Made by a program: the position numbers and the translations under genes
The notes under the pieces: generated by a model
What the model saw: only the letters and a program-made list of their open reading frames with translations
Database searches by the model: none
What the model was told of the DNA's origin: nothing
DNA from: Escherichia phage ECML-359
Sequence record: OL631482.1
Direction: 5' to 3' (one strand)
DNA: 64,000 bases
In this document: piece by piece, positions 1 to 64,000 of the stretch
How positions within the stretch are numbered: the stretch's first letter is position 1
Layout of the letters: the number at the start of each line of letters is the position of its first letter

Positions 1-1
1 A

Positions 2-2236
2 TTATTCCTTATTGGCCGCTTCCACGGCCTTCATGATTTGAGCAACGTTCTGTACTTGTTCAGTTGACATGGCGTTACGGTTATATAAAAAGTGTGAAAC
101 AATCGGGTGATTCTTTTCAAATTCCAAAACCATTTTATCGCTTGTTACCGAAGCGTTTTTGGTCAGGTCGTCATAAATCTTATTACAAAGGACCAGAGTT
201 TCCTGCATGGTCTTATCAACCGTTCCACTGTTATATGCGTTATAAGCAAAGAACTTATTGAACTGCATTAATTCGGCATAGTCAGTATTCACATCTTTCT
301 GAACATCTTTTGCATAAAAATACTTGAACATAAAATTCAGTTCTGCATATTCAGACAGGATAGGAATATAATAACGCGAACGGCTTGAAGCGGCAATGTA
401 CTGGTCCGCATCAACCGCATCAATCAATTCCACATAACGATTGACTGCAGCTTCAATCAGACAATCACACTGCGCCAGCTTGGTAATCTTTTTCTGAAGC
501 TGTGGACGAATAACACAGAATTCATTGATTTCCAACAGGTTTGCCAGTTTACACAATGTCTGGGTCCCGAAGGTCGTGGTACCATAATCCTGATTCAACG
601 GTGAAATGCTACTGCGGTTAATGAATACAGCATAACCATCGATTTCCTCTGCATCAGCTGCACATGTAAATTCTTCAACAGACTGCCATTTGCCATTAGT
701 TTTAGTCCAACGAATCACCGATGGAGTCTTTGACTTAACACGCTCTTTCGGGTCCGCAACCGGAATCCAGTCTTTTACAAGGGCAGTCAGTTCAGACGTA
801 CGATAGATATTAACCGTATCGCCTTTAAATCGTTCCTGGAGTTGAACCATCAACCGTGTTTGAATTTCGCTGGTTGGGTCAACGAACAATAGACTACTAC
901 CTTGTACAGTCGGGACTTTACCAGATGCTTTGAGCTTTTTGGCTTTCGCGCTGGTGTCATACAGCATTGTACTGATGCCACGAATCATCGCAATTCGCCC
1001 TTTAGCATCGTCAATAACAATGTTCAAGGTATTATTCTGAATACCAAACATGCTCGTCAGACTTGCAGTATTCGTATTCGAGCTTGAGTTACGCAGACGT
1101 TTCAGGCGGGTCGTGCTATAGATATCATAGACAACCCCGGCATTAATAAGGTCTTTATCCAGCTCGAACATTTCGTACATCTGGTTAAAAGTCAATTGTG
1201 ATTTTGTAAATTTCGTTTCAGCATTACGAGCTTTCAGAAAATTACGAGCTTCATAACTCAGACTCTGCAATTCGCGATACGTGTGGCGGATACATTCTGA
1301 TTCCTGCCATTTCTTACAATCATCTTCCATGACCTTCTTATCAAGCGATTCAATACGTTCAACGATATTTGCTACCGTACGTTTGTCCAGTGATAATGCT
1401 TCGCGAGAAGGTGCAATATCCAACGAACCCATCGGGAACTTAATAAAGACAACATCATTTTTGGCGGTCATCCAGGTTTTCTTTGTATAACCGTCGGCAA
1501 TTGGATAAACAATTCCACCGTAAATTGCATAAAGACCATAACGTTCTGGGCTACTATAATCAATACGCGCTGGAGCATAATAATCATCAAATTCCGGGAA
1601 GTAATTAATTTCGTTCACGCCTTGTACTTCAGCCAGTCCAGCAAATGGGCGCATGATATATGCAATCTCGTGGCGGAACTTACCAAAATCATTACTATCA
1701 ACCGGGACAACAACTTCAATCCCTGTGCGGTCGCCAGGTTTCATTGGTTCGCTAAAGGTTGGCTTAATCTGTGGACCATCACCATCCATATAAGCGACAT
1801 AACCATTAACTTGACCATCATGATACGAAATCAGGCTAAACGTCTCTGTATAACTGAACGGAGATTTAGAACCCAGACCAAAGCCACCAATAAAATCATT
1901 GGATTCAGCCTTGGATGATGCAAAGAAACTGTTATACAGACCTGGGGTATTTTCATCACCACGAATCTGGAAATCACTCATACCCGGACCAAAGTCACGA
2001 CACACAAAACGTGGGTCCAGTTCACCAGGAGCCTGGACAATGAATTTATCCTGACAACCATTGAGCATATGAGCATCAATCATATTGGTAATCAGCTCAC
2101 GAACAACCGCACGCACCTTGTTTGTATAAAGGTCGCTGGTCAGAATCTTAAATACCTTTGGAGATGCCTGGATTGTGAATGCTGATGCCTTGGCACCATT
2201 ACCAAGGATTGTTTCCTTTTCAGTTTCTAAAATCAT
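2..2236 (-). CDS. rIIA: rIIA membrane-associated protein (744 aa), complete; stop codon at 2-4
   Basis: Long minus ORF; N-terminus MILETEKETILGNG and ATPase-like region resemble T4 rIIA; sits at map origin next to gp39. Confidence 0.85.
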   Translation of the reverse strand: MILETEKETILGNGAKASAFTIQASPKVFKILTSDLYTNKVRAVVRELITNMIDAHMLNGCQDKFIVQAPGELDPRFVCRDFGPGMSDFQIRGDENTPGLYNSFFASSKAESNDFIGGFGLGSKSPFSYTETFSLISYHDGQVNGYVAYMDGDGPQIKPTFSEPMKPGDRTGIEVVVPVDSNDFGKFRHEIAYIMRPFAGLAEVQGVNEINYFPEFDDYYAPARIDYSSPERYGLYAIYGGIVYPIADGYTKKTWMTAKNDVVFIKFPMGSLDIAPSREALSLDKRTVANIVERIESLDKKVMEDDCKKWQESECIRHTYRELQSLSYEARNFLKARNAETKFTKSQLTFNQMYEMFELDKDLINAGVVYDIYSTTRLKRLRNSSSNTNTASLTSMFGIQNNTLNIVIDDAKGRIAMIRGISTMLYDTSAKAKKLKASGKVPTVQGSSLLFVDPTSEIQTRLMVQLQERFKGDTVNIYRTSELTALVKDWIPVADPKERVKSKTPSVIRWTKTNGKWQSVEEFTCAADAEEIDGYAVFINRSSISPLNQDYGTTTFGTQTLCKLANLLEINEFCVIRPQLQKKITKLAQCDCLIEAAVNRYVELIDAVDADQYIAASSRSRYYIPILSEYAELNFMFKYFYAKDVQKDVNTDYAELMQFNKFFAYNAYNSGTVDKTMQETLVLCNKIYDDLTKNASVTSDKMVLEFEKNHPIVSHFLYNRNAMSTEQVQNVAQIMKAVEAANKE

Positions 2237-2243
2237 GTTTTTC

Positions 2244-2453
2244 TCACTTTATGTTACGTTTGATTAATTCTGCAACTTCAAGAAGTTCATCCTTTGTTGC
2301 GGTGTCTGAAGCTATTTTAATACGGATTTCTTTGAAGCGTTCTTTAAACTCTTCAGCTTCTCTTATATCAAAAAATCGTTGGATAACACGGTATTCTTTG
2401 TGGACAGCTTTATCAAACAGTTCCATATTAACTTTGAAGTTTGTCATTTCCAA
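2244..2453 (-). CDS. small hypothetical protein (rIIA.1 position)
   Basis: 69 aa minus ORF immediately upstream of rIIA; may start at internal Met near 2426. Confidence 0.4.
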   Translation of the reverse strand: MEMTNFKVNMELFDKAVHKEYRVIQRFFDIREAEEFKERFKEIRIKIASDTATKDELLEVAELIKRNIK

Positions 2454-2712
2454 TCTCCTGCAATATTTTTCTCATACTACGCATGGTAGCTTTATGTTCT
2501 TGGCCATGGTATATCAATGCAAGGAGTGCTTCAATTCGCTCCTCAGGAACCTTCTGGCCAGCCTTAATGCTCATGGCTGATGCTCTTACAGCCAACAAGT
2601 AACTTCGCTTCCTGTCGCTATCTGGGAGCTCCTGTACCTTCCTCAGACCTGCTTCCATAATACAACGTGCAACATTCTGCAGATTAACTAAACTTCCGTC
2701 AGACATAATCAT
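2428..2712 (-). CDS. hypothetical protein (94 aa)
   Basis: Minus ORF preceded by GAGGTG ribosome site and promoter-like TGTACA/TTAAGAT element. Confidence 0.4.
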   Translation of the reverse strand: MIMSDGSLVNLQNVARCIMEAGLRKVQELPDSDRKRSYLLAVRASAMSIKAGQKVPEERIEALLALIYHGQEHKATMRSMRKILQEIGNDKLQS

Positions 2713-2724
2713 ATGTTCACCTCA

Positions 2725-2760
2725 AGGATATCTTAACGCAATTTTTGTGGCTTGTACATA
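2725..2760 (-). promoter_or_regulatory. early promoter-like element (TGTACA -35-like, TTAAGAT -10-like)
   Basis: Same -35 word as the PeSL cassettes, directly downstream of the terminator at 2762-2790. Confidence 0.35.
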
Positions 2761-2761
2761 A

Positions 2762-2790
2762 TAAAAAAAAAGGACCCGAAGGTCCTTTTG
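2762..2790 (-). terminator. intrinsic terminator hairpin GGACC-cgaa-GGTCC with 9-nt T run on minus strand
   Basis: Perfect GC stem flanked by A9 (plus) and T4; read directly. Confidence 0.7.
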
Positions 2791-2791
2791 G

Positions 2792-2944
2792 CTACTCAAC
2801 TTTATAGACTTGCCCATATGCGGTATAGTATTCGCCATCCCAAGTCTCGCACATAATGGTGACAAAGGATGCAAACAGAGGTTTAGTATCGGCCCACAGA
2901 TAACCGTATTCGCCATTTGACAACGTAACCCACCACTTTTTCAT
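2792..2944 (-). CDS. small ORF (50 aa, MKKWWVTLSNGEYGYLWADTK...)
   Basis: ATG preceded by AGGAGAAG, ends just before the terminator, late promoter TATAAATA upstream; not in ORF track (<60 aa). Confidence 0.4.
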   Translation of the reverse strand: MKKWWVTLSNGEYGYLWADTKPLFASFVTIMCETWDGEYYTAYGQVYKVE

Positions 2945-2983
2945 GGACTTCTCCTATAAGACGGGAGAATATTCTCCCACATC

Positions 2984-2991
2984 TATTTATA
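2984..2991 (-). promoter_or_regulatory. T4-type late promoter TATAAATA (minus strand), followed by inverted repeat GGGAGAATATTCTCCC
   Basis: Exact octamer on minus strand overlapping the gp39 stop, upstream of small ORF 2792-2944. Confidence 0.5.
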
Positions 2992-4819
2992 GTGTCGCAT
3001 TCATCCAATCTTTACGCTGCTGGGAATCTTTACCGAAGAGCATTTCGAACAGTTCTTTCCAGTTGTCGGGCAATTGAACAACTTCGAATACAGGTTCGAG
3101 CAATACGCGTTTGTACTCAGCATCTTCCAGAGAACCAAGTCCCTTTATATATCTGATAGTATGCTTCGGAAGTTTATCCTTAGCTTCTTCATAATCAGGA
3201 AGAGAATAAAACCATTCTTGTTTATCTTTGAGCTGCGCAATAATAACAGGAGTTTTCACAAAGCGAATTCGTCCTTCATGGAACAGCTCTGGCCAGTTAC
3301 TGAAAAACGCCAATAACGATGGATAGATACTACCGACACCATCCACATCCGCATCTGTCATGATAGCAATGTTTCGGTAATTCATATTCTCGGCCGGTTG
3401 TCCAATCGTTAACCCAGTAATTGCACACACATCAAAGGCTTCGGCGTTCTTCATAACATCAACAGCTTTCAGGCCCCATGTGTTTTTAAACTTACCACGT
3501 AACGGATAAGCACCTTGCAATTCACGGTCGCGAACCTTGATAAATGGCCCGGTTGCAGAATCACCTTCGGTCAGGAACAGAGTCGTTTCCAGCTTATCAT
3601 TGCCCCATTCGTTGGCCTTGATATGCTTTTGCACCTTGGCCTTTGAAGCTTTCTTATTCGCCTTGGTCTCTGCTGCTTTCTCTGCAGCCAATTTACGGGC
3701 TAATGCAGCTTCAACAATCGGCATAATCAGCGGTTCATTTTTCAGAATAGCTTGCGCGATTTTCTTGGCATCAATCTTAATGTGATTTCGAATTTCACCA
3801 GCCGGAGAAGTCAATCGCTCCTTAGTCTGGGAATCAAATCGCATGTTGCTCATATCGCGAATGAACATAAGCATGGTGAGGCATTCCTTAACTCGTGCCT
3901 TTGTCACCTCAATGCCTTTATATTTGCGTTTAATGGCTGGCTGAAGATGTTCACAGATATCATCCATAACACATTCAACGTGGTGTCCACCATTCTTTGT
4001 ATGAATGTTGTTGACATAAGTCAACTGGCGGAAACCATCCGGGCTAGTCGTAAAGGCCATCGATACTGTATCAGTTTCCTGGATAACAACTTCGGTTCCG
4101 AATTGCTTGGCGAACTTCTTGAAATTGCCATCAACCTTTTTACCATTAAAGGTAAACTGAATATCTGGATAAACAACCGCAAGAGTCTGCAGACGGTCCA
4201 ATGTAATATCCAGATAAATCCGGGACAGGCTATTTTCTTCAAAGTGACTGAAGTCCGGAACAAAAATAACAGTTGTACCTTTACCCTTAGATTTCTTGGT
4301 AGACCAACCTTTGTTTTCCATACCATTGGAGCAGTTAACGGTGATTTCATTTGCGCCGTCGGCGGTAATCCCGGTGAACAATACAGAGAAAATATTGGTC
4401 AGAGAAGACCCGACGCCATTCATCCCACCAGTTTTACGTTCAGCATCATCACCGAAGTTACCACCTGCTTTTGGAATAGTCCATGCTGCAACCGGGCCAG
4501 GGATTTGTTCACCGTTTTGGTCTGTAACCATTGCTTGTGGAATACCACGGCCATTATCGGAAACCGAAATCTGATTATCTTTAATTTGGACATCAATTTT
4601 ATTGGCAAATTTAAAACTGGTGCGAATTGCTTCATCAACAGAGTTATCGATAATTTCATCAATCAGTTTTACAATACCAGGAACATAGCTTACGGACTTA
4701 TATTCACCAAACAAGAATCGCTCATGCGCTTCATTTGAACTGGAACCAATATACATCCCGGAACGTTTTTTGATATGCTCGACGTCCGAGAGTACTTTAA
4801 TTTCATTATTAATCATCAT
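2987..4819 (-). CDS. 39: DNA topoisomerase II large subunit (gp39 with gp60-equivalent region fused, 610 aa)
   Basis: GyrB-like ATPase/TOPRIM motifs (GMYIGSS, DNGRGIP); single uninterrupted ORF. Confidence 0.9.
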   Translation of the reverse strand: MMINNEIKVLSDVEHIKKRSGMYIGSSSNEAHERFLFGEYKSVSYVPGIVKLIDEIIDNSVDEAIRTSFKFANKIDVQIKDNQISVSDNGRGIPQAMVTDQNGEQIPGPVAAWTIPKAGGNFGDDAERKTGGMNGVGSSLTNIFSVLFTGITADGANEITVNCSNGMENKGWSTKKSKGKGTTVIFVPDFSHFEENSLSRIYLDITLDRLQTLAVVYPDIQFTFNGKKVDGNFKKFAKQFGTEVVIQETDTVSMAFTTSPDGFRQLTYVNNIHTKNGGHHVECVMDDICEHLQPAIKRKYKGIEVTKARVKECLTMLMFIRDMSNMRFDSQTKERLTSPAGEIRNHIKIDAKKIAQAILKNEPLIMPIVEAALARKLAAEKAAETKANKKASKAKVQKHIKANEWGNDKLETTLFLTEGDSATGPFIKVRDRELQGAYPLRGKFKNTWGLKAVDVMKNAEAFDVCAITGLTIGQPAENMNYRNIAIMTDADVDGVGSIYPSLLAFFSNWPELFHEGRIRFVKTPVIIAQLKDKQEWFYSLPDYEEAKDKLPKHTIRYIKGLGSLEDAEYKRVLLEPVFEVVQLPDNWKELFEMLFGKDSQQRKDWMNATL

Positions 4820-4841
4820 CTTTCCTCTTGTGTATGGAGGT

Positions 4842-4867
4842 ATTATAAGTCACATATTTTAAAGCAA
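4842..4867 (-). promoter_or_regulatory. MotA-box middle promoter (tTGCTTTA, 12 nt, TATAAT) upstream of gene 39
   Basis: Minus-strand reading TTTTTGCTTTAaaatatgtgactTATAAT; box overlaps terminator T tract. Confidence 0.5.
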
Positions 4868-4886
4868 AAAGGCCCGAAGGCCTTTT
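4866..4886 (-). terminator. hairpin GGCC-cgaa-GGCC with flanking A/T runs
   Basis: Perfect stem between gene 39 start and upstream gene stop. Confidence 0.55.
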
Positions 4887-5286
4887 ATTTGAATCGAAGC
4901 TGCTCTAACATTTTAATAGCTTGTAGGCGCCCGGCTTCAGTTTTAACCGTAATAATAACATCGCCACCGGTAACAACGATATCCTCTTTTGATTCCTGTT
5001 CGGTTATTTCAGAATCACATTCCTTTGGGGTTTCTTCAAAATATTTAAATTCATCACCAAAAATAAGACCGGTTCCATTACGACTATGGAAAGAAAATCC
5101 AGTTCCATCGATAGTACTAAATTCCGTCACAACATTTGCTTCCATCTTGGTGACTGAAAACTCTTTGGTAGTAATCAAATCAATGATAGAGGTTCCTTGC
5201 TGGTTCAAAATGCAACCGGGCATACCGACATGTTTAAGGAAGCCATCTAAATCTTTAATGCAATAACTCTTTCCAATTTTAAACAT
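4885..5286 (-). CDS. hypothetical protein (about 133 aa from MFKIGKSYC...)
   Basis: ORF-track ORF 4885-5463; start moved to internal ATG with GAGGA site just after the lipoprotein stop. Confidence 0.45.
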   Translation of the reverse strand: MFKIGKSYCIKDLDGFLKHVGMPGCILNQQGTSIIDLITTKEFSVTKMEANVVTEFSTIDGTGFSFHSRNGTGLIFGDEFKYFEETPKECDSEITEQESKEDIVVTGGDVIITVKTEAGRLQAIKMLEQLRFK

Positions 5287-5293
5287 AATATCC

Positions 5294-5554
5294 TCATTCA
5301 AATCGGATGGTTGAATTCTTGAACAACAAACCAGAACAAACAGTTCCTTCAACTTTCTTACCAGTTGGACCCACGGCCGTAAAGCCTGTGTGTTGGAAAT
5401 CATCTTTACCACAAGAGAACCAATTATATCCGGTGATTTGGATTTGCTCATAGCCGTTTGCATCTAATACACGAATGGCGTTATCTGCATCAGTACAACC
5501 AGCTAATGAAACCGCCAGCACCAGCGCTGCAATAGAACGATTAATGTATTTCAT
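5294..5554 (-). CDS. putative lipoprotein (86 aa)
   Basis: N-terminal signal peptide with lipobox LAGC (MKYINRSIAALVLAVSLAGC). Confidence 0.55.
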   Translation of the reverse strand: MKYINRSIAALVLAVSLAGCTDADNAIRVLDANGYEQIQITGYNWFSCGKDDFQHTGFTAVGPTGKKVEGTVCSGLLFKNSTIRFE

Positions 5555-5560
5555 AATTTC

Positions 5561-5737
5561 TCACTTAGTCAGCAGGTCGTAAAAACCGCCATTAACATGT
5601 TTAGGGGCCGAGACTAACCGAACAGCCAGCCGATGGCAATCAGGACAAACATCATTATCTCTTTCAGAGATTTTCTTGATTTTTTCGTATTCTTTCGCGC
5701 AGTCATTGGATTGACATTTGTAATCATAAAGTGGCAT
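5561..5737 (-). CDS. small zinc-ribbon protein (58 aa, CxxxxC...CxxC)
   Basis: Translation MPLYDYKCQSNDCAKEYE...CPDCHR; AAGGAA ribosome site; fits exactly between flanking genes. Confidence 0.5.
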   Translation of the reverse strand: MPLYDYKCQSNDCAKEYEKIKKISERDNDVCPDCHRLAVRLVSAPKHVNGGFYDLLTK

Positions 5738-5738
5738 G

Positions 5739-6110
5739 TTATTCCTTAAAGTGTGCTTTCAACATCTGGTAAACGGTCCAGGCTTCGGAGTTATTAGAGA
5801 TGGTGATTTTAGTCAAAGGGAATTCGCTTGGCTCAGATGGAGCTGCGTCTTCGCATTCATCTTCAGTATCGTCATCTTTTTCTTCTTCAAAGAAACGGAA
5901 TTCGTCTTCCTTTATGAATAGGCTCACAAATTCACCAGTTGATAATTCCATTTTATACACATCACCATCTTCAATTCTGACTGGTCTAAATCCCTCGCCA
6001 TTGATTATAGCATTGGCTATATTATCATTATCTGTGCATAACAAACGGAATCTGCTTTCAGCAACATTATCTTTAAAATAATACCACTTATCAGTTTCAA
6101 ATTTAGACAT
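5739..6110 (-). CDS. acidic hypothetical protein (about 123 aa from MSKFETDKW...)
   Basis: ORF 5739-6233 trimmed to ATG with AAGGAG site; overlaps upstream stop by 8 nt. Confidence 0.45.
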   Translation of the reverse strand: MSKFETDKWYYFKDNVAESRFRLLCTDNDNIANAIINGEGFRPVRIEDGDVYKMELSTGEFVSLFIKEDEFRFFEEEKDDDTEDECEDAAPSEPSEFPLTKITISNNSEAWTVYQMLKAHFKE

Positions 6111-6327
6111 TATAAATCTCCTTCCAAAAATCTGTACCATCTTCTGATTCTTCGCGGAACAGCGCATAGCTAGGTAATTCTGCGTCTTTGTCTGCATACA
6201 CATAAATGATATCAGTGGTGCAAAGAAATTCATTGATGTTTTTCTTCACAATCACTTTATCACTTTCAGCAGTGTCCCAAAACTCTTCAGCGGTCAGGGA
6301 AGTGGTTACACAATCTTCATTAAACAT
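6103..6327 (-). CDS. hypothetical protein (about 74 aa)
   Basis: Minus ORF with GAGGAG site before internal ATG (MFNEDCVTT...). Confidence 0.4.
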   Translation of the reverse strand: MFNEDCVTTSLTAEEFWDTAESDKVIVKKNINEFLCTTDIIYVYADKDAELPSYALFREESEDGTDFWKEIYNV

Positions 6328-6372
6328 AATATTCTCCTCATTGATAGGGCAAAACCCTATCATTTTTATAAT

Positions 6373-6864
6373 TTAGGCAAAATGAATATCGGCATACTCA
6401 ACGATAAAGCTCTCAGGAACAACCTTAAAGGTTCCAAGGAACACGATATTATACAGTTTGACACCTTCTTCAACCCACTGGTCTGTGATGTAACCAGACA
6501 TGCTAGTGGTTTCATAAGTCGGACCATACTGACAATTATATTCAAACGGTTTAGGTGAAACAAAAAAGACACCTTTGCCCAATTTCCATTTAAAATCAAC
6601 CCCAACATGAGACTGGTCAATAGTTTCAACTTCTTCGGCCACAGGAGCGATGTACCCAGTAAATTCGGTTGATTCCAGGAATTTAGGATGCACATAAGCC
6701 AATTGAGTTTCAGTCTGACCATTTTTAGGAATGATGCGCACTTTAACTTCTTTAATTCCACCTGCTAAATTAGTGCGAAGACCCACAACCTCAACAAAAC
6801 GACCAGCAGCTTTGGAACGAGATTCTTTAGAAACACGTACAATATCACCAGCTTCAACTTTCAT
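6373..6864 (-). CDS. hypothetical protein (163 aa), motB-region paralog family
   Basis: C-terminal ...ITDQWVEEGVKLYNIVFLGTFKVVPESFIV resembles both halves of 6942-7697; PeSL promoter upstream. Confidence 0.5.
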   Translation of the reverse strand: MKVEAGDIVRVSKESRSKAAGRFVEVVGLRTNLAGGIKEVKVRIIPKNGQTETQLAYVHPKFLESTEFTGYIAPVAEEVETIDQSHVGVDFKWKLGKGVFFVSPKPFEYNCQYGPTYETTSMSGYITDQWVEEGVKLYNIVFLGTFKVVPESFIVEYADIHFA

Positions 6865-6937
6865 AATTTTCTCTCTTGGTTAATAAGTTTATTCTCCAGT
6901 GGGGTCATTATACTCCGACCCCAAGAGTTTGTACACT
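6865..6937 (-). promoter_or_regulatory. PeSL-like early promoter cassette (GTGTACA -35, TATAAT -10 inside GGGGTC/GACCCC inverted repeat, conserved leader)
   Basis: Member of repeated about 60-70 bp cassette family; read directly. Confidence 0.6.
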
Positions 6938-6941
6938 AAAC

Positions 6942-7697
6942 TTAATTAAAAATTTGAACAACCATGGAACGTGGGACAACAGTAAATTCACCAGCATGGA
7001 CGACGTTCAGGAGTTCAACCCCATCTTCAATCCACTGGTCTGTTACCCAACCACAAATGGAACTGTTAAATGGGCGTTTGATTTGAACTGGTTTACATAA
7101 CAAGTCAATAGGGTCACCCAGTTCGCTAACTTCTTCCAGCAGTACAGATTCACGCGGATAAAGGATAGCTTCAAGATTGTCACCTGATTCATTGACCGCA
7201 GTAAATTCAAAGATGCTTTGGTGATTGTGGTACTTAACTGTTTTAACGGTAAATGGAGCAAATCCAAAAATACCTTTCAGTACCCGCCACCCGGCATGCA
7301 TTGCAACAGTCTTTCCAAACTGACTGGCATCTTCAATAAGCTGATAGGTTTTACCAACTTTGATGGGAGTTTCTTCAACTTCTTTGAAGAGTTCAATCTC
7401 AGCTTCATAAACCATAATTTTTTCTACTTCATTTGTATCAAGGCGACGTGCATGCAAAATATATGCTTTATCAAACCAGTTACTTTTTACAAAAGTTTCA
7501 ACAATAAATTCACCTTCGCCTAAAGCATCAGTCAGAGTATTATACCCAGAAACCATAGCTGCGTTTTGAATAATAGGTTCAATCAGTTGATAAGTTTTGT
7601 TAATTTCAATAGTCATATTTTGTTTCTCAAGTTTTAATGGTTTAATTGGGCGAACATACATGCTTACAACATCAAAGTCAATAAATTCTGGTTTCAT
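6942..7697 (-). CDS. hypothetical protein (251 aa) with internally duplicated domain
   Basis: Two similar segments, each ending like the C-terminus of 6373-6864. Confidence 0.5.
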   Translation of the reverse strand: MKPEFIDFDVVSMYVRPIKPLKLEKQNMTIEINKTYQLIEPIIQNAAMVSGYNTLTDALGEGEFIVETFVKSNWFDKAYILHARRLDTNEVEKIMVYEAEIELFKEVEETPIKVGKTYQLIEDASQFGKTVAMHAGWRVLKGIFGFAPFTVKTVKYHNHQSIFEFTAVNESGDNLEAILYPRESVLLEEVSELGDPIDLLCKPVQIKRPFNSSICGWVTDQWIEDGVELLNVVHAGEFTVVPRSMVVQIFN

Positions 7698-7954
7698 TAT
7701 GTAACCTTATTGAACATCGCCAGTTGGTTAGGTTGTACAACCATAATTTCACGACGGCCTTTTGCGTTTGACACGTTCAAGTAGATGCCTTTGTTCATGT
7801 CTGTTTCTTTATCATATACCGCAATTTTATTGACAGTAAAGATTTTACCACGAATATTTGTAAATGCACATTCAAACGCTTCAGTCAGACCTGCTTCAGC
7901 AGCTTGAAGAGCAGACATTTCATATTGTTGGCCAATTTCAAAAGAAGTAATCAT
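7697..7954 (-). CDS. hypothetical protein (about 85 aa from MITSFEIGQQ...)
   Basis: ORF-track N-terminal extension ...SSTTDEDNK is translation of the PeSL leader; start moved to ATG after the conserved leader. Confidence 0.45.
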   Translation of the reverse strand: MITSFEIGQQYEMSALQAAEAGLTEAFECAFTNIRGKIFTVNKIAVYDKETDMNKGIYLNVSNAKGRREIMVVQPNQLAMFNKVT

Positions 7955-8016
7955 TTTGTTATCCTCATCAGTAGTTGATGAGATGATTATGTCTCTTTCC
8001 ATTGGCCTTGTACACT
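7955..8016 (-). promoter_or_regulatory. PeSL-like early promoter cassette
   Basis: GTGTACA ... TAATCAT ... ATCAACTACTGATGAGGATAA leader. Confidence 0.55.
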
Positions 8017-8021
8017 ACTTT

Positions 8022-8705
8022 TTATCGTTTTTTCGGTAAAGATAACGGGTCTGCATCTTCTTCGGAAGGAACTTCATCCAAACCAAGAGCATAGCGCTGG
8101 GCATACTTAAGCATCAAAATATCTTTCGCGCAGTCATGCACCGAATCATGCGCCACAAATCCATCTAAAGTCCCCTTTGGTAATGGAGTTTCACACATCT
8201 TACGGACGAGTGATAGGGCTTCGATTGCTGTCCTGATATCTCGCTGGTTCCAGAATACAACCGGCTCCAGGCCATAGGTATTCAATTCACGCTCGGGAAT
8301 ACCCTCATTGCGCTGTAGGTCACGGATAAGGTCAACAAACAACGGGAAGTCAAAAGACATTCCACGACACCACATAAGGCTTTCGTATTTGTTAATTCCA
8401 TTACCATTCAGATAATCAATTGCCTGTTGGATACCGGTCAGAGTATCAACATCTTGCGCAGAAGGAGCCAAGTTAACACGGGCTTCTGCTGATTGCTTTT
8501 TCCACCAACCCATGGTTGTTGTATCGAACAGACGCTTACCTTTTTGGTATTCAAGGCTAAACTTGATACGTTTGCCGCGATTAACCAGGGTTTCGAATGA
8601 TTCCACAATAGCAGGGTCAGATTCGAATGTAATCAGAGCCAGGTCAATAACGGCTCCCTTCGAGCCGTTTCCCAGAGTTTCAAAGTCAATAATAGCATCA
8701 ATCAT
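8022..8705 (-). CDS. dexA: exonuclease A (227 aa)
   Basis: Size and position match T4 DexA; DEDD-type exonuclease-like N-terminus (IIDFETLG). Confidence 0.75.
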   Translation of the reverse strand: MIDAIIDFETLGNGSKGAVIDLALITFESDPAIVESFETLVNRGKRIKFSLEYQKGKRLFDTTTMGWWKKQSAEARVNLAPSAQDVDTLTGIQQAIDYLNGNGINKYESLMWCRGMSFDFPLFVDLIRDLQRNEGIPERELNTYGLEPVVFWNQRDIRTAIEALSLVRKMCETPLPKGTLDGFVAHDSVHDCAKDILMLKYAQRYALGLDEVPSEEDADPLSLPKKR

Positions 8706-8782
8706 CGCACATCTCTTTTAATTTTTGAATTTCACCAGCAACCATCGCACATCTCTTTTAATTTCTGAATTTCACCAGCAAC
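8703..8782. repeat. perfect-but-one 40-bp tandem duplication (2 copies) spanning the dexA start codon and upstream gene 3' end
   Basis: catcgcacatctcttttaattt[t/c]tgaatttcaccagcaac repeated head to tail. Confidence 0.85.
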
Positions 8783-9013
8783 ATAGTCGGAGATAAAAAT
8801 CCCTGGCTCTTCATTGTTAAAATATTCAATCGCGGCCATACGTTTCCGAATAAGATTCAGTTCCAGCAAAACGTAATTACCCTGCACGACGATAGTCGGA
8901 TTATCTTCGAAAAATTCAACCGCGTCCTGAATACCATAGATAAGATTATCTAAATCTTCTTTATGTACTTTATACATAATATGCGTCGTACCTCGCTCGT
9001 GTGATTCCAACAT
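8732..9013 (-). CDS. hypothetical protein (probable start at internal Met near 8977)
   Basis: Minus ORF between dda and dexA; C-terminus encoded by the tandem duplication. Confidence 0.4.
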   Translation of the reverse strand: MLESHERGTTHIMYKVHKEDLDNLIYGIQDAVEFFEDNPTIVVQGNYVLLELNLIRKRMAAIEYFNNEEPGIFISDYVAGEIQKLKEMCDGCW

Positions 9014-10298
9014 AAGCCAACTGGCTCGCTAATGAAGCTTCGGCCATATGGATGCATGGAGTATAGATGAATGCTTTGTCCACTGAAACGCCCTGTGCCT
9101 TATGGATTGTACTGACCGGAAGAGCACGGACTTTCAAGAAGGTCCTGCGCGCTTTCCAGAAGTCTTTCCACTCTGGACGTTTACCAGCGGCTTTCATCTG
9201 TTTGTATGTGTCAGCAACTTTCGCCAGATATGCCTGGAATTTTGGTTGCTGGTCTTCTGGTAAAACTTTAATGCGGTCAACCTGATATTCTTCATCTTCA
9301 TCAATTGACTCAACTTCCAGGTCCCAGTAATTAATCACTAACTGGTGCGATTCGCCTTTACAACGGAGAATGGTGGAAGTGTATTTGCAATCCTTGATGC
9401 GAACCAACTGACCATTATTAAAAATGGTTTCGCTGAATTTCTTACCTTCAAATTCCAGCTCTTTCATGTGCGGCTCTTGCATAACCAGGACTTCATACGG
9501 TAAAAATGCTTTATCCGTTTCATAGAGCTTGCGACGAATAATATTGTTCAGTTTTTCAACTGATTTATTCGTGTATGCATACATCCTGTTTTCCATCAAC
9601 ATATCAGCATCTTTTACAATACTGAAATAGTTTACCATGAAATCCTTTAAAGCGGTTTGTGAGGTGAAACCTTGCACGCCATGGCCTTCATACATACAGT
9701 CGCGAAACCAGCCGCCATTGCGAATTTCTGTCGCCACTTCAATGATAGGAGCATTGCTTCGCATGACCTCAGTCAAATGAATCTGTTTGAACTTAGGGTG
9801 CGTAAAGAATGGACTTATCTTTTGTTGTGTACTTCCTGGGTCAACCGGCTGCAGCTGGTGCATATCACCAATCCCAAGAATAGTACACCATTCAGGAACA
9901 GAGTTAAGAATAATCTTAAACAGAGACCCGTCATACATACTTGCTTCATCACAAACCAGAACATTACATTTTGACATGTCAGGCATTTCGCGCTGTTCAA
10001 AAACGTTTTGGTCTTCATATGTCGTTGGGTTAATCTTCAAGATACTATGGATTGTATTCGCTGTTTGACCAGACAATTTAGATAAAACTTTTTTCGCCTG
10101 GTGAGTTGGTGCAGCAAGCACAATTCCCATAACTCCATTACGCACTAAGTGGTCAATGACAAATTTTGTCAGAGTGGTCTTACCTGTGCCAGCTGGACCA
10201 TTCAGAGTGATACATTCCCCTGAACGTCGCTGAATAGCTTCAGTAATATAATCAAAAGCTTCTTTTTGTCCTGTGTTCAAGTCTTCAAATTTAATCAT
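8970..10298 (-). CDS. dda: Dda DNA helicase (SF1B, 442 aa)
   Basis: Walker A GPAGTGKT, Walker B-like VLVCDEASM, SF1 helicase motifs. Confidence 0.85.
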   Translation of the reverse strand: MIKFEDLNTGQKEAFDYITEAIQRRSGECITLNGPAGTGKTTLTKFVIDHLVRNGVMGIVLAAPTHQAKKVLSKLSGQTANTIHSILKINPTTYEDQNVFEQREMPDMSKCNVLVCDEASMYDGSLFKIILNSVPEWCTILGIGDMHQLQPVDPGSTQQKISPFFTHPKFKQIHLTEVMRSNAPIIEVATEIRNGGWFRDCMYEGHGVQGFTSQTALKDFMVNYFSIVKDADMLMENRMYAYTNKSVEKLNNIIRRKLYETDKAFLPYEVLVMQEPHMKELEFEGKKFSETIFNNGQLVRIKDCKYTSTILRCKGESHQLVINYWDLEVESIDEDEEYQVDRIKVLPEDQQPKFQAYLAKVADTYKQMKAAGKRPEWKDFWKARRTFLKVRALPVSTIHKAQGVSVDKAFIYTPCIHMAEASLASQLAYVGITRARYDAYYV

Positions 10299-10594
10299 GC
10301 CAATTTTACTCGCTTAACATATAAAGTATCTAAAATTAATTTCAATTCTCGTGCGTGTTCTTCAGTAGGAAAAACAGTTTTTGTTTCCCACTTATCAAAC
10401 CACCATTTTCTAGGTGTGCATACTGTTTCAATACGTCCCATGCGTAAATAGCGGCTTGTAGTATATGAATAGTTAGCAAGTTCATATTCTGCGCCCACTT
10501 TTGTGGTGTATAAGGTAACCTTTCCATCATACTCCAATGGGTGTTCAAAACCATCTTTATCTTTGTGGACCAGCACATATGCGTAGTACATCAC
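10295..10594 (-). CDS. hypothetical protein (dda.1 position)
   Basis: 99 aa minus ORF overlapping dda start. Confidence 0.45.
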   Translation of the reverse strand: MMYYAYVLVHKDKDGFEHPLEYDGKVTLYTTKVGAEYELANYSYTTSRYLRMGRIETVCTPRKWWFDKWETKTVFPTEEHARELKLILDTLYVKRVKLA

Positions 10595-10595
10595 A

Positions 10596-11339
10596 TTAAC
10601 CTCTAATCAGTTTAAAAATTGACGCGTTCAAAGGCAGACCACGTTTCAGTTTAAGGCGGTCAATGAATGACAACTTATCTAAACGCTCCAGACCTTGAAT
10701 AATTTTATCATACATATCGTAACGCGTTTCAGCGTCAGATGATTTCATTTTCAGACGCCAGTCAGGACCACCCATAACCATTTTCAGCCCACGTTGACTA
10801 GTTCCGATGGAAGCCATTTGTCCATGGATACGAGCCTTGACTGCAATCACAGAAGGGGTGGTATCTTTAGCGCCACTTTTATAAAGCTCTTTTAAATGTT
10901 TTTGACGCTTCTTGATTCCACGCTCGGTATCTTTAATATTTTTAACAATTTTGCGAATTTTATAATAGTCAGCGGGAGTTACTTTAAAACTATTGGGCAT
11001 CTTAGAACCGCCATTAATACGCACCGCCAAACGAGTCTGTGCACGTTTAAGTTCATCAAGAGATAAATCAGCACGTAAACCGTTGTACTTAGTTTTGACA
11101 GGGATAACATTGCCTTCAATATAACCTATATCATTGTTAAAGCGTTCAAAGGAAACTTTATCTTGAGTTGAATTTTCATCAAAACGTTCACCAGAATACG
11201 CACAGAATTCTTGTTTCAAAAGATTGGCGATATACTTACTAGACAGATTGAAATCCTTGTTACGACGTTTTGCAGACGTTTTGGTATGCTCGCGACGTTT
11301 GTAAACTTTTAATTCAAACTCTTCTTTTGACATATTCAT
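10596..11339 (-). CDS. srd: Srd-position protein (247 aa) with degenerate HNH-like motif
   Basis: Position between dda.1 and modA as in T4; motif CAYSGERF...SFERFNNDIGYIEGNVIPV resembles HNH core lacking Cys/His ligands. Confidence 0.45.
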   Translation of the reverse strand: MNMSKEEFELKVYKRREHTKTSAKRRNKDFNLSSKYIANLLKQEFCAYSGERFDENSTQDKVSFERFNNDIGYIEGNVIPVKTKYNGLRADLSLDELKRAQTRLAVRINGGSKMPNSFKVTPADYYKIRKIVKNIKDTERGIKKRQKHLKELYKSGAKDTTPSVIAVKARIHGQMASIGTSQRGLKMVMGGPDWRLKMKSSDAETRYDMYDKIIQGLERLDKLSFIDRLKLKRGLPLNASIFKLIRG

Positions 11340-11414
11340 GATATTTTTCTCATCTTACGGACGTGAATAACTCAGTACGGAATCATTATATACTATTCAT
11401 CTTTCATGTACACC
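11340..11414 (-). promoter_or_regulatory. PeSL-like early promoter cassette (variant B leader)
   Basis: GTGTACA ... TATAAT followed by GATTCCGTACTGAGTTA leader. Confidence 0.55.
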
Positions 11415-11472
11415 ACTTTTTCGCCTTTAACGCTTTTATTTTTACTGTGTATAATGGTTCTAAGGTCTTTGG

Positions 11473-12087
11473 TTAGTTCAAAACAGTCAAATGCCAAACA
11501 GTATACAGGGTATTCAATGGGTGTGTTTCAATCAAGTCTACGCGGAGCGTAGTCCCAGCGGGAAACATAAACTCATCTTCATCATTAACCAGGTGCAAGT
11601 TTGACTTCCTGGTTGCTTCTGGATATGCACCATTGAACTCTTCAGGAGGAGCACCGCAAATCATTTTGAAGATTGCTTCCTGATAGTTATACGCATATGG
11701 TGCATTGTTTATACAGAAAATGTTCCTTGTGCCATAGAAACTGTATGATGCGAAATTTCTTGCAACTTGCCAGTCCCTGGAAAAACTCATTACACGATTG
11801 AATTCAATTGTTGCACCAACATATCTTAAATCTTCCAGGTATTCCATGGTTTTCTTTGATATACCACGGAACAATGCTGCCGGCGGTGCAGTATTCAGAT
11901 TGTTGCGGATAATCCTGGACAAGTCTTCTTGAATCAGGTCAGGTTTATTTTCCATACACTGCCAGAGTACTGATTGCTCATTATTTGTGTAAAGAGCATC
12001 AATCTCCGCTTGACATTGGTTACGAAAAGACTCACTAGAAGCGGCAGTGTCAATAATTCCATTCAAAACGTCATCAGTGTACAGCAT
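11473..12087 (-). CDS. modA: ModA-like ADP-ribosyltransferase
   Basis: R-S-E type motifs (FRGISKK, MSFSRD, EDEFMF); N-terminal ...STTDEDNK of track ORF is PeSL leader, start set to MLYTDDV. Confidence 0.6.
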   Translation of the reverse strand: MLYTDDVLNGIIDTAASSESFRNQCQAEIDALYTNNEQSVLWQCMENKPDLIQEDLSRIIRNNLNTAPPAALFRGISKKTMEYLEDLRYVGATIEFNRVMSFSRDWQVARNFASYSFYGTRNIFCINNAPYAYNYQEAIFKMICGAPPEEFNGAYPEATRKSNLHLVNDEDEFMFPAGTTLRVDLIETHPLNTLYTVWHLTVLN

Positions 12088-12149
12088 TTTATTATCCTCA
12101 TCAGTAGTTGATAGGAACATCTTAACGTGTCTTATTGCTCTTGTACACA
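12088..12149 (-). promoter_or_regulatory. PeSL-like early promoter cassette
   Basis: GTGTACAAG (overlaps modB 3' end) ... CTATCAACTACTGATGAGGATAAT leader. Confidence 0.55.
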
Positions 12150-12692
12150 GTCAAGAACATAATAATCATCAATAAATCCAGCATCAACTACCACGAATTT
12201 CTGGTCAACTGGAACAAACCATTCAAGCTCAGAATCAATCATGTCCATGTATTCTTCGCGCCTTAATGTAGCTGCCCGGGCGGAACCAGAAGCTGTATTG
12301 AAGAATTCCAGTGGAACGTCAAGCGCGATTTTGCGCATTGCATCATGGTAGCAAAAAGCTTTGGTCTGATTCAATCTGACGATAGTCCTAGTCACATATT
12401 CCATTGCAGCAAAATCCCTGGCAATACCATAGTCTTCTGTAAAGGAGGTTACCCGTCCAAATTCAAAAGGTTGCATTGATTCTTTTGCTTCATCTAATAA
12501 ATCAATCTCTTGCTGGGTTACTCCGCGCCACAAGACTGTATCGGGTATAGACAACCTTGACTTGATGATTGAGTTGACATTTGAATGCAAGGTCTTATCA
12601 ACCTTTGATGTGCGGCATTCAAATAATGAAGCTATCTCCATTTCACTAAATTTTAACTGGTTGGGTTCGGTATCAGATTTGATGATGTTCAT
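12132..12692 (-). CDS. modB: ModB-like ADP-ribosyltransferase (186 aa)
   Basis: R-S-E motifs (WRGVTQQ, TSFTED, ELEWFVP); paralog of modA in tandem. Confidence 0.6.
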   Translation of the reverse strand: MNIIKSDTEPNQLKFSEMEIASLFECRTSKVDKTLHSNVNSIIKSRLSIPDTVLWRGVTQQEIDLLDEAKESMQPFEFGRVTSFTEDYGIARDFAAMEYVTRTIVRLNQTKAFCYHDAMRKIALDVPLEFFNTASGSARAATLRREEYMDMIDSELEWFVPVDQKFVVVDAGFIDDYYVLDCVQEQ

Positions 12693-12749
12693 AATGGTCT
12701 CTCTGTTGTAAGAAAGACCATTATGTCATTAGGAGGGGAGTAAGTAAAC
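12693..12749 (-). promoter_or_regulatory. early promoter (GTTTAC -35, CATAAT -10) with stem-loop GGTCTTTCTT...AGAGAGACC
   Basis: Read directly upstream of modB. Confidence 0.5.
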
Positions 12750-13024
12750 TACTTAAACACTCCAAGTGGAACGCCAAAGACTGCAATGTCTACGGCCATG
12801 CCAATAGGAGATTGATATGATGAGTTAGGAGATTGATATGATGAGTAAGAACTTTTCGATTCTGTCGGTCGTTCGGCTTTAATTGTCTCGGATTCAGTCT
12901 TAAGCCTTTGTAACCGATTAATTTTTTGTTGCTCGATTTCCTTATGAGCATGTTTACGGTCGATATCCAGCGCCGATGTGGGAATATTTGTTAACCAGTT
13001 CATTGTTTCACCCATGGTGCCCAT
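12749..13024 (-). CDS. hypothetical protein with Ser/Tyr-rich repeat and C-terminal hydrophobic segment
   Basis: ...SSYQSPNSSYQSPIGMAVDIAVFGVPLGVFK; contains 21-bp tandem repeat. Confidence 0.4.
   Translation of the reverse strand: MGTMGETMNWLTNIPTSALDIDRKHAHKEIEQQKINRLQRLKTESETIKAERPTESKSSYSSYQSPNSSYQSPIGMAVDIAVFGVPLGVFK
12805..12846. repeat. perfect 21-bp tandem repeat x2 (taggagattgatatgatgagt)
   Basis: In-frame duplication encoding SSYQSPN/SSYQSPI. Confidence 0.8.
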
Positions 13025-13178
13025 GGAGGTGGGTCGTCATAATATGAGGCCAGGTCGCGTAGAACTTCCAAAGGGAGGCTAAAACCGTGCTTCTGTATAA
13101 TCGCATCAAGTTCGTCAACTAGGTCCACACGGGCTTCCGTAGGAGCTTTAGGCTCTTCAAAAAGTTCAAATAAATCCA

Positions 13179-13661
13179 TTAGTAACCACCGATAGGGCCG
13201 TAACCATACATACGAGCTCGGACTTTAGTATCGTGCATAGCTTCTTCTGTTAAAGTAAAGCGCAGACCAATATCAAAGTGTTTCCAAATCTGACGTTCGA
13301 CTTCAGCAAGGTCGTCGGTAGTGGAAATCAGATATGTGCGACCTTGAAGACGTTCAGTGGCCATTTTATCTCTATCTTTATAGAAAATGGTATCTTCTCC
13401 ATAAAGGTCTGGGTGACGATAGCCTTTGATGTGCAGAGCTTCAGAAACAGTAAACGGACACCCTTCGGCAACATCAACGTTTTTTCTATGAAATACCTTC
13501 AGCATAACGTTTTCTGGCATCGTCAATTTCATTAATTTTGTTTCCAATGCAGTGACCGAATCCATGCCATTGTAAACCATGATAAGGCATGCGGTAGCAT
13601 CGTAAGGTCGTGTTTGACCTGCCGAATCACGGACATAGAATTCTAATTCATATACTTTCAT
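13179..13661 (-). CDS. hypothetical protein (160 aa, mrh position)
   Basis: Minus ORF in modB-soc interval. Confidence 0.45.
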
Positions 13662-13803
13662 AATGTTTTCCTCTTACCAACTAATGGACCATCAGGAACT
13701 TTATTTTCCTTGATGTACTTTTCGTTTTCTTCCATCATTTTACTGCCAATTTTCAAAAGCAAATCCAGTGCTTCTTTTGCCCGGCGTTCAGCATCTTCTT
13801 GTG

Positions 13804-13998
13804 TCATGATTTATCTCCGTAGATATCACGCATCAGTTTAAGCGCTGCTCGTTCAGTCTTCTTTTCCTGCATGGCTTTAAGCCCGTTAACGGCCCATTCT
13901 TCGGCTTCGCGCTGCATTTCTTCCTCGGCTCTGGCCACCCAGGAATCATCAATCCCTGGAGTAACCAACCAATCTTTAAGCCAACTTGTAATTCTCAT
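13804..13998 (-). CDS. hypothetical protein (64 aa)
   Basis: Minus ORF; stop overlaps start of a further 48-aa ORF downstream. Confidence 0.4.
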
Positions 13999-14340
13999 TT
14001 AATCACACGAGCTGGAAGACGAATCACAGCTTCCTGAATCATAGGAGGAATAAGACGAATCACCGGTCCACGAACTAACTGCGGCAGCGGTGACCACAAT
14101 CGAAGTAGTATCGATACTACTTTGCGCTTGGGCTCTTTGTTCTTGCAGTCGAGTTAAACGTTTTTGTAAGTCTTCTTCTGACATTGTAGAATATAGGTCT
14201 TTTGATTTCGATTTGACCACTTCTTCCATCATGCCGTCACCCATGTAAACATATTCTCTTAGCTTAACATCCGGCAGGCTAACCGGAACCACACCTTCGC
14301 CAGGTTTAGTCTTGAATAAATTCTTGAGCCAACTAATCAT
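13999..14340 (-). CDS. hypothetical protein with Ser-rich C-terminal tail
   Basis: ...TGDSSYSSYDSGSCDSSSSSCD low-complexity tail. Confidence 0.4.
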   Translation of the reverse strand: MISWLKNLFKTKPGEGVVPVSLPDVKLREYVYMGDGMMEEVVKSKSKDLYSTMSEEDLQKRLTRLQEQRAQAQSSIDTTSIVVTAAAVSSWTGDSSYSSYDSGSCDSSSSSCD

Positions 14341-14534
14341 AGGAAACCTCGTTTAAATTCAACTTGACCATCATCATAACGGATTTCAATATTGAATTCT
14401 AAAGAGTCATCGTCATGCATCATGAATGAATGTACGATAACTTCATCAAACACACCCAGACCATACTTAAAATGGACATCATGAGCAATAATTTCATCTA
14501 AAGCTTTGTTTGGTTTAATCCAACGGTTTAACAT
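14337..14534 (-). CDS. hypothetical protein (65 aa)
   Basis: Minus ORF overlapping downstream start by 4 nt. Confidence 0.4.
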   Translation of the reverse strand: MLNRWIKPNKALDEIIAHDVHFKYGLGVFDEVIVHSFMMHDDDSLEFNIEIRYDDGQVEFKRGFL

Positions 14535-14582
14535 AGTATTCTCCTCTGTAATTGAAATAATTATACCGCTTCTATTAAAAGC

Positions 14583-14605
14583 AAAAAGGGAACCCGAAGG
14601 TTCCC
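14583..14605 (-). terminator. terminator hairpin GGGAACC-cgaa-GGTTCCC with T run (minus)
   Basis: Immediately downstream of soc. Confidence 0.7.
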
Positions 14606-14610
14606 TATAA

Positions 14611-14844
14611 TTAAACTACTGGGGTAGGCGTAAACATCGCCGCGTTCTTAGTTCGCCAATCAGCTGCACTAGACGCTACGGTGACATAAGCGGCCTTTTC
14701 GGAAGGAAAAGTCTGATAGTGTGCATTCGCAATACGATGCTCATTTGAATAGATTTCAAACGGAACAGATACTTCAACACCTTTAACTTCTTTACCTTCA
14801 CCAGCTGGATGCGTAAAGGTTTTGATATTAACGAAACCACCCAT
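14611..14844 (-). CDS. soc: small outer capsid protein Soc (77 aa)
   Basis: VNIKTF...HYQTFPSEKAAY matches T4 Soc; late promoter upstream. Confidence 0.75.
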   Translation of the reverse strand: MGGFVNIKTFTHPAGEGKEVKGVEVSVPFEIYSNEHRIANAHYQTFPSEKAAYVTVASSAADWRTKNAAMFTPTPVV

Positions 14845-14875
14845 AATTAACTCCTTTGTTGTTTAATTACGGGTG

Positions 14876-14883
14876 TATTTATA
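14876..14883 (-). promoter_or_regulatory. late promoter TATAAATA for soc
   Basis: Exact octamer on minus strand about 30 nt upstream of soc ATG. Confidence 0.6.
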
Positions 14884-14885
14884 AC

Positions 14886-15404
14886 TTAATAACCCCGGTC
14901 CTGACGAGCGAAGTTTTCAGCATTTTTCAGGTAATACAGTTTAAAGATTTCTTCTGCTGACAGACCAAGACCATGGAACATGTTCAGAACAAAGTGCAGG
15001 ATGTCAATCATCTCAAATTTAATTTCGAGCTGGTCTTCAGGAGACAACTCATCAATACGACGATTACGGAATTCAGCATGTTGGGCTTTCCACGGTTTCC
15101 AACAACTTGAGGCTGCTTTCTCGCCATTAGACATACCCCCGAGAGAAGTCAGAAGTTCACGGAATTCGTCGTCGACATAATCTTTCTGGTTACGAAGCCA
15201 TGCAACAACATCACCTGCAGTAGCCAATTCATCTGGATGTGAGTTATATTCTGGTTTTTCAGTAGCCAGACGAACTTGCAATGATTTCTGCATATCAAGC
15301 ATAATCTGCAGCGGGTCAATACCTTTTGTAATTGCATTGTCATAAGCCAGAGCAGCTTTATCAACGCCAGCAATCAGTTGGGAACACTCGTTAAAATGAG
15401 CCAT
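14886..15404 (-). CDS. 56: MazG-like NTP pyrophosphohydrolase (gp56 position, dCTPase-like)
   Basis: ExxE...ExxD-type motifs (DEFRE, EIKFEMID); size 172 aa similar to T4 gp56. Confidence 0.55.
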   Translation of the reverse strand: MAHFNECSQLIAGVDKAALAYDNAITKGIDPLQIMLDMQKSLQVRLATEKPEYNSHPDELATAGDVVAWLRNQKDYVDDEFRELLTSLGGMSNGEKAASSCWKPWKAQHAEFRNRRIDELSPEDQLEIKFEMIDILHFVLNMFHGLGLSAEEIFKLYYLKNAENFARQDRGY

Positions 15405-15442
15405 TATATTTTCCTTATCAATTCATGTTATTTTGTATGTTA

Positions 15443-15467
15443 ATTATATCATATTGGTTTGAAGCAT
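15443..15467 (-). promoter_or_regulatory. MotA-box middle promoter (aTGCTTCA, 11 nt, TATAAT) upstream of gene 56
   Basis: Read on minus strand. Confidence 0.5.
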
Positions 15468-15488
15468 AAATACACAGAAGGAGGATAT

Positions 15489-15686
15489 ATGCTCAAACTA
15501 TCTAGTCTAATTCAAGCCATCAAAGGCAGTCGTAAGCGAACGATTCTGGTCCTTTCGATACTCTGTTTAGTTCTACTCTGGAACTTCGTTGTTGCCCCTG
15601 TTGCATTGACACATGGTGTTATATTACCAGTCATTGCACTCGAATCAGTTGTAGATATTTTACTGGCATTAATCGGCCTTATATAG
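15489..15686 (+). CDS. plus-strand small hydrophobic protein (about 65 aa, two predicted TM helices)
   Basis: AGGAGG 4 nt before ATG; MLKLSSLIQAIKGSRKRTILVLSILCLVLLWNFVVAPVAL...; only non-overlapping plus ORF here. Confidence 0.35.
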   Translation: MLKLSSLIQAIKGSRKRTILVLSILCLVLLWNFVVAPVALTHGVILPVIALESVVDILLALIGLI

Positions 15687-15688
15687 AT

Positions 15689-15712
15689 GGAATAATGTGA
15701 ATATTATTCCAT
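15689..15712. other. perfect hairpin GGAATAAT-gtgaat-ATTATTCC
   Basis: Directly after the plus-strand small ORF stop; no clear U tract. Confidence 0.5.
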
Positions 15713-15804
15713 CGGATTTGGAAATTAACCAGTAAGAAAGACAAAAAACATCATGGGCTTTTTAGCTCTTGATGTTTTTCTGCGGAACTTACCGGAATTC
15801 CTTC

Positions 15805-16833
15805 CTAAACTTTTGCGTACTTCGAAAGTCGCATTCTCGCCATCAACCCTTGAGCAACGTTATCGGCCATATATGATTCGATTTGTTCAGGGGTTGCGCC
15901 CTCCGATTTAACCATCTCATTTATGTCTTTCGTATGCCATGGTGCATTGTCCCAGAACATAACGGCTTCACCCGCTTCAACGAGCTTCTTCATACGTTTA
16001 ATCGTATCCGGATGTCTTGGCTCGTTGTCCATTACCCATACTCGGGTTTCAGCATAAGGAACGGCTTCCAATGCTAATGTTCCACCGGTTATCGCAATGC
16101 TGTTAGGGATAAACAAACTATCAATCGGACCTTCCATTACCCACACACGTTTGCGCTCATCAATCTTGTCTACTCCGTAGACTTTGGAAGCTTCTGGGTG
16201 AGCTTTGATTGTGATATATTTTTGTGGTGCATCTTTGCGAAGAGCTCGTCCTTGGAAAGATTCGATTTCTTTTTTGCCGTTGAAGATAGGAATAACCAAG
16301 CGTGGTTCATTCGTTTCATTCTTATACGTCCCAGGATTAACGGAGTTAACTAATGCAGGCCATTTGTTTGTAAACCATAACCGGTTCCAAACATTGCTCG
16401 GAATACACCGACTTTTTACATACTTAACTATCGGATGCTCTTCTGGTAAAGTATCGATTCTTTCGCAAAAAGCAAGCTCTTCAATAACCGGAGTTTTTTC
16501 TTGTTCTTTCGGAGCTTCTGCAACTTCATTACGTTGTCGACCGAAGGCGTTTTCCTTGTACTTCTCAACCATATATTCCCGGTGCAAATCCGGCTCAAAC
16601 TCTTTTATGTATTTGCTTATATGCGTGGAGTAGTCACAGTTAAAACATTTCACGTAAACCGCACCATCAGACGGATTGGTATACGCCCAGAATCGGGCCT
16701 TGTGTGAATCTTTCTGGGAGTCACCGCAAACCTTACAACGACAGTTTGCCTTAAATGTGCTCCCGGTGACTTCTCTATAACGTGGTTGATACGATAAAGC
16801 TCTGATTGCAAATTCTCTATCAATATATGACAT
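15805..16833 (-). CDS. 61: DNA primase gp61 (342 aa)
   Basis: N-terminal zinc-binding CRCKVCGD...CFNCDY, TOPRIM-like region; T4 gp61 size. Confidence 0.9.
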   Translation of the reverse strand: MSYIDREFAIRALSYQPRYREVTGSTFKANCRCKVCGDSQKDSHKARFWAYTNPSDGAVYVKCFNCDYSTHISKYIKEFEPDLHREYMVEKYKENAFGRQRNEVAEAPKEQEKTPVIEELAFCERIDTLPEEHPIVKYVKSRCIPSNVWNRLWFTNKWPALVNSVNPGTYKNETNEPRLVIPIFNGKKEIESFQGRALRKDAPQKYITIKAHPEASKVYGVDKIDERKRVWVMEGPIDSLFIPNSIAITGGTLALEAVPYAETRVWVMDNEPRHPDTIKRMKKLVEAGEAVMFWDNAPWHTKDINEMVKSEGATPEQIESYMADNVAQGLMARMRLSKYAKV

Positions 16834-17053
16834 AGTTTCCTCATTTCAATGGCCCCGAAGGACCATTATACTGTAGGTTTATCGTCTTTATTCTTACGCT
16901 TTTTTGATGGGATTTGTTCAGGGCCTTTATTGACAACTGCCCCGGAAGTGGTACCTGTTGCGATATTAGTTGGGTTTCCACCTGCATCACCGGCAACCAT
17001 ATCTTCATTGATAAAATCTTTGAATGTTTTCATAACAACCCCCTTTCCGCTAT

Positions 17054-17245
17054 TTATACAACGAAGATAGCTTTATCGCCATTTGCATCAGTCACTTCAT
17101 AGGTGTCTTCATGATACAACGGAATAATCCAGGTAACACCATCATCAGCGATAACATGGATTGCTTCTTGGTCTTGCGACACGATTTCATATTCTTCAAA
17201 AATCTGGAAGACCGAAATCTTAGAGCCCGTACACATTGCAGTCAT
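17054..17245 (-). CDS. hypothetical protein (63 aa)
   Basis: Minus ORF in 61.x cluster. Confidence 0.35.
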   Translation of the reverse strand: MTAMCTGSKISVFQIFEEYEIVSQDQEAIHVIADDGVTWIIPLYHEDTYEVTDANGDKAIFVV

Positions 17246-17246
17246 A

Positions 17247-17615
17247 TTAACCTCGCTTCATGAAAGCATTAAAAATCTGGTCATCAATATCAGTAGGCGG
17301 TTCTTGAGATTTAACCCAGCCAGCATCCAGAATGTCATTTGCTTCAGTAGATAGCATGACCCCAATTTCAGGATTTCCGGTTATCCACGCTGCACAATCG
17401 CGTACATTCTTTTTATCAAATGGATAGCCACGAGTATCTTCATAAGGCCCATTCATTATCATAAATGAGCGAGCCTTTATGATAACGCCATCTTTAACAA
17501 TAATATAACCAATCGCCTGATTATAACGAGGCTCGCGGAATTCATAATGAGCATTACCATCATTATTTTTAACTAATTCAAAATTCAGATAAGACAAATC
17601 GCTTTGAATATACAT
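17247..17615 (-). CDS. hypothetical protein (122 aa, 61.1/61.2-like)
   Basis: C-terminus ...DDQIFNAFMKRG shared with neighbouring gene. Confidence 0.45.
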   Translation of the reverse strand: MYIQSDLSYLNFELVKNNDGNAHYEFREPRYNQAIGYIIVKDGVIIKARSFMIMNGPYEDTRGYPFDKKNVRDCAAWITGNPEIGVMLSTEANDILDAGWVKSQEPPTDIDDQIFNAFMKRG

Positions 17616-17616
17616 A

Positions 17617-18054
17617 TTAATCTCGCTTCATAAAGGCATTAAAAATTTGGTCGTCAACTGAATATACAGGGGTTTCCAGAAGTTTCAAAAGACTGTTTTT
17701 AATGTACTTACCCGGGATACCCATATTAACAATACTGTCATTCAATTCATTGTTAGGATTGATGTCTTTAAATTCAAACCCATCAAACTCAACCTTGTCA
17801 GGAATACCATCAGCGAAAAAATAAACCAATTGGTGCATTGTATTGCGCGAAAATAATTTAGACTTGACTGCAATAAGTTCTTGCCAATGGTTTAATTCTT
17901 TGTTAAGAAGCTTATGAGCAAACGTAATTCTATCATCACTATCAACAAGAAAATAACCCAGGTATTGAATTTCGTCGCTCCAAAACACCCGGTATGCCTG
18001 TGTATTTGGATTTTTACAGCGAAGTTTTTTGATAACTAAATTTCTGTTAATCAT
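17617..18054 (-). CDS. hypothetical protein (about 145 aa), paralogous C-terminus
   Basis: Ends ...VDDQIFNAFMKRD; start moved past spackle stop. Confidence 0.45.
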   Translation of the reverse strand: MINRNLVIKKLRCKNPNTQAYRVFWSDEIQYLGYFLVDSDDRITFAHKLLNKELNHWQELIAVKSKLFSRNTMHQLVYFFADGIPDKVEFDGFEFKDINPNNELNDSIVNMGIPGKYIKNSLLKLLETPVYSVDDQIFNAFMKRD

Positions 18055-18055
18055 T

Positions 18056-18349
18056 TTATTCACCTGTAACCCATTGAACAATTTTGCTATTGTCAAATGA
18101 AGCATCGCAATACAGAACATAGTTATACTGCATAACGTCACCAGAAGTCAATTTGTCAGATACTTCTTTAACCATATCAGGGCGGTCACGTTTAGTTATG
18201 TTCATAATATCAGCATAAATCTGATGTTCAACATCAGTCTGGTCAGCAGTCATAGACCACTCACAAAGGTCTTTATCAAGTCCAGCAGTAACTGGAGCTG
18301 TACCACATGATGCTACGGTAAGAATTGCCGCGATTAATAACTTTTTCAT
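18056..18349 (-). CDS. sp: spackle-like periplasmic protein (97 aa)
   Basis: Signal peptide MKKLLIAAILTVASC; T4 Sp size and 61.3 position. Confidence 0.55.
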   Translation of the reverse strand: MKKLLIAAILTVASCGTAPVTAGLDKDLCEWSMTADQTDVEHQIYADIMNITKRDRPDMVKEVSDKLTSGDVMQYNYVLYCDASFDNSKIVQWVTGE

Positions 18350-18417
18350 TTCAATCTCCTCAGTAGTTGATAGGGATAATATACAGCATTATCCCTTTGT
18401 TGTACACTATTTTAATG
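18350..18417 (-). promoter_or_regulatory. PeSL-like early promoter cassette
   Basis: GTGTACA ... TATATT within GGGATAAT/ATTATCCC inverted repeat ... ATCAACTACTGAGGAGATTGA. Confidence 0.6.
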
Positions 18418-18646
18418 CATCTTCCAGATAAATTTTGCGGAATTTGCGTTTTGTCTGACGAATCTGACGCTTGGTAGGTTTCACAGGAAATTCGAAGAAC
18501 TCTACGTATTCTTGTTCATAATCATTGTGGCCGACTGAAAGAACTAGTTCCCAGCTGCTTACGGTGCGTTGGATAAACATATTATGCTTACCAAAAGATT
18601 TATTCCAAAAAGAACTAGGGGTAGGTTTCATTAATGCGATATTCAT
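18407..18646 (-). CDS. hypothetical protein (79 aa, 61.4 position)
   Basis: Minus ORF. Confidence 0.4.
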   Translation of the reverse strand: MNIALMKPTPSSFWNKSFGKHNMFIQRTVSSWELVLSVGHNDYEQEYVEFFEFPVKPTKRQIRQTKRKFRKIYLEDALK

Positions 18647-18850
18647 TTAAATTTCCTCAATGCGGGCATCATATTCAAAAACTTTATTGTCATTAACAAA
18701 GGCTTTAACCAGCGCATTATTCACTTCTGCATACTGCACTGTAACCCATTCAATCATATTTTGGTCACTAACATCCAGCGCGGTTTCTTTGGTAAACATA
18801 TTACCATTTTCAAACCAACCAATAAATACTACGTTCTCTAATTTATACAT
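18647..18850 (-). CDS. dmd: Dmd-like protein (67 aa)
   Basis: Position between 61.4 and gene 41; N-terminal VVFIGWFENGNMFTKE reminiscent of T4 Dmd (from memory, unverified). Confidence 0.4.
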   Translation of the reverse strand: MYKLENVVFIGWFENGNMFTKETALDVSDQNMIEWVTVQYAEVNNALVKAFVNDNKVFEYDARIEEI

Positions 18851-19168
18851 TTAGATTTCCTCACAGAAGGCCCAGGCAGCGTGATAAACTGTTGCGCCTT
18901 TAGTATCATTTAAACAAACCACGTCAACCGGTGCAATCACACGATAAAGACGGGGTTCTCCTCCATATGAGCGAGCTGCTCTTCCTGCATAGATACGCGC
19001 CAAACCAATATCTTCAGTAAAAAACACACGCCCTAAATTTTTCTTACGTCCAACTTCTGACAGAACACCAGTTGCATCAGGAGGACAAAGCATATTTTGG
19101 ATTCCAGCATTAGAGCTTGACCCATGATAATAAACTTTGTATTCTGCCTTGCAATCAATGGTTTTCAT
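18851..19168 (-). CDS. hypothetical protein (105 aa) with own early promoter
   Basis: Minus ORF between dmd and gene 41; GGAGAATAAA site. Confidence 0.45.
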   Translation of the reverse strand: MKTIDCKAEYKVYYHGSSSNAGIQNMLCPPDATGVLSEVGRKKNLGRVFFTEDIGLARIYAGRAARSYGGEPRLYRVIAPVDVVCLNDTKGATVYHAAWAFCEEI

Positions 19169-19207
19169 TTTATTCTCCAGTAGTTGATAGGGTCATTATA
19201 ACATAAG
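19169..19207 (-). promoter_or_regulatory. PeSL-like early promoter (TTATAAT + conserved leader)
   Basis: TGTTATAATGACCCTATCAACTACTGGAGAATAAA directly after gene 41 terminator. Confidence 0.55.
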
Positions 19208-19228
19208 AAAAAGGGGCTGTAAGCCCCT
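19207..19228 (-). terminator. terminator hairpin AGGGGCT-gta-AGCCCCT with T run
   Basis: Downstream of gene 41 stop. Confidence 0.7.
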
Positions 19229-19239
19229 TTTAAAATATT

Positions 19240-20679
19240 TTAAAATTTCATTTGAGCAGCAAGGTCGTCCAGGTCGCTCCTGTTGACCCTGGTTTGTCGA
19301 TTCATTTCAGCCTGGCGATTCATCTCACCGGTGGCTTCTTTAACCGTAGGACCTTGTTTAGGAGCTGAATCATCATCAACCTCGTACCAGCGCTGATTAC
19401 CTTTCTTAACACCCATCTTGAATTTATTATAGTAGTTTTTATCGCCGTAACGAGACTTAAGCTGTTTGATTAACTGCAGTCCCATTTGAGCGAATTCTTC
19501 GGTCTCAACAACACCTAACATAAAGTCAGCTGTGTGAGCAATACCAAAGGATTCTGCGATGTCAGCCATATCAATCTCGGCTGCAACGTTCGCGCCCCTG
19601 GTTGTCTGCGCTGCAGTCCACAAGACCACATTTTTCTCGACTGCCAGACCACGAAGTTCTTCTGCAACCATCTTAATCAGACCGTAACTATTTTCGGTAA
19701 ACGTTTTCAGTCTTGAGCTCGCACAGATTGCCAGGTAGTCAACAATAATCACATCCGGTACAAACCCTTGCTTCAGTTTGTATTCATTCAGCAACGCGCG
19801 GAAGGTATCTGCATGAGCACCACCAGTTGGATATTGTTTTATCTTCAGAGTCCCAAGAGTCCCGGAAGCACGCCATTTTTCCATCTTAGCTTTATATTCC
19901 GCCCATGATATATGCCCTTCATCAATATCATCCAGAGACACATCCAGCAAGTTGGCATCAATACGTTTGGCACATACTTCTTCGGCCATTTCCATGCTTA
20001 TATAAAGAACGTTATGACCAGTCTGAAGATAGTCAGCAGCTAACGAACAAAGTCCAAGGGATTTACCGACGTTGGTCCCGGCCAGTAAAACGTTTTCTGT
20101 ACCATACTCAACTCCACCCTTCGTGATTTTATTCAGGATGTTAATGCGGAATGGAACCTTTTTCGATTTGTTCAGATAAGTCTGGAATCTAGCCTCGTAA
20201 TCGTTTAACCAGTCATGGCCGAGGGCAGAATCAAAACAGATAGATAATGCATCACGCATGATATCAGGGATAGCACCAATATCCGGGATTCGTTTATCAC
20301 GTTTATCTTTCGGAAGTTCGGCATTACTCTGGATTTCGATAATCCTGGATGTGGCATTGAACATCGCAGACTTCTGTACATACTTCTCGGTTTCTCTGAC
20401 CAACCATTCCTGGTCTTCTGGAGTATCGGCCAGGACTCCTAAGAGTTTCTTTGTGCCTTCGTATTCAACTTCAGAAAGGTCAGAACTGTCGAGCGCGATA
20501 TCAAGTGCAGTCTTAGTTGGCACCGCCTGATATTCTTTTACGTGTTCGTTAATCGTATTAAAAAGGGTCTTCGCTGGACCCTTTTCAAAATATGTGCTAT
20601 TCAGATATGGCCAGACTTTAACAAAATATTCCTTGTTAAAGAGTAGCTGGGATAAAATAGTTTCTACCACTTCCACCAC
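19240..20679 (-). CDS. 41: replicative DNA helicase gp41 (DnaB-like, 479 aa)
   Basis: DnaB-family Walker A/B region (GTNVGKS, VIIVDYL). Confidence 0.9.
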   Translation of the reverse strand: MVEVVETILSQLLFNKEYFVKVWPYLNSTYFEKGPAKTLFNTINEHVKEYQAVPTKTALDIALDSSDLSEVEYEGTKKLLGVLADTPEDQEWLVRETEKYVQKSAMFNATSRIIEIQSNAELPKDKRDKRIPDIGAIPDIMRDALSICFDSALGHDWLNDYEARFQTYLNKSKKVPFRINILNKITKGGVEYGTENVLLAGTNVGKSLGLCSLAADYLQTGHNVLYISMEMAEEVCAKRIDANLLDVSLDDIDEGHISWAEYKAKMEKWRASGTLGTLKIKQYPTGGAHADTFRALLNEYKLKQGFVPDVIIVDYLAICASSRLKTFTENSYGLIKMVAEELRGLAVEKNVVLWTAAQTTRGANVAAEIDMADIAESFGIAHTADFMLGVVETEEFAQMGLQLIKQLKSRYGDKNYYNKFKMGVKKGNQRWYEVDDDSAPKQGPTVKEATGEMNRQAEMNRQTRVNRSDLDDLAAQMKF

Positions 20680-21008
20680 CTCTTTTTCATTTTAATCTTA
20701 TCAATTTCATCTTGTATTTGCATTGTAACACACTTTTCTACATGCACTGCAAGCTCCGCTTTGCGGTCTTCAGAAGGGGTGCCGAAATCAACTGAAACTT
20801 TTCCCGATGGTTCAATTTTAATTCCGGTTACGTACACAATGTGATTGGACCCATCGGGGAGTGATAACAGAATTTCCTGTCGTACGGTTCCCATGGATTG
20901 CCGGATAATCTCCAAACTTTTTTCGTAGTAAGGCACAGAAGGAGCCTTAGCTCCCTCCGCATCTTTCTCGAAATTATCTAAATCAGATAAATCGATATCA
21001 TTCATCAA
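20664..21008 (-). CDS. 40: gp40-like protein (114 aa)
   Basis: Position between uvsX and 41 as in T4. Confidence 0.45.
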   Translation of the reverse strand: MMNDIDLSDLDNFEKDAEGAKAPSVPYYEKSLEIIRQSMGTVRQEILLSLPDGSNHIVYVTGIKIEPSGKVSVDFGTPSEDRKAELAVHVEKCVTMQIQDEIDKIKMKKRWWKW

Positions 21009-22176
21009 GGTCTTCCATCATATCTAAATCGTTTTCGATATCTGCCGCAGATGGTTTTGCCTTACCTTCAGGGGCAGAGTATTTTTCAACCTTGGAGGCA
21101 ATAAGCGCATCAACTTCGGCGTCAACAACAGCATTGCTATCGATTGCACCCAGCTGGTAATGTCGTTTGATTGCATCACGGAAAGGTTCGTGCTTGAACA
21201 ACGGACCCCAGAATTCGGTACAGTTAGTATCTTTTGCACGCCATGATTTTTCTTCGCGGACCATTTCACCGGTCTCAACATCAAGATATTCACGGTTATA
21301 CCAACCAACTTTCGGTTTCACCACAAATCCGATTTCCATTGCCATATCAAGCAGGCCAGAATACGGGTCAATACCACCATCGAATTTTACATCAATGAAG
21401 AATTTACTTTTCTCTTTGACCATACGAGATTTTTCGGCGTTCAGAACAAATTGGAAACCTTCAAGTTCTTTACCAGTTTCTTTAATCTGGCGTTTGCCGA
21501 TAATGAATACGGTGTCCGCAGAATACATAACACCTGTACCACCGGTCATAACGGTTTTGCTATACATCTCAATCGTCTCGATTGTATGGTTAACCGCGAC
21601 ACAAGGAATATCCTTGATACTAAAATATGGGGTAACAATACGGAACAGAGATTTCAGGGATTTAGCACGAGTCATATCGCCAACGACTTTTTCGTTCATC
21701 GCATCTTCTGTTTCTTTTTTAGACGCCATGTTACCGATTGAGTCAATGAAGATAATGACTTTTTCACCACGCTCAATTGCTTCAAGCTGGTTAACCATAT
21801 CAACTTTCAATTGTTCAACCGACTGGATTGGTGTGTGAATAACACGTTCCGGGTCAACTTTCATTGCACGAAGATATGCTTCTGTGATACCAAATTCTGA
21901 ATCATAGAACAAACAGATTGCATCGGGGTATTTGTTCATATATGCAGAGACCATCGTTAAACCCATATTGGATTTAAAGTGTTTTGACGGACCAGCAAAA
22001 ATAGTCAAACCTGACTGCATACCACCATCTAGTGCACCGCTGATTGCAATGTTCAGCATTGGGATTTTTGTACGAACTACATCTTTATCATTAAAGAACT
22101 TGGACTTGGTAAGAGTCGCAGTCATTTTGGATGTAGAAGCTTTAATCAAACGGGATTTCAAATCTGCAATAGACAT
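20998..22176 (-). CDS. uvsX: UvsX recombinase (RecA-like, 392 aa)
   Basis: RecA-fold Walker A GPSKHFKS; T4 UvsX size. Confidence 0.9.
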   Translation of the reverse strand: MSIADLKSRLIKASTSKMTATLTKSKFFNDKDVVRTKIPMLNIAISGALDGGMQSGLTIFAGPSKHFKSNMGLTMVSAYMNKYPDAICLFYDSEFGITEAYLRAMKVDPERVIHTPIQSVEQLKVDMVNQLEAIERGEKVIIFIDSIGNMASKKETEDAMNEKVVGDMTRAKSLKSLFRIVTPYFSIKDIPCVAVNHTIETIEMYSKTVMTGGTGVMYSADTVFIIGKRQIKETGKELEGFQFVLNAEKSRMVKEKSKFFIDVKFDGGIDPYSGLLDMAMEIGFVVKPKVGWYNREYLDVETGEMVREEKSWRAKDTNCTEFWGPLFKHEPFRDAIKRHYQLGAIDSNAVVDAEVDALIASKVEKYSAPEGKAKPSAADIENDLDMMEDLDE

Positions 22177-22261
22177 TCATTTTTTCCATAGGCACCATTA
22201 TATTTTTCTCACAGGTTTAAGATAGGATAATTATATCACTGTATTTTTAGAGCAATTAATG

Positions 22262-22765
22262 TTAGTTAATACCTTGACGTGCTTTCTCTTTAGCTACACA
22301 TTTATTAATATAGCTCAGACGGTTTTGAGCAGAACGCTGATACATATCGCGATACTCATTAGCTTTTGGAGAACCAGCCTCTGCTGCCTGATAAGCTTCC
22401 GCGCGCATGATGTTTATCTGCATATTGATGTATGACATGCAGACCTGTGAAATCTGGTTAACAGTATCCAGGTCATTTTGGCGCTTGGTTTCTGCTTCCA
22501 GTTTAGCAATGATTTCGTCATGCTTCGCAGCTTGTTCGCGTTTGTACTCAATTTCACGTTGAGCATATTTCGCGCAGTTATTTCCACATTGATTGTTGTC
22601 ACGTTTGTAGATAAGTCCAGTACCACCTTTGAAATCAAAGGAACCATTATGCACCTGACGGTCTGCAGCAATTCTTGCTTTACCAATCTCACTGGCATTA
22701 ACTACATCACCCTGGTAAGCACAACCGGATAGCAGCATAACAGCTGCGATAGCTAACTTTTTCAT
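22262..22765 (-). CDS. putative lipoprotein (about 167 aa from MKKLAIAAVMLLSGC)
   Basis: Lipobox LSGC; GAGGAA site; occupies the T4 beta-gt/42 slot. Confidence 0.5.
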   Translation of the reverse strand: MKKLAIAAVMLLSGCAYQGDVVNASEIGKARIAADRQVHNGSFDFKGGTGLIYKRDNNQCGNNCAKYAQREIEYKREQAAKHDEIIAKLEAETKRQNDLDTVNQISQVCMSYINMQINIMRAEAYQAAEAGSPKANEYRDMYQRSAQNRLSYINKCVAKEKARQGIN

Positions 22766-22775
22766 TTTATTTTCC

Positions 22776-22919
22776 TCAATTAAAACATTCATAACGGGCT
22801 TGGAGTCCCAAAAATACCCAACCCAAAATTAAAGTTGGAATCATATGCGGAGTCATTATTGCCCAATAGATTGACATACTAAAAAATGCAATCAGTACAA
22901 TAATTGTAATTATCTTCAT
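22776..22919 (-). CDS. small membrane protein (47 aa, imm.1-like)
   Basis: ATGA overlap with imm stop; hydrophobic MKIITIIVLIAFFSMSIYWAIM... Confidence 0.3.
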   Translation of the reverse strand: MKIITIIVLIAFFSMSIYWAIMTPHMIPTLILGWVFLGLQARYECFN

Positions 22920-23158
22920 TTGGTTTCCTTGATGATAATTAACTGTGCGTTTGATTTACGTTCAGCAACGAGTGCCCAAATAAACGCAATAAACCACCCA
23001 ACCATTGTCCAACCTAACAGAAGGTTAACAAAGAAGATTCCGCAATTACTTTTGGTTCCACGCAGTAGCGCGATAATCCACGGTAGAAAATAGGTCAGTG
23101 CAGCCAAGAAGAAAGAACCAGCACCAAGAACAACAGTACCCGCAATTAATGTTTCCAT
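22916..23158 (-). CDS. imm: Imm-like superinfection immunity membrane protein (80 aa)
   Basis: Two TM helices; adjacent to gene 43 as in T4. Confidence 0.5.
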   Translation of the reverse strand: METLIAGTVVLGAGSFFLAALTYFLPWIIALLRGTKSNCGIFFVNLLLGWTMVGWFIAFIWALVAERKSNAQLIIIKETK

Positions 23159-23230
23159 TTTAATATCCTTAAGTTAATCATCAGTAATTGATGGAGTAAT
23201 CATACGGCAATCCTTTGCCATTGTAAACAC

Positions 23231-25945
23231 TTAAAAATCAAACATATCAAAAAGAGATGCTTTTTTCTCGTAATCAACCTTAGCTGCTTCAGAGAACCCT
23301 GTCAATGGCTTAACAAAAGTCTTCTGGAACAGTGTGTTGTAGTCCATCCACTGCAAGACTTGGTCACGAATTTCAATCGGGAGTTCAATCCCTGATGGCC
23401 ATGCAATCACGGTTTCGCCAAACGGGTTACCAACTTTAAGAGGAAGTACATACACCTTTTCCCCTTCCATGATTTGTGGAACAGTCTTCATACCTTTAGT
23501 TGCACGCATGTAAGCGAGCACGCCTTTGATATGAGCTGGGCACTTAAATCCAGGGAAACCACCCTCATTATATTTCTGGATGTTGTTAACTGATGATACA
23601 CCTGCGATGGTCATGTAGTTAAGCTCATTAAATTCCTTGTTGAATTCCTTGAAGTATGTCTGCAGAGATTCTTCACCTTCTTGCAGCATACGGCGGATAC
23701 ATTCTTTCAGAGCTTTCTGACATGCTTTTGGTGTACTCGACTTTTGAGTTTCCAGGCCCATGATTTTCAGTTTCGGAACAGCGTATCGTGTGCCTTCCAT
23801 ATCGTACACGTTCAGAGCATAACGCTTCTTCGCCGTCCAGAATCCACCAACACCTTTAGAACCAAGTGGAGGACATGCAATCGCTTCACGGTCCATAAAC
23901 ATAAGGTGCTGTTTGTTGTTCATGTATTCAGCCAGCTCACGGAAAGCTTTATCGATTGCCGGTTCCAGACGGTCTTTCGCGAACTTGTCCATGAAGTCAA
24001 CCAGGTGGTTTGTATCGCGGAATTTAGATTCGCCACCAACCTTTTTAATCAGGTTATCGCACTGGATATAAATGGAGTCAGTATCGCCATAGAATACATA
24101 TGTTTCACCACTTGTACCACAAACACTATCAAAATATTCGTTAACTTTACGCTCAATCCACTGCAATGCAAGTTGTCCGAAAGATGTAATCGCGGTTGCA
24201 TTTCGCAGGTCAAAGTAACGGAACCAGATATTACCCAGAGCGCCATAACAACTGTTGATAAGCAGTTTACGGTTAATCTGTGCGGTCATGCCTGCGACTT
24301 CTTCCATCTGCGCTTTGTACAACATACCATTCAGAACTGTTTGATTCAGACCGTGCAAGGTTGTTTTCATATTGTCATCGAAGTCATAACGATAATCAAC
24401 TTCAGGCTCGGTTGTACCAGTTCCTGGATTACGCAGGGCTTCCTTAATCAGTTCACCATTACGTTGAGCCGCAAGCATATAACCTTTGTGCTCTTTACGC
24501 TGATTAAACACCTTGGTGACTTCTGTTGGAATAATACCCGCAACATCTTTAAAATACATCATACCGTTTGGAGCACAACTAAATGTATCAGATGGACGGT
24601 CAGCAGTTCCTGCAATGTATTCATACATCGGCGCTGGTGCAAATGACCCGGCAATCGTTTCTGGACTGATGTTAATCTGTCGGATGATGCTCGGATACAG
24701 AGATGTTAAGTCACAGCTCATAACGTATTTGTATGCGTTCGGAATAGGTTCCTTAACAAATGCACCTGGGAACGATTGACGAACATGCGATTTGGTTTCC
24801 GGAATGACTTTGTTTTGAGTCTTCAGGCTGTTAAAGATAATCGCATCCCAAGTTTTGATTGGGCTGAATACAGACTGAATCTGCATTTTTGCGTAATAAC
24901 CCATTGACTGGCTAAGGTTAATAAACTGGCGCTTACGGTCAATCTGTACAACACGATAAACATCGATGATGTTATAAGAAATATACCGTTGGTGATTTGA
25001 TTCACGCAGTTTAGAAATCGGACCATCATATGGGAGTTTACCAACACCCAGCTCAGATTCCGCAACATAATCCAACGAATAAGATGGCTGGTTTGTGAAG
25101 CTGAACTTTTTATACAGGTCCAGATAATCCAGAACAGAGATACCCAGAATCTGAATGATTTCTTGTTCTTCACCGAATCCGTTGTTAATGACCTTAACTT
25201 TTGTACGACGATGTGGACTCAGACGTTTTGCTGTAGCTTCACCAAACACATTTTTAAGGCGGTTGTAGATATATGGAATATCAAACTTCTCGATGTTCCA
25301 ACCAGTTAACATAACCGGAGTTTTCTCGTTCCAGAATACCAAATACTGCTGGAGCATTTCTTCTTCTGAATCGAAAGCCATATAAACAATTTTTTCCAGG
25401 ATTTCTTCAGGGACTTCATCGCCGCCATCTTCTTGCAGCTTAGCAGCAATATCGATAGACCATTGCTCCACAGTGGCGTATGGTGAGCTCAAAAGGTCAA
25501 AGACATAGAATTTATCGTCTACCGAATCATAGTGCGTCAGGGCATCAATAGGGTGACGTGCTTCAGACGGCTCAGGGAACCCATCAGGAGATGTCACCTC
25601 GATATCGAAGTTAGCCACACGGATTTTACTTGAATCGTATTTGATTTCGTGCGGGTAACGGTCGGACAAGTATGCGAGTTTAAAGTCATCCATACCCATA
25701 GCTTCGAGACCCATGTCATTCATTCGCTTCATCCACTGGGATGCATCACGCATGGAGTCGAATTCTTTTTTCACACAACCTTTATTATAGATGTCTGTAT
25801 ACTTTGCAGCCTGGTCTTCGCGGGCATGCATAAACAAGCATGGAGCATAAGGGATTTCACGAACACGTTCATGACCGTTCTTGTCAATGTATCGTTCGAG
25901 TAGATTGTCACCGATTTGTTCGATAGTTAAATAAAATTCTTGCAT
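23231..25945 (-). CDS. 43: DNA polymerase gp43 (family B, 904 aa)
   Basis: Exo motifs (FDIE), polymerase motifs (SLYPSII, YGDTDS). Confidence 0.95.
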   Translation of the reverse strand: MQEFYLTIEQIGDNLLERYIDKNGHERVREIPYAPCLFMHAREDQAAKYTDIYNKGCVKKEFDSMRDASQWMKRMNDMGLEAMGMDDFKLAYLSDRYPHEIKYDSSKIRVANFDIEVTSPDGFPEPSEARHPIDALTHYDSVDDKFYVFDLLSSPYATVEQWSIDIAAKLQEDGGDEVPEEILEKIVYMAFDSEEEMLQQYLVFWNEKTPVMLTGWNIEKFDIPYIYNRLKNVFGEATAKRLSPHRRTKVKVINNGFGEEQEIIQILGISVLDYLDLYKKFSFTNQPSYSLDYVAESELGVGKLPYDGPISKLRESNHQRYISYNIIDVYRVVQIDRKRQFINLSQSMGYYAKMQIQSVFSPIKTWDAIIFNSLKTQNKVIPETKSHVRQSFPGAFVKEPIPNAYKYVMSCDLTSLYPSIIRQINISPETIAGSFAPAPMYEYIAGTADRPSDTFSCAPNGMMYFKDVAGIIPTEVTKVFNQRKEHKGYMLAAQRNGELIKEALRNPGTGTTEPEVDYRYDFDDNMKTTLHGLNQTVLNGMLYKAQMEEVAGMTAQINRKLLINSCYGALGNIWFRYFDLRNATAITSFGQLALQWIERKVNEYFDSVCGTSGETYVFYGDTDSIYIQCDNLIKKVGGESKFRDTNHLVDFMDKFAKDRLEPAIDKAFRELAEYMNNKQHLMFMDREAIACPPLGSKGVGGFWTAKKRYALNVYDMEGTRYAVPKLKIMGLETQKSSTPKACQKALKECIRRMLQEGEESLQTYFKEFNKEFNELNYMTIAGVSSVNNIQKYNEGGFPGFKCPAHIKGVLAYMRATKGMKTVPQIMEGEKVYVLPLKVGNPFGETVIAWPSGIELPIEIRDQVLQWMDYNTLFQKTFVKPLTGFSEAAKVDYEKKASLFDMFDF

Positions 25946-26006
25946 TTGGTTTCCTTTATAGTCGAGTGATTGACTTTTGTTTTATGACTTGATGTTATTA
26001 TACTAC

Positions 26007-26022
26007 AAAAGGACCGAAGTCC
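26007..26022 (-). terminator. hairpin GGAC-cgaa-GTCC with T run (minus)
   Basis: Between gene 43 start and upstream ORF. Confidence 0.45.
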
Positions 26023-26029
26023 CTTTGCT

Positions 26030-26257
26030 TTAAATTTCTATTGTACGCCGTTCGATGGTTGGATTACCCTTTTCATCTTTAGTTCTAACCATAGCCTGGA
26101 AGGCTCTCTGTCCAGGATGCAATAATTTATTGAGTTCCTTTTGAAATTCTATTTGAAGTTCTTCGGAAAGGTCAAAAATAGTTTGAGTTGGGGAAAGTCC
26201 ATATATTTCTTTAAGGCGTTCGCATGTTTCAATTTCATGCTTCATATCAATTACCAA
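26030..26257 (-). CDS. hypothetical protein (75 aa)
   Basis: Minus ORF between regA and 43. Confidence 0.4.
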   Translation of the reverse strand: MVIDMKHEIETCERLKEIYGLSPTQTIFDLSEELQIEFQKELNKLLHPGQRAFQAMVRTKDEKGNPTIERRTIEI

Positions 26258-26615
26258 TTGTATATTTGGCTACGAGCTTCCAGTCGTCTTTTTGTTTAAA
26301 GGAGATAACACGGAAGTTGTTTGTTACTGCGAACAATTCATTATGCTCTTCTTCTTTGATAGTGATTAAGCCCCAGTCTTCGAGCAGTTGAGCAATGGAA
26401 TCACGGCGCTGATAGTCTTCACCATCAATATCTACCTGGCGACCATCCATACGCAGCATTTCTTTGAAGTGAACAATATAGTAACGACCTTGCTTCTGGA
26501 GGATGTGGCAGCTCTGGTACAGCACACGGTCTTTATTATTTGCGATGCCCATACGGGTCAGAGTTTCTTTAACTTTCAGGAAGTCTTCAGGTTGCTTTAA
26601 TGTAATTTCAATCAT
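26247..26615 (-). CDS. regA: RegA translational repressor (122 aa)
   Basis: Size and sequence pattern of T4 RegA; position next to 62. Confidence 0.85.
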   Translation of the reverse strand: MIEITLKQPEDFLKVKETLTRMGIANNKDRVLYQSCHILQKQGRYYIVHFKEMLRMDGRQVDIDGEDYQRRDSIAQLLEDWGLITIKEEEHNELFAVTNNFRVISFKQKDDWKLVAKYTIGN

Positions 26616-26616
26616 T

Positions 26617-27195
26617 TTACCATTCCAATATTTGTTTTTTAATTTCTTTTTGTTCTTTCACATTACTGGTAACGGTCTTTAAGAATTCATCCGTTACCAG
26701 ACCTTTTGTCTTTTTCAAAACATCTTTAAGACTACCTTTGACTTTCAATGTTTCCATATACATCAAAGCATCATCTGCATTAATTGTATAATATTTCATT
26801 AAAAGCTTTAACACAAGCTGGACGTTGACCGCATCCGGCTCAGCCTTTGCCCATTTGCCATAACGCTTGCCTTGTGGAACTGCATGCAGCAAATAATTAT
26901 AATGCTGTTGGTCTGTTAACCCGGAACCGATTAAGTTCATCACATTTACCTGCATGATACAATCGACATGTTGGCTCAATGCGTTTTCCAACCAGAATTT
27001 ATTGTAGTTTTCCGATTGAATCAGGTTTCGTGGTTTTTTACTAACGGTTATATCATTAAGAATCGCGAACAATTCATTTTCTGCTTTCTCTTTGTATGAA
27101 TCGGACAATTCCTGAATTTTGTTAAAGTCGCGTGATTTCCACGCAACCTCATGTTCGTTTAATTGAACGTCATCATCAAAGAGACTTACAGCCAT
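26617..27195 (-). CDS. 62: clamp loader small subunit gp62
   Basis: 192 aa ORF between regA and 44. Confidence 0.75.
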   Translation of the reverse strand: MAVSLFDDDVQLNEHEVAWKSRDFNKIQELSDSYKEKAENELFAILNDITVSKKPRNLIQSENYNKFWLENALSQHVDCIMQVNVMNLIGSGLTDQQHYNYLLHAVPQGKRYGKWAKAEPDAVNVQLVLKLLMKYYTINADDALMYMETLKVKGSLKDVLKKTKGLVTDEFLKTVTSNVKEQKEIKKQILEW

Positions 27196-28145
27196 TTCAT
27201 TTCCCCAGCCAGTTGAGCAAACAGATAAGTCAAGTGAACTTCGGTATTAGCTGCAATGCCATGGTACTGATTATTCTCACCCACAATCTCATACATACGG
27301 ATGATGCTTGCACCAGTCAGTTTGCCGTACATTTCATCAGCCAGCTTTGCAATGAAGTTTGAATAATCATTTGCATGCTTAGGAGCCAGACCACGGAGAA
27401 CTTTAAAGTTACGGTCCTTAAGGGCATCAATCACATCATCAATTGGCGTGCGATTGTTTGTCACGATACTCAGAATACCGGAATCGATAACACCCTTTGC
27501 AGAGTAACGGTCAAGCTCATTAATTGTCTTACGCAGGTCCGGGAAGTTATGCTTAACCAGAGCAGCAACAACTTTCAGGTCTTCGATTTCAACGCCTTCG
27601 TTTTTACATATCGCGACTGCACGATGAATCATCTCTTTCATCATAGTGGTCTGGTCAGCTGGAGTTGCTTCACCAAACTTAATTACGCGACAACGAGACT
27701 GCAACGGAGTGATGATGCCATCGATATTGTTCGCGGTCATAATGATTGAACAGTTGCTCGAATAAGCTTCCATAAAGCTACGAAGGTGTCGTTGTGATTC
27801 AGCCAGCCCCGCGCGGTCAAACTCATCGATAACGATTACCTTGCGGCGGCCTTCGATTGATTTAGATGATGCAAAGCGAGTCAATTCATTACGCACAAAG
27901 TCAATTCGGCAATCGGAGCCGTTAACAAACAGCATATCGGAATTCGTATCTGCGCACATAGCTTTTGCAACTGTCGTCTTACCAGTACCAGGGGAACTAC
28001 TGACCAGAATCAAGTTAGGAATCAAACCTTTTTTAACAATCGCCTCTAATGTTTCTTTATCATGAGCCGGGAGAATACACTCTGATAATGTGCCTGGGCG
28101 GTATTTTTGTTCCCACATGAATTCTTTGTCATTAACCGTTAACAT
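27186..28145 (-). CDS. 44: clamp loader large subunit gp44 (AAA+, 319 aa)
   Basis: Walker A SPGTGKTT, Walker B VIVIDEFD. Confidence 0.9.
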   Translation of the reverse strand: MLTVNDKEFMWEQKYRPGTLSECILPAHDKETLEAIVKKGLIPNLILVSSSPGTGKTTVAKAMCADTNSDMLFVNGSDCRIDFVRNELTRFASSKSIEGRRKVIVIDEFDRAGLAESQRHLRSFMEAYSSNCSIIMTANNIDGIITPLQSRCRVIKFGEATPADQTTMMKEMIHRAVAICKNEGVEIEDLKVVAALVKHNFPDLRKTINELDRYSAKGVIDSGILSIVTNNRTPIDDVIDALKDRNFKVLRGLAPKHANDYSNFIAKLADEMYGKLTGASIIRMYEIVGENNQYHGIAANTEVHLTYLFAQLAGEMKWL

Positions 28146-28201
28146 ATATTTTCCTCATATTAGTTTCTACTTTGTACTCCATGGGGCCGAAGCCCCATTT
28201 A

Positions 28202-28897
28202 TTAATCTTGGAATTCGTGGCTAGAGCCTTGTTCCATTGCAATCACATAGCTTGCTTGTGTGCCTTCAAACTTCGTAGCAAATTTATCATCTTTCGCCCA
28301 AAGCATAACACGGTAATCAGCCGGAATCATTTTCATGTTCAGTTTGTTAATGATAAATTTAAACGCTGCATCGCCTTCGTAGTCGCCACATACCAGGGAA
28401 TACAATGGACGCGCTAACTCTTTATCTTCGAGCTGATTATAACCATGGATAACAATCTTACCGTCTTTGTTGGTGATTGCAAAAGTATCCAGAGACAAAC
28501 CACCAGCCACACGCAGAAGCTGCTGCAGGTCACTGCCTTTCAGGTCGAAAATAACCTTAGCTACTGGGAAAGGAATCTTCTTAGCAGGGAACACGATAGT
28601 GCTCGGGTCTGCTGCAGGCCAGTGAATCGTTGAACGTTGGTCTTTGATAATGATGTTTGATGCGTCTTCAGCCAGAGATACTTCAGCTTGGTCAGTTACC
28701 AGGCCCAGGATACTTAAGAAGCCGTTCAAGTCATAAATTGCAGCTTCAAAGTCAATTGTATCATTGATTTCGGCTTCGCCGTATGACGCTCCAGTTACGG
28801 AACGAGTCAGGATGGTATTACCTGGCTTAAGCATAATGCCAGAGTAAATGGAAGTGAAGTTTTTCAGAACTGCGATAGTGTCTTTAGAGAATTTCAT
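28202..28897 (-). CDS. 45: sliding clamp gp45 (231 aa)
   Basis: Size and position; T4 gp45-like. Confidence 0.85.
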   Translation of the reverse strand: MKFSKDTIAVLKNFTSIYSGIMLKPGNTILTRSVTGASYGEAEINDTIDFEAAIYDLNGFLSILGLVTDQAEVSLAEDASNIIIKDQRSTIHWPAADPSTIVFPAKKIPFPVAKVIFDLKGSDLQQLLRVAGGLSLDTFAITNKDGKIVIHGYNQLEDKELARPLYSLVCGDYEGDAAFKFIINKLNMKMIPADYRVMLWAKDDKFATKFEGTQASYVIAMEQGSSHEFQD

Positions 28898-28927
28898 TTA
28901 ATTACCTTTTATTCAAATCAAAATTAA

Positions 28928-29359
28928 TTAAGCAACAACTGCCATTTGTTTGCGGATAGCTTCCGGAAGAGATTCAATATACTCTGGAAGTTGCGCAGCA
29001 ATAATAGAACCAGCTTGCACCAGATGGTCGTCCGAGTTAACACAATAATCATCTTCAAGACGTTCGGAACCATCACGGTCGATAACCAGTTTAGCACCAG
29101 CAGCCAGTGAATCGTTGTAGTGATTACGCATCAGTTCAATCCACTTATCAGATACATCAGTATCAATCACACCGTACAGCATGAATTTAATTTCTTGCGG
29201 CAGAGACTGCAGACGGGTAGCAGATGCTTCATCACAGGCCAGAACCCAGGATTTGCGCACACGGTTTTGGTTATGCGGGTTAGCGTCAGTGCGGATGGTT
29301 TTAACTTGGATATCTTTAGCAGTTACGTTGTTCATAATATTCTCTCTATTCATTATCAA
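28928..29359 (-). CDS. hypothetical protein (rpbA position)
   Basis: 143 aa minus ORF between 45 and 46. Confidence 0.4.
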   Translation of the reverse strand: MIMNRENIMNNVTAKDIQVKTIRTDANPHNQNRVRKSWVLACDEASATRLQSLPQEIKFMLYGVIDTDVSDKWIELMRNHYNDSLAAGAKLVIDRDGSERLEDDYCVNSDDHLVQAGSIIAAQLPEYIESLPEAIRKQMAVVA

Positions 29360-29611
29360 TTAATCAAAGTATTCATATGCGAACCAGGCATTGTGTCTGT
29401 TCGCGATTATTTTAACATATTCTTCACCGAAAGCGTTTTGCAAGTCACGTTCAGTGACAAGGTGTTCATCTTTCGAAAAGGTATTAACTAACACATACCG
29501 TTTAATTTCAGGGACAGCCAGTAAATGCTGCCCGGTTAAGAAGTCAGCCATAATAGCCTCTATTATAACATCCTTGTTTAAAGCATTATTCCATAACGGT
29601 GAATCGACCAA
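29360..29611 (-). CDS. hypothetical protein (83 aa)
   Basis: Minus ORF. Confidence 0.4.
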   Translation of the reverse strand: MVDSPLWNNALNKDVIIEAIMADFLTGQHLLAVPEIKRYVLVNTFSKDEHLVTERDLQNAFGEEYVKIIANRHNAWFAYEYFD

Positions 29612-31268
29612 CTTTTTTCATCTGGAGATGTTGCCCGTATGCTTCCGGGTCATGGTCTCGGTGACTGATAATAAAAATGTTGGTGTCTTCCAATTTGTTC
29701 AGGATGGTAGCAATTGCTTTAACACCCTCTACATCAGTGGCCGAGTCAAAAACTTCATCCAGAATCAATGTGTTAATATTAACACCAGATACTTTCGCAG
29801 CAATATCGCGCCATGTAAACAGCAATGCAATATCTATACGAGCTTTTTCACCCTGGCTAAATGATGCATAGCTAAAGTCTTCACGTCCACGAGATTTAAT
29901 CGTTTCGTTGAACTCTTCATCTAACGTAAAGCTATAATCAGCTTCCATAACTTTAAGATAAGCGTTTATCTGCTTATTAAAGATGGGAATATATTTCTTA
30001 ATAATCGCGCCCTTGATACCAGAATCTTTCAACATATCCGTTAGGATACCACGTTGATATTTTTCCATCACAAGGTCAGATTTCTGTTTAACTATTTTAT
30101 CAAGCTGGTCTTGAAGCATTTTAATGTCTGCTGCATGGTCAATAAATTCTGACTTAGCTTGCTCGATTAATGCTTTAACCTTTTTAGCCTTTTCGACAGT
30201 CTGGACTAAGGTTTGTTTCTTAGTTTGAATGTCTTGAGCTATTGTACGCTGGTTTTGTCTTGCCTTGGTATACGCATCAAATTGCTCCTGAACAGCATTC
30301 TGGCGAGCTTTATGCTTATCAGCTGATGCATTACATTCTTCAATCTTTGCCTCAATCCTGGCGACAATGGGGTCTCCTGGGTGCAACTGACTGGCACAGG
30401 TCTGACAACAACCACCTTTCTCGTACAGACCAACAACCTTTCGATAATCGTCAATCTTCGATTTAATCAGGAATGATTCCTGCTTTAACTTCGTGAGTTC
30501 ATGCTCAGGGTCTTCTCCCAAGATTATCTCGGTCAGTCTGGTCGTTGCTTCTTCGATAGTCGTTTTGATTCCACGTGCTTCTGTAGCAAGTTCATCATAC
30601 ATCGTTTGCAGTCGCAACAGATTATCACCTGATAATTTTCGTTGACGGTCTTCGTTGTCCTGATAGATTTTAATCTGTTGAACGATACCGTCATGCTGTA
30701 CATCCATCACCTGGATTTGGCTATTGACTTCACGGATAAGAGATTTGTTCAGCTTATCCATATCGGCCAGTACAGAAACCTCTAAAAGGTCTTCGACAAG
30801 CTTTCTTCTGGCAGGAGTGGATAGGCCCATAAAAGGGGTATATCCAGCTGTGCCGAGTACGACAATTTGTTTGAAACTGGCGTATGACATTCCGATAAGC
30901 TGTTCAAATTCCGCTTGGAAGTCTTTACTGCTGGCAGATTCATCAAGACGTTTACCGCCACAAGAGATTTCAAAAACATTGGGTTTTTGCCCGCGTTTGA
31001 TATAGTATTCTTTTCCATCATATTCCATCCACAATTCAACGAGCATATCTTTTTTGTTGCTCGAGTTAATCAGCTGGCCTTTCTTTACATCACGGAAAGG
31101 CTTACCGAACATAGCAAAGGTAACCGCTTCAAGGAACGTAGATTTACCTGCGCCATTCTTGCCAGTTACAAGAGTTTTCTGGACTTTATCCAGTTCAACA
31201 GTAATCGGTTGAGCACCAACCGACATAATATTTTTATAGATAACTTTCTTAAGCTTAAACGTTTTCAT
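29586..31268 (-). CDS. 46: recombination nuclease subunit gp46 (SbcC/Rad50-like, 560 aa)
   Basis: Walker A GKNGAGKST, coiled-coil CxxC hook, signature/Walker B LILDEVFD. Confidence 0.9.
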   Translation of the reverse strand: MKTFKLKKVIYKNIMSVGAQPITVELDKVQKTLVTGKNGAGKSTFLEAVTFAMFGKPFRDVKKGQLINSSNKKDMLVELWMEYDGKEYYIKRGQKPNVFEISCGGKRLDESASSKDFQAEFEQLIGMSYASFKQIVVLGTAGYTPFMGLSTPARRKLVEDLLEVSVLADMDKLNKSLIREVNSQIQVMDVQHDGIVQQIKIYQDNEDRQRKLSGDNLLRLQTMYDELATEARGIKTTIEEATTRLTEIILGEDPEHELTKLKQESFLIKSKIDDYRKVVGLYEKGGCCQTCASQLHPGDPIVARIEAKIEECNASADKHKARQNAVQEQFDAYTKARQNQRTIAQDIQTKKQTLVQTVEKAKKVKALIEQAKSEFIDHAADIKMLQDQLDKIVKQKSDLVMEKYQRGILTDMLKDSGIKGAIIKKYIPIFNKQINAYLKVMEADYSFTLDEEFNETIKSRGREDFSYASFSQGEKARIDIALLFTWRDIAAKVSGVNINTLILDEVFDSATDVEGVKAIATILNKLEDTNIFIISHRDHDPEAYGQHLQMKKVGRFTVME

Positions 31269-31489
31269 GTATTGTTCTCACGAATTGTTTGTTCAGCATA
31301 TTCTAGCATTTCTTCGGAAGAAGCAAACACGTCGTCAAGTTCCATGGCCCATGAAACACCTTCAGAATATTCAGAAGTGACATACATAGTTCCGGTATAC
31401 CAAGAACCATCCACGTCCCATTCTACATTACCGAACCAGCCATCGCCAATATGAAAATCATGTTTATACATTTTCATCATTATAAGCAT
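31265..31489 (-). CDS. hypothetical protein (74 aa)
   Basis: Minus ORF (46.1 position). Confidence 0.4.
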   Translation of the reverse strand: MLIMMKMYKHDFHIGDGWFGNVEWDVDGSWYTGTMYVTSEYSEGVSWAMELDDVFASSEEMLEYAEQTIRENNT

Positions 31490-31727
31490 CCTTGATGCAT
31501 GATTCAGCCATATGAATTAATGTTTCTGGAGTATCATCTACCATTACATTAAAGCTAAATTCCACAGCCCAATCGGTGACTACATAGACTTTGATAAGTT
31601 GACCGGTTTCCCGGTCAGTGATAGCTTCAAACCAATACTTAATAGTATTCGGTTGATTATCGTCGTCAACAACATCACATTCGCGGATATGCTCAAGTCC
31701 CGCTTCATTAAAATCATAAAGTCTCAT
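31464..31727 (-). CDS. hypothetical protein (87 aa)
   Basis: Minus ORF (46.2 position). Confidence 0.4.
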   Translation of the reverse strand: MRLYDFNEAGLEHIRECDVVDDDNQPNTIKYWFEAITDRETGQLIKVYVVTDWAVEFSFNVMVDDTPETLIHMAESCIKDAYNDENV

Positions 31728-32743
31728 GGTTGTACCTCAAGATATAATTTGTTGGCCAATGCTTTAAGAGCTTTTGATTCTTTCTCATTGGTGTCAGGTA
31801 ATGCATCAATATATTCTGCCATCATATCAGTTAAGCGTTTTATGTCTAACTCTTCTTCGGAGTCAGTCGTATCAACACTGTTATCAACCTTATTGACAAC
31901 ACGCAATTCATGTACACGCTTTTCTAATTCAGATTCGAACTTGGTCAGGTCTTTATCGACTTTTTCTACAATAACACGGACTGATAGGTCTTTGAAGTCG
32001 TCGTAGTTAATAGTTTCGTTTGGATAAAAAATCTTCCGATGCCAGGTGGTTTCATTCGGAATAAATTTCATCTCTTCGGTTTCTGTATCAAATTCCCAGA
32101 ATCCGCGCGGGTCATTCTCATCACCTGCTGTTAATGTCCATGGCGTTCCTATGTACTTAACGTTCGCAGCTTCTGAAATGGTATGGAAGTGCCCAGACCA
32201 AACTTGCTTGTACTTCTTAAGGAAATCAGGCTCAAGCCCGTGGGATTTCAATCCTTTATAGAAATAAAACCCGGTTAATTCCCAGTGACCGATGCAATAT
32301 TCGGCACCAGAAGTTTTGATGTGTTGATGAATGTCAGTCGCGTTCTCGTCACACATCCATGGAATCATATCAATCTGACAACCGTCAAAATCAACAGTCG
32401 TTGGCTTGTCGTAGATTTTAACATGGTCATACTTATTCAGGAGTTCGGTGATAGCATTAGGATGAATCTTATTCTTCAGATTCATGTCATGGTTCCCGAC
32501 TATCGTGTGCATAGTAATTCCTGCTTCACGAAGGAGTTCCATAATCTCGCGGCTGAATTCCATTGTCTTATGCGTTACGGCCTTACGGACGTCAAAAATA
32601 TCACCATATTGAATCCAAACTTTAATTCCATTCGCTTTGGAATATGCAATCGCCTGTAAAATACCATCACGTTGAATGTTTTGAGCCCATGGGTCGTCAG
32701 CTTTGACACCCAAGTGCCAATCACCTAAATTTAAAATTTTCAT
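31724..32743 (-). CDS. 47: recombination nuclease subunit gp47 (SbcD/Mre11-like)
   Basis: Phosphoesterase motifs GDWHLG, GDIFD, GNHD; ORF-track start is TTG, true ATG at MKILNLGDWHLG. Confidence 0.9.
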   Translation of the reverse strand: MKILNLGDWHLGVKADDPWAQNIQRDGILQAIAYSKANGIKVWIQYGDIFDVRKAVTHKTMEFSREIMELLREAGITMHTIVGNHDMNLKNKIHPNAITELLNKYDHVKIYDKPTTVDFDGCQIDMIPWMCDENATDIHQHIKTSGAEYCIGHWELTGFYFYKGLKSHGLEPDFLKKYKQVWSGHFHTISEAANVKYIGTPWTLTAGDENDPRGFWEFDTETEEMKFIPNETTWHRKIFYPNETINYDDFKDLSVRVIVEKVDKDLTKFESELEKRVHELRVVNKVDNSVDTTDSEEELDIKRLTDMMAEYIDALPDTNEKESKALKALANKLYLEVQP

Positions 32744-32883
32744 AAGCCAAGCGCCGTTATCGCAGTGCAAAATAAAATTATTGAAATGAACCCGTCAGGA
32801 GTAGAAAAGAATCCTATCCAACAAGCTCGTGTGAATGTGTAGAATGCCATGAATAACACAACATATCCTAAAAATAATTCCAT
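32740..32883 (-). CDS. small hydrophobic protein (47 aa)
   Basis: GAGGAG site; ATGA overlap with gene 47 start; MELFLGYVVLFMAFYTF... Confidence 0.3.
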   Translation of the reverse strand: MELFLGYVVLFMAFYTFTRACWIGFFSTPDGFISIILFCTAITALGL

Positions 32884-32903
32884 ATAATCTCCTCAGTTGG
32901 TTC

Positions 32904-32928
32904 ATTTTATCATCCCGAATATAAAGCA
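32904..32928 (-). promoter_or_regulatory. MotA-box middle promoter (tTGCTTTA, 11 nt, TAAAAT)
   Basis: Overlaps T tract of terminator 32927-32949. Confidence 0.4.
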
Positions 32929-32949
32929 AAAAAGGAAGCACTAGGCTTC
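32927..32949 (-). terminator. terminator hairpin GGAAGC-ctagt-GCTTCC with T6 run
   Basis: Read directly. Confidence 0.6.
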
Positions 32950-33453
32950 CTTTCCAATTAATACACCATACAGAGGTTCATGAGAAGACCTGAACTTGAT
33001 AGGCTTATAGGTAATAGTACCTTCATTTTCTGCTTTAATACGAGCGGCTTCAAATTGAAGTATCATCTCATTTTTATCAGATTTAATCTTATCAAAATCC
33101 GTCGAATTCGTCATTCATATGACCTCTTAAAAATCAGGATGTTCGTCTTGAAATATATTACCCAATCGTTTTAATTCGTCGGAAGTAAGAATATCTACAT
33201 CATCAATAGTCATAATACACCTCTTAAACTTTTTCGTATTCGTCATTCATTAACCAGCAGTCCATGTTATCATCGTTGCCACCACTTCTTAAGTTGATGT
33301 GAATCCACCCAAACCTTGGCTACAGGCTCAATCCGAAAAATTTCATCGGAATACTGCCCAACCATTTTATATTCGGTTTCAGTCTGCTTGATACAGATAT
33401 TACCATATGAGCGAAGTCTGAAAGCGGCTCCGACAAGAAGCCGCTTAAAAGGT

Positions 33454-33765
33454 TTATTTACTAATGCCATTTACGATTTCCCAAATTTGTTTGCGAGTAG
33501 TTTCCCACATCAACTTAATCAGGTCTTCCGTAACTGGTTGGCGGTAAATTCCACGCAGTTTAACTAAAGCATATTTGTATGCTTCAAAATTGTTTTCCAG
33601 CACTGCCCCTTGAGCATGCTTATTCAGTCGTGCAATTTCACGAGCATTCTTTTTCAGAATCTTTGCCGCTTGACTCTGTGCTTCGAGTGCGTTCGCTTCT
33701 TCGAGACGTTCCTGTGCTTCTTCAATCTGCTTATCGGTCAGTTGAGAAATATCTGGAGCTTGCAT
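33454..33765 (-). CDS. hypothetical protein (103 aa)
   Basis: Minus ORF in 47-55 interval where T4 carries alpha-gt. Confidence 0.4.
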   Translation of the reverse strand: MQAPDISQLTDKQIEEAQERLEEANALEAQSQAAKILKKNAREIARLNKHAQGAVLENNFEAYKYALVKLRGIYRQPVTEDLIKLMWETTRKQIWEIVNGISK

Positions 33766-33766
33766 A

Positions 33767-34018
33767 TTAATCCTTGGGAGTTAACTCAATTGTAAAATAT
33801 AGATTAGCATTATCCACATGATAACGGTAATCAACGTTATTATCCGGCGAAGTAAATTCCAGATTCCGGACGTTTAAAGGGTCGATATCAATTGGAAGAC
33901 CTTTTATGTCTCGCAGATAAAGTTTAATGAAATATGGGAGCGCAGTAAAGTCTTCCTCGATTTTATCTAAAAAATCGGTAATATCAAATTGATGTTCCAT
34001 ATAAAAAATCCAAATCAC
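33767..34018 (-). CDS. hypothetical protein (83 aa)
   Basis: Minus ORF. Confidence 0.4.
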
Positions 34019-34541
34019 CTTCTTTATCTTTGGCGCTCTTATCAGACCCTGGCGCTTTAACTAAAGAGGATTCGTACTGTGTCATTTTGTCATAGATGTC
34101 CTGGATAAATGTTTCATCAGCCAGAGCCACCATATCGTCGTCACGTGAATCATACACGTTATGAACGAAGTAGCTATATTTCTTTGCCATTTCTTTACGT
34201 TCTTTTTTGATACGCTGAACGAAAGCATTGAAGCAAGCCATTGTTATGTAAGCATGTGGATTATCGTATTTTGTTTCGTCGAAGTTATGAAGACCTTTTA
34301 TTGCGGCCTCAATTCCGTCTGCAATCATTTCTTGCTTCCAGGATTGGGTATATCCGGAGAAGTTGAAACGTTTGCTAAGACCTTCGGCTATAAGCATAAT
34401 TGCCAGACCAATAACATCGTTCTGGCGAATAATTTTATTCGGGTCGGTGTTCGCATTCAGCTTCTGTTTCCACTCCGAAATAGCTTTCAGAAGCTCTTTA
34501 TTATTTACATAGTTATTCTTGGTTAATTTAATTTCGTTCAT
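33984..34541 (-). CDS. 55: late sigma factor gp55 (185 aa)
   Basis: Size identical to T4 gp55; sigma-like region. Confidence 0.85.
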
Positions 34542-34589
34542 ATCGCCTCGCTTAGTATATGAATATTATATCATCCTTAATACAAAGCA

Positions 34590-34856
34590 TTAGCGAAGTA
34601 AACAGTAAGCCTGAAAGACCTTCTCCATAATTGCCTTAAATTCATGAATGTCAATATAAGGAATAACCTCGGCATCACTAATGAATTCCATCAAACGGTC
34701 ATGCTCGTTGTGGTATTGTCCTTCATTCAGCATACTGATATGGGACTCCCAAGAGCCATACCCTTCTGCGTGCGGAAAGAATGTTATTTTCATGAATTCA
34801 TCCACCCAAAACGTTCCCAGGCCCTGGACGGATATCATTGTATGATTGATGTGCAT
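34590..34856 (-). CDS. hypothetical protein (88 aa)
   Basis: Minus ORF (55.x cluster). Confidence 0.4.
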   Translation of the reverse strand: MHINHTMISVQGLGTFWVDEFMKITFFPHAEGYGSWESHISMLNEGQYHNEHDRLMEFISDAEVIPYIDIHEFKAIMEKVFQAYCLLR

Positions 34857-35122
34857 CAGTACACCATCTGAGCAGCTTCTAAAACATCGTCAAGCTTATC
34901 AAACTGGTCAACATAATCAATCCCACCTACTTCATCTTTGGCATACAACCAATACTGATGGAATTCATATTCAATAATAAAGTGGTCACCTTCAATCTGG
35001 AGGACACCAACATCATTAAATTGAACTGCATAACCCGCCAGACGTACATCATTCAGGAGTTCTTCTTTCATAGTAATCATTTCCAGGTTTTTCTCATAAT
35101 GAGAGAGTTTAATTTTAATCAT
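34856..35122 (-). CDS. hypothetical protein (88 aa)
   Basis: Minus ORF. Confidence 0.4.
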   Translation of the reverse strand: MIKIKLSHYEKNLEMITMKEELLNDVRLAGYAVQFNDVGVLQIEGDHFIIEYEFHQYWLYAKDEVGGIDYVDQFDKLDDVLEAAQMVY

Positions 35123-35363
35123 TTAAGTAGTCCAGGAATTCGTCTAATGTCATGCCTTCCGCCCAAGCTATTTTAGGGTCAAGCATTTTCATATAAGTGG
35201 TCTTAGAGCTTATAGGAAGTATCCTGAAATCATAATGACTTCCACGTAGCCTCTTAGCCTCTTTTATAATAGTTTCACTATTAACCATCATAGATGTACG
35301 TTGGAAACCAGATAAAGCTTTAAGGACGATTATGGCTGATACACCTTCTGGTAAATTATTCAT
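35115..35363 (-). CDS. hypothetical protein (82 aa)
   Basis: Minus ORF. Confidence 0.4.
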   Translation of the reverse strand: MNNLPEGVSAIIVLKALSGFQRTSMMVNSETIIKEAKRLRGSHYDFRILPISSKTTYMKMLDPKIAWAEGMTLDEFLDYLND

Positions 35364-35686
35364 TTCGCACCCTTAACAATTTTCAGGTCAACAAAACCTT
35401 TCTTGCGCTGGGACTTCATACGCTTGATAGCTTTATCAGAAACTTCTTTGTTTTCGCGCAGAAGCGGCAGACCAAACGCTACTACATCAAATTCATTCAG
35501 GATATACTGGACAAGGCTTTCACGAATACGCGCTTTACCCATTGTCTGACCTTCTGCAATAATCAGTTTCTGTACATCGCCTTCCCACTGGTCCAGAATC
35601 TCAGGGGTAACAAAACCAGATTTCATCAGAGTGTTAACTTTAGCAAATGCGAAATTAGCGATGATGTTAGTGATAGATGCAGTCAT
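35360..35686 (-). CDS. hypothetical protein (108 aa)
   Basis: Minus ORF. Confidence 0.4.
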   Translation of the reverse strand: MTASITNIIANFAFAKVNTLMKSGFVTPEILDQWEGDVQKLIIAEGQTMGKARIRESLVQYILNEFDVVAFGLPLLRENKEVSDKAIKRMKSQRKKGFVDLKIVKGAK

Positions 35687-35758
35687 GATATATTCCTCAG
35701 TCTCATTAAATTAAAATTTTATTATCCTGGGGCCATTATACCATGACCCCGTTGGTTT

Positions 35759-35956
35759 TTATTGCGCTTTAGCCGCTTTCCAGCCTTCATACATCATTGC
35801 GGCTGATATTAATATCGCTCCTGAGCAACTTGAATATTTGTGATTCCAAAACCAGTTCAGAAAAACTTCGTCATCAATGCCTTGAGCTATCATATTTTCA
35901 AAGAACTGGCGACGAGATTCAGCAATTCGTTGCGATAATTTAGATTCAGGATTCAT
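35759..35956 (-). CDS. hypothetical protein (65 aa)
   Basis: Minus ORF. Confidence 0.35.
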   Translation of the reverse strand: MNPESKLSQRIAESRRQFFENMIAQGIDDEVFLNWFWNHKYSSCSGAILISAAMMYEGWKAAKAQ

Positions 35957-36088
35957 TTAAATTTTCCAGTTACCGTTTTCATCAATAAATTCAATCCAGT
36001 CATTTACTGACCACTTAGTTGTATCGCCTTTTGGAGCAGAATTTAAAGCGTATAATCCTTGTTTAAAAAGCATTCGTTTGATATTCAT
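35957..36088 (-). CDS. small hypothetical protein (ORF 35957-36181 trimmed to internal Met)
   Basis: Trimmed to avoid overlap with 36096-36389. Confidence 0.3.
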   Translation of the reverse strand: MNIKRMLFKQGLYALNSAPKGDTTKWSVNDWIEFIDENGNWKI

Positions 36089-36095
36089 GTTTTCC

Positions 36096-36389
36096 TCAGC
36101 TGTAACGATAGCACTCGTTTGATTTACGTTTTGCAACAAGATGAGAAGTATTATAATCCAAATCATCCTCAACGTATACATCTTTTTTCAACTGACGAAC
36201 TTCTTTACGCAGTTGACGATTCATCTCATTCTTGACTTCTGAATCAACGCCACGCATACGCTTCCATTTGTCTGAACGAAAGATATTTTCTTCAACTTGT
36301 TCCTGACTTACACCATCAGGCGCCTGACGACGCCCTGAATAATAAAAATCTTTTACAGACAATTCTTTACGACGGATAGTTTTACCCAT
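36096..36389 (-). CDS. hypothetical basic protein (97 aa)
   Basis: Minus ORF, Lys/Arg-rich. Confidence 0.4.
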   Translation of the reverse strand: MGKTIRRKELSVKDFYYSGRRQAPDGVSQEQVEENIFRSDKWKRMRGVDSEVKNEMNRQLRKEVRQLKKDVYVEDDLDYNTSHLVAKRKSNECYRYS

Positions 36390-36391
36390 AG

Positions 36392-36646
36392 TTACCTCAA
36401 CAGTTTGTATCCAATAAGATTTTTAATGTACTGGATATCTTTGACATCCAAATCCAACTTAAGGTCTTTCAGACGGTCGCACAGGGTCAAAAAGGTTACA
36501 TGCTTCCAATTCTTCACTGGGCAGCAATAAGTCTTAGGACCATTTGCAATTTCAATATTCTTATCAGTGACGGTGAGAAAAATTAGGCGCTCATCATCCA
36601 GATTAAGGGTAATGATATTTTTCATTGAGTGTAATTTCAGACTCAT
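36392..36646 (-). CDS. hypothetical protein (84 aa)
   Basis: Minus ORF. Confidence 0.4.
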   Translation of the reverse strand: MSLKLHSMKNIITLNLDDERLIFLTVTDKNIEIANGPKTYCCPVKNWKHVTFLTLCDRLKDLKLDLDVKDIQYIKNLIGYKLLR

Positions 36647-36818
36647 AATTTAATTTCCTTAGCTATCGAACAAAACACTCCACGGTCACAAATCATTTTA
36701 ATACCAAGGTCAATTATGGTATACCACACATCCAGGCTAGATATTTCAGTTACTAAAACAGCTTTGCCGTTGATTGAATAATACTGGTTGACTTTAATTT
36801 CTTTATCTTCAATAACCA

Positions 36819-36880
36819 TTTTGTTTTCCTCATCAGTAGTTGATGGGATAATGATACACCGTTCAAAGGGGCTTGTACAC
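36819..36880 (-). promoter_or_regulatory. PeSL-like early promoter cassette; -35 embedded in hairpin GGGGtgtacaaGCCCC
   Basis: GTGTACA ... TATCAT ... ATCCCATCAACTACTGATGAGGAAAA. Confidence 0.55.
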
Positions 36881-36887
36881 CCCTTTT

Positions 36888-37205
36888 TTAATCTTCAATT
36901 AAGTCCTGGTCGTACCCCAGGGATATCAGTTTTGTTTTAAAGGCAGGAATATTTGTCATTTTTTCATCATTGACAAAAATCACTGGGTAACGAATGTTAA
37001 GGGTAGGATATCCAGCACGCTTAGCCAAAGACACGATTAAAGGCCTGTCATAAGCGATTTCAGAGCCTTGTTTGTTAAGGACTGAATAGAATGTATAAGG
37101 AAGGTTTAAGGAGCCCAGAAGGCTCCTGACGTGCATACAACCAGGGCATCGACCGACTTCTTCGGGGATACCATAGATTTCAATCTTAGTCGAGTTTTGG
37201 CCCAC
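36888..37205 (-). CDS. nrdH: NrdH-like glutaredoxin (105 aa)
   Basis: CPGC redox motif near N-terminus; position near nrdG/nrdD. Confidence 0.55.
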   Translation of the reverse strand: MGQNSTKIEIYGIPEEVGRCPGCMHVRSLLGSLNLPYTFYSVLNKQGSEIAYDRPLIVSLAKRAGYPTLNIRYPVIFVNDEKMTNIPAFKTKLISLGYDQDLIED

Positions 37206-37485
37206 AGGAAATCACTCCTTGGTAGTTCCAGGTTTTAATAACTTCTTCATCGCTGGCGGTTGCATACGGGACATAAATCTGAATAAGGAAACCTGTGTCA
37301 TCGAAAGAGAAATAAACCGTCGGTTTGATTCCATGAATCTCAGATAGAGCATAGATATCTTTAAGGTCTTCTTCTTTATCAGCAAAGAATTTCGGGTCCA
37401 GGTCACAGTCGTGGAAGTACCATTCATCACCGAACTTGTCCCACGCGGTCCAATTAGTAGCTACATATTCTTCAAAACGTTTCAT
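37186..37485 (-). CDS. hypothetical protein (99 aa)
   Basis: Minus ORF. Confidence 0.4.
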   Translation of the reverse strand: MKRFEEYVATNWTAWDKFGDEWYFHDCDLDPKFFADKEEDLKDIYALSEIHGIKPTVYFSFDDTGFLIQIYVPYATASDEEVIKTWNYQGVISCGPKLD

Positions 37486-37721
37486 TCTTTCACCTTCATC
37501 ATTTTAGCAATAACACTATGCACAGCCTGGATTCGTTTGTCGAACTCAGACCCTTCGAGGCCCTTTTCAGTACTCAGGGCACCAATCATCACAAACAGCA
37601 ATCCAAATGGGATAACCAGGATTAAAAGGCACACAATAAACAGGACAAATGTAATATTGGCCAGGATATCAGAAACAGCATTACGAAATTTATTCATATT
37701 TACCCTTAATTGATTAACCAA
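37482..37721 (-). CDS. small membrane protein (79 aa)
   Basis: Hydrophobic core FVLFIVCLLILVIPFGLLFVMIGAL. Confidence 0.4.
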   Translation of the reverse strand: MVNQLRVNMNKFRNAVSDILANITFVLFIVCLLILVIPFGLLFVMIGALSTEKGLEGSEFDKRIQAVHSVIAKMMKVKE

Positions 37722-37811
37722 GCATTGATAAGCACTAAACTATACTGCGAATAAAATTCTGGACCAAAATGAAAAATCATATCATTTATAGTATCCATAA
37801 TATAATTAAAT

Positions 37812-38282
37812 TTAATCATGTTTCCACACCCCATTGGTATTTGACCAAAGTCGCTGATTATCTGACCCTCGCCACAGTTTTTTGGTCGGAAGATTTTTCT
37901 CATACTTCCCATCAATAATAACATCAACATATTTAAGCATTTCTAGTTGTTTAATATCTTCAAACTTATATCCTGTCCACATCCAAATGCTTTTATTTGG
38001 ATAAAGATTTTTAACAGTTTGAACCACAGAGTGAATAACATCTCGGTTATCAGGATAGAGAGGGTCTCCTCCAGTTATAGTTAATCCTTCTATATAATCA
38101 TTATTCAAACATTCAATTAATTGTTCTAGTGTTTCACCAGTGAATGGAATACCATTTCTAGCGTTCCATGTTGATTTATTATAACACCCTTCACATTTAT
38201 GCAAACAACCTGTAACGAAAAGAACGACCCTGCAACCAGGGCCATTAATAAAATCACAAGGATAAATTCTATCATAATTCAT
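37812..38282 (-). CDS. nrdG: anaerobic ribonucleotide reductase activating protein NrdG (156 aa)
   Basis: Radical-SAM CxxxCxxC (CLHKCEGC); T4 NrdG size. Confidence 0.85.
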   Translation of the reverse strand: MNYDRIYPCDFINGPGCRVVLFVTGCLHKCEGCYNKSTWNARNGIPFTGETLEQLIECLNNDYIEGLTITGGDPLYPDNRDVIHSVVQTVKNLYPNKSIWMWTGYKFEDIKQLEMLKYVDVIIDGKYEKNLPTKKLWRGSDNQRLWSNTNGVWKHD

Positions 38283-40096
38283 TGGTGTTTAACCCTATGC
38301 ATGATTTCTTTATTTTTGCCGAGATTAAATCCGCGTTCGTTCGGATTTCCCAAATAACCGCAAGTTCTTCTTATTGTGTTCATCTTTTTAGGGTCAGTTT
38401 CTCCACAAATAGAACAAACAAATCCGTTTTCAGTAGGAGTCATTTCATGGGTACTTCCACACGTAAAACATTTATCTACTGGCATGTTAACACCAAAATA
38501 ATCTAAATGTTGCGCGGCATAATCCCATACAGCCTCAAGACCTTTTAGGTTATTTTTCATATCAGGAAGTTCAACATAAGAAATGTGACCACCTGTCGCA
38601 ATGAAATGATATGGTGCTTCACGAGAAATCTTTTCAAACGGAGTGATATTTTCTTCTACTGAAACATGGAAACTGTTAGTGTACCATCCTTTATCGGTAA
38701 CATCTTTTACACTTCCATATTTTTCAGTATCAAGTTTACAGAAGCGATAACAAAGGTTTTCAGCAGGAGTAGAATACAAGCTAAAAGCAAAACCGGTTCT
38801 TTCAGTCCACTGCTTAAGACGAGCATTCATTTTAGTCAAAATTTCTTGTCCAATATCACGACCGACAAGAATATTCAATTCGTGAATACCAATGTATCCC
38901 AAAGACACTGAACTTCTACCGTTTTTAAATAACTCAATTATATCATCATCGGGTTTAAGACGAACCCCGAATGCACCTTCTTGGTAAAGAATAGGAGCAA
39001 CAGTCGCTTTAACTCCTTTTAAGGAATTAATTCTACACATCAAAGCTTCAAAACACAAATCCATTCGCTCATTGAACAATTCGATAAATTTCTGTTCATT
39101 GAACTGTGTTCCAATATAAGAATCTAACGCAATGCGAGGAAGATTCAGTGTTACAACGCCAAGATTATTACGTCCATCAAGAATTTCATTGCCAGTCGAA
39201 TCTTTCCATAAGCTCAAGAAACTACGGCAACCCATTGGAGAAACAGGAATAGATGAACCGGTGATAGCTTTGTTATTCTTAACTGAAATAATATCAGGAT
39301 ACATCCTTTTGCTTGCACACTCTAGAGCAAGCTGCTTAATATCATAGTTCGGGTCGTCTTTATAAAGATTAACACCTTCTTCAACGAACATAACAAGTTT
39401 AGGGAAAATAGGAGTTATCCCATCGCGACCAAGGCCTTTAATACGATTTTTCAGAATTGCTTTCTGAATCATTCGTTCAGTCCAGTCAGTTCCCGTGCCA
39501 AACGTAATTGTCACAAAAGGCGTTTGCCCATTTGAACTAAAGAGCGTATTTACTTCATATTCATAAGCTTGGAATGCATCGTATACGTCTTTTTCTGTTT
39601 TAGATTGGGCATAATTCAATGCATCAGTGATTTGCCATTTTTCTGCATCTTCAATATGTTTTGCGTATGTACGTTTAACATAAGGAGAAAATACTTTGTC
39701 TACATTAGCAAAAGTCGTTCCGCCATATTGGTGAGAAGCAACCTGTGCAGTAATTTGTGCCATAATTGCAGTAGCAACACCGATTGATTTAGGAGTTTCA
39801 ATCTGTGCATTACCAAGCTTAAATCCGTTCTCAAGCATTCCTTTTAAATCTACTAAACAGCAATTAGTAAATGGAAGAGCAGGGGAATAATCAATATCAT
39901 GGAAATGAATAATTCCACTTTCATGTGCTTTCATAATAAAAGACGCGACCATATTTTTGGCAATGTGTTTAGATACAATACCAGCCATAAGGTCCCGTTG
40001 AGTTGGAAAAACACGAGAATCTTTATTAGCATTCTCGTTTAAAAGGTCTTTATTAGTTTTATGAATCAATCCTTCAATTTCGTTTTCAATTGTCAT
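38279..40096 (-). CDS. nrdD: anaerobic ribonucleotide reductase NrdD (605 aa, no intron)
   Basis: C-terminal zinc ribbon and glycyl-radical motif region (CGYLG); same length as T4 NrdD. Confidence 0.9.
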   Translation of the reverse strand: MTIENEIEGLIHKTNKDLLNENANKDSRVFPTQRDLMAGIVSKHIAKNMVASFIMKAHESGIIHFHDIDYSPALPFTNCCLVDLKGMLENGFKLGNAQIETPKSIGVATAIMAQITAQVASHQYGGTTFANVDKVFSPYVKRTYAKHIEDAEKWQITDALNYAQSKTEKDVYDAFQAYEYEVNTLFSSNGQTPFVTITFGTGTDWTERMIQKAILKNRIKGLGRDGITPIFPKLVMFVEEGVNLYKDDPNYDIKQLALECASKRMYPDIISVKNNKAITGSSIPVSPMGCRSFLSLWKDSTGNEILDGRNNLGVVTLNLPRIALDSYIGTQFNEQKFIELFNERMDLCFEALMCRINSLKGVKATVAPILYQEGAFGVRLKPDDDIIELFKNGRSSVSLGYIGIHELNILVGRDIGQEILTKMNARLKQWTERTGFAFSLYSTPAENLCYRFCKLDTEKYGSVKDVTDKGWYTNSFHVSVEENITPFEKISREAPYHFIATGGHISYVELPDMKNNLKGLEAVWDYAAQHLDYFGVNMPVDKCFTCGSTHEMTPTENGFVCSICGETDPKKMNTIRRTCGYLGNPNERGFNLGKNKEIMHRVKHQ

Positions 40097-40566
40097 TTTA
40101 AACTCTTTCTAAGCTGCTTCTTAAATGAAGCCATTAATTGTGTTTTGGTGTCAGATTCATTATAAGTCATACCATTCAAAAGCATTTCCCGAATCATTTC
40201 TTCTTTCCCCAGACGACCGAACTCTTTGGCTTTGTCTGTTACAAAATTGGGGTGAATATTGTTTTCGGTATAATCAGATTTCAGATAGACAAGCAAACTC
40301 TCTAACCATTCCAGGTAGTCAACATCGCGACTTTTTAGACCTGAACGGCTGAACTTATGCTTCATTTGTCCTTCTGTTCCATTGCACAGATTGCATAGTA
40401 ACCCGCGAACCTTACCAGCTTTTGGCCCGTTCAATTCGTGGTCATGGTCAAGATGGTTGGCCTGAACATCGGTGTCCAAATCACGGTGGCAAATTGGACA
40501 CTTACCAGCTTGTGCATCATAAAGTTTTTGTTTTTCTTCTTTGTATAATTTGCCAGTCAACAACAT
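40093..40566 (-). CDS. 49: endonuclease VII gp49 (157 aa)
   Basis: Zinc-binding CPICHRD...CNLCN pattern; T4 gp49 size. Confidence 0.85.
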   Translation of the reverse strand: MLLTGKLYKEEKQKLYDAQAGKCPICHRDLDTDVQANHLDHDHELNGPKAGKVRGLLCNLCNGTEGQMKHKFSRSGLKSRDVDYLEWLESLLVYLKSDYTENNIHPNFVTDKAKEFGRLGKEEMIREMLLNGMTYNESDTKTQLMASFKKQLRKSLK

Positions 40567-40777
40567 AATAAACCCTTACCATTATTAGATAAGGGTATTT
40601 ATTAAATCTTATAAAACGCGCGGTGTAACCGTTTAAATTGACGAATCATCTTTTTAGTAGGACGAGTATACAATCCCACACAGGTGGCCATAAACTGGTC
40701 AGTAGGGCTTCCTTTGATAAGAAGTTTCCAGACCTTGTCACCGTTTAACTTTTCGGTATAGACTAATGCAGTTTTCA

Positions 40778-41050
40778 TTAAACAATCCTAAAACAAGGAT
40801 AATGGCATTCAACGTTACCATTATCAATTATCATATACTCAGTGATACAGGTCCATGACCCTTCAATTTCTATGGTATCAAAAAGGTATTCATCTGTTTC
40901 AACAACGTCCCAAACATTACATTCAACGTCAGGGTCAAAACGTTGTCTTAACGCATGGATAACATCACCATTTTTAAATCCTGCGTCTTGAAGCTCTTTC
41001 ATAAAACCTGATTGAGCAGCCGCATGAATATTAACAATTTCTAAAAACAT
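40778..41050 (-). CDS. hypothetical protein (90 aa)
   Basis: Minus ORF (49.x). Confidence 0.4.
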   Translation of the reverse strand: MFLEIVNIHAAAQSGFMKELQDAGFKNGDVIHALRQRFDPDVECNVWDVVETDEYLFDTIEIEGSWTCITEYMIIDNGNVECHYPCFRIV

Positions 41051-41340
41051 TAAAAGGCCTCATCAGCAAAGCGAAGTTGAGCTTCAAGCCAATGGATATA
41101 ATCCGCCGCGGCAAAAATTAAAGCAGATTCTTCATCAGGTAACTTACGGGAATCCGACAGTTCATAAAGTGATTTTTCAATCAGGCGGCCTTTATGACGG
41201 CCAATTTCAATTTTGGTACTCATATCCAAACTCCATATCGATTAAATCATTGTTTGAAGGTTCATTATAATCTATTTCGGAATCGTTGTAAACAGGTTCC
41301 TCTGGCTCGACAGTTTCCCATCGAGCGGTGTACCATGGTT

Positions 41341-41661
41341 TTATAGCGTAATCCATTCTCTGATAGTTTGGGTTACGACACGTTCTTGGAGCTTAACCAG
41401 TTCAACAGTCGGGACCATATGGTCCCAGTCGGTATGATAAGAACCGGTACGAGTTTCGTTTACAGCCACATGCACATTATGTTTTTTGCTGAAATAAATT
41501 GCCTGGCGATATTGGTATTTGCCGGTTTGTGTCCATTCGCCTAATTCAACCGGAACCAGGTAGTCCGAAAATTCAAACTCGTATGATTCAGTAAACGCAT
41601 CATGGTCTTCAATGATTTCGCTTAAAACAGCATCAACATCTAATTCATTTTCAATAGTCAT
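41341..41661 (-). CDS. hypothetical protein (106 aa)
   Basis: Minus ORF. Confidence 0.4.
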   Translation of the reverse strand: MTIENELDVDAVLSEIIEDHDAFTESYEFEFSDYLVPVELGEWTQTGKYQYRQAIYFSKKHNVHVAVNETRTGSYHTDWDHMVPTVELVKLQERVVTQTIREWITL

Positions 41662-41966
41662 TGGTCACTCCAATAGCTTGATACTTCAAAATCAGGCTCG
41701 CCGTCGTCCCAGTACCAGGGACCCACCGGATGCCAATCGCCATGCTTATCTTCTTCATATTCTATAGATTCAAGCCCAACGTATTGCCATTGGACTTCAT
41801 AAGCAGTGCCACCAATTACAACAGTGTTCTCGCCATACGGGTTAGCCACAGCAAAGTCAATACCTTCTTCCTTTGCCAGGGCGACCATGTATTCGTATAG
41901 TTTATATTCCAGGTCGTCTTCGTTGCCATCGCCCAGATAAATTGTTTGTCCTTCTAATTCAATCAT
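41658..41966 (-). CDS. hypothetical protein (102 aa)
   Basis: Minus ORF. Confidence 0.4.
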   Translation of the reverse strand: MIELEGQTIYLGDGNEDDLEYKLYEYMVALAKEEGIDFAVANPYGENTVVIGGTAYEVQWQYVGLESIEYEEDKHGDWHPVGPWYWDDGEPDFEVSSYWSDQ

Positions 41967-42151
41967 AATTCCACCATAAATTCAAATAACTGGTCGCGTA
42001 CACAAGTATCAGTCCAACCCCATTCGTTGGCTTCTTCTTTTAACCAATCCGGGAGATTTGCCAATACGGTTTCTTTACTAGGCGCAGGAGTATCAAACTC
42101 TCTTGCAAACTCTCTTGCGCAGGTTTTATAGGCCATATCAAATTCGGTCAT
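41963..42151 (-). CDS. hypothetical protein (62 aa)
   Basis: Minus ORF. Confidence 0.35.
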   Translation of the reverse strand: MTEFDMAYKTCAREFAREFDTPAPSKETVLANLPDWLKEEANEWGWTDTCVRDQLFEFMVEL

Positions 42152-42311
42152 TTAAAGTTCCAGAATGAAGCACCAACCAGAAATAAAGGCCAACAAATCA
42201 TAGACGTCAGCCACCAACAAAAGTCACCTGCACCGAAATCATCTAATTTAGCTAGGGTCTTAGCATAACCAATACCGATGATAAGATACAAAATACCCAA
42301 CAATAATTCAA

Positions 42312-42575
42312 TCATTTAAAATATTCTCGCAGTTCAGTGAATCCGCCAATATGACTTCCGTCAGGAGCAAATACTTGCGGCATGGTCAAACCAATTTGAG
42401 ATTCGCGACCAAGTGCAGCCAGGAGTTGGGCAATCTTCTCATCATCAAACACACCTTTTTCTGGCATAACGTTGATGAACTCGTAAGGTTGTTTTTTAAC
42501 ATCCAAAAAACGTTTTGCATTATCGCAGAATACACAGCGATGAATAGATGAATCATAACCATATACTTTAAACAT
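42312..42575 (-). CDS. nrdC: glutaredoxin NrdC (87 aa)
   Basis: CVFC active site; same length as T4 NrdC. Confidence 0.75.
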   Translation of the reverse strand: MFKVYGYDSSIHRCVFCDNAKRFLDVKKQPYEFINVMPEKGVFDDEKIAQLLAALGRESQIGLTMPQVFAPDGSHIGGFTELREYFK

Positions 42576-42576
42576 A

Positions 42577-42834
42577 TTATTCCTTAATTCCTAATACTTG
42601 TTTGAAGGTCTCAGTATAATCGGGGTATTGACCGGTTTGTTCTTTATGTTTGACCATAATACCATAAACTTCTGAACGCATATTATTATATGAACGAGTT
42701 AAAGCAGATTTCAATACTGAATAACTATCCGGAAGTTTACCGTGTTCTTTATAATAGGCCAGAGTTAATTCACGGACCGCCTTATCAGCAGCCTCAAGAT
42801 ATTCTTTACGCTTTGCCATTTTCGTCTCGCTCAA
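42577..42834 (-). CDS. hypothetical protein (85 aa)
   Basis: Minus ORF. Confidence 0.4.
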
Positions 42835-43150
42835 ATTTGTGTTTACAATGTCTGCATTTGTAACGAAGAGTACTAGTCTGCCAATGGACTAACTGGACCT
42901 GTTCAGTTCCGCATTCTGGACAGTTTGGAACACGTTTAGAAGCACGTTCACGCCGACGAACCATAGCCATTACCATATCCCAATCAGGAACCTGACTATA
43001 ATCACCACAGCCATGAATCTTTCCTAACTGCACAAGGTCAGCACCCTCAGCGTTTTCAATAAATTTTAAAAGACCTTTATTAACCCCCGCTGCGGGGGTC
43101 CATTCTGGAAATGCAGTTTCTGCAATATCTTCAGCTAAACGTTGTTTCAT
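42806..43150 (-). CDS. hypothetical protein with C-terminal zinc ribbon (CPECG...CRHCKHKF)
   Basis: Minus ORF; four-Cys pattern. Confidence 0.4.
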
Positions 43151-44136
43151 TTAAGCAGCTCCAGAGCTTGTTCCAGTTTATCCAGACGATTAGTTGATTC
43201 TTCCCAAAGTCGCTTGGCTTTGGTATAGTCTTCAGTTGCCTTTTTATTAACAGCAAGAGCTTTATTATACGCCATTTCCAGAGCAACAATTTCAGGCGCT
43301 TTTTGTTCCACTGGCTCATTATTCAGATTATCAATCAGGTCTTCAAGGGTGGTTTCTTGCGGAGCATTCATAATTTCCTCACTTTTCTTTTTATAAATTT
43401 CTGCAACAGTTGGTTGTTTTGCACATTTAACTTCACGCAATGTCGCCACAATTTTCCAACCTTTCCAACCATGAGTACTGGTGATAGGGTCTACTTTAAT
43501 TTTTTCAACAGTGCGCATATAGTTAAGGGCACACTGCAGCTGTGAAGTAAGCGTGCTCGCGGCATCAAGATACTTTTTGACATTTTCTGGAGTAGCTACC
43601 GGCGTAAAGAATTCATACTTAACTGTAATAATTACCTGGTTTTCACCAGACTCTTTAACCTTTATCATGTGCTCAGCCAAATGGGAGATAGTGCGATAAT
43701 CGCTACCCATCAATTTTGTCGCTGATTTGATGATAGACATTTTGTTATCTCTGAATTCACGAGCCCAGCAATTTGCGAATTCAGAAACAGTATAGCCTTG
43801 TTTATCAAGGTAGTATTTTTCAACATCACCAAACCAATGATATCCAATTGTACCTTTACCATGTCTGGATTCAACGCCAAACTTATTAAGAAGGTCTTTA
43901 TTAACTAGGTATGCCAGGACTCGGGAACCTTTAAAAGTTTTCTTGATATCATCTTTACCCGCACGACTCGCAATAGTCGCGATGTCTTTCTTGAAGCGAC
44001 CAGATGCAACAATCGTCGAGTCAATCTGATTTAACCAGTAATTGATAATTAAAAGGATAGCCGATTCACCTATTAATGGTTTTACTTTTGTATCAATAGT
44101 GGTGTTAAAGGCCTGGATATATTCGTTGCGCGTCAT
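43147..44136 (-). CDS. hypothetical protein (329 aa) with C-terminal coiled coil
   Basis: Heptad-like C-terminus ...[13 protein letters not shown]. Confidence 0.45.
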   Translation of the reverse strand: MTRNEYIQAFNTTIDTKVKPLIGESAILLIINYWLNQIDSTIVASGRFKKDIATIASRAGKDDIKKTFKGSRVLAYLVNKDLLNKFGVESRHGKGTIGYHWFGDVEKYYLDKQGYTVSEFANCWAREFRDNKMSIIKSATKLMGSDYRTISHLAEHMIKVKESGENQVIITVKYEFFTPVATPENVKKYLDAASTLTSQLQCALNYMRTVEKIKVDPITSTHGWKGWKIVATLREVKCAKQPTVAEIYKKKSEEIMNAPQETTLEDLIDNLNNEPVEQKAPEIVALEMAYNKALAVNKKATEDYTKAKRLWEESTNRLDKLEQALELLK

Positions 44137-44194
44137 AGTGTTCTCCTCATAAAGTAGGAATTCATTATACTCCCTCCATCCTTGGAAGTAAACA

Positions 44195-45076
44195 TTATTT
44201 TAATGCTAAAATCGCCGCCTGCAATTTATTGCGTTGTGTTTCCATATTCTTGATGCGATTCATAACATCCTGAATACTCTTTTTCTCATCTTCAATCAGA
44301 CCGTTTAAGCGGTTGACTGATTCCTGGATAGCATCAGCATGATAGCTCTCAATAGGCTTCATTGGTGGGTTAAAGATTTCAAGAGAGCTGTTTGGCTGGA
44401 TTTTCCATTGATACATATTTTTAACTTCCAGTGGTGAAATTTTAGCCTGGTCGTAAGATTTAAACTGACCTGTAACTGCTGGGTTATATGTCGCAGTAGG
44501 GATATGTTCTGCCATTTCTGGTTCCTTTTTCTCTTGATAAGGTGCATAAGACAAAAGATATTCTTTAGTTAATTTAATATCAATGACTATAGTTTTAAGG
44601 AATTTTTCCGTTTGGTGGATATAATTTGTATCTTCTTCAAACGTGTATGCTTCAACAGCATGGCGCATATAAAACAGCGCGATACCCATAACCTCTTTAA
44701 AGGTATCACAAAGAGCAACGTCGCCCTTGGTGGTTGGTTTGAACTTAATCTGTATACCATCATTCTTGATATTGATAATCAAGTTACTGGAGTTAAAATT
44801 ATAGTTCTTGATGTTAACCGGAGCCTTGCGAATACGAAGCCCGCCAGCCAGGATTTCCTTAATGCTCTTACGAACTGTGGCACCAAACAAAAACGCAGGG
44901 CGGCGACAGTAATCATTCAGAGAGTTAATTCTTACAATACGTTGTCCATACCCCTGGGTGGCAGAACCTGATTTGATTTTACCAAAGTTAACCAGAGAAT
45001 TCATCGCGATAAGACGGGTTGCACGACCTTCACGCTGTTCAAATCGAGAATATTCTTTACGTGTTTTAATGTTCAT
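44195..45076 (-). CDS. hypothetical protein with C-terminal coiled coil (ORF 44195-45127 trimmed)
   Basis: Ends ...NKLQAAILALK; start moved to MNIKTRKEY. Confidence 0.45.
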   Translation of the reverse strand: MNIKTRKEYSRFEQREGRATRLIAMNSLVNFGKIKSGSATQGYGQRIVRINSLNDYCRRPAFLFGATVRKSIKEILAGGLRIRKAPVNIKNYNFNSSNLIINIKNDGIQIKFKPTTKGDVALCDTFKEVMGIALFYMRHAVEAYTFEEDTNYIHQTEKFLKTIVIDIKLTKEYLLSYAPYQEKKEPEMAEHIPTATYNPAVTGQFKSYDQAKISPLEVKNMYQWKIQPNSSLEIFNPPMKPIESYHADAIQESVNRLNGLIEDEKKSIQDVMNRIKNMETQRNKLQAAILALK

Positions 45077-45077
45077 A

Positions 45078-45314
45078 TCATAATCCAAATAATTTTTTAT
45101 AGAGTTTAGCAAAAGGCCAGGCCACACACATTATAACAGCGACTACCCAGAATATAGGCCAGCAAAATGTTGTGAACACCGCATCATACTCGTCCCCACT
45201 TTCGTAGGGACTATCAAACTTGTGGAGCAACAGGGTAGTAATAAAACCTATCACAAGATAACCAAAAATAATGCTGATAATCAAAATAGTCATATTAATC
45301 CTTAAGCAATTCAA
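45078..45314 (-). CDS. small membrane protein (78 aa)
   Basis: Two hydrophobic helices. Confidence 0.4.
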   Translation of the reverse strand: MNCLRINMTILIISIIFGYLVIGFITTLLLHKFDSPYESGDEYDAVFTTFCWPIFWVVAVIMCVAWPFAKLYKKLFGL

Positions 45315-46140
45315 TAACGTTCATCAGTTTCTGACGTTCGGCTTTCGCCGCGTTATTCAGTCCCGACAGACGGAAAATTTCATCATCTTGCTGCTGGATG
45401 GTGATGTTAAGCTCTTCAATCTGTTTAGTGAAAAGCTCAATTTGCTCTGAATATTTTTCATTGCTTCGCACTGGAACAGGTTCCATTTTAGGAGCTTGTT
45501 CTGAAGGGCTGACTTCAAATTGGTCTTTAATTTGGCATAATTTAATACGCTGGACGCCTCCAGTTTTAACATCATAAAAGGTAAGAATACCGTGACATTC
45601 CAGTACAGACAATGCCAAACGAAGATGGAATTTCCAATTATCATATTGACATCCACTAAAAGAAGAAATACTGTATTCACCTTCTTTTTGACCTTTAATA
45701 ACATTAAATAGTTTATAATCTAAAGAATTATTGGTTTTAAAGGTCATTTGTTTATCTTGACCGCTTGCTAAACGAGCGCCTAATGCCAATAAACGGCGCT
45801 GGTTTTTCCAAAGGTCTTTAACCACTTCATCAAACGTCATGGTGTTAATCGCACGACCATAAAGGTCATAACCTTTATTATAATTTTTAAGTAAAATTTT
45901 GGCATTAGCACGAGACAACATACCTGAACGATGAAGAGATTTCATGACTCGGTCTTCTAATGTAAGAAGACCAGTGGTCTTTTCAAAGATTTTAGTGAAT
46001 TCAGCGGAATTAGTACAAACATTGAACTTATTCCACATCATATATAGAACATTTAAAACCACATCTTTGGTGCTTGGTATACGACCAAATTTAACAACTT
46101 TTTTAACTTCAGAACGAATTTCATTAATTGCTTGCGACAT
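45295..46140 (-). CDS. hypothetical protein (281 aa) with C-terminal coiled coil
   Basis: Ends ...AERQKLMNVIELLKD. Confidence 0.45.
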   Translation of the reverse strand: MSQAINEIRSEVKKVVKFGRIPSTKDVVLNVLYMMWNKFNVCTNSAEFTKIFEKTTGLLTLEDRVMKSLHRSGMLSRANAKILLKNYNKGYDLYGRAINTMTFDEVVKDLWKNQRRLLALGARLASGQDKQMTFKTNNSLDYKLFNVIKGQKEGEYSISSFSGCQYDNWKFHLRLALSVLECHGILTFYDVKTGGVQRIKLCQIKDQFEVSPSEQAPKMEPVPVRSNEKYSEQIELFTKQIEELNITIQQQDDEIFRLSGLNNAAKAERQKLMNVIELLKD

Positions 46141-46203
46141 AATAATTTCCTCAATAGATTAATCAAAGGTCAGAACCATTATACCATCCTTGGTATAAAG
46201 CGT

Positions 46204-46728
46204 TTATGCGAGAACCGTCTTTAAACGCTCTTCAAACTTCCGAAGGAGTACCTGGCGCTCTGCTCTTTGTTTGGTATAGGTTTCAATACGCTCTGAAGTG
46301 AGATTGTATTGTTCATTAACTGATTCCCTCATGAATTCAGGAATCTCTTTACATGCTTTGATTTCATTGAACTTATCAAGCACCGCTTGTTGTTCAGCAA
46401 TCAGACCATCATAATATTGGATATCTGATTTGATGTTTTGTACATCAGATTCAGTAGGCATATTTTTCTTCGCTCTTGTCGCCTGATACTCTGCATTAGT
46501 CTCTCTTGACCAGAACAAAGAGCGGTTTTTGTTGGTGTTTTTATACACATCAACAATACCTACTGAATCAACAGTCACAATCCAGTTCCAGGCGTTTTTA
46601 TAAGTTTGACCACCTGATACTGTAATCTCACCCGCACAAGCAACATCATTAAAGAACTTGCTTTGTGCTTCTGATTTAAAATTACCATTATTGTAATTAA
46701 TCAGATTAAAGATTGATTTAGCTTCCAT
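46204..46728 (-). CDS. hypothetical protein (174 aa) with C-terminal coiled coil
   Basis: PeSL promoter and GGAGAATAAA site upstream. Confidence 0.45.
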   Translation of the reverse strand: MEAKSIFNLINYNNGNFKSEAQSKFFNDVACAGEITVSGGQTYKNAWNWIVTVDSVGIVDVYKNTNKNRSLFWSRETNAEYQATRAKKNMPTESDVQNIKSDIQYYDGLIAEQQAVLDKFNEIKACKEIPEFMRESVNEQYNLTSERIETYTKQRAERQVLLRKFEERLKTVLA

Positions 46729-46794
46729 TTTATTCTCCAGTATTTGGTAACTCAGTATGGGAACATTATACGTCTATCCCCATACCATGTACAC
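46729..46794 (-). promoter_or_regulatory. PeSL-like early promoter cassette (variant B leader)
   Basis: GTGTACA ... TATAAT ... GTTCCCATACTGAGTTACCAAATACTGGAGAATAA. Confidence 0.55.
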
Positions 46795-46796
46795 AT

Positions 46797-47099
46797 TTAA
46801 TTAAAAGTTCTTTCAGTCTTTTCACCACTGAACCAGACGCTCTTAACGGCTTGCTGGGCGCGATGAAGCTGCTCTGCCATATAAACACCAAGGGCCTCAG
46901 CTTTACGTGCCCTGTGAGCTTCTGCGGCGACTATTTGCAACTTATCCATCATGATAAGAGCTTTACATTTCTCCTTCAGAGCATATCGCTTCTTCTCTTC
47001 TGGGGTTTTGACCATTCCTCTTAACTTGTGCATTTTCAACTTAAAATGGTCAGCAGATTTCAGACATGCCTCAATCATGCCAAGTTCATACTTTTTCAT
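46797..47099 (-). CDS. hypothetical protein (100 aa)
   Basis: Minus ORF. Confidence 0.4.
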   Translation of the reverse strand: MKKYELGMIEACLKSADHFKLKMHKLRGMVKTPEEKKRYALKEKCKALIMMDKLQIVAAEAHRARKAEALGVYMAEQLHRAQQAVKSVWFSGEKTERTFN

Positions 47100-47105
47100 A
47101 ATTCC

Positions 47106-47312
47106 TCACTTGCGACGACGTTTTGGTAATGGTTTAGGGAAGAACATTGCTTTACCTGCAGGGGTCAAAGTCACGCGCAAAGCATTACCAATACCAAGGG
47201 ATGCTTTAACCAGACCTTTGGCTTTTAACTCACCAAATGCTTGACGTTGTTCAGGGTCACGAGTGTTAACCATCAGACCTTTTTCACCAGCAGCTTTGAT
47301 TAATTCTAACAT
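47106..47312 (-). CDS. small protein with basic C-terminal tail (68 aa)
   Basis: Ends ...FFPKPLPKRRRK. Confidence 0.4.
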   Translation of the reverse strand: MLELIKAAGEKGLMVNTRDPEQRQAFGELKAKGLVKASLGIGNALRVTLTPAGKAMFFPKPLPKRRRK

Positions 47313-47383
47313 TTTATTCTCCGTTTGTTTATTTGGTAACTCAGTATGGAATCATTATGCATCATGACCATCTGGTTGTACAC
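47313..47383 (-). promoter_or_regulatory. PeSL-like early promoter cassette (variant B leader)
   Basis: GTGTACA ... CATAATGATTCCATACTGAGTTACCAAATAAACAAACGGAGAATAA. Confidence 0.55.
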
Positions 47384-47429
47384 ATATACTAAATAAAAAT
47401 ACTTAATAAAACCATAAAGGAGAAAGTTT

Positions 47430-48176
47430 ATGATTTTATCCGGAAGAACTGTTGATGAACTCAATGAAAAAGTCCAGGCTGCCTTGGCTAATAATTGGTA
47501 TTTGTTTGGTTCTACTATGGTGTTGCCGAATACCCCTACAGATAGCAAAGAGCGTTTTTTCCAAACTATGTCCAGCTCGGAAACTCAGATACCGGGCCCG
47601 CCTGGGCCAAAAGGAGACCCGGGTGTACCAGGACCAAAAGGAGACCCAGGCGGGGATGGAAAGTCTTCTTATCAGATATGGCTTGACTTGGGAAATACAG
47701 GAACTGTTGATGATTTTTTAACTGATACAGCAGGAAAGAGGGAAAAATCCGAGGTGTTTTGGAGTGGTATAAACGTTCTATTAACTAATGGTGTGACGTC
47801 AAACATAATTAGTGTTTTAAAGGGGATTCCGCCGACTGCAGGGACTCTATCTCCGTTTTTTAGAACCACTGATGATAAGTTGTGGCCATATAACCAAGAC
47901 AGAAGCCTAATGTTTAAACTCAACCTTATTGGTAATTTTACAGGAGCCTCGCAAGCTCGAAGTATAACATTAAATTTCGTTGGAACCAACGGAAACACTT
48001 ATATACAGAATCGTCCGGAAAATGCTACAGATATTTTGTCTTTTACAACGTTCTTTAGCATTGATAAAGATGGGGCAATGGCTACCAATGGTACAGCTAT
48101 AACTGTTATGCCAAATGGCGGCAACTTTACAATAACATCTGCATTGTTAGTAGCCGAACAAACAGTGACTTCATAA
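47430..48176 (+). CDS. plus-strand collagen-like repeat protein (248 aa)
   Basis: AAGGAG 7 nt before ATG; G-X-Y tract GPPGPKGDPGVPGPKGDPGGDG; locally GC-rich; faced by a convergent terminator. Confidence 0.6.
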   Translation: MILSGRTVDELNEKVQAALANNWYLFGSTMVLPNTPTDSKERFFQTMSSSETQIPGPPGPKGDPGVPGPKGDPGGDGKSSYQIWLDLGNTGTVDDFLTDTAGKREKSEVFWSGINVLLTNGVTSNIISVLKGIPPTAGTLSPFFRTTDDKLWPYNQDRSLMFKLNLIGNFTGASQARSITLNFVGTNGNTYIQNRPENATDILSFTTFFSIDKDGAMATNGTAITVMPNGGNFTITSALLVAEQTVTS

Positions 48177-48177
48177 A

Positions 48178-48199
48178 CAAAAAAGGGCCGTATGGCCCT
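48178..48199 (-). terminator. hairpin AGGGCC-gtat-GGCCCT with T run on minus strand
   Basis: Stops minus-strand transcription entering the plus-strand gene antisense. Confidence 0.6.
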
Positions 48200-48394
48200 T
48201 AGATTGCACTCCAAAAATTATGGAATCTTATAGTATTGATAGCCCAGTTAACAAACATGCGAGTTTGCTTGGGAGTTGGTTTGCATATGTACTTATTGTT
48301 GATTCGTCTGCCAGTTTCCCGACAGACTGCTTCGAGATACCAGCGCCGACCTTTATTAGGTCTTCCATACGATAAGAAGACCTTGATTTCCTGG

Positions 48395-49405
48395 TTATCG
48401 ATAATAGGAATTGTGGTTGTCAAGATATACCTCCTCAACAAACTTGTCCCAGAACTTCATGTCCACCTTCGCAGGCATACCATTCTTAGCAGCCTGGATG
48501 GCCAGGACTTCAACTTCATCAACAGTATTTTCCAACAGGCCTTGAACTACTTTGAAAGGCATATCACCAGCTTTTATTGCTTTAATAATAGAAGCATTTT
48601 TAAGTGGATAAACCAGGTCACCAGTTTGATAGATTTCCTTCAGCTGATATCCAGCTCGGTAAGCATGACTCAATGCTTTCCAGTCAATACCTTCATTGGC
48701 TTCAGCCTTACGAGCACGTTCACCATATTCGGCATCAAGTTTATTCAGAGATTGCTTGAGCTCGATTAAAGACAGGGTGGTTTGGTACTTACGTCCAAGA
48801 ACAGTATAGAACGTTTGAGGACCTGTTTTCTCATGGTTATGAAATACCCATTCACAGAACTCGTTTTCAGGGAGCCGGTGCTTAATATCTTCTACTTTAG
48901 TTCGACGTTGTTTAATAGAACCATCTTCTTGATAATCGACCCACTGTTCAGGAATCTGGTTAACAATTGTCAGTACACCACGCAGTGCAGCCAATCGAGA
49001 ACCTTTAACACCATATTTGGAAGCTTGCTTACGGACGTACCCCAAATAGGCTTTCATGTTAGTTGTATAGAACCGCGAACGGTTGTCTTGAATAAACTTC
49101 CATACATCTGGTAAATCGGATTTGACTACCAGGTCAGCCGGGGTGTGAATCATATCCAGGGCAACGGTTTCGCCTTCGGCAGCCAGTTTAAAGAAATATT
49201 TCAGACTGAATAATTCATGGTCGATATCGTCTTTTGTGTTTTTGGTAGCCGTGTTATTCGTGTTCAGGTTTGTATGATTCATCGCGGTTCCGAGCAGGAT
49301 ATCTCGCGGATGAGGAACAAAGATTTCTTTAAAATCAACATCAGATTCTGGGGTGCTTGTTCCATAAAGGTGGCTACCGAAGTAGCCTTTCATAATAGTT
49401 TTCAT
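48395..49405 (-). CDS. pol-beta superfamily nucleotidyltransferase (about 336 aa)
   Basis: GS-x10-DVD motif (FGSHLYGTSTPESDVDF) plus downstream acidic strand (VALDM); C-terminal helical region; GAGGA site; ATGA overlap with upstream gene. Confidence 0.6.
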   Translation of the reverse strand: MKTIMKGYFGSHLYGTSTPESDVDFKEIFVPHPRDILLGTAMNHTNLNTNNTATKNTKDDIDHELFSLKYFFKLAAEGETVALDMIHTPADLVVKSDLPDVWKFIQDNRSRFYTTNMKAYLGYVRKQASKYGVKGSRLAALRGVLTIVNQIPEQWVDYQEDGSIKQRRTKVEDIKHRLPENEFCEWVFHNHEKTGPQTFYTVLGRKYQTTLSLIELKQSLNKLDAEYGERARKAEANEGIDWKALSHAYRAGYQLKEIYQTGDLVYPLKNASIIKAIKAGDMPFKVVQGLLENTVDEVEVLAIQAAKNGMPAKVDMKFWDKFVEEVYLDNHNSYYR

Positions 49406-49854
49406 TCTTTGTCCTCGAAGTGGATTACTGGGCACATCTTAGATTTACGAGCTTTGATATATTGAATGAAAACATTTTCTTTAATTTCCTTTCCTTCACG
49501 TTTAGCTTTAATGCGTTCCCATTCTTTTTCTTCTTTACGTAAATCGTACCAGGCCCATAAATTCATTAGACCATACATTAGACCAAATGCTACCGTCAGA
49601 ATAAGAGCCAGTGTAGCTAGTCCTAAAATAAACCCTAAGCCTAAACCGACCGGGGTGCTTAATACAAAGAAATGCTCTAATACACCTGCACCCGCGACAG
49701 TTAATCCAAAAACCATACTACCGATAAAAACGGCACAAACAAAACAAGCCCAAACCATTTTCCAGAAATAAGCACACAAAGAGTGTGGACGAGAATGACG
49801 GTCATAAAAACGGTCGTGGAAACGAGCGTGCCATGAGTTTGTATTGATAATCAT
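49402..49854 (-). CDS. polytopic membrane protein (150 aa)
   Basis: His/Arg-rich N-terminus, 2-3 predicted TM helices, charged C-terminus; AAGGAAA site. Confidence 0.5.
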   Translation of the reverse strand: MIINTNSWHARFHDRFYDRHSRPHSLCAYFWKMVWACFVCAVFIGSMVFGLTVAGAGVLEHFFVLSTPVGLGLGFILGLATLALILTVAFGLMYGLMNLWAWYDLRKEEKEWERIKAKREGKEIKENVFIQYIKARKSKMCPVIHFEDKE

Positions 49855-49865
49855 AATAATTTTCC

Positions 49866-50426
49866 TTAAGAGTTCATAGTTGGGATAACAGAGTTCAGAT
49901 AAGAGACTAAAACTTTTAGCTCGTCCTTAGTAAATACCACTTCACTTTCGCCGTCATGTCTTTGGACAATAGATAACAGGTCACGGCCGTTATGTTGATG
50001 CACAGTTAATTCAGTATTATAATCTAGTTCCTCTTCATCGCCTTCAAACGTTTCACTAGAGCGAATCAGTGCATCTTGTCCCGGAACTTTCCATTCAACT
50101 TCCGGTTTACATTCTTCCTGGAAGAGTTTGAAAATACAATCAAAGAATTTATCAGAATCGCTAATGCTCAGGCATTCTATACCATTTTCCAGATTAAACC
50201 CATTTTCATTTTTATAGATATAAGCGTATAGCTCATCGTTAATATCGACAGGAGCACTATTACGTCCATTGAGATAGTCAGCTCTATCCAAAACCATTAA
50301 ATTATAAAGTGGTTTAATATCTTGGATAGTCAGTACGATTTTATCGTCTTCTTGACAAAGCTCGATTGCGTTATTAACCACTTCAGCAGTCAGTTCGCCA
50401 AACAATTCAGTTGTTTCAATAATCAT
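49866..50426 (-). CDS. acidic hypothetical protein (186 aa)
   Basis: Minus ORF directly upstream of membrane protein. Confidence 0.45.
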   Translation of the reverse strand: MIIETTELFGELTAEVVNNAIELCQEDDKIVLTIQDIKPLYNLMVLDRADYLNGRNSAPVDINDELYAYIYKNENGFNLENGIECLSISDSDKFFDCIFKLFQEECKPEVEWKVPGQDALIRSSETFEGDEEELDYNTELTVHQHNGRDLLSIVQRHDGESEVVFTKDELKVLVSYLNSVIPTMNS

Positions 50427-50436
50427 TTTCTGTTCC

Positions 50437-50721
50437 TCAACGGTTATGTTTTAAAATACTATAAAGCGCTTCTACTTGGCTTGCATCCAGGTAAATAACA
50501 TCATCATCTTGCTCAATGGAAATCCCACCAGTATTACCTGCAACAAAATTACATTCGCATACTTCAACTGGGCGGTATACGTCACCAACTGGATGCTCAG
50601 GCTCCAGAACAATCACACCATTTTCAGAATTGCCGCTTGGGTCATATAACATTACATTTTCCTCACTAACCACGAAAAGAATAAACCGATTAAAATAGGA
50701 CCTATAATCATTGTTGACCAA
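50437..50721 (-). CDS. hypothetical protein (94 aa)
   Basis: Minus ORF. Confidence 0.4.
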   Translation of the reverse strand: MVNNDYRSYFNRFILFVVSEENVMLYDPSGNSENGVIVLEPEHPVGDVYRPVEVCECNFVAGNTGGISIEQDDDVIYLDASQVEALYSILKHNR

Positions 50722-50743
50722 GCCCAGGGTTCTAAGTAATAAA

Positions 50744-51001
50744 TCATCTCATGCTCCTGTGCCAACAATTTCTTGGTTCACGTTTAAAAATTTCATCATG
50801 CATTGATTGACAACCAACACAATATATCACACCTTTAATCGCTTGTCTCCGCGCTTCAGGAATTTTTTCGTCGCAGTCAAAACAGAATTCAGCAGACTCC
50901 CTTTCAACTGCAACTTGTGCTCGTGCGTGAACGATAGCGGCTTGGACAACCGCTTCCATCTCTAACTGTTCAGCACCATCTTTTGCAAATCCAACAGCCA
51001 T
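50744..51001 (-). CDS. TraR/DksA-type C4 zinc-finger protein (85 aa)
   Basis: CFDCDEKIP...CVGCQ four-Cys pattern near C-terminus. Confidence 0.5.
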   Translation of the reverse strand: MAVGFAKDGAEQLEMEAVVQAAIVHARAQVAVERESAEFCFDCDEKIPEARRQAIKGVIYCVGCQSMHDEIFKREPRNCWHRSMR

Positions 51002-51183
51002 TATTCTTTCAACTCATTCAGATAAGCAATTAATTCTTCTTTAGAACTATTCAAATCACGCTTGCACTGTTCTATTCCAGAATATGAATAACCTTCACAA
51101 TATTCAACAGCCAGGTCATTGGATGCATTTTCAATGTGCCAGGCGAGTTTGATAATTTTTTCAATCTGTTCAGTAGTTAACAT
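51001..51183 (-). CDS. hypothetical protein (60 aa)
   Basis: Minus ORF. Confidence 0.35.
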   Translation of the reverse strand: MLTTEQIEKIIKLAWHIENASNDLAVEYCEGYSYSGIEQCKRDLNSSKEELIAYLNELKE

Positions 51184-51187
51184 AATA

Positions 51188-51424
51188 TCACCAGTATTTT
51201 TTGATGGTAGAAATTAATTCTTGGACTTGAGTGGTCTTCAGCTTACACCCACAACCTTTTAAGGTGTCTTTAAGGAGCCATGGCTCCTTGAGCTCATCCT
51301 TTTCCAGGCGGATTCTATATCCGCGGTAATCAGCAAATATGCTTCCGTCATCAAATATCTTAATTTCAAGAATATGATTATTGGTTTCATATTCCAATGA
51401 AACCATGGTATTTGTAAGTTTCAT
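51188..51424 (-). CDS. hypothetical protein (ORF 51188-51487 trimmed)
   Basis: Start ambiguous. Confidence 0.35.
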   Translation of the reverse strand: MKLTNTMVSLEYETNNHILEIKIFDDGSIFADYRGYRIRLEKDELKEPWLLKDTLKGCGCKLKTTQVQELISTIKKYW

Positions 51425-51627
51425 TATTCCACCACATATGATAATGAGAAAATTGCTGATGAAAGATGAGTAGCATCTTCTTCGCACAGTTCAAATGGAG
51501 CTTTCTGCAAGAGTTCAACCACTTCTTCATCAGTGGCACTGTCCATAAAGATTGCATAATCATTAAGATAGATAACAACCTCATCACCAGTATTAACTGC
51601 ATCAATCTTGATATTTTTAATTCTCAT
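51424..51627 (-). CDS. hypothetical protein (67 aa)
   Basis: PeSL promoter and GAGGAG site upstream. Confidence 0.4.
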   Translation of the reverse strand: MRIKNIKIDAVNTGDEVVIYLNDYAIFMDSATDEEVVELLQKAPFELCEEDATHLSSAIFSLSYVVE

Positions 51628-51686
51628 TGTATTCTCCTCAGTAGTTGATGGGATAATAGTACACCCTTTTTATGAGGATGTAAACC
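51628..51686 (-). promoter_or_regulatory. PeSL-like early promoter cassette (GTTTAC -35, TATTAT -10)
   Basis: Conserved leader ATCCCATCAACTACTGAGGAGAAT. Confidence 0.5.
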
Positions 51687-51695
51687 CCCTAAATG

Positions 51696-51726
51696 AAAAA
51701 AGGTCCACCCGAAGGCAGACCTTTTG
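51696..51726 (-). terminator. bidirectional-type hairpin AGGTC-N12-GACCT flanked by A5 and T4
   Basis: Read directly. Confidence 0.5.
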
Positions 51727-51728
51727 AA

Positions 51729-52112
51729 TTACTCTAGTGTTAACAGATACTTAGTCTGAAAGAAAACTCCAACGATATCGTCCAGAGTCGATTGAATAGC
51801 CTTAGGTACAACTTTATAGACTCTTTCCGAGCTTTTAATCATTTCATCTAAAAACAAAATTGTATCTTTCGGCAAGTCCGAGGCGGACGGTAATGCAGCT
51901 TTGTATTGTTTCCCGCTGTAACCTAACCATTGCTCACTGAACTGGTCGAGTGGACCTTGGATTTCTGTGAAGTAGAAATCATAAGCTTTATGGCGGGCGT
52001 AACTTTTGGTTTCAAGATGGGCGGATTTAAAATAAGCCAAAGAGACTAACAACCACCCAATATATGAATCCACCTCAGACCCACGACCCGTTACGAAATC
52101 ATCAAATTTCAT
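51729..52112 (-). CDS. hypothetical protein (127 aa, rI.-1 position)
   Basis: Minus ORF. Confidence 0.4.
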   Translation of the reverse strand: MKFDDFVTGRGSEVDSYIGWLLVSLAYFKSAHLETKSYARHKAYDFYFTEIQGPLDQFSEQWLGYSGKQYKAALPSASDLPKDTILFLDEMIKSSERVYKVVPKAIQSTLDDIVGVFFQTKYLLTLE

Positions 52113-52395
52113 CTTCCAATTTTACCTTCATTAATTTAGCGTATTCGACTGCAGCCGCACGGCCATCAATTTGACATGTGATTTCATTTACACATTGACT
52201 CTTATTGTTCCATTCAGTTTTAATAAAAGCCCAAAATTGTTCGGACTGCTCGACGCTGGGTTCTTTGAATTGCGAATAGATTTGCATCGCACTATCTGCA
52301 TACTGGGTAAATTTACCATCTGTAGCAGAGGACATATTTGGGCCTAAACAGCCCATTAGTAATAGACTTAGAGAAAGTCCTCGAATAAGGTCCAT
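52102..52395 (-). CDS. rI: lysis-inhibition regulator RI (about 97 aa)
   Basis: Signal anchor then ...SEQFWAFIKTEW...CQIDGRAAAVEYAKLMKVKLE resembles T4 RI; AAGGAG site; late promoter upstream. Confidence 0.6.
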   Translation of the reverse strand: MDLIRGLSLSLLLMGCLGPNMSSATDGKFTQYADSAMQIYSQFKEPSVEQSEQFWAFIKTEWNNKSQCVNEITCQIDGRAAAVEYAKLMKVKLEDEI

Positions 52396-52466
52396 AAAGG
52401 ACTCCTTATTGTTGGTCATGATTACGCTTTGCAGCCTTAACATAGCGGAATACTAGTTAGTAACTG

Positions 52467-52474
52467 TATTTATA
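52467..52474 (-). promoter_or_regulatory. late promoter TATAAATA upstream of rI
   Basis: Exact octamer on minus strand. Confidence 0.5.
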
Positions 52475-52745
52475 ATCTTTTAAATTTGAAACAATACATT
52501 GCAAATAAATCAGAAAAATGTCTATCAACCCATATTCTTTGCACTGGACTAGTAACAGTCAGCATATAATGTGATTTTTGTAAATTTATTCCATTTTTAT
52601 TCGGGCATTCTTTATTAACAGAATGGTACGTGCTTGCTACTATTTCAATTTCCCTTTCATATCTCTCGCTATCTGTTTGTGTGGGAATAAATGCAATTCC
52701 AGCAATAACAAAAATAGAGATATACGTCCAAACCTTGTATACCAT
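52470..52745 (-). CDS. membrane-anchored small protein (91 aa, rI.1 position)
   Basis: N-terminal TM helix YISIFVIAGIAFIP. Confidence 0.4.
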   Translation of the reverse strand: MVYKVWTYISIFVIAGIAFIPTQTDSERYEREIEIVASTYHSVNKECPNKNGINLQKSHYMLTVTSPVQRIWVDRHFSDLFAMYCFKFKRL

Positions 52746-52752
52746 GCGAACC

Positions 52753-53325
52753 TCAGCTTGTTAATTCGAGCCAATGTTTTCTGCATAAAGATACGTACGA
52801 TTCATTCCCACCGACTAACACTTGCTCGCCGTCCTTTACAGCAGCACCGTCGATTACTCTCGCGGTCATGGTTGCTTTCCGGCCGCAATGACAGACGCCC
52901 TTTAATTCAACCAGTTTATCCGAAATAGCCAGAAGTCTGGCTGAACCGGGAAATAATTGACCCCGAAAATCTGTTCTTAACCCGTAACACATAACGGGGA
53001 TATTGTAATTATCAACCACTTGAGCTAACTGGTCAATTTGCTCTGGTAACAAAAATTGAGCTTCATCGACCAGGACACAATGGATATCCTTTTGAGACTC
53101 GGCCCATTTATAGAATTCAAACAGGTTCATGTCGGCCGTTACCAGGTTTGCTTCCTGGCTAATACCAATACGTGATTTGATTTCAGATTCCGAGTCCCTA
53201 TTATCAATAACAGGTTTTAGCAAAAGCACACTCATTCCACGCTCTTTATAGGAATAAGCTGCAGTCAGCAATGAAGCTGTTTTGCCTGCATTCATTGCTG
53301 CGTAATGATAAATTAAACTCGCCAT
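52753..53325 (-). CDS. tk: thymidine kinase (190 aa)
   Basis: P-loop NAGKTASLL, Walker B VLVDEAQF, C-terminal zinc motif CHCGRKAT...C. Confidence 0.85.
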   Translation of the reverse strand: MASLIYHYAAMNAGKTASLLTAAYSYKERGMSVLLLKPVIDNRDSESEIKSRIGISQEANLVTADMNLFEFYKWAESQKDIHCVLVDEAQFLLPEQIDQLAQVVDNYNIPVMCYGLRTDFRGQLFPGSARLLAISDKLVELKGVCHCGRKATMTARVIDGAAVKDGEQVLVGGNESYVSLCRKHWLELTS

Positions 53326-53334
53326 ATCACCTTC

Positions 53335-53520
53335 TTAAAGCGTATTCACATAAGCTATTAATTCGTTTTCTTTCGCATCAAATCGATTAGCAAATTCTTC
53401 CTGATGGTCGGCATCTATCGGGCCATATTCATCGTAAAAAGCGTTTGCTTCTGTATGCTCATCCAAAAGCTCATGGATAAGCTCAAACAATCTACTTTTC
53501 TGACTAATACTTAAACTCAT
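53335..53520 (-). CDS. hypothetical protein (61 aa)
   Basis: Minus ORF. Confidence 0.35.
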   Translation of the reverse strand: MSLSISQKSRLFELIHELLDEHTEANAFYDEYGPIDADHQEEFANRFDAKENELIAYVNTL

Positions 53521-53723
53521 TTCGGTTCACCATATCGCACAAATTTAGGATGTTCGCAATAACCAGAATGAAAACCTTCACCCTTATGATTAGAACATCC
53601 TTTATTAGAACAGTACCACCAGTAATCAAATTCACATTCCATTTCGTCGTTGCATAAAGCTGCGATTACTGGCCATTCGCATTTTTCACATTTGGCCGTT
53701 TTAAGAATTCGGGCTTGACTCAT
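53517..53723 (-). CDS. Cys-rich small protein (68 aa)
   Basis: Multiple CxxC-like pairs. Confidence 0.4.
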   Translation of the reverse strand: MSQARILKTAKCEKCEWPVIAALCNDEMECEFDYWWYCSNKGCSNHKGEGFHSGYCEHPKFVRYGEPK

Positions 53724-53882
53724 AATTCAATTCCATCCATAGCCAAAATTCTTTTTCGTTGGGTCTTGAGAGCTTCGTTAGCCCGGTCATAATCTTCTTG
53801 ACTACCGCTAGGCTGTAAAGCCGCTACCTTTTTGGCCAAGTGAATAAGCTTATCCAAGTTTTCAACAATACGTTCTTGTTCT

Positions 53883-54347
53883 TCATTCAGGCTCATAATC
53901 CACCACTATTAAATCAATATCAGGAGTAAACATGTCGATTAATTTAGAAACCTTTTCCCAATCTCCACCTGCAATACCACAACCAATGCGAGGAATGTAA
54001 ATTACCGGTTTAAACAAAAGGGTTTCTGCTTGTAGATTTAATTCTATCATACAGTTTACTAAAGCACCATAATCAAGATTAGGACCTGGTTCATATTGAG
54101 TATACAAATTATAACACATACCAAACCCAGTAGGTTTATGTTTAAAAACAATAGACATATCGCCTAATTTATCACGAGAACCATATTCAGTAGTGGTTTT
54201 ATCTATTTCTAAAACTTTTGGATAAGCCTTCGCCAACTGTCCAGCTACACCAGAACCCATTGTGTGGAAGCAGTTGCAACCATGAGCAATAATATTGCCT
54301 TGAAGAAAGAGGGCGACGATATCGCCCTTAATATACTGGGTAATCAT
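53883..54347 (-). CDS. macro-domain protein (154 aa)
   Basis: GDIVALF...HGCNC...GSGVAG and PRIGCGIAGG match macro-domain phosphate-binding loops. Confidence 0.6.
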   Translation of the reverse strand: MITQYIKGDIVALFLQGNIIAHGCNCFHTMGSGVAGQLAKAYPKVLEIDKTTTEYGSRDKLGDMSIVFKHKPTGFGMCYNLYTQYEPGPNLDYGALVNCMIELNLQAETLLFKPVIYIPRIGCGIAGGDWEKVSKLIDMFTPDIDLIVVDYEPE

Positions 54348-54703
54348 TTAGAGTTCAATCCTCTATTATATGAATCCACTAACCTGTCAACCATACTGGT
54401 GCAGGCCGCCTTATATTTTGCACTTGAAAGAATGCAATCCATTTCAAATAATTTCTTTTCATATTTGTTGGATAATACATTCTTTTTCAAAAGTGTATGT
54501 TCAACATCATTTTGGCCATCTTTATATGCCGCGGTGAGCTTGGCACTGAACTGGATTATACAATCCACATTGCTTGCTGCGCAATAATCTTTAGCCGTCC
54601 TCGTTGCATATTCTATGATGCTGTTGTTGTCGTCGCTCTGTACTGAAGCTATTCCTCCCATGCTGAATACTAACCCTATGGCTAAAGTGATAACTCTTAC
54701 CAT
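54344..54703 (-). CDS. secreted Cys-containing protein (119 aa)
   Basis: Signal peptide MVRVITLAIGLVFSMGGIASV; 4 Cys; coupled to neighbours. Confidence 0.45.
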   Translation of the reverse strand: MVRVITLAIGLVFSMGGIASVQSDDNNSIIEYATRTAKDYCAASNVDCIIQFSAKLTAAYKDGQNDVEHTLLKKNVLSNKYEKKLFEMDCILSSAKYKAACTSMVDRLVDSYNRGLNSK

Positions 54704-54705
54704 TT

Positions 54706-55248
54706 TTAATCCACCGTTTTTAATAGGCCTCGTGATTTTAAGTAGTTAGCTTTTTCTAGGACCTGTGAAGCATACGTATTACCAGCTTTCACATTCCATC
54801 CTGCGTTATATGATGATAGTGTTTTCCTTATATCCCCCTTATGAATATTCAACCAATATGAAAGCTCAATGTAAGCCCAGCGTGCACTGTTCTCTCTCTT
54901 GCTTATCATCTTGATTATTTCTTTATCTGTCATTGTCCACCCAACCTGTTTCACGCGTTCGCGCACGGTTGGAAGATAATTTTGGAATATACCATATGCG
55001 TGATGCTTATCTTTATTTAATCCAGTATTAATCCCAGCAGAACTCTCCTGCCAGGTTAAACCAGCCATGATATATCCCAAACCATTATGTTGGTGCGGAT
55101 TTTCTTTGTACTTACCATTTTTCTGGAACTGTTCTCCAAACGCATAAGCATATTGGAGGTTTTCCATTTGTTCATTACTGAAAGTAGGCTCTACGCTATG
55201 GGCAGACATACTAACTGTCAATAGTAAGGTGGCGATTACTTTTTTCAT
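54706..55248 (-). CDS. secreted SLT-domain lytic transglycosylase-like protein (180 aa)
   Basis: Signal peptide; catalytic ES, GIFQ and YNAG motifs of family-1 lytic transglycosylases. Confidence 0.6.
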   Translation of the reverse strand: MKKVIATLLLTVSMSAHSVEPTFSNEQMENLQYAYAFGEQFQKNGKYKENPHQHNGLGYIMAGLTWQESSAGINTGLNKDKHHAYGIFQNYLPTVRERVKQVGWTMTDKEIIKMISKRENSARWAYIELSYWLNIHKGDIRKTLSSYNAGWNVKAGNTYASQVLEKANYLKSRGLLKTVD

Positions 55249-55258
55249 GAATTCCCCA

Positions 55259-55717
55259 TTAGATATAAATCACTTTTGTGCTAATTTTTCCTTCCAGACG
55301 ATTAGAGTTAACAAACGCCATACGACAACACATGGTCGGAGACTTCCCAGGAATAGCGGGGTTAACTGTCATTCCTAACCACAGGTTCTTGTCTGTAATT
55401 TCCAGACGAAGTGGACGGTAGTTCACATTCGGGTCAATTTGTGCTTCAACTTCCGGGAGTGGTTTCATCTCCAAGAATTCAACGATTTCTTTTACATGTG
55501 GTGTGATTTTTCCAAACAAGTCAAAAACATATTGTTCATCAATTTCACGTTGGATTGCACGGTCCAACAGGTGCGGACTGTACTTAATGAAGAATGCTTC
55601 AAGGCCTGCTTCTTTACAAGCCTTGTTGATAGCATTATTAATTTTGAGGAACTCCGTTTCAAAAATGCGACGAAGTTTATTGCGGCGAATGTAAACACTT
55701 GAATCGATAGTAGTCAT
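55259..55717 (-). CDS. regB: RegB endoribonuclease (about 152 aa from MTTIDSS...)
   Basis: IRRNKLRR...HLLDRAIQREIDE resembles T4 RegB; track N-terminal extension is PeSL. Confidence 0.7.
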   Translation of the reverse strand: MTTIDSSVYIRRNKLRRIFETEFLKINNAINKACKEAGLEAFFIKYSPHLLDRAIQREIDEQYVFDLFGKITPHVKEIVEFLEMKPLPEVEAQIDPNVNYRPLRLEITDKNLWLGMTVNPAIPGKSPTMCCRMAFVNSNRLEGKISTKVIYI

Positions 55718-55773
55718 GATTATCTCCTTTTGTTTGATGGGATAATCATAACTCATTTCAATCTGCTTGTACA

Positions 55774-55775
<2 letters not shown>
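55718..55775 (-). promoter_or_regulatory. PeSL-like early promoter cassette
   Basis: GTGTACA ... ATCCCATCAAACAAAAGGAG. Confidence 0.5.
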
Positions 55776-56353
<578 letters not shown>

Positions 56354-56357
<4 letters not shown>

Positions 56358-56587
56358 TTCACTTCCTCATCAGATGCATTATCATATTCTACCAAACGGA
56401 GGCCATCATATCCGCCACGAACAGAGATATATGTACTCGGATAAACAATTTCTTTACCATTCCATTGGCCACCGTCCCAACATTCCATAAAGCCTTGTTC
56501 GCCCTGTTCGTGGAACCAGTCAACAAACATCTTCAGAGCTTCTTCAGAACCTTCAATAGTCAATTTAGACATATTTTTTCCAGTCAC
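56354..56587 (-). CDS. hypothetical protein (77 aa)
   Basis: Minus ORF. Confidence 0.4.
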
Positions 56588-56864
56588 TAATTAATCGCAC
56601 ATCCTGGTCATAGGTCAGGAGGCTACGAGTTATAATACCCTTACACGGTCCAGAAATAAATTCCAGAGTAAAGTAAGGAACCAACTTCATCAAGCGAATA
56701 CTCGGAGCAGTGCAACGAAATCTGGACCCAATAAAAGGTCCAGACAAAAACACATACTCAAAGAAATTAGCTTTATTAAAGATTTCATAATTCTTTACAA
56801 AATCCTCAGACCGAACCTTTGGAATAAAATAGAGTTGGTCAAAAAGCTCTTCATGGGTCATCAT
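56565..56864 (-). CDS. hypothetical protein (99 aa)
   Basis: Minus ORF. Confidence 0.4.
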   Translation of the reverse strand: MMTHEELFDQLYFIPKVRSEDFVKNYEIFNKANFFEYVFLSGPFIGSRFRCTAPSIRLMKLVPYFTLEFISGPCKGIITRSLLTYDQDVRLISDWKKYV

Positions 56865-57388
56865 TGCATTCCTATCACAAAGAACAGGGGCAGGGGTTTA
56901 GAACCCTGGCACATAAATTTATTCATCATTGTCTGATAAGCTTCATAGAACTTATCCATCGCTGGAAGACGCATTGGCTCTTCAATAATAATCAATAATC
57001 GGGTAACAGACAGCCCACGATACTTGTGAAAATGATCTTCATCTAAAAATGAACGAACAGTATCATATACAACAAAACCAGGTCGTTCAACATTAAGATG
57101 TGGCTGTGCTTTAGAAACCCGCTTTATTATATCACAGATTTCTCGTGAGCGATGCGAAGAACTCGACATAACAATTACATCATTACCCTTAGAAACCCAA
57201 TCCGCAGCGAACTGTGCAATGGCACTTGTTTTACCTGTTTGCCTTCCGCCGTCAAGTCTAAGAGTACCAAACTCTTGCATTCTTGAAGCGGGTTCATACC
57301 AGGTGTATTGGTCTGAATCTAAGCGTTCAATGGCGCGTTCAGCGAAGGCGTGCATTAAGGTTAGATAAATGGGAGTTAAAAATTTCAT
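56861..57388 (-). CDS. small P-loop NTPase-like protein (175 aa)
   Basis: Walker A GGRQTGKTS and Walker B-like LLIIIEE. Confidence 0.45.
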   Translation of the reverse strand: MKFLTPIYLTLMHAFAERAIERLDSDQYTWYEPASRMQEFGTLRLDGGRQTGKTSAIAQFAADWVSKGNDVIVMSSSSHRSREICDIIKRVSKAQPHLNVERPGFVVYDTVRSFLDEDHFHKYRGLSVTRLLIIIEEPMRLPAMDKFYEAYQTMMNKFMCQGSKPLPLFFVIGMQ

Positions 57389-57552
57389 AATTGTCTCTTT
57401 TTAAGTTGTGGGGCCGTTCCTTGGCACATAATTCATCCGTGTATCCGTATGTAAACCCCTTACCGCACTTGGGCTCGACCTTATTACAGGTAGGGAAAGG
57501 TCCATCACTCAGAGGACGCGACGTTCATGAGGAGAGGGCCGGCTTGCCTTTA

Positions 57553-57852
57553 TTAGAAAGAACCAGAACCTTTAATTGTGTTCTGGCGACCTTTATTTTC
57601 TAATTCAGAATGGTCGATTTCGTATGCTTGTGCTACACCAAAGGCCTTTTTAACTTTAGCTAAAGAACCTTTAGATGTAACAATATTAAAAGTATTGCCT
57701 TTAGTAAAATCAACCAAATCCACTTGTACACCCTGTTTACCGAGGCTTGCTACAATAGCATCAACATATTGTTGGTCTAAAGTACCTTGGACTCCAATTT
57801 GGAATGCTTTAGGGGCTTTGGCTTCTGTGATAAATTCTTGATAAGTTTTCAT
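57553..57852 (-). CDS. internal protein (IP) paralog with capsid-targeting N-terminus
   Basis: N-terminus MKTYQEFITEA matches T4 IPII/IPIII capsid targeting sequence. Confidence 0.6.
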   Translation of the reverse strand: MKTYQEFITEAKAPKAFQIGVQGTLDQQYVDAIVASLGKQGVQVDLVDFTKGNTFNIVTSKGSLAKVKKAFGVAQAYEIDHSELENKGRQNTIKGSGSF

Positions 57853-57906
57853 TTATTCTCTCCAAGTTGATGGGATAATTATACACTATCCCATCATAAA
57901 GTAAAC
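57853..57906 (-). promoter_or_regulatory. PeSL-like early promoter cassette (GTTTAC -35, TATAAT -10)
   Basis: TGTTTAC ... GGGATAGTGTATAATTATCCCATCAACTTGGAGAGAATAA. Confidence 0.55.
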
Positions 57907-57908
57907 AG

Positions 57909-58211
57909 TTATGCTTTACCGCCAGAAACAATACCAAAGGTCTCAAAGTCCCATTCAATATCATCAACATCAACTTTCTTACCAGCAACAACAAATGCGA
58001 TTTCACGGCGTTTTGCATAGGTGACAATTTCTTTACCATCACCGCCAAAGAAAGAATACCCATTACGCTTCATGGTGCCAAAGTCTTCAGCATCGCCAGC
58101 AAAGGCGCGAACTTTAAAAGCACCAGTAGGAGCTTTGGCAGATTCAGTAATAAATTCTTGATAAGTTTTCATTTTATATTCCATTGTTTGGTTGATAAAA
58201 TCATTATACAA
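57909..58211 (-). CDS. internal protein (IP) paralog
   Basis: N-terminus MKTYQEFITES; tandem with 57553-57852. Confidence 0.6.
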   Translation of the reverse strand: MYNDFINQTMEYKMKTYQEFITESAKAPTGAFKVRAFAGDAEDFGTMKRNGYSFFGGDGKEIVTYAKRREIAFVVAGKKVDVDDIEWDFETFGIVSGGKA

Positions 58212-58220
58212 CCTTTTTAG

Positions 58221-58637
58221 TTAAGCGTACACAGCTTTCCCATAGTATTTGTACCAGGTAGGCTTTTGAGAAATTTTCTCATTCAGTCTGGCTTGACTGA
58301 TTTCAATTGACCAGATTGATGGTTGATAATCATTCTTCCATTCATCAGGAATATCATTTAAATCTTGTGTAGAAATATCTTTTATGTTAAACCCTCGCTT
58401 TAAACATTCCGCAATAAGTTCTTGATGCCGGTTTTTAAGGAACAAAAGCTTATCATAAAAGAAGGTGACATGACCAGTCCCTAAAAGAAAAGATGATGGG
58501 ATTTTAAAGTCAGACACCTTTTTACCATTTTGCACATGCTTACGAACAGCGCCAAAAACGCGAGGAAGTTCACGATATTCAGCCATAAGATGTTGGTCAG
58601 CGAGTTCAGATACCAGGGTTAAATTAATGCGAGTCAT
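58221..58637 (-). CDS. denV: endonuclease V DenV (138 aa)
   Basis: N-terminus [26 protein letters not shown] matches T4 DenV; same length. Confidence 0.85.
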
Positions 58638-58693
58638 GTTTGTTCTCCGTAGTTGATAGGGTCATTATAACCCTATCATTTGGAGATGTACAC
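58638..58693 (-). promoter_or_regulatory. PeSL-like early promoter cassette
   Basis: GTGTACA ... GATAGGGTTATAATGACCCTATC stem-loop ... AACTACGGAGAACAAA. Confidence 0.6.
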
Positions 58694-59181
58694 TAATATG
58701 CGTCAAAAGTTCCGGTACGGAACGTTTCTATAACTCGTTTGGCTCGGTTCGGAGTCTGGACTTTATACCATCTTGAGTCCGCCAGTTCCTTGGCAGCCGC
58801 TTCCCATGATTTAGCCTTCAGTAATCGCATACCCTTAGGAAAACCAGCAACACCAGCAACACCCATCTGGAATACCATATTAATGAGTGCACAACGACGA
58901 ACTTCATCCAGTACATCATAAACAGGTTTTAAGACAGGATGCCTCAAGATTCCGGCTTTAGCCTTTTCGACCGAACGGTTAAACAGTGTTTCGGCTTCGT
59001 GCTGGGTTATACGACCATTACAAACGCGACCCATGAGCTTATCGAGCTCGGCGCGAGCAACATCTTTAGATGGGTTCTTAGTTATCAGTTGCCCGATGCC
59101 AATGGTCCAATAGCCTTCAGTATCTTTATACAAATCCAACTTACAACCTTCATCTATACGTAACATTTCGAATATATTCAT
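58693..59181 (-). CDS. e: lysozyme e (endolysin, 162 aa)
   Basis: [12 protein letters not shown]...[13 protein letters not shown]...[12 protein letters not shown] matches T4 lysozyme including catalytic E11/D20. Confidence 0.9.
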
Positions 59182-59183
59182 AA

Positions 59184-59205
59184 TACCCCCTTATATAGGG
59201 GTATT
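59184..59205. other. hairpin CCCCT-tatat-AGGGG between nudE and e
   Basis: Inverted repeat immediately upstream of e start. Confidence 0.4.
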
Positions 59206-59207
59206 TA

Positions 59208-59666
59208 TTATCCGAAAATTTGAGTCATTACCTTGTACATCGATTTGCCCATCACATACTGCCATTGACTCGGTTTAATCAGAGCAAATGCATCGAACTC
59301 TGGAACCGAACTACCATCCGGGAAGGTATGATAGGCAGAGCATTTACTATGTCTGAACTGCTCATGCTCGACCGGAACCGTGTACAGAAACAGGTGAAGA
59401 TTTTTGTTATCTGAATAACGGAATTCACCCAGGTCCTTTAAGAATGCTGGGTCATATTGGGTAAACCCGGTTTCTTCTTCGGTTTCACGGATAGCAGCTT
59501 CAATCGGGGATTCACCAGCTTCAACATGACCCTTAGGGATGTCCCATTTGTGTGCAGGCATACCTGGTTTACGAGAACCAGTCACACGACCCATGAATAA
59601 CTCTTTATCTTCAGTCATGAAAATAATGCCGGCGGATAATTCTTTCACCTTGTTTTTCTTACTCAT
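59208..59666 (-). CDS. nudE: Nudix hydrolase NudE
   Basis: Nudix box GHVEAGESPIEAAIRETEEETG; e.1 position. Confidence 0.75.
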   Translation of the reverse strand: MSKKNKVKELSAGIIFMTEDKELFMGRVTGSRKPGMPAHKWDIPKGHVEAGESPIEAAIRETEEETGFTQYDPAFLKDLGEFRYSDNKNLHLFLYTVPVEHEQFRHSKCSAYHTFPDGSSVPEFDAFALIKPSQWQYVMGKSMYKVMTQIFG

Positions 59667-59895
59667 CGTCACGTTTCCATGATTGGTTAAAAATATCACT
59701 CATTAAAAATTCAAGTCTATTTTCCAATGAAGGAGATTCACTATCAGAAGTTTGAATTCTGTATTCAGAAATCGGGCGGAACATATCTAAGTCAGTTTCT
59801 AAATCATCTTTGATTTTCTCTTCTGATGTACCAGTATCATAGGAATACAGATAAGAATCACATGACTCGGATTTAATATAAATTGCAATACTCAT
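59659..59895 (-). CDS. hypothetical protein (78 aa)
   Basis: Minus ORF (e.2 position). Confidence 0.4.
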   Translation of the reverse strand: MSIAIYIKSESCDSYLYSYDTGTSEEKIKDDLETDLDMFRPISEYRIQTSDSESPSLENRLEFLMSDIFNQSWKRDDE

Positions 59896-60479
59896 TTACG
59901 GCATTCCTCAATAAAGGAGTTCAATGTATTTTTCTTAGTGATATCGTCATATACCTTTTTAACTTTAGAAATACGAAAAGGTACTTCAATAACCATAGTC
60001 CATAAAAATGATGCAATAAGCCCAGCGAGAGCAGTAGAAAAGCACGCACCCATTACAGCTACGGGTGCTTCATTTTTGCCTGTCAAGAAAAACCACAGAA
60101 ACGGTAAAAATAAGATTCCAGCCCAGGCATAAAACCTGGAACAAATTAACTTATCAAATTCATCACTCCAGGTACGAAATCCATATTTCTTGCTATAAGA
60201 AATTAATGGGTCTGGTGTCTGTTCTTTGAGCGGTTCTGGTTGATGCCCATTAATAATGTATCCCATTTTATATTCCTTAATTAAAAGCTCTTTCACATGA
60301 CGATTGCATCGCGACCAATCAACATTTTCCACCTTGATTCCTTCATCACCATCATCAAGGTTCGCCCAATATTTTTTGGTAATCATAAATTCATCTCTTG
60401 ATACAATTATACCTGCATTTTCTGCCCGGCGGATGAAGTTTACATCAACACCCATGCACCCGGGCTCATAAAGGGCCAT
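59892..60479 (-). CDS. hypothetical protein (195 aa) with two C-terminal TM helices
   Basis: Hydrophobic segments ILFLPFLWFFL and AGLIASFLWTMVI. Confidence 0.4.
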   Translation of the reverse strand: MALYEPGCMGVDVNFIRRAENAGIIVSRDEFMITKKYWANLDDGDEGIKVENVDWSRCNRHVKELLIKEYKMGYIINGHQPEPLKEQTPDPLISYSKKYGFRTWSDEFDKLICSRFYAWAGILFLPFLWFFLTGKNEAPVAVMGACFSTALAGLIASFLWTMVIEVPFRISKVKKVYDDITKKNTLNSFIEECRK

Positions 60480-61171
60480 TACCAGCCCTCCATAGGGAAT
60501 TCCAGATATACTTGAGCATTAACGCGGATTTCATTTGTAATCTTTTTAACACGGTCAGTATTACGAGACACACGACCAAACCAGCGCCACCCGTTACTTA
60601 CTGCGCGAGAACCTGTATGCCATGTCTGCCAATCAAACTGGAGCAATGTGCGGTCAGGAGCATCCCACTTGGTTAATTCATTGGACTCAATTTTTTCCAG
60701 AACTTCTTTATGCCACTGACGATAGATAAGTTCGCCTTCAGGAATCTGACTAAATTGTGCAGTTCCGGTTGCAAAATAAGTAGGACACACATCAGCGTTA
60801 ACAAGACCAAGAATATGTTCAGAATGGTAACGAGGATTATCATAATCAGGTTGCCCTGCGGTAATAAAGTGTTGACCCACCGGAATATCCGGACGTGGTA
60901 CATCGTCATGGTGATAACCTGGGATAGCAGGATACCAACCAGGCATCAGCATATGAACCCGAGAATCAAACACCAAATTATCGGGGCCATCAGTCCATTC
61001 TTTTGGTAGGTTATCAAGAAAACTGCGCGTGATTGGACCACCATGCTCATACGCAAATTCTGGATAGCAGTTAAAGAACATTGGTTCATTTTTGATTTGG
61101 TCATTTTGTACGTTATGTGCAAAACCACCAACTGCACGAGCTTGACTATTAAAAGTTTTCGGACCGTTCAT
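60479..61171 (-). CDS. hypothetical protein (230 aa) with HHDD...H cluster
   Basis: GYHHDDVP ... YHSEHILG, possible metal-binding site. Confidence 0.4.
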   Translation of the reverse strand: MNGPKTFNSQARAVGGFAHNVQNDQIKNEPMFFNCYPEFAYEHGGPITRSFLDNLPKEWTDGPDNLVFDSRVHMLMPGWYPAIPGYHHDDVPRPDIPVGQHFITAGQPDYDNPRYHSEHILGLVNADVCPTYFATGTAQFSQIPEGELIYRQWHKEVLEKIESNELTKWDAPDRTLLQFDWQTWHTGSRAVSNGWRWFGRVSRNTDRVKKITNEIRVNAQVYLEFPMEGW

Positions 61172-61228
61172 AATATTTTCCTCATTGATTGTGGGACCAT
61201 TGTGTCATAGTCCCACTTGGATGTACAC
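61172..61228 (-). promoter_or_regulatory. PeSL-like early promoter cassette with stem-loop GTGGGAC...GTCCCAC
   Basis: GTGTACA ... stem-loop ... AATCAATGAGGAAAA. Confidence 0.5.
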
Positions 61229-61230
61229 AA

Positions 61231-62190
61231 TTATTTTTCGAAAGGACGAATTAAATGCTGGTTAGCTTTGAAACGTTTAACATAGTCTTCATGACCCAGG
61301 GTGTTGTACATATTAACCACTTCCTGGTAATGTTCCCAGGCATACTCGCGGAACCATCCAGAAGTAATGGAGGTGCAGACTTTTTCCAGCGCAATATTGA
61401 AGCTCACGGATGGAGAGATATTGAACTCATTGGGAACCTGCGAACGCTCCAGAGCGAGTACACATGCTTCTTCATAAACCCCTGCCAGTTTAATAATCTC
61501 AGGGAGTGCTTCAAATTTTTCACGCGAGGTCATAACTTCTGAATCATCCTTCATATAGAACTTATATGCAGGCTTATCAGCAAGCGCCACGGCCTCGTGG
61601 ATGGAGTCATGGTCAAGGGTATAGATTGTATCATTAAAGAAAGTTTTCTTGCCCACGTCTAGTTTAGGGTGACTATATGACAATGTTTCTGCCTGGCGCT
61701 GCAGCATGATTTTATGCAGTTCGTCATTAAGAACAACACCCTTATTGCGAAGGTAATTAATATGACTCATTGTCTTCAGGAAGAATGGATTGTTCTTCAG
61801 GTAACGATGAGACAGTTTAATTGCCAGACAAATATCAGGAGTCGCCCAATAGAAACCTGTAAGACGGTCTTTCTTAATATGATTTTCAGCGTATTTCAAG
61901 AGACGATAACTTGAGGTGAAATCTTCATCTTGAAGCTCACCAGTAATTTCTCGTACGTTAGTCAGGGCACGGACAATATAAGCTTCAAAATAGGTTTCTT
62001 TTCCATTGTACATACATTTAAAAGCTTGGACATCAGGGTTATCCACAGGAACATGAGCACCGAACATACGTGCTTTAAAGTGGTTCCAGGAGCCCTGGTC
62101 AGCGATAAAGTCCCAATCAGAGTTTTCAATTTTCTGACTTTCAATCAGACCAGCGTTATGTAATGCACGAGAACCAATAACTAACATCAT
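61231..62190 (-). CDS. hypothetical protein (319 aa)
   Basis: Minus ORF. Confidence 0.45.
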   Translation of the reverse strand: MMLVIGSRALHNAGLIESQKIENSDWDFIADQGSWNHFKARMFGAHVPVDNPDVQAFKCMYNGKETYFEAYIVRALTNVREITGELQDEDFTSSYRLLKYAENHIKKDRLTGFYWATPDICLAIKLSHRYLKNNPFFLKTMSHINYLRNKGVVLNDELHKIMLQRQAETLSYSHPKLDVGKKTFFNDTIYTLDHDSIHEAVALADKPAYKFYMKDDSEVMTSREKFEALPEIIKLAGVYEEACVLALERSQVPNEFNISPSVSFNIALEKVCTSITSGWFREYAWEHYQEVVNMYNTLGHEDYVKRFKANQHLIRPFEK

Positions 62191-62381
62191 AATATTTTCC
62201 TCATTAGTAAAGACGAGTTACTTCATATTTTCCAAGTGCCGATTTTTTCGCTTCAATTCGTGAGGCAGCAAGATTGGCGGCCTCTAGTGAAGAAAATTGA
62301 ACCACTTGAGAAGTATTCTGTCTTACTCCACCTTGCGGGTGAGTGACAAAAACAATAAGAACATTATACATAATATTTTCC

Positions 62382-62582
62382 TCAAATAATACCGTATGCG
62401 TAAATATCTCTTTTAATGCAGGAAACTACTTCTTCCAAAGAATCACAAACACGTTCTGTGGCGCCTGCGTAATCACCACTGATGGTTACTTTAATACCAT
62501 CAGAAACTTCCTGGAGATTAACCTCCAGTTGGTTGACTTTGGCTTCGTTCAGAACTTTGATTAATTCGTTTGCGATAGACAT
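62382..62582 (-). CDS. hypothetical protein (66 aa)
   Basis: Minus ORF with PeSL upstream. Confidence 0.4.
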   Translation of the reverse strand: MSIANELIKVLNEAKVNQLEVNLQEVSDGIKVTISGDYAGATERVCDSLEEVVSCIKRDIYAYGII

Positions 62583-62662
62583 TTTTATTCTCCTGTTCTG
62601 ATAACGCGATTGTCATCAGTTGATAGGAGTATAGTAACACAGTTTTTTAGACTTGTATACTG
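62583..62662 (-). promoter_or_regulatory. PeSL-like early promoter cassette (divergent copy)
   Basis: GTATACAAG ... CTATCAACTGATGACAATCGCGTTATCAGAACAGGAGAATAA. Confidence 0.45.
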
Positions 62663-62991
62663 CTTCTACAATATTCTAAAAATAATTTATCGTTGTCTAC
62701 CTTATCCCAACGACGCCAAGATGGATTCCAGACCAGAGCGTTGTCACCGCAATCATTGAGCTTAAAGTGGTCGTAGTACATAGCTATATGTCTGGTTTCG
62801 TCACCAGAGAACCCCAGTATATGCTCACCGTGGGTATGATACATATGATGATGCATTGAGAGGTCGCATTTGTAAAACATCTCACGTTTACCACGAACGA
62901 ACAAGAAGGCTTGCCCATTCATATAGAATTCTTTATCTGTTTTCAAAAGATATTTGAATACCGAATCTTTATGCATAATTCCTCCTACCAC
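62647..62991 (-). CDS. hypothetical protein (114 aa)
   Basis: Minus ORF. Confidence 0.4.
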   Translation of the reverse strand: MVGGIMHKDSVFKYLLKTDKEFYMNGQAFLFVRGKREMFYKCDLSMHHHMYHTHGEHILGFSGDETRHIAMYYDHFKLNDCGDNALVWNPSWRRWDKVDNDKLFLEYCRSSIQV

Positions 62992-63006
62992 ATCCTTGTG
63001 ATTAAA

Positions 63007-63234
63007 TTATTTTCCTAACGAAATACGAGTAGGTTTTTTACCGAAATATTCTTCATAGGAACCATCTAAACGACCCGCTTTAGACCGACAATACGAATCA
63101 TACTTTTTGTAATAAGTCAACTCGTTATTATAACGTGGATGTCTATCAGCCATAATAATACTTAATGGCCAACCTTTGGCATAATCACGAAGACCATTTA
63201 TTTTACGAATATATCTTTTCTTTAATTTTAGCAT
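63007..63234 (-). CDS. hypothetical protein (75 aa)
   Basis: Minus ORF. Confidence 0.4.
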   Translation of the reverse strand: MLKLKKRYIRKINGLRDYAKGWPLSIIMADRHPRYNNELTYYKKYDSYCRSKAGRLDGSYEEYFGKKPTRISLGK

Positions 63235-63452
63235 GAGCTCGGGTGCCAGATTTTACCGTCAGGTTGAGCAACGAAGGTACGACCAGCTTCTTCACCATAA
63301 CAAGAGCTGTTCAGCCAGTCTTCAAGACGAACCTCACCATCATATTCGTCAAGCTCAATACCGAAATCTTGAGCGTTAGCCATATCTTTTACTTTCTTAT
63401 ACAATGCAGCCAGTTCAAGTGCTGCTTTTTCTAATTCATTAATATCAGACAT
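63228..63452 (-). CDS. hypothetical protein (74 aa)
   Basis: Minus ORF. Confidence 0.4.
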   Translation of the reverse strand: MSDINELEKAALELAALYKKVKDMANAQDFGIELDEYDGEVRLEDWLNSSCYGEEAGRTFVAQPDGKIWHPSSC

Positions 63453-63461
63453 TTTTATTCC

Positions 63462-63674
63462 TTAGCATTCGTAAGAGGATGATACCCAAGAGGTACCACT
63501 AATAGTAATACAACCGTTATAAAGCGTGATATGTCGTTCTAAGTCACGAACACCATCAATGTAGATATCAGCTTCTTCGCGTTCTTCTTTACAAATCTGG
63601 ATAACGTTTTCAATAGCTGCCGCGGCAGTACGGATTGCACAATCTAATTCACGAGACATATAATTCCTTAACAT
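63462..63674 (-). CDS. small protein ending WVSSSYEC (70 aa)
   Basis: Member of tandem family with conserved C-terminal tail. Confidence 0.45.
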   Translation of the reverse strand: MLRNYMSRELDCAIRTAAAAIENVIQICKEEREEADIYIDGVRDLERHITLYNGCITISGTSWVSSSYEC

Positions 63675-63949
63675 TCAGAAGAGGAGGACACCCAACCGCC
63701 ATTTTCCAGGTCAGTTGTATAGTCATGAGTGTTAACAATAGCCCATTCAGGATGACCATGTTCTTCCCAATGAGCAAGGTCAGCTTTCAAGGCGCCAGGA
63801 GAATAATAGTCACCGCCCATACCGCGAGCAGGGTATATATTAAAATGAGTCTCATATTTGTTTGCGATTTCCTCGGCACGACGAATAGCTTTATGGATAT
63901 CATTTACTGCGTTAGCCAGTTCTTTATTTTTACGGTAATCATTCATCAT
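63668..63949 (-). CDS. small protein ending WVSSSSEC (93 aa)
   Basis: Member of tandem family; a third copy (…AWVSSSAMC) begins at 63958 and runs off the window. Confidence 0.45.
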   Translation of the reverse strand: MMNDYRKNKELANAVNDIHKAIRRAEEIANKYETHFNIYPARGMGGDYYSPGALKADLAHWEEHGHPEWAIVNTHDYTTDLENGGWVSSSSEC

Positions 63950-64000
63950 AGCGTTTCCTTAGCACATTGCCGAAGAGGAGACCCAAGCACCAACTGTAAC

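Follow-up and report, generated by a model that had tools for sequence, protein, structure and literature searches.

The genome of Escherichia phage ECML-359 (OL631482.1) carries a dispersed family of short cassettes that very probably are immediate-early promoters dependent on host sigma-70, each combined with a strong ribosome-binding leader in a small, portable unit. The stretch analysed (64,000 nt, the window) holds 19 cassettes between positions 6862 and 62674, all sharing the orientation of the gene strand (minus), and every one immediately precedes an accessory early gene. Host RNA polymerase would use them during the first minutes after infection. The first-pass annotation had proposed about 17 such cassettes at 6865-62662; the family stands, the count in that range is now 19, and an extra, weaker copy near 2758, outside it, brings the window to about 20 copies.

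Word counts, repeat search and profile search all place the size of the family beyond chance, at the coordinates first proposed. The leader word ATCAACTACTGAGGAGAAT, allowing up to three mismatches, has 6 matches (0.03 expected), on the minus strand only, and ATACTGAGTTACCAAATA has two exact occurrences in the window. The repeat search returned one 55-nt family of 9 copies. The minus strand has 13 GTGTACA words and the plus strand 2 (5.5 expected), and 11 of the 13 fall within cassettes. The earlier remark that the palindrome TGTACA reads the same on both strands is true, trivially so; all copies in the window are on the minus strand. An nhmmer profile seeded with 16 copies recovered 16/16 seeds in leave-one-out searches (E <= 0.013; 14/16 at <= 1e-4) and added those at 61228 (E 2e-4) and 62659 (E 0.11). 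It missed the copy 5′ of modB, which was included by eye. A further candidate early promoter at 41293 (41221..41300, minus strand; GTTTACA, 17-nt spacer, TATAAT; E 0.04) is contained in the 3′-terminal part of one ORF, ahead of a pin-like ORF of 57 aa, and lacks the family leader.

Each cassette begins with an A/T-rich, UP-like stretch (the 25 nt upstream are 72% A+T, against 60% window-wide). Next comes the -35 element, GTGTACA or GTTTACA, which a spacer separates from a TATAAT-like -10. Transcription is predicted to start at the A of ATCAAC or ATACTG, after a C-rich run, and the leader ends in a Shine-Dalgarno site and start codon. The proposed alignment of all copies was carried out with 20 of them and bears out the -35, the -10 and the conserved leader with its ribosome site: no copy departs from TAC in the -35, from A-11 or from T-7, and 17 of 19 copies have a 17-nt spacer, the other two one of 16 nt. 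The C-rich region spans -6 to -1, and positions -3 to -1 are C-rich in the alignment. The -35 consensus is of T4 type, GT(G/T)TACA, and the -10 is TAtAAT; only 4 of the 6 bases of TGTACA match the sigma-70 consensus for the -35. Leaders are 20-40 nt long and of two types, A (ATCAACTACTGAGGAGAAT) and B (ATACTGAGTTACCAAATA...GGAGAAT), and are followed by AAAATG. Published logos of T4-like early promoters agree with this geometry (PMC1524935; PMC2988021).

A stem-loop is adjacent to or overlaps 12 of the 19 copies (about 60%). The -10 was described as usually sitting in a hairpin loop, which is overstated, since a covarying inverted repeat encloses or overlaps it in only 8/19 (6936, 18407, 46794, 47383, 57906, 58232, 58693 and 61228). 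Upstream of motB (6862..6951; -35 GTGTACA at 6936-6930; longer leader; nhmmer E 3e-8), TATAAT lies in the loop of a 7-bp stem, TGGGGTC/GACCCCA (MFE z -2.4 for the RNA). At sp (spackle; 18347..18422; GTGTACA, A-type leader), TATATT is overlapped by an 8-bp stem, GGGATAAT/ATTATCCC (z -2.3). Two copies with GTGTACA and a B-type leader precede nrdC.8 (46726..46809; leader ATACTGAGTTACCAAATA; TATAAT in the loop of TATGGGGA/TTCCCATA; z -2.2) and a 68-aa, VR7ORF098c-like ORF (47310..47398; CATAAT in a bulged stem). The two internal-protein genes are preceded by 57850..57921 (ip7-like gene; GTTTACT, 16-nt spacer, TATAAT in the loop of a 9-bp stem, GATGGGATA/TATCCCATC; z -4.0) and 58170..58247 (GTGTACG, TATAAT in the loop of GGTTG/CAACC; E 6e-7; z -2.2). 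The denV copy (58635..58723; GTGTACA; E 6e-11; z -5.3) has TATAAT in the loop of an 8-bp stem, GATAGGGT/ACCCTATC, with a terminator-like hairpin, GTTCCGTACCGGAAC+TTTT, just 5′ of it. The copy before a 230-aa, VR7ORF134c-like ORF (61169..61243; GTGTACA; z -2.1) has CACAAT in the loop of a 7-bp stem, GTGGGAC/GTCCCAC.

The -35 lies in the loop in two of the 19. One, in an operon with the dmd orthologue (19166..19239; GCTTACA, TATAAT, A-type leader), has it inside a canonical terminator, AAAAGGGGC-TTACA-GCCCCTTTTT, matched on both strands by the terminator scan (19231-19209). The other, upstream of 55.6 (36817..36895; GTGTACA, TATCAT, A-type leader; z -2.0), has it in the loop of AAAGGGG/CCCCTTT and is the top profile match (E 2e-13; leave-one-out E 9e-12). 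One copy, at imm (23156..23243; GTTTACA, TATGAT, a variant A-type leader), has a spacer hairpin, GGCAA/TTGCC. Folding of each copy gave no convincing hairpin in 7 of the 19 cassettes. The modA copy (12085..12163; GTGTACA, TAAGAT, A-type leader) has none, and that upstream of an 85-aa, VR7ORF013c-like ORF (7952..8030; GTGTACA, CATAAT, A-type leader ATCAACTACTGATGAGGAT) has a leader mini-hairpin and no -10 hairpin. The weaker modB member (12690..12764; GTTTACT, 17-nt spacer, CATAAT) has a leader of its own with a hairpin covering the Shine-Dalgarno site (GGTCTTTC/GAGAGACC), and the copy before a 66-aa ORF (62580..62674; GTATACA, TACTAT, Shine-Dalgarno AGGAGAA) also has its own hairpin in leader CTCCTATCAACTGATGAC. 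The mobD.5 copy (51625..51725; GTTTACA, TACTAT, exact A-type leader) has a separate intrinsic terminator just 5′ of it (51725-51698). Further copies precede srd (11337..11428; GTGTACA, 16-nt spacer, TATAAT, leader opening as B-type GATTCCGTACTGAGTTAT; E 7e-6, leave-one-out E 0.005) and nrdC.4 (44134..44208; GTTTACT, TATAAT, divergent leader with GAGGAG; E 9e-6, leave-one-out E 0.013). The weaker copy outside the main range (2710..2790, minus strand; E 0.87) consists of a terminator, GGACCTTCGGGTCC+T9, then ATGTACA, 17 nt, TAAGAT and Shine-Dalgarno GAGGTG, and precedes a VR7ORF003c-like gene.

The hairpins are more stable than expected and covary. Mean MFE z is -1.47 for cassettes and -0.31 for control windows, and z is below -2 in 9 of 19 cassettes against 8.7% of controls (P=3e-4). 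In an arm-swap test with five differing arm pairs each own pair came out at 1/32 (6936, 46794, 58693 and 61228 among them), and orthologous stems show compensatory (T-A to C-G) and wobble changes, as in the motB stem, where VR7 differs by a compensatory T-A to C-G change. Arms that covary yet stay complementary fit a signal read as structure rather than as sequence, and it could be that the repeats act on DNA, in a structure-specific or supercoil-dependent way, as cruciform or hairpin targets (e.g., of a recombination nuclease like endonuclease VII) or as a device that switches the promoter off. Folding asymmetry between sense and antisense resembled the genome background (P=0.10), so that action of the hairpins at the RNA rather than the DNA level is not established by it, and the result is compatible with selection on DNA. 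A protein recognising GGGG..CCCC stems has been the subject of speculation by Arbiol et al. (PMC2839356), and the mechanism of T4 early-promoter shut-off is described as unknown (PMC2988021). This reading is nevertheless improbable. The cassette stems have loops of 7-14 nt. Loops of this size disfavour cruciform extrusion. Among well-defined stems, wobble changes that keep sense-strand pairing number about 11 against about 3 of A.C type, in a manual tally of a small sample that is not phylogenetically independent. A half cassette before cef (6325..6372, minus strand) also points to a role in RNA: it retains the hairpin (GATAGGG-TTTTG-CCCTATC) and an A-type-like leader, AATGAGGAGAATATTATG, with neither a -35 nor a -10 recognisable, and VR7 has kept its stem but not its loop, which is 8 nt there and 5 nt here.

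If the hairpins do function as RNA, they would act on transcripts read through from the upstream unit, since a transcript begun at the cassette itself lacks the 5′ arm, which is located further upstream, and folding therefore requires read-through. Two or three may be canonical terminators, namely the -35-in-loop GGGG..CCCC type with a T-run, together with the separate terminators. The -10-in-loop hairpins lack U-tracts and were unflagged by the terminator scan; they would more likely be attenuators, processing sites or 3′-end stabilisers that insulate neighbouring units.

By sequence the cassettes are early promoters of T-even type, elements of a kind already described, as T4 early promoters or promoter early stem-loops (PeSLs). 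Every PeSL feature that can be assessed in silico was found: a sigma-70-type promoter, A/T-rich sequence upstream, a stem-loop in most copies, a Shine-Dalgarno site with start codon, a position before accessory genes and outside most of the replication core, and gene-unit differences bounded by cassettes among related genomes. The PeSL architecture proposed earlier therefore holds, but its assignment to the RB49 group does not: the phage is a T4-like coliphage of the genus Gaprivervirus (VR7/SP18 group). RB49 shares only the architecture, its -35 being TTGACA, whereas the elements here are of the T4 type GTTTAC, mostly GTGTAC; the profile found one site in 24 kb of RB49 and strong matches to T-even and Jiaodavirus promoters. 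In a Tequatrovirus, the promoters of ipI and trna.4 have the same -10 and leader and the same -10-in-loop stems, and the annotation there gives a T4 early promoter that overlaps a terminator; the same -10 and leader are also present in Jiaodavirus KPV15. Given the T4-type -35 and these matches, the closest described relatives are the T4/PST-type PeSLs and T4 early promoters (PMC4122927, PMC1524935). What is new is their occurrence in the VR7/SP18 group, where they have not previously been written up.

The cassettes sit before accessory genes and avoid the replication core; the 17.6-kb replication block has 1 of the 19 copies (P=0.018), that upstream of imm. The cassette core is under purifying conservation: among orthologues in the window and 8 relatives (9 genomes) its identity is 95%, compared with 92% for adjacent coding sequence and 84% for the 50 nt upstream, and the nrdC.4 core is identical in 9/9 genomes. 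Being multi-copy and dispersed, with inverted repeats in many copies and occurrences at non-orthologous sites, the family superficially resembles selfish miniature elements (MITE- or REP-like) in which promoter-like words arose by chance. Such an origin is hardly credible: all 141 profile matches in the 9 genomes are on the gene strand at a fixed distance from the start codon, cassette ends showed no terminal inverted repeats or target-site duplications, such inverted repeats as there are being internal and different from copy to copy, and no gene is interrupted by a cassette.

A more conventional explanation, still unlikely, is that these are ordinary, vertically inherited promoters kept alike by independent polymerase and ribosome constraint, with no mobility or recombination. 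The conserved positions coincide with polymerase contacts (UP, -35, -10, discriminator, start), T4 early promoters have extended consensus regions (Hinton's review, PMC2988021), and most cassettes occupy orthologous positions in all 9 genomes and also stand at T4 early genes (motB, modA, modB, regB and the IP genes). Against it, copies at non-orthologous loci are near-identical in spacer and leader, and even in the flank 5′ of them. The mobD.5 terminator and cassette recur almost unchanged in TH44 after gene 41, before an unrelated ORF, with 93% spacer identity (mean between orthogroups 42%). Hybrid cassettes cross over in the leader, hybrid junctions fall inside cassettes (TH54 at 19206, TH41_32083, OG12/OG20), each genome has the B-type cassette at 8-13 sites, and the number of [cassette+ORF] units varies at one junction: after gene 41, 0, 1 or 2 extra units are found (window, VR7 and TH44 compared), relatives having their 1 or 2 additional units exactly at the 19224 cassette.

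Homology breaks and inserts also lie at or near other cassettes. Homology with VR7/TH44/TH54 ends 6-7 nt 5′ of the -35 at sp, and that with 6 of 8 relatives stops exactly at 47383, the first -35 base. A 285-nt insert in TH44/TH55 abuts the -35 at denV, and a 649-nt insert in VR7 lies 7-10 nt 5′ of that at 61228. The IP locus shows cassette-bounded unit differences among the 8 relatives; the 57906 promoter is attached to another leader and gene in TH41, and the 58232 cassette stands ahead of differing IP genes. The suggestion that cassettes flank gene-content differences is thus clear in single cases and statistically weak: indel boundaries fell at 6/13 cassette junctions and 30/99 other junctions, a non-significant enrichment (Fisher P=0.20), as ordinary promoters would allow, and most indels among relatives are not bounded by cassettes. 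An IP-like ORF (TH55), an HNH-like ORF (VR7) and a plus-strand tail-knob gene (window) are adjacent to cassettes without being bounded by them. Under the portable-unit reading, these near-identical tracts of 50-90 nt, all facing the same way, would occasionally let phage recombination cross over inside a cassette or from one cassette to another, and such crossovers could add, remove or swap [cassette+ORF] units. Exchange of this kind would contribute to gene-content change here without being its main route.

The cassettes also affect start-codon calls. A recurrent N-terminal SSTTDEDNK artefact had been reported; the peptide, in similar forms, occurs three times (7981, 12111 and 36843), and two listed ORFs are truly over-extended. 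In 7697..8002, an in-frame ATG in the spacer of the cassette at 8015 gives the extension MERDIIISSTTDEDNK; VR7 gp013 is annotated at 306 nt, equal in length to the over-extended window ORF. The second, 11473..12120, runs through the modA cassette. GGAG is present in the Shine-Dalgarno site of 9/18 cassette genes and 16/118 other genes (P=0.001), and such sites would make many cassette mRNAs targets of the phage RegB nuclease. The regB gene is itself preceded by a cassette (55715..55789; GTGTACA, TATGAT, leader TATCCCATCAAA, Shine-Dalgarno AAGGAG), one without a hairpin (z +2.3).

Every long ORF of the window is encoded on the minus strand. In gene order the window is collinear with the ~64 kb at the start of VR7 and runs rIIA, 39, dexA, dda, modA/B, 41, uvsX, 43, 45, 46, 55, nrdD, nrdC, tk, regB, the IP genes, denV and e, so it represents the classical early/middle region of a T4-like genome. 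The closest genomes in the phage collection are Escherichia phage pEC-M719-6WT.2 (97%), EAWsc9, Yersinia phage P8, RZ, VR20, VR25, VR7 and Shigella SP18. By these matches the phage is assignable to the genus Gaprivervirus (Tevenvirinae), of the VR7/SP18 type, and not to the RB49 group (Krischvirus), to whose PeSL elements the cassettes had first been likened. An Rfam search returned no family match anywhere in the window.

A repeat search of the window gave a 9-copy, 55-nt family of promoter cassettes, and 16 copies were used as seeds for an nhmmer profile. Leave-one-out runs recovered all 16 seeds at E <= 0.013 (14 of them at <= 1e-4), and the profile found further, non-seed copies at 61228 (E 2e-4) and 62659 (E 0.11), along with an in-ORF candidate at 41293. 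Two more came from inspection of the intergenic regions, a weaker one preceding modB (12750) and one at ~2758, which lies outside the range described in the first-pass annotation. The two leader sequences picked out in that annotation are real and occur on the minus strand only, one with 6 hits against 0.03 expected and the other with 2 exact hits. The minus strand contains 13 occurrences of GTGTACA and the plus strand two (5.5 expected). Chance was considered as the origin of the family and rejected. Generic sigma-70 scans had no power here, one giving 63 sites where 61 were expected and another 48 where 52 were expected. It is the family-specific profile, and not a generic promoter match, that carries the cassette signal. 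When the eight relatives (VR7 and seven unannotated genomes) are included, there are 141 copies, every one co-oriented with the genes. A mobile repeat of MITE or REP type was also rejected as an explanation, as all 141 copies are co-oriented and follow position rules, and no terminal repeats or duplications are visible at the cassette ends. An exact search of IMG/VR for the A-type leader, one of the two leader types, found only five stretches on four contigs, one of them a 34.8-kb metagenome contig.

Alignment of 20 copies gave a common consensus, TTTAAAAnnnGTGTACAA-N-GTATAATGATCCCATCAACTACTGA..ATAAAATG, with an invariant TAC in the -35 element, A-11 and T-7. The -35 element is GT(G/T)TAC in 17 of 20 copies (12 GTGTAC, 5 GTTTAC), the remainder being GCTTAC, GTATAC and ATGTAC. 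It is separated from a TAnnnT -10 element by 17 nt in 17 of 19 copies and by 16 nt in the other two. The 25 nt upstream of the -35 element are 72% A+T (60% for the window), and an AAA run lies upstream of it in 11/20 copies. Positions -3 to -1 contain at least two C in 15/20 copies and at least one in 19/20, and most copies carry an A 7 nt past the -10 element. All 20 aligned copies end in a Shine-Dalgarno sequence and an ATG.

The cassettes lie on the gene strand, 50-95 nt from the start codon, and lead motB, srd, modA, modB, sp, imm, 55.6, nrdC.4, nrdC.8, mobD.5, regB, the IP genes, denV and small ORFs, all on the minus strand. The genes downstream are all accessory, and Pfam returned nothing for seven small ORFs driven by cassettes. 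The 17.6-kb replication block (19.2-36.8 kb) carries only one of the 19 copies (binomial P=0.018) and relies on MotA-box middle promoters instead. Between orthologues, identity is 95% in the cassette core, 92% in coding sequence and 84% in the 50 nt upstream. The SSTTDEDNK-like peptide, previously flagged as a recurrent artefact of over-extended N-termini, results from reading the A-type leader in frame. It is found at three places, and two listed ORFs are truly over-extended. One of these two ORFs and VR7 gp013 are both 306 nt long, a match suggesting that the annotation of this RefSeq relative carries the same error. The cassettes mark the predicted true starts of ~20 early transcription units and can be used to correct over-extended ORFs.

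The features of this promoter closely resemble those of T4 early promoters (Wilkens and Rueger; Miller et al. 2003; reviewed in PMC2988021). Shared features are a GTTTAC-type -35 element at -36 to -31, a 17-nt spacer, a TAnnnT -10 element, an A-rich UP-like region, a C-rich stretch at -3 to -1 and a site 5′ of early genes and ORFans. Early promoters of T4 relatives, for which sequence logos are available, have been described in the same terms, with GTTTAC at -36 to -31, an A-rich -40 to -44 and C-rich -3 to -1, 5′ of early genes and novel ORFs (PMC1524935), and such promoters have been termed 'uber' UP/-35/TGn/-10 promoters (PMC2988021). By blastn, the -10 element and leader TA(C/T)TATTA(T/C)CC(C/T)ATCAACTACTGAGGAGAATAAAATG show ~92% identity to the T2/T6/RB32-type trna.4 promoter of T-even phages, and the 3′ half of c51685 (cassettes are named by the first base of the -35 element) is ~92% identical to a site found in hundreds of T-even and Klebsiella T4-like genomes. 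In a Tequatrovirus this site is the trna.4 promoter, with the ipI promoter beside it. The annotation lists the two as T4 early promoters that overlap predicted terminators, and each has the -10 element in the loop of a 7-9-bp stem. The profile strongly matched both of these annotated promoters (E 3e-9 and 1e-6) and also a Jiaodavirus copy. On geometry, position and these T-even sequence matches, the window cassettes are therefore T-even-type early promoters. They differ from those of T4 in that the -35 element of this clade is mostly GTGTACA (G at -34; 12/20 copies), whereas T4 has GTTTACA, and in the B-type leader (CCATACTGAGTTACC), which turned up almost only in Gaprivervirus and a few Morganella and Providencia phages. 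Each Gaprivervirus genome has B-type cassettes at 8-13 places, and few other phages carry any.

The initial identification of the cassettes as promoter-early stem-loop (PeSL) elements holds in the broad sense of Comeau, Arbiol and Krisch 2014 (PMC4122927), with a stem-loop in 12/19 copies, an early promoter, a Shine-Dalgarno sequence and start codon, and a location before accessory genes. The PeSLs of PST/T4 and nt-1/KVP40 comprise an A/T-rich region, a stem-loop, an early promoter (TTTACW N17 TAYWAT in PST/T4), a Shine-Dalgarno sequence and a start (PMC4122927). They share with the cassettes this composite build, a location in hyperplastic regions, the presence of degraded 'half' elements and, for individual window cassettes, a proximity to indels between close relatives. 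In PST/T4 the stem-loops lie just upstream of the promoter (PMC4122927), while in the window they are commonest around the -10 element. The RB49/phi1 PeSLs (Arbiol et al. 2010, PMC2839356) have the same architecture, including a stem-loop over the -10 element, over the -35 element, between them or upstream, and their [cassette+ORFan] units also vary between close relatives. Both pair a 5′ arm rich in G with a 3′ arm rich in C, as in RB49 p004 (GGGGA-(-10)-TCCCCATC). The -35 element of RB49 (Krischvirus) is a near-perfect TTGACA, whereas that of the window is TGTACA or TTTACA, and the near-consensus TTGACA N17 TATAAT of the RB49/phi1 sequence family was not found in the window cassettes. The profile gave only one weak site at E<0.01 in 24 kb of RB49. 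RB49 intergenic promoters read TTGACA yet follow the same design of G-rich arm, -10 element in the loop and C-rich arm. Judged by sequence, then, the cassettes are best described as PeSLs in the broad sense and as analogues, not sequence relatives, of the RB49 elements. Repeated promoter/stem-loop elements in T-even IP loci (Repoila et al. 1994, as summarised in PMC2839356) have a counterpart in the window IP genes, each of which has a cassette; compared with the elements in that summary, the window family is spread across the whole early region, beyond the IP locus. PeSLs or early promoters have been published for T4/PST, RB49/phi1 and nt-1/KVP40, and PeSL-like sequences were noted in JS98 (PMC2839356, PMC4122927); a literature search found no paper on such elements in Gaprivervirus. 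The kind of element is known, and the additions are the GTGTACA variant of the -35 element, the clade-restricted B-type leader, the covariation of the stems around the -10 element and a sobering estimate of the cassettes' share in gene-content variation.

The first-pass annotation described the -10 element as usually sitting in the loop of a hairpin. This overstates the frequency: only 8 of the 19 copies have the -10 element in or at the loop (6936, 18407, 46794, 47383, 57906, 58232, 58693 and 61228). The -35 element is in the loop in two (19224 and 36880), the first of these hairpins being a canonical bidirectional terminator in the terminator scan. At 23228 the hairpin lies within the spacer, and c51685 has only a separate upstream terminator, bringing the copies with a stem-loop next to or overlapping the promoter to 12/19; the other seven contain no convincing hairpin. 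Separate terminators lie 5′ of both c51685 and c58693. A terminator-like T-run is found only at c19224 and in the separate hairpins 5′ of c51685, c58693 and c2758, and the hairpins with the -10 element in the loop have none. Stems are GGGG..CCCC at c19224 and c36880, and most others are of mixed composition, G-rich in the 5′ arm and C-rich in the 3′ arm (for example GATGGGATA/TATCCCATC). A sequence-specific operator was rejected, as the arms vary from copy to copy.

Folding energies of cassette segments relative to shuffled sequences had a mean z of -1.47, with 9/19 below -2, compared to a mean of -0.31 and 8.7% below -2 for random same-strand windows (P=3e-4). Across 32 orthologous groups from nine genomes, arm complementarity was bimodal, with 14/32 at or below -11.6 kcal/mol, and in an arm-swap test five distinct arm pairs each ranked first of 32. 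Changes between orthologues include a compensatory T-A to C-G (motB) and several of G.U type. The more stable folding, the first rank of the native arms and the compensatory changes together indicate that the stems are under selection. The sense strand folds more stably by 2.0 kcal/mol (P=9e-4). As this strand is G+T-rich, random windows favour it too, by 1.2 kcal/mol, which confounds an RNA-versus-DNA reading (P=0.10 against controls). A hand tally on clear stems leans to RNA-compatible wobble changes; automated classing of substitutions on minimum-free-energy pairs across orthologues was too noisy, owing to spurious pairs and replaced cassettes. Before cef (6325..6372), a hairpin with the same arms (GATAGGG/CCCTATC) and an A-type-like leader occur without a promoter, and in VR7 the loop differs while the hairpin is kept, which hints at a role in RNA.

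The cassettes are very probably sigma-70 early promoters coupled to strong ribosome binding sites, as judged from homology and geometry, and for phage engineering they would represent natural insulated 'plug-in' sites with a predicted strong promoter and ribosome binding site. The hairpins would be specific to read-through, folding only in RNA coming from the upstream unit, because the predicted start of the cassette itself comes only after the 5′ arm. T4 genes e, 49 and I-TevI are said, from work by McPheeters in 1986, Barth in 1988 and Gott in 1988, to have a promoter nested in a hairpin. There, as in the cassettes, transcripts from upstream can fold the hairpin and those from the nested promoter cannot. 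The T4 examples have a late promoter and a hairpin that sequesters the ribosome site, whereas the cassettes have an early promoter and a 3′ arm that stops ~10 nt before the Shine-Dalgarno sequence, so that translational masking is not evident. Terminator activity and mini-circles were shown experimentally for RB49/phi1 (PMC2839356). In the window a minority of the hairpins may be true terminators, and the stems around the -10 element, which have no U-tract, may serve as attenuators, processing sites or 3′-stabilising structures. The RegB cleavage motif GGAG is present in the Shine-Dalgarno site of 9/18 cassette genes against 16/118 others (P=0.001), and this enrichment suggests that many cassette leaders would be RegB targets; regB is itself preceded by a cassette. 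Presence of a hairpin and of GGAG showed no link in this small sample (raw counts, 6/8 cassettes with hairpins and 5/11 without).

A covarying inverted repeat around the -10 (or -35) element recurs in three lineages, Gaprivervirus, T-even and RB49, and the absence of a U-tract from the stems around the -10 element sharpens the question of their role. The repeat could conceivably work as a switch read by its structure, with the promoter itself or the fate of early mRNA as its target, beyond any part as terminator for the upstream unit, but we consider this very improbable. In one version, a factor recognising the hairpin or cruciform, or supercoil-dependent extrusion, would help shut early promoters off; in the other, the hairpin and GGAG would form a module directing RegB or RNase processing. 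Such a switch, if true, would bear on the rapid shut-off of T4-type early transcription, which is unexplained (PMC2988021).

The co-oriented repeats would also serve as substrates for homologous recombination, and individual cases are seen. The window was aligned with VR7 and the seven unannotated relatives TH15, TH22, TH40, TH41, TH44, TH54 and TH55, which revealed ~38 variable loci over the 64 kb. The interval from gene 41 to the following gene contains nothing in the window but the terminator/promoter c19224; VR7 carries one additional unit of B-type cassette and ORF there, and TH44 two. The terminator and cassette of the first TH44 unit are near-identical to those of mobD.5 in the window, yet the ORF downstream is unrelated. 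TH54 shows a crossover within c19224, with its boundary at 19206, and in TH41 the c57906 promoter is attached to a different leader and gene. At c47383, homology with six relatives stops exactly at the first base of the -35 element. The number of [cassette+IP] units differs among relatives at the IP locus, and just past the window end two units in VR7 and TH22 correspond to one hybrid unit in TH15 and TH41. The clade offers an independent, semi-quantitative view of the PeSL hypothesis, in which unit gain and loss, copying between loci and crossovers within cassettes are visible.

The proposal that cassettes flank differences in gene content is illustrated by these clear cases, without a significant overall enrichment, an indel boundary being found at 6/13 cassette and 30/99 other junctions (Fisher P=0.20, eight relatives), unlike the indel association of the PeSLs in PMC4122927. 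Some inserts adjacent to cassettes are not bounded by them, namely an IP-like ORF (TH44/TH55), an HNH-like ORF (VR7) and the plus-strand tail-knob gene of the window. The majority of variable loci have no cassette, and inserts the size of homing endonuclease genes and plain replacements at gene boundaries are commoner than cassette-linked changes. Given clear cases without significant enrichment, and inserts not bounded by cassettes, recombination at cassettes is demonstrable but contributory, which is also how the role of PeSL recombination is worded in PMC4122927. Cassettes account for only a minority of the ~38 variable loci.

Several of the variable loci have features of their own. The window IP genes (57553-58172) each have a cassette and a shared N-terminal coding repeat, MKTYQEF. 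A 32-nt repeat (57823-57854 and 58143-58174, 94% identical) encodes MKTYQEFI of two IP genes, so that cassette homology extends into the coding sequence, and the boundaries of BLAST blocks in the relatives fall within it. The tail-knob gene (47430-48176, plus strand) is the sole sizeable plus-strand gene in a minus-strand region; its product of 248 aa combines a short collagen-like stretch with a tail needle knob domain of Sf6 type (PF16532, E 4e-32). The gene forms an insert of ~790 nt between a terminator (48200-48183, minus strand) and c47383, present in TH40 and TH54 and absent from TH55, TH22, TH44, TH41 and TH15; at this place VR7 carries another small ORF. A 2.4-kb block (37698-40096) encoding the anaerobic ribonucleotide reductase, with nrdD (605 aa) and nrdG (156 aa), is replaced by 124-134 nt in VR7 and TH44. 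In TH15, ~1.2 kb of unmatched sequence replaces a somewhat larger stretch of 2.9 kb. Neither boundary of the block has a cassette. In the 61.x region, a 45-nt repeat (17243-17287 and 17613-17657, 89% identical) lies at the starts of two adjacent small genes, and at precisely 17243-17248 five relatives have one additional unit of 190 nt. These small genes make up a tandem array that varies by unequal crossing-over, without promoter cassettes. Inserts of ~650-860 nt, the size of homing endonuclease genes, cause many of the gene-content differences and occur in TH15 (at 24322, 28903, 29542 and 59181, one of them within the DNA polymerase gene region), TH40 (49409) and VR7 (4867, 14883 and 61238). 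Among these inserts, VR7 annotations include segF and an HNH/endonuclease VII-like gene. These inserts are not associated with cassettes, save for the VR7 insert just upstream of c61228.

Other promoter-like composites are present in the window. Upstream of genes 39, mrh.2 and an a-gt.2-like gene (4842-4890, 14553-14606 and 32904-32955, minus strand), the T-run of an intrinsic terminator passes directly into a MotA box (TTTGCTTTA) with a -10 element after it. Further sites of this kind are at 15443-15466, 29562-29585, 22205-22252, 34541-34600 and 46140-46200. They resemble the 'PmSL' elements described for nt-1, and the motif TGCTTYA N10-13 TANNNT occurs 9 times against 1.8 expected. The composite at 14553 has an A-type-like leader (TTCAATTACAGAGGAGAAT). 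Just before the lysozyme gene e (59181-59215, minus strand), a late-promoter-like sequence (AATAAATA) is followed by a hairpin, CCCCT-ATATA-AGGGG, with the ribosome site in it; the layout resembles that known for T4 gene e, in which the early read-through RNA would mask the ribosome binding site. At 40560-40620 (minus strand), a hairpin, ACCCTTA-(loop)-TAAGGGT, adjoins a late-promoter-like sequence (TAATAAATA) directly upstream of an ATG. A 40-nt tandem duplication in perfect register (8696-8775, 93% identical) covers the dexA start region together with the end of the ORF before it.

Follow-up and report, generated by a model that had tools for sequence, protein, structure and literature searches.

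Genes and repeat structure at the dexA junction

The window analyzed here is the whole stretch of 64,000 nt from Escherichia phage ECML-359 (OL631482.1), which is a Gaprivervirus, i.e., an SP18/VR7-like relative of T4. The genes considered here lie on the minus strand, where dda, a small ORF and dexA follow one another in that order as a tightly packed run. The first gene, dda (8970-10298, minus strand), encodes a 442-aa helicase, as indicated by the annotations of relatives and by Pfam PIF1/AAA_30. The last gene, dexA (8022-8705, minus strand), encodes exonuclease A, a protein of 227 aa (PF16473, E=7e-16; phrog_255 'exonuclease', E=6.5e-75; DexA in relatives' annotations). Between them lies a Y00H/DexA.2-like ORF (8732-8977, minus strand; 81 aa from M13), which matches phrog_5263 over residues 13-90 (E=4.8e-32). 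A precomputed annotation assigns this ORF to family PF26837 (Phage_T4_Y00H_G), and some records name it 'DexA.2-like'. A Pfam-A profile search returned no match for the ORF although the precomputed annotation gives PF26837; this family is evidently newer than the Pfam-A version searched.

The ATG of the small ORF (8975-8977) overlaps the dda stop codon by 8 nt (ATGTATAA, 8970-8977). Because of this overlap, and because phrog_5263 aligns from residue 13, the real start is probably M13 at 8977 (81 aa) rather than the alternative start at 9013 (93 aa). GenBank entries are inconsistent on this point and place the start at the ATG at 9013 in some records (91/93 aa) and at the ATG at 8977 in others (79/81 aa).

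Tandem Repeats Finder reported a repeat of period 40 at 8699-8782 (2.1 copies, 95% matches, score 154). When the whole window was scanned with the 40-mer, two matches were found, both on the minus strand, at 8743-8782 (0 mismatches) and 8703-8742 (1 mismatch), compared to 0.00 expected from shuffled sequence. The copies stand head-to-tail with nothing between them, and the array totals 80 bp, which is below standard read length. Read on the coding strand, the junction is ...GACTAT / GTTGCTGGTGAAATTCAGAAATTAAAAGAGATGTGCGATG / GTTGCTGGTGAAATTCAAAAATTAAAAGAGATGTGCGATG / ATTGATGCT..., with the phase of the repeat ambiguous by 3 nt (TTG). The sole mismatch between the copies (plus strand T at 8725 vs C at 8765) corresponds to unit position 18 of the coding strand, A vs G.

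The upstream copy (8743-8782, minus strand; GTTGCTGGTGAAATTCAGAAATTAAAAGAGATGTGCGATG on the coding strand) codes for VAGEIQKLKEMCD, the conserved helix at the C terminus of the Y00H/DexA.2-like product. Duplicates of the Shine-Dalgarno-like AAGAG of dexA and of the dexA ATG (8743-8745) lie in this copy as well, and its sequence is the same in 10 of 10 isolate carriers. Because the unit length is not a multiple of three (40 = 13x3 + 1), the ORF enters the downstream copy (8703-8742, minus strand) in a new frame and reads G-C-W-stop, so that the first 11 nt of this copy (8732-8742) supply (G)CW and the TGA stop codon (8732-8734). The following 26 nt (8706-8731) form a new non-coding spacer containing the AAGAG ribosome site of dexA, and the copy ends in the dexA ATG (8703-8705). 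In addition, the duplication created a putative mini-ORF of 15 codons (MVAGEIQKLKEMCDD*; 8698-8745, minus strand), which opens at the duplicated dexA ATG and terminates at a TGA (8698-8700) in the ancestral ATGATTGA sequence, where it overlaps the real start of dexA.

The original prediction described two 40-bp head-to-tail copies with a single mismatch, one of which supplied the ribosome site and ATG of dexA while the other encoded the end of the upstream gene. Tandem Repeats Finder and the 40-mer scan against shuffled sequence confirmed the repeat, the downstream copy is indeed the one that supplies the dexA ribosome site and ATG, and the gene assignments (dexA, and the upstream ORF ending ...KEMCDGCW* at 8732) stand. 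The end of the ORF is divided between the copies: the upstream copy gives VAGEIQKLKEMCD, but (G)CW and the TGA come from the downstream copy (8732-8742). The repeat was also said to straddle the start codon; in fact the downstream copy closes with the three bases of the ATG, which puts the end of the repeat at the dexA start.

Copy number among related phages and the ancestral junction

Megablast with positions 8500-9050 returned 33 records representing 27 distinct phages. Nine of the 27 carried two copies, visible as a 551-nt match in one piece (TH22, TH55, UPEC07, TH41, MN01, TH54, TH57, UPEC01 and VR20), and the other 18 carried one copy, visible as a 511-nt match in two pieces. The junctions were read directly at 26 isolate loci, including 25 retrieved relatives. 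In all one-copy relatives read, the junction was ...GAGATGTGCGATGATTGATGC; here the ORF closes with ...KEMCDD*, and its TGA and the ATG of dexA lie in an 8-nt overlap (ATGATTGA). This overlap is confined to the one-copy relatives, and in the window the ORF stop (8732-8734) and the dexA ATG (8703-8705) do not overlap.

The outgroup, Karamvirus CC31 from the next genus, has a 35%-identical homologue of the small ORF, which closes with ...VAGNIREFKEMT* and overlaps dexA by ATGA; the repeat is absent. The basal clade of VR7, VR25, TH15 and TH40 has one copy throughout. Taken together, the ATGATTGA overlap of the one-copy relatives, the ATGA overlap of CC31 and the one-copy basal clade indicate that the stop/start overlap is ancestral and the two-copy state derived. 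Comparison with relatives had been proposed as a check on the duplication, and it shows that copy number varies among these phages. It also supports the view that the gene junction holds a genuine tandem duplication, such as slippage or unequal recombination produces. The suggestion that the duplication could couple or uncouple the two reading frames is borne out insofar as the geometry that might underlie coupling is altered, from an 8-nt overlap to a 26-nt gap. The duplication likewise explains an annotation inconsistency, in that the same gene is recorded as 79, 81, 91 or 93 aa.

Occurrence of the two-copy allele in independent assemblies

In a collection of 15 billion proteins, 14+2 contigs carried the exact protein ending ...DGCW, and 24+19 contigs carried the same protein with the ending ...CDD. 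Among the 10 listed of 23 contigs with the DGCW form, dexA begins 27 nt after the ORF stop in every case, which corresponds to exactly two copies. These contigs were selected by exact protein identity, and their shared DGCW tail therefore says nothing about selection. Six of these 10 are independent ENA or Logan metagenome/SRA assemblies. The isolate carriers came from at least four laboratories and countries (Uganda, Bangladesh, Lithuania and, from sewage, the USA), and the metagenome assemblies were built with different assemblers. Among the 26 isolate loci and 7 metagenomic contigs only one and two copies were seen, with no three-copy or other form. Scans of IMG/VR returned VR20, VR25 and VR26 again and nothing further, and a metagenome scan returned a single contig with one copy.

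Allelic variation and poor agreement with flank phylogeny

Variable positions of the 40-nt unit were typed on coding-strand numbering, which distinguished at least five two-copy alleles. Allele A, found in the window and most carriers, has G18 and C36 in the upstream copy and A18 and C36 in the downstream copy (39/40 identical). Allele B (VR20 and UPEC01) has the same upstream copy, with G18 and T36 downstream (39/40). In allele C (L039) both copies carry T36 and are identical (40/40). Allele D (L034 and L040) combines T36 upstream with T5, A18 and C36 downstream (37/40), and allele E (L038) combines C9 upstream with T5 downstream (38/40). In the ancestral frame, every substitution by which the copies can be told apart is a synonymous third-position change, and these variants are also found in one-copy genomes. 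The mini-ORF peptide varies, with an Ala to Val change in alleles D and E.

A18 was found only in downstream copies and in the one-copy phage M719-6WT.2, which is near-identical to the window over 5.5 kb and sits among window-like genomes. VR20 and UPEC01 have T36 in their downstream copies, and T36 also marks the single copy of DK-13, a phage that clusters with UPEC01. The nearest relatives of the window over 5.5 kb (M719-6WT.2, EAWsc9 and YenM_P8) are all one-copy phages. The haplotypes within 10-25 nt upstream of the repeat differ among carriers (TCTGATTAT in UPEC01 and L039, TCCGACTAT in the window and GGAATT in VR20), the flanks of carriers diverge by up to ~4% within 250 nt, and a 3-nt indel is present in the left flank among relatives.

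In neighbour-joining trees built from either flank, 5-7 changes were needed to explain the duplication state, compared to 8.2 for shuffled states. The left and right flank trees were discordant, with TH41 and TH57 switching clades, and a sliding identity profile showed clear mosaicism among relatives. The duplication is inherited and present in about a third of the related phages, and its state barely tracks flank phylogeny. It had been called young and attributed to a recent event, a description that does not agree with the recovery of the same duplication across the USA, Uganda, Bangladesh, Lithuania and metagenomes, with flanks diverged to ~4%, or with the allele combinations, of which there are at least five, with 0-3 differences between the copies over the 40 sites.

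Predicted consequences for the ORF tail and dexA initiation

In the alignment, residues V66, A67, I70, E75 and M76 of the small ORF are invariant even in CC31, and the residues after 'EM' are not conserved. AF2 modeling used an alignment of 4 sequences and gave one confident model of five (mean pLDDT 88.8, compared to 57-61 for the other four), in which the last helix spans residues 64-76 and the CDGCW tail is a lower-confidence coil. The change of tail is therefore likely to be tolerated, given the unconserved residues and the modeled coil. The new tail gains a CxxC motif.

The duplication leaves the initiation region of dexA unchanged over at least 37 nt before the ATG, so direct initiation should be unaltered. 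The overlap that would permit termination-reinitiation from the ORF is lost in the two-copy state, and a role for the mini-ORF as a translational relay to dexA is speculation. RNA folding at the junction gave no significant structure for either two copies (z = -0.04) or one copy (z = +0.23), and RNA structure sequestering or exposing the dexA ribosome site was rejected on these values. No promoter or terminator motif was found inside 8703-8782. A fusion of the ORF to DexA by translational bypass or frameshifting is excluded by the reading frames. We also rejected the idea that a cassette swap downstream of dexA (an 85-aa vs a 101-aa ORF) is tied to the duplication, because the DNA in that region is 98-100% identical in all relatives; at this identity the difference in length is not a replacement.

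The window contains a complete regA gene, encoding the RegA translational repressor (26247-26615, minus strand; PF01818, E=4e-61), just downstream of gene 62 (26617-27195) and gene 44 (27186-28145), and SP18 also annotates regA. In T4, dexA is among the mRNAs repressed by RegA, whose sites are unstructured, A+U-rich stretches with a poly(A) tract on the 5' side and the AUG within them (PMC3014915). The duplicated unit contains an A+U-rich stretch (AAAUUCARAAAUUAAAAGAGAUG), includes AAAUUCA(A/G)AAAUUAAAAGAG and has a fold z of about 0, so that a doubled RegA operator or a decoy start is conceivable. The dexA AUG is, however, preceded by GUGCG, and the bases next to it are G/C-rich.

Origin and persistence of the duplication

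We consider it probable that one old slippage or unequal-recombination event was followed by spread through recombination and by repeated collapse, leaving a probably near-neutral polymorphism. The starting point would have been the ATGATTGA junction, in which the stop codon of the ORF overlaps the ATG of dexA. One slipped-strand or unequal-recombination event, bounded by the 3-nt microhomology TTG, would have duplicated a segment consisting of the last 37 nt of the ORF and the dexA ATG. As the sequence shows, the ORF now extends through the first 11 nt of the second copy in a shifted frame, its tail has changed from ...CDD to ...CDGCW, and a 26-nt spacer stands in place of the overlap; dexA retains an intact ribosome site and start, and the 15-codon mini-ORF ends in the old overlap. 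The allele would have persisted as a common, probably near-neutral polymorphism, with homologous recombination carrying it between genome backgrounds. Recombination between the copies may occasionally collapse the array to one, and the survivor can then bear the downstream variant.

The boundary homology is short. Between the start of the unit (GTTGCTG) and the sequence after it (ATTGATG), TTG alone is shared (5/6 if an imperfect match is allowed), and a 3-nt match is expected by chance at about 1 per 64 positions. A single origin is favored because all carriers share period and position despite this weak guide, whereas independent events should vary in their end points. The presence of A18 in M719-6WT.2 and of T36 in DK-13 fits collapse to one copy. 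Since the adjacent haplotypes differ, a single origin needs crossovers very near or inside the repeat. The pattern of copy variants would fit equally well if two different one-copy genomes had crossed over unequally to give rise to the duplication, and an alternative is that the one-copy variants came first and the two-copy alleles were made more than once in this way. Near-neutrality is an assumption, and a frequency of about one-third over diverged backgrounds could instead reflect selection.

A hot spot at which the same 40-bp duplication arises repeatedly and independently, e.g., by unequal crossing-over of co-infecting one-copy genomes, would account for a state nearly uncorrelated with flank phylogeny (5-7 changes vs 8.2 shuffled) and for haplotypes that differ directly beside the repeat among carriers. 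The copy-specific variants A18 and T36, each also present in a one-copy genome (M719-6WT.2 and DK-13/L029, respectively), would be explained as well, and the two identical copies of the L039 allele are what a fresh event would give. With only TTG at the boundary (5/6 for TTGCTG vs TTGATG), however, nothing obvious forces the same end points, yet 16 of 16 carriers are identical in period and position, and no other length and no three-copy form was seen. T4-like phages recombine heavily, and the left and right trees are discordant, so that no repeated gains are needed to account for the scatter. We regard recurrent duplication as improbable. The remaining non-biological explanation, an assembly or sequencing artefact in the ECML-359 genome, has as its sole basis that assemblers can in principle miscount short tandem repeats. 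Against it, exactly two copies are found in 9 isolate genomes and 6 metagenome/SRA assemblies, substitutions in five allele combinations distinguish the copies, and the 80-bp array fits inside a standard read. The original prediction had named an artefact as the outcome that would undo it; this possibility is rejected by 16 independent assemblies, each with exactly two copies, that carry distinguishing substitutions. An artefact is effectively refuted for the allele as such, and for the ECML-359 genome we give it almost no credence.

Two further explanations accept the duplication and assign it a function, in contrast to the single old event with near-neutral persistence that we prefer. In one, the two-copy allele is selectively maintained through re-tuned translation of dexA, so that the level or timing of DexA differs from that in one-copy phages. 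Re-tuning could follow from removal of termination-reinitiation coupling with the ORF, or from the added A+U-rich initiation region with its AUG, which might serve as a decoy start, as a mini-ORF relay or as an additional RegA site. Consistent with this, the ATGATTGA overlap is replaced by a 26-nt gap, the mini-ORF ends in the old overlap, and the Shine-Dalgarno sequence of dexA (AAGAG) appears weak, so that coupling could matter. RegA is encoded in the window (26247-26615), the unit holds AAAUUCA(G/A)AAAUUAAAAGAGAUG and is unstructured, and the allele is common, occurring in about one third of genomes and in many backgrounds. The real dexA start, however, keeps an identical 37-nt upstream context, from which direct initiation should stay the same, and each state is often found on protein and flank haplotypes that are otherwise identical, as would be seen for a neutral variant. 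The mini-ORF peptide is not conserved (Ala to Val in alleles D and E), control of dexA by RegA in Gaprivervirus is putative, and the GUGCG just 5' of the dexA AUG is not A+U-rich. On balance, we consider selective maintenance through dexA translation rather unlikely, though less so than a recurrent hot spot.

The second functional explanation treats the repeat as a reversible, selectively maintained switch, in which gain and collapse of a copy would toggle dexA between a state coupled to the ORF and an uncoupled one, the latter with a doubled RegA-type operator and either a decoy start or the mini-ORF, preserving both DexA states and both ORF tails. If this were true, natural populations would keep both DexA expression states together with both Y00H-like tails, of which the CDGCW tail has a CxxC motif. 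Phase-variable contingency repeats have several copy-number states and switch at high frequency within a population. Here the scatter on the trees is compatible with switching and with recombination, and on present evidence this is probably not a phase-variable locus. We think a maintained switch very improbable.

Comparison with known systems

The repeat is a short tandem duplication of the well-known slippage/unequal-recombination kind. Slipped-strand mispairing and unequal recombination are familiar from the classic duplication and deletion genetics of the T4 rII region, and in T4 the dependence of recombination on homology drops off steeply at lengths under roughly 50 bp. Like the short tandem duplications of T-even phages, the ECML-359 repeat is head-to-tail without an insert, has a one-copy allele in relatives and a possible short microhomology at its boundary, and shows apparent reversion by recombination between copies. 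Unlike them, it lies exactly on a stop/start overlap and separates two overlapping genes that are both left intact, and it is no laboratory mutant but a common and long-lived polymorphism of natural phages. No description of this duplication was found in the searchable literature.

Translationally coupled overlaps, either ATGA or an 8-nt stop/start overlap, are common in the early and middle gene clusters of T4-like phages. The one-copy state has this layout both at dda/ORF (ATGTATAA) and at ORF/dexA (ATGATTGA), and CC31 has ATGA at ORF/dexA. The window differs in lacking the ORF/dexA overlap, and any putative coupling there would have to act across 26 nt or via the 15-codon mini-ORF. A possible likeness to the RegA operators of T4 can also be drawn: T4 dexA is a listed target, the unit is A+U-rich and unstructured with AUGs, and the window encodes RegA (PMC3014915 for the T4 operators). 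The bases just 5' of the dexA AUG are, unlike those of the T4 operators, G/C-rich, and we take the resemblance as a lead from the nucleotide sequence.

PeSL mobile cassettes, consisting of an early promoter and a stem-loop and dispersed over several gene boundaries, reportedly mediate module shuffling in T4-type genomes, as is said to have been described by Arbiol and colleagues in 2010. The ECML-359 repeat resembles these cassettes in that a short sequence is repeated where two genes of a T4-type phage meet. It differs in having no promoter-like site or stem-loop and no further copy in the 64-kb window, and in being coding rather than intergenic. A dispersed repeat or PeSL-type cassette was rejected on these grounds: within the window the unit occurs only here, and it has no promoter, terminator or stem-loop. 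Bypassing of the gene 60 type, which calls for matched take-off and landing codons, a stop codon behind the take-off site, a stem-loop in the gap and a functional product, was rejected as well. Matched codons 40 nt apart are trivial in a duplicated segment, there is no significant structure, and a 40-nt hop would merely restore ...CDD*, which the one-copy allele produces with no need for bypass.

The biological weight of the duplication is small unless the one-copy and two-copy states differ in DexA expression. It is a clean natural case in which a tandem duplication resolves a stop/start overlap with neither gene damaged, and it offers a handy marker with which recombination and the collapse of copies can be followed in Gaprivervirus genomes. 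If the two states differ in dexA translation or in RegA control, they would offer a simple natural system for the study of translational coupling in T4-like phages.

Other observations in the window and its relatives

A second tandem duplication lies at 12805-12846, within a minus-strand ORF (12749-13024). This repeat is perfect (21 bp x 2.0, 100% identity) and in frame, and it repeats seven residues of the 91-aa ORF (…YSSYQSP NSSYQSP…). Tandem Repeats Finder also reported a repeat of period 18 at 33676-33720 (2.5 copies, 75% match, 20% indels) and one of period 12 at 42094-42118 (2.1 copies, 100% match).

At ~10550-11340 (positions 251-1000 of the oriented 5.5-kb locus), the anti-sigma factor gene srd has two very different alleles among Gaprivervirus genomes that are otherwise 95-100% identical. 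In 250-nt windows of this gene, identity to the ECML-359 sequence was 47-77% in UPEC07, TH22, TH41, TH54, TH57, VR20, SP18 and others, and 97-100% in M719-6WT.2, EAWsc9, YenM_P8, P896, P479 and MN01. The difference looks like an allelic replacement with sharp borders. In the record of phage DCP80 (PQ671644.1, 140,978 bp), the gene after dexA runs into a 'terminase large subunit' and a 'tail sheath protein' at 3557-5511, where every other relative has motB.1/motB; this arrangement is probably a large deletion or a misassembly in the record.

Follow-up and report, generated by a model that had tools for sequence, protein, structure and literature searches.

A conserved gene for a predicted small inner-membrane protein, probably expressed late, between genes 56 and 61 of a VR7-like T-even phage

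The DNA analysed here is a stretch of 64,000 nucleotides from Escherichia phage ECML-359 (OL631482.1; the window), a VR7-like T-even phage that groups with EAWsc9 and VR7, both filed under Gaprivervirus, Tevenvirinae. Between gene 56, encoding the dCTP pyrophosphatase (gp56 dCTPase; 14886-15404, minus strand), and gene 61, encoding the DNA primase (gp61; 15805-16833, minus strand), lies a plus-strand open reading frame (15489-15686; ATG at 15489, stop codon TAG at 15684-15686) that is convergent with gene 61 and specifies a product of 65 amino acids, MLKLSSLIQAIKGSRKRTILVLSILCLVLLWNFVVAPVALTHGVILPVIALESVVDILLALIGLI. The interval is 98.6% identical to that of Escherichia phage EAWsc9 and 88-98% identical to those of VR7, VR20, SP18 and similar phages. 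A preliminary description of this DNA had reported the ORF between genes 56 and 61, a perfect AGGAGG site before it and a hairpin after it, and all three are confirmed to be present; the Shine-Dalgarno sequence AGGAGG occupies 15479-15484 (plus strand), 4 nt before the ATG. The same description called the ORF antisense-encoded, a reading that fails and is rejected here because the ORF overlaps no gene in the window.

The 65-aa protein is a member of PHROG 2024, matching the profile at E = 6.4e-26 with residues 1-65 on positions 1-65 of 65, and it is the orthologue of VR7ORF033w, RB69ORF029w, RB32ORF030w and the T4 product named 'dam.1'. The profile also picks up the T4 and Dhakavirus proteins, as well as four distant members. 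Homologues were found by tblastn in 697 phage records, T4 included, and two of the distant members used as queries added 182 and 594 records, with some overlap, from T4-like phages of Klebsiella, Citrobacter and Salmonella. A profile search of 1.84 billion representatives returned only eight clusters, all of 45-68 aa and four of them distant at approximately 30% identity; the five clusters whose contexts were examined all reside in T4-like phage genomes, and no bacterial or functionally named relative was recovered by that search. A scan of IMG/VR produced close relatives only. The earlier suggestion of a translatable gene for a small hydrophobic protein on the opposite strand is thus strongly supported by conservation, with homologues in hundreds of T-even genomes.

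The genomic position of the gene is also fixed. In T4, T6, Mosigvirus, Dhakavirus and the four distant, metagenomic lineages the homologue always lies opposite the early genes, between 56 and 61, and is convergent with the primase gene. The distant members P0077, P0078 and P0080 occupy the same 56-61 slot in T4-like contigs, with one small gene before the primase gene in lineage L023, and the 745-bp contig that carries the fourth, P0079, shows the convergent 4-nt overlap only. The stop codons of the ORF and gene 61 usually overlap in a palindromic 4-nt TTAA, which provides TAA on both strands, for example in T4 (L003, 1689-1692) and at the equivalent positions in Mosigvirus, Dhakavirus, L022 and L025. 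The T4 reference record (NC_000866.4) leaves 17,626-17,934 empty, and the homologue lies there, unannotated, at 17,738-17,938 on the plus strand. The window ORF was previously described as sitting where T4 carries dam, which holds for the 56-61 interval as a whole but not in the sense of one gene standing in for the other: T4 has both, with dam between the homologue and gene 56, and replacement of dam by the ORF is accordingly rejected. Family, size (60-68 aa), slot, orientation, conserved motif and the upstream ATAAATA and Shine-Dalgarno sequences are common to the window ORF and to T4 dam.1, RB69ORF029w, RB32ORF030w and VR7ORF033w, and the window protein shares 43-49% identity with the T4 and Mosigvirus copies. 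The two arrangements differ in that T4 has dam inserted between dam.1 and gene 56, whereas the window ORF, unlike T4 dam.1, does not overlap gene 61: between the two lie a decayed family member of the Dhakavirus type and a terminator-like hairpin.

The existence of the gene is already known, albeit catalogued as 'hypothetical'. Exact copies of the protein are annotated as GenBank 'hypothetical proteins' in close relatives, VR7ORF033w is annotated 'similar to RB32 ORF030w', the Mosigvirus copy is RB69ORF029w, and the T4 copy goes by 'dam.1' in UniRef and by T4Tp032 in the T4T record; in the T4 RefSeq entry and in MT984581 the homologue is unannotated. Other records give contradictory labels, i.e. 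'dCTP pyrophosphatase' in dhaeg (Dhakavirus, L026 3827-4027), 'putative head morphogenesis protein' in T6 (L005, AP018814, 1207-1392) and 'holin family protein' in EAWsc9, while 'holin' is also the UniRef name of the OE5505 protein. A literature search on the gene, its orthologue names, T4 Ribo-seq and T4 small proteins found no relevant paper.

Comparison of the coding sequences indicates that the ORF is a genuine, conserved gene that is under purifying selection in a fixed syntenic slot. The +1 frame is the sole frame open in all ten lineages (10/10), and Nei-Gojobori dN/dS values are 0.06-0.30 within Tequatrovirus and Mosigvirus, and 0.10-0.47 between genera. Within Gaprivervirus itself selection appears only moderately purifying (0.34-0.63), with few substitutions. 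The family accepts 3-residue deletions in the transmembrane region (NRG-P0074 and OE5505). A frameshifted copy of 56 aa occurs in phage ERS-1 (UNVERIFIED_ORG; L008 1492-1662), where either the sequence contains an error or that isolate can do without the gene.

A different explanation for the conservation would be that the ORF is untranslated and that the interval is retained solely for its cis elements, namely a middle promoter for gene 56, terminators for gene 61 and the hairpins. The interval does contain a strong minus-strand MotA-type pattern and a bidirectional terminator-like hairpin (both described below), and the annotators of fPS-65 placed a minus-strand terminator inside the 5' end of the ORF. 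In the window, however, these cis elements fall outside the coding sequence. Furthermore, synonymous sites are near saturation between lineages (pS 0.55-0.79) while the length, frame and motif of the protein persist, the Shine-Dalgarno sequence and ATG are kept in every lineage, and homologues of only ~30% identity occupy the same slot. Conservation of the family, the sole open frame, the ribosome-binding site and the dN/dS values together make it very unlikely indeed that the interval acts through cis elements only.

The preferred reading, a translated gene, is in keeping with its upstream region. All ten lineages (10/10) have GGAG, GGAGG or AGGAGG at 4-6 nt upstream of the ATG, and the window contains two occurrences of AGGAGG-N4-ATG against 0.37 expected, although a spacing of 4 nt is short, a point against this reading. 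Immediately upstream, at 15465-15472 on the plus strand, is a late-promoter-like box, CATAAATA, that matches seven of the eight bases of the T4 consensus TATAAATA (-13 to -6), with C at -13, and for which a transcription start near 15478 is predicted. The T4 late-promoter core, ATAAATA, is found at each of the 11 loci examined (11/11), 11-34 nt before the ATG, as well as in Dhakavirus, and it is kept before the ORF across lineages despite unrelated flanking sequence. The motif is depleted approximately 3-fold in the window (8 sites, against 22.4 +/- 5 expected), and the eight sites are at 2984, 14876, 17051, 40596, 52467 and 59202 on the minus strand and at 15466 and 18822 on the plus strand. 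For seven of them an ATG follows in the same orientation, those of soc (14876, minus strand) and the lysozyme gene e (59202, minus strand, AATAAATA) being among these, and the copy at 15466 is the only one on the plus strand in the 15 kb upstream. No obvious ORF follows the plus-strand site at 18822. Directly after the motif at lysozyme e (59202) and at 40596 comes a G+C-rich hairpin extending to the ribosome-binding region (CCCCTATATAAGGGGG; CCCTTA...TAAGGG), reminiscent of the masking of the ribosome-binding site that is known for T4 gene e.

The base at -13 is C in the window and C, G or A in all lineages, but never the consensus T, and for this reason the late promoter of the ORF may be weak, perhaps deliberately; otherwise the ATAAATA motif may mean something else. 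Variation at this position is tolerated among known late promoters: in T4, 32 of 50 are perfect, nine have A at -13 and the others have single deviations, and such variant promoters are used (PMC2988020), while a comparative study found the -13 position to be poorly conserved among T4-like phages (PMC1524935). Early and middle transcripts of T4 share one polarity, whereas late transcripts run either way (PMC2988020). Given this polarity and the use of variant promoters (PMC2988020, PMC1524935), a gene on the strand of the ORF would hardly be other than late. The ORF is thus probably switched on late in infection.

On the minus strand, a predicted MotA-box-type middle-promoter pattern, TGCTTCA-N11-TATAAT, spans 15443-15466 and is aimed at gene 56. 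The consensus for such promoters is established for T4. Three matches to TGCTTYA-N11-13-TATAAT were found in the window against 0.07 expected, and all of them (the others are at 4842-4866 and 29562-29585) are on the minus strand, which is the early/middle strand. The middle-promoter pattern and the late-promoter core are arranged back-to-back, with base 15466 common to both. A 9-nt complementarity between 15463-15471 and 15485-15493, which could mask the ATG in read-through RNA, was considered and judged to be weak, A-U-rich and probably due to chance.

Two hairpins lie downstream of the ORF. The first is a perfect inverted repeat at 15686-15713, the arms of which (15686-15696 and 15703-15713) are 11 nt long, 100% complementary and separated by a 6-nt loop, GTGAAT; it starts on the last base of the ORF stop codon and has a folding energy of -13.5 kcal/mol (z = -5.1). 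A perfect hairpin had been noted here before, albeit with a stem of 8 bp rather than 11 bp. The stem is A+T-rich, with G-C at three of its 11 pairs, and is followed by GGATTTGG, which is no U-tract; a terminator scan did not report this hairpin. VR20 has only a weak version of it (z = -1.6), and T4, Mosigvirus and Dhakavirus, whose ORF reaches into the gene 61 stop codon, lack it. The possibility that the first hairpin is the terminator of the gene was therefore rejected: it lacks a U-tract, is not a conserved feature of the gene and is located inside the start of a pseudogene. When compared with EAWsc9 (L001 2388-2415) the stems are identical and the 6-nt loop is reverse-complemented (GTGAAT versus ATTCAC), i.e. 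the whole palindrome is flipped between the two phages, as expected from template switching or cruciform resolution.

The second hairpin, at 15744-15779, separates the ORF from the convergent gene 61 and has the appearance of a bidirectional intrinsic terminator. Its arms are 16 nt long and 88% complementary, the stem is flanked by an A5 run at one end and by T5/T6 at the opposite end, and the stem-loop is followed by a U-tract on both strands, with the tail TTTTTCTG on the plus strand and TTTTTTGTC on the minus strand. The fold has z-scores of -4.9 (plus) and -4.2 (minus), the surrounding region has z-scores of -6.1 and -8.5, and the terminator scan reported a terminator-like site at 15755-15768 on the plus strand. 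Terminator-like hairpins of their own also follow the ORF in lineages L019 and L023, the latter having a UUCG loop and then U6.

The space between the ORF and gene 61 holds the remains of a second member of the same family. In VR20, VR25 and VR26 it contains a second ORF of 46 aa that begins MGFL(T/A)LD(V/I)FLWNLLVVPIAA...; the VR20 copy (region L011 2699-2905) matches PHROG 2024 (1.9e-17) and, like the single copy in T4, has a 4-nt overlap with the gene 61 stop. From the Shine-Dalgarno sequence onward, this region and the intact Dhakavirus gene can be aligned base by base, and the alignment reveals decay: AGGAGG has become AGGTGG and, in the window, AGATGG, TGA stands as the second codon, the loss of 2 nt shifts the frame, and a further 85 nt have been lost in the window and in EAWsc9. 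On the basis of this alignment, 15687-15804 (plus strand) is a pseudogene of a Dhakavirus-type paralogue (PHROG 2024 family), with a degenerate Shine-Dalgarno sequence, ATG-TGA, a 2-nt frameshift and an 85-nt deletion. The first hairpin is built on the vestigial start of the pseudogene, as it spans the old ribosome site and the ATG-TGA, and the second lies in its former N-terminal coding part. The second paralogue was free to decay, from which it is clear that the dose of the protein is not critical. Among all stop-to-stop segments of the window, an HMM search detected no other intact paralogue. One member of this micro-protein family has apparently displaced another in the same slot.

The arrangement of the 3' end also bears on whether a late RNA, rather than a protein, could be the main product, acting as an antisense shut-down of gene 61 or as part of a type I toxin-antitoxin-like pair. 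No terminator intervenes in T4, Mosigvirus and Dhakavirus, where the end of the ORF and the gene 61 stop overlap, and a late transcript would therefore run on antisense into 61. Such read-through is not conserved, however, since a terminator-like hairpin parts the ORF from the convergent gene in the window, L019 and L023, and purifying selection on the amino acids needs a function at the protein level. For a toxin-antitoxin pair, no sign of an antitoxin RNA was noticed, the sole minus-strand promoter pattern nearby points to gene 56, away from the ORF, and a strictly lytic phage offers no rationale for addiction. The protein resembles the type I toxins Hok, TisB and Ldr in being a small hydrophobic peptide, but its gene is a predicted phage late gene with a strong, unmasked Shine-Dalgarno sequence and is not in a bacterial or plasmid context. 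A role based on the RNA is consequently regarded as highly improbable, and a protein product is favoured.

The predicted protein has a basic N-terminus (net charge +5 over residues 1-17) followed by a secure transmembrane helix at residues ~18-41, where the best 19-residue window on the Hessa scale has a dGapp of -2.4 kcal/mol. After this helix the net charge is -2, with no K or R, and the sequence ends in ...LLALIGLI. An AlphaFold2 model made with the family alignment places helices at residues 2-13, 15-41 and 51-61 (mean pLDDT 76). The protein had previously been described as a two-helix membrane peptide, but only residues ~18-41 are secure as a transmembrane segment, and by the Hessa scale the C-terminal helix is marginal: its last 19 residues score +4.1 kcal/mol, and +4 to +13 across the family, and contain conserved acidic residues. 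Read most economically, the protein is bitopic and N-in, has a short loop in the periplasm and ends in an acidic, amphipathic helix; a helical hairpin is a possible alternative topology. Invariant or near-invariant positions are W31, N32, F/Y33, P37, G43, P47 and E/D52, with the Trp, the Gly and both Pro invariant and the Asn near-invariant. The core of the family, i.e. a basic cluster, a transmembrane helix with W-N-[F/Y/L], P, G, P and a C-terminal acidic residue, is represented in the window protein by W31, N32, F33, P37, G43, P47, E52 and D56.

Searches for known families and folds identified no characterised relative. Scans of the protein against Pfam and NCBIfam matched no family, a Pfam scan of six relatives gave sub-threshold matches only, and a profile search of PDB sequences returned nothing below E = 1. 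Foldseek searches with the AlphaFold2 model found family members only in BFVD and nothing meaningful in the PDB.

These results weigh on the proposal that the protein makes the inner membrane permeable late in infection, whether as a holin, as a pore former of the pinholin type or as a toxin that depolarises the membrane. The protein is small, hydrophobic and probably late, relatives bear 'holin' names in the databases (EAWsc9 and the OE5505 protein), and two distant members give sub-threshold holin matches: P0080 to PF11351 GTA_holin_3TM (E = 0.1, 13.6 bits against a cutoff of 24.8) and P0078 to the holin family phrog_11161 (E = 0.012, over 23 residues). The lysis genes of T4 are scattered, and distance from gene e is hence not decisive. 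On the other hand, no holin model reached threshold for any member scanned, and the 'holin' names, which lack HMM support and are contradicted by the labels that sister records give the gene, are propagated names without reproducible model support. Holins typically have a basic cytoplasmic tail, whereas the C-terminus here is hydrophobic with a net charge of -2; just one transmembrane helix is secure, and no dual-start motif is conserved, the window protein having a single Met. T-even phages, moreover, already have the holin T, with the antiholins RI and RIII. The protein may be compared with the class II holins and pinholins such as S21-68 of phage 21, a protein of ~70 aa with two transmembrane helices: these are of similar length, hydrophobic, phage-encoded and, presumably like the window protein, late. 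They differ in that there is no sequence or profile match, the basic cluster of the window protein is N-terminal with no charged C-terminal tail, and the window gene has no endolysin neighbour. A pore-forming or depolarising activity is therefore considered improbable, and the toxin or holin-like role that was suggested earlier finds no holin or toxin family in the Pfam, NCBIfam, PDB-sequence or fold searches; the earlier interpretation as a whole is partly supported.

Taken together, the comparative data make it likely that the ORF is a real, late-strand gene for a small inner-membrane protein, and a late modulator of membrane proteins is the favoured function. As proposed, gp55-RNA polymerase would start at ~15478 from CATAAATA, giving an 11-nt leader and a monocistronic mRNA of ~300 nt that would extend to the terminator-like hairpin at 15744-15779 and end at ~15779. 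The product would insert N-in, according to the positive-inside rule, with residues ~18-41 across the membrane, and the acidic amphipathic C-terminal helix (E/D at 52) would lie at the periplasmic face or be packed back as a marginal second helix. Most speculatively, W31-N32-[F/Y]33, P37, G43 and P47, in or just after the membrane helix, may form a surface for helix-helix interaction, by which the protein would act late through binding to another inner-membrane protein or to itself. Comparable regulators are found in bacteria: AcrZ, MgtS and MgrB bind larger membrane proteins via a single transmembrane helix, and the window protein is like them in size, in having a single transmembrane helix with conserved polar or aromatic residues within the bilayer and in lacking an enzymatic domain, although there is no homology and the likeness is a general one.

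The process in which such a modulator would take part can be suggested only tentatively. Control of the envelope or of lysis timing is a first guess, and one that may well prove wrong; membrane-associated head assembly and protection against membrane-acting host defences are each unlikely alternatives. More specifically, dam.1/PHROG 2024 could be an overlooked late inner-membrane factor of enterobacterial T-even phages, e.g. a third, transmembrane-level partner in the lysis clock of the holin T, RI and RIII or a membrane anchor for late assembly, although this is a doubtful proposition as it stands. If true, dam.1 would have been missed in 60 years of T4 genetics because the reference annotation omits it and tryptic proteomics would hardly detect it, since it would yield one small soluble peptide and the rest is a 48-residue hydrophobic fragment. 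T4 is a reference organism for phage biology, yet its RefSeq entry leaves a conserved gene unannotated. The fixed slot of the gene in every enterobacterial T-even lineage examined makes it a cheap and well-defined target for knockout, which could open up a possible new component of late membrane events, be it in lysis timing, assembly at the membrane or evasion of defence. The annotation of the 56-61 interval can also be corrected to comprise a middle and a late promoter set back-to-back, followed by the ORF, the decayed paralogue and a bidirectional terminator, the regulatory elements being predicted ones.

Further along the window, in the 61.1-sp region, two adjacent minus-strand ORFs (17247-17615, 122 aa, and 17617-18141, 174 aa) both end in DDQIFNAFMKR(G/D), which suggests that they are tandem paralogues or share a C-terminal module.
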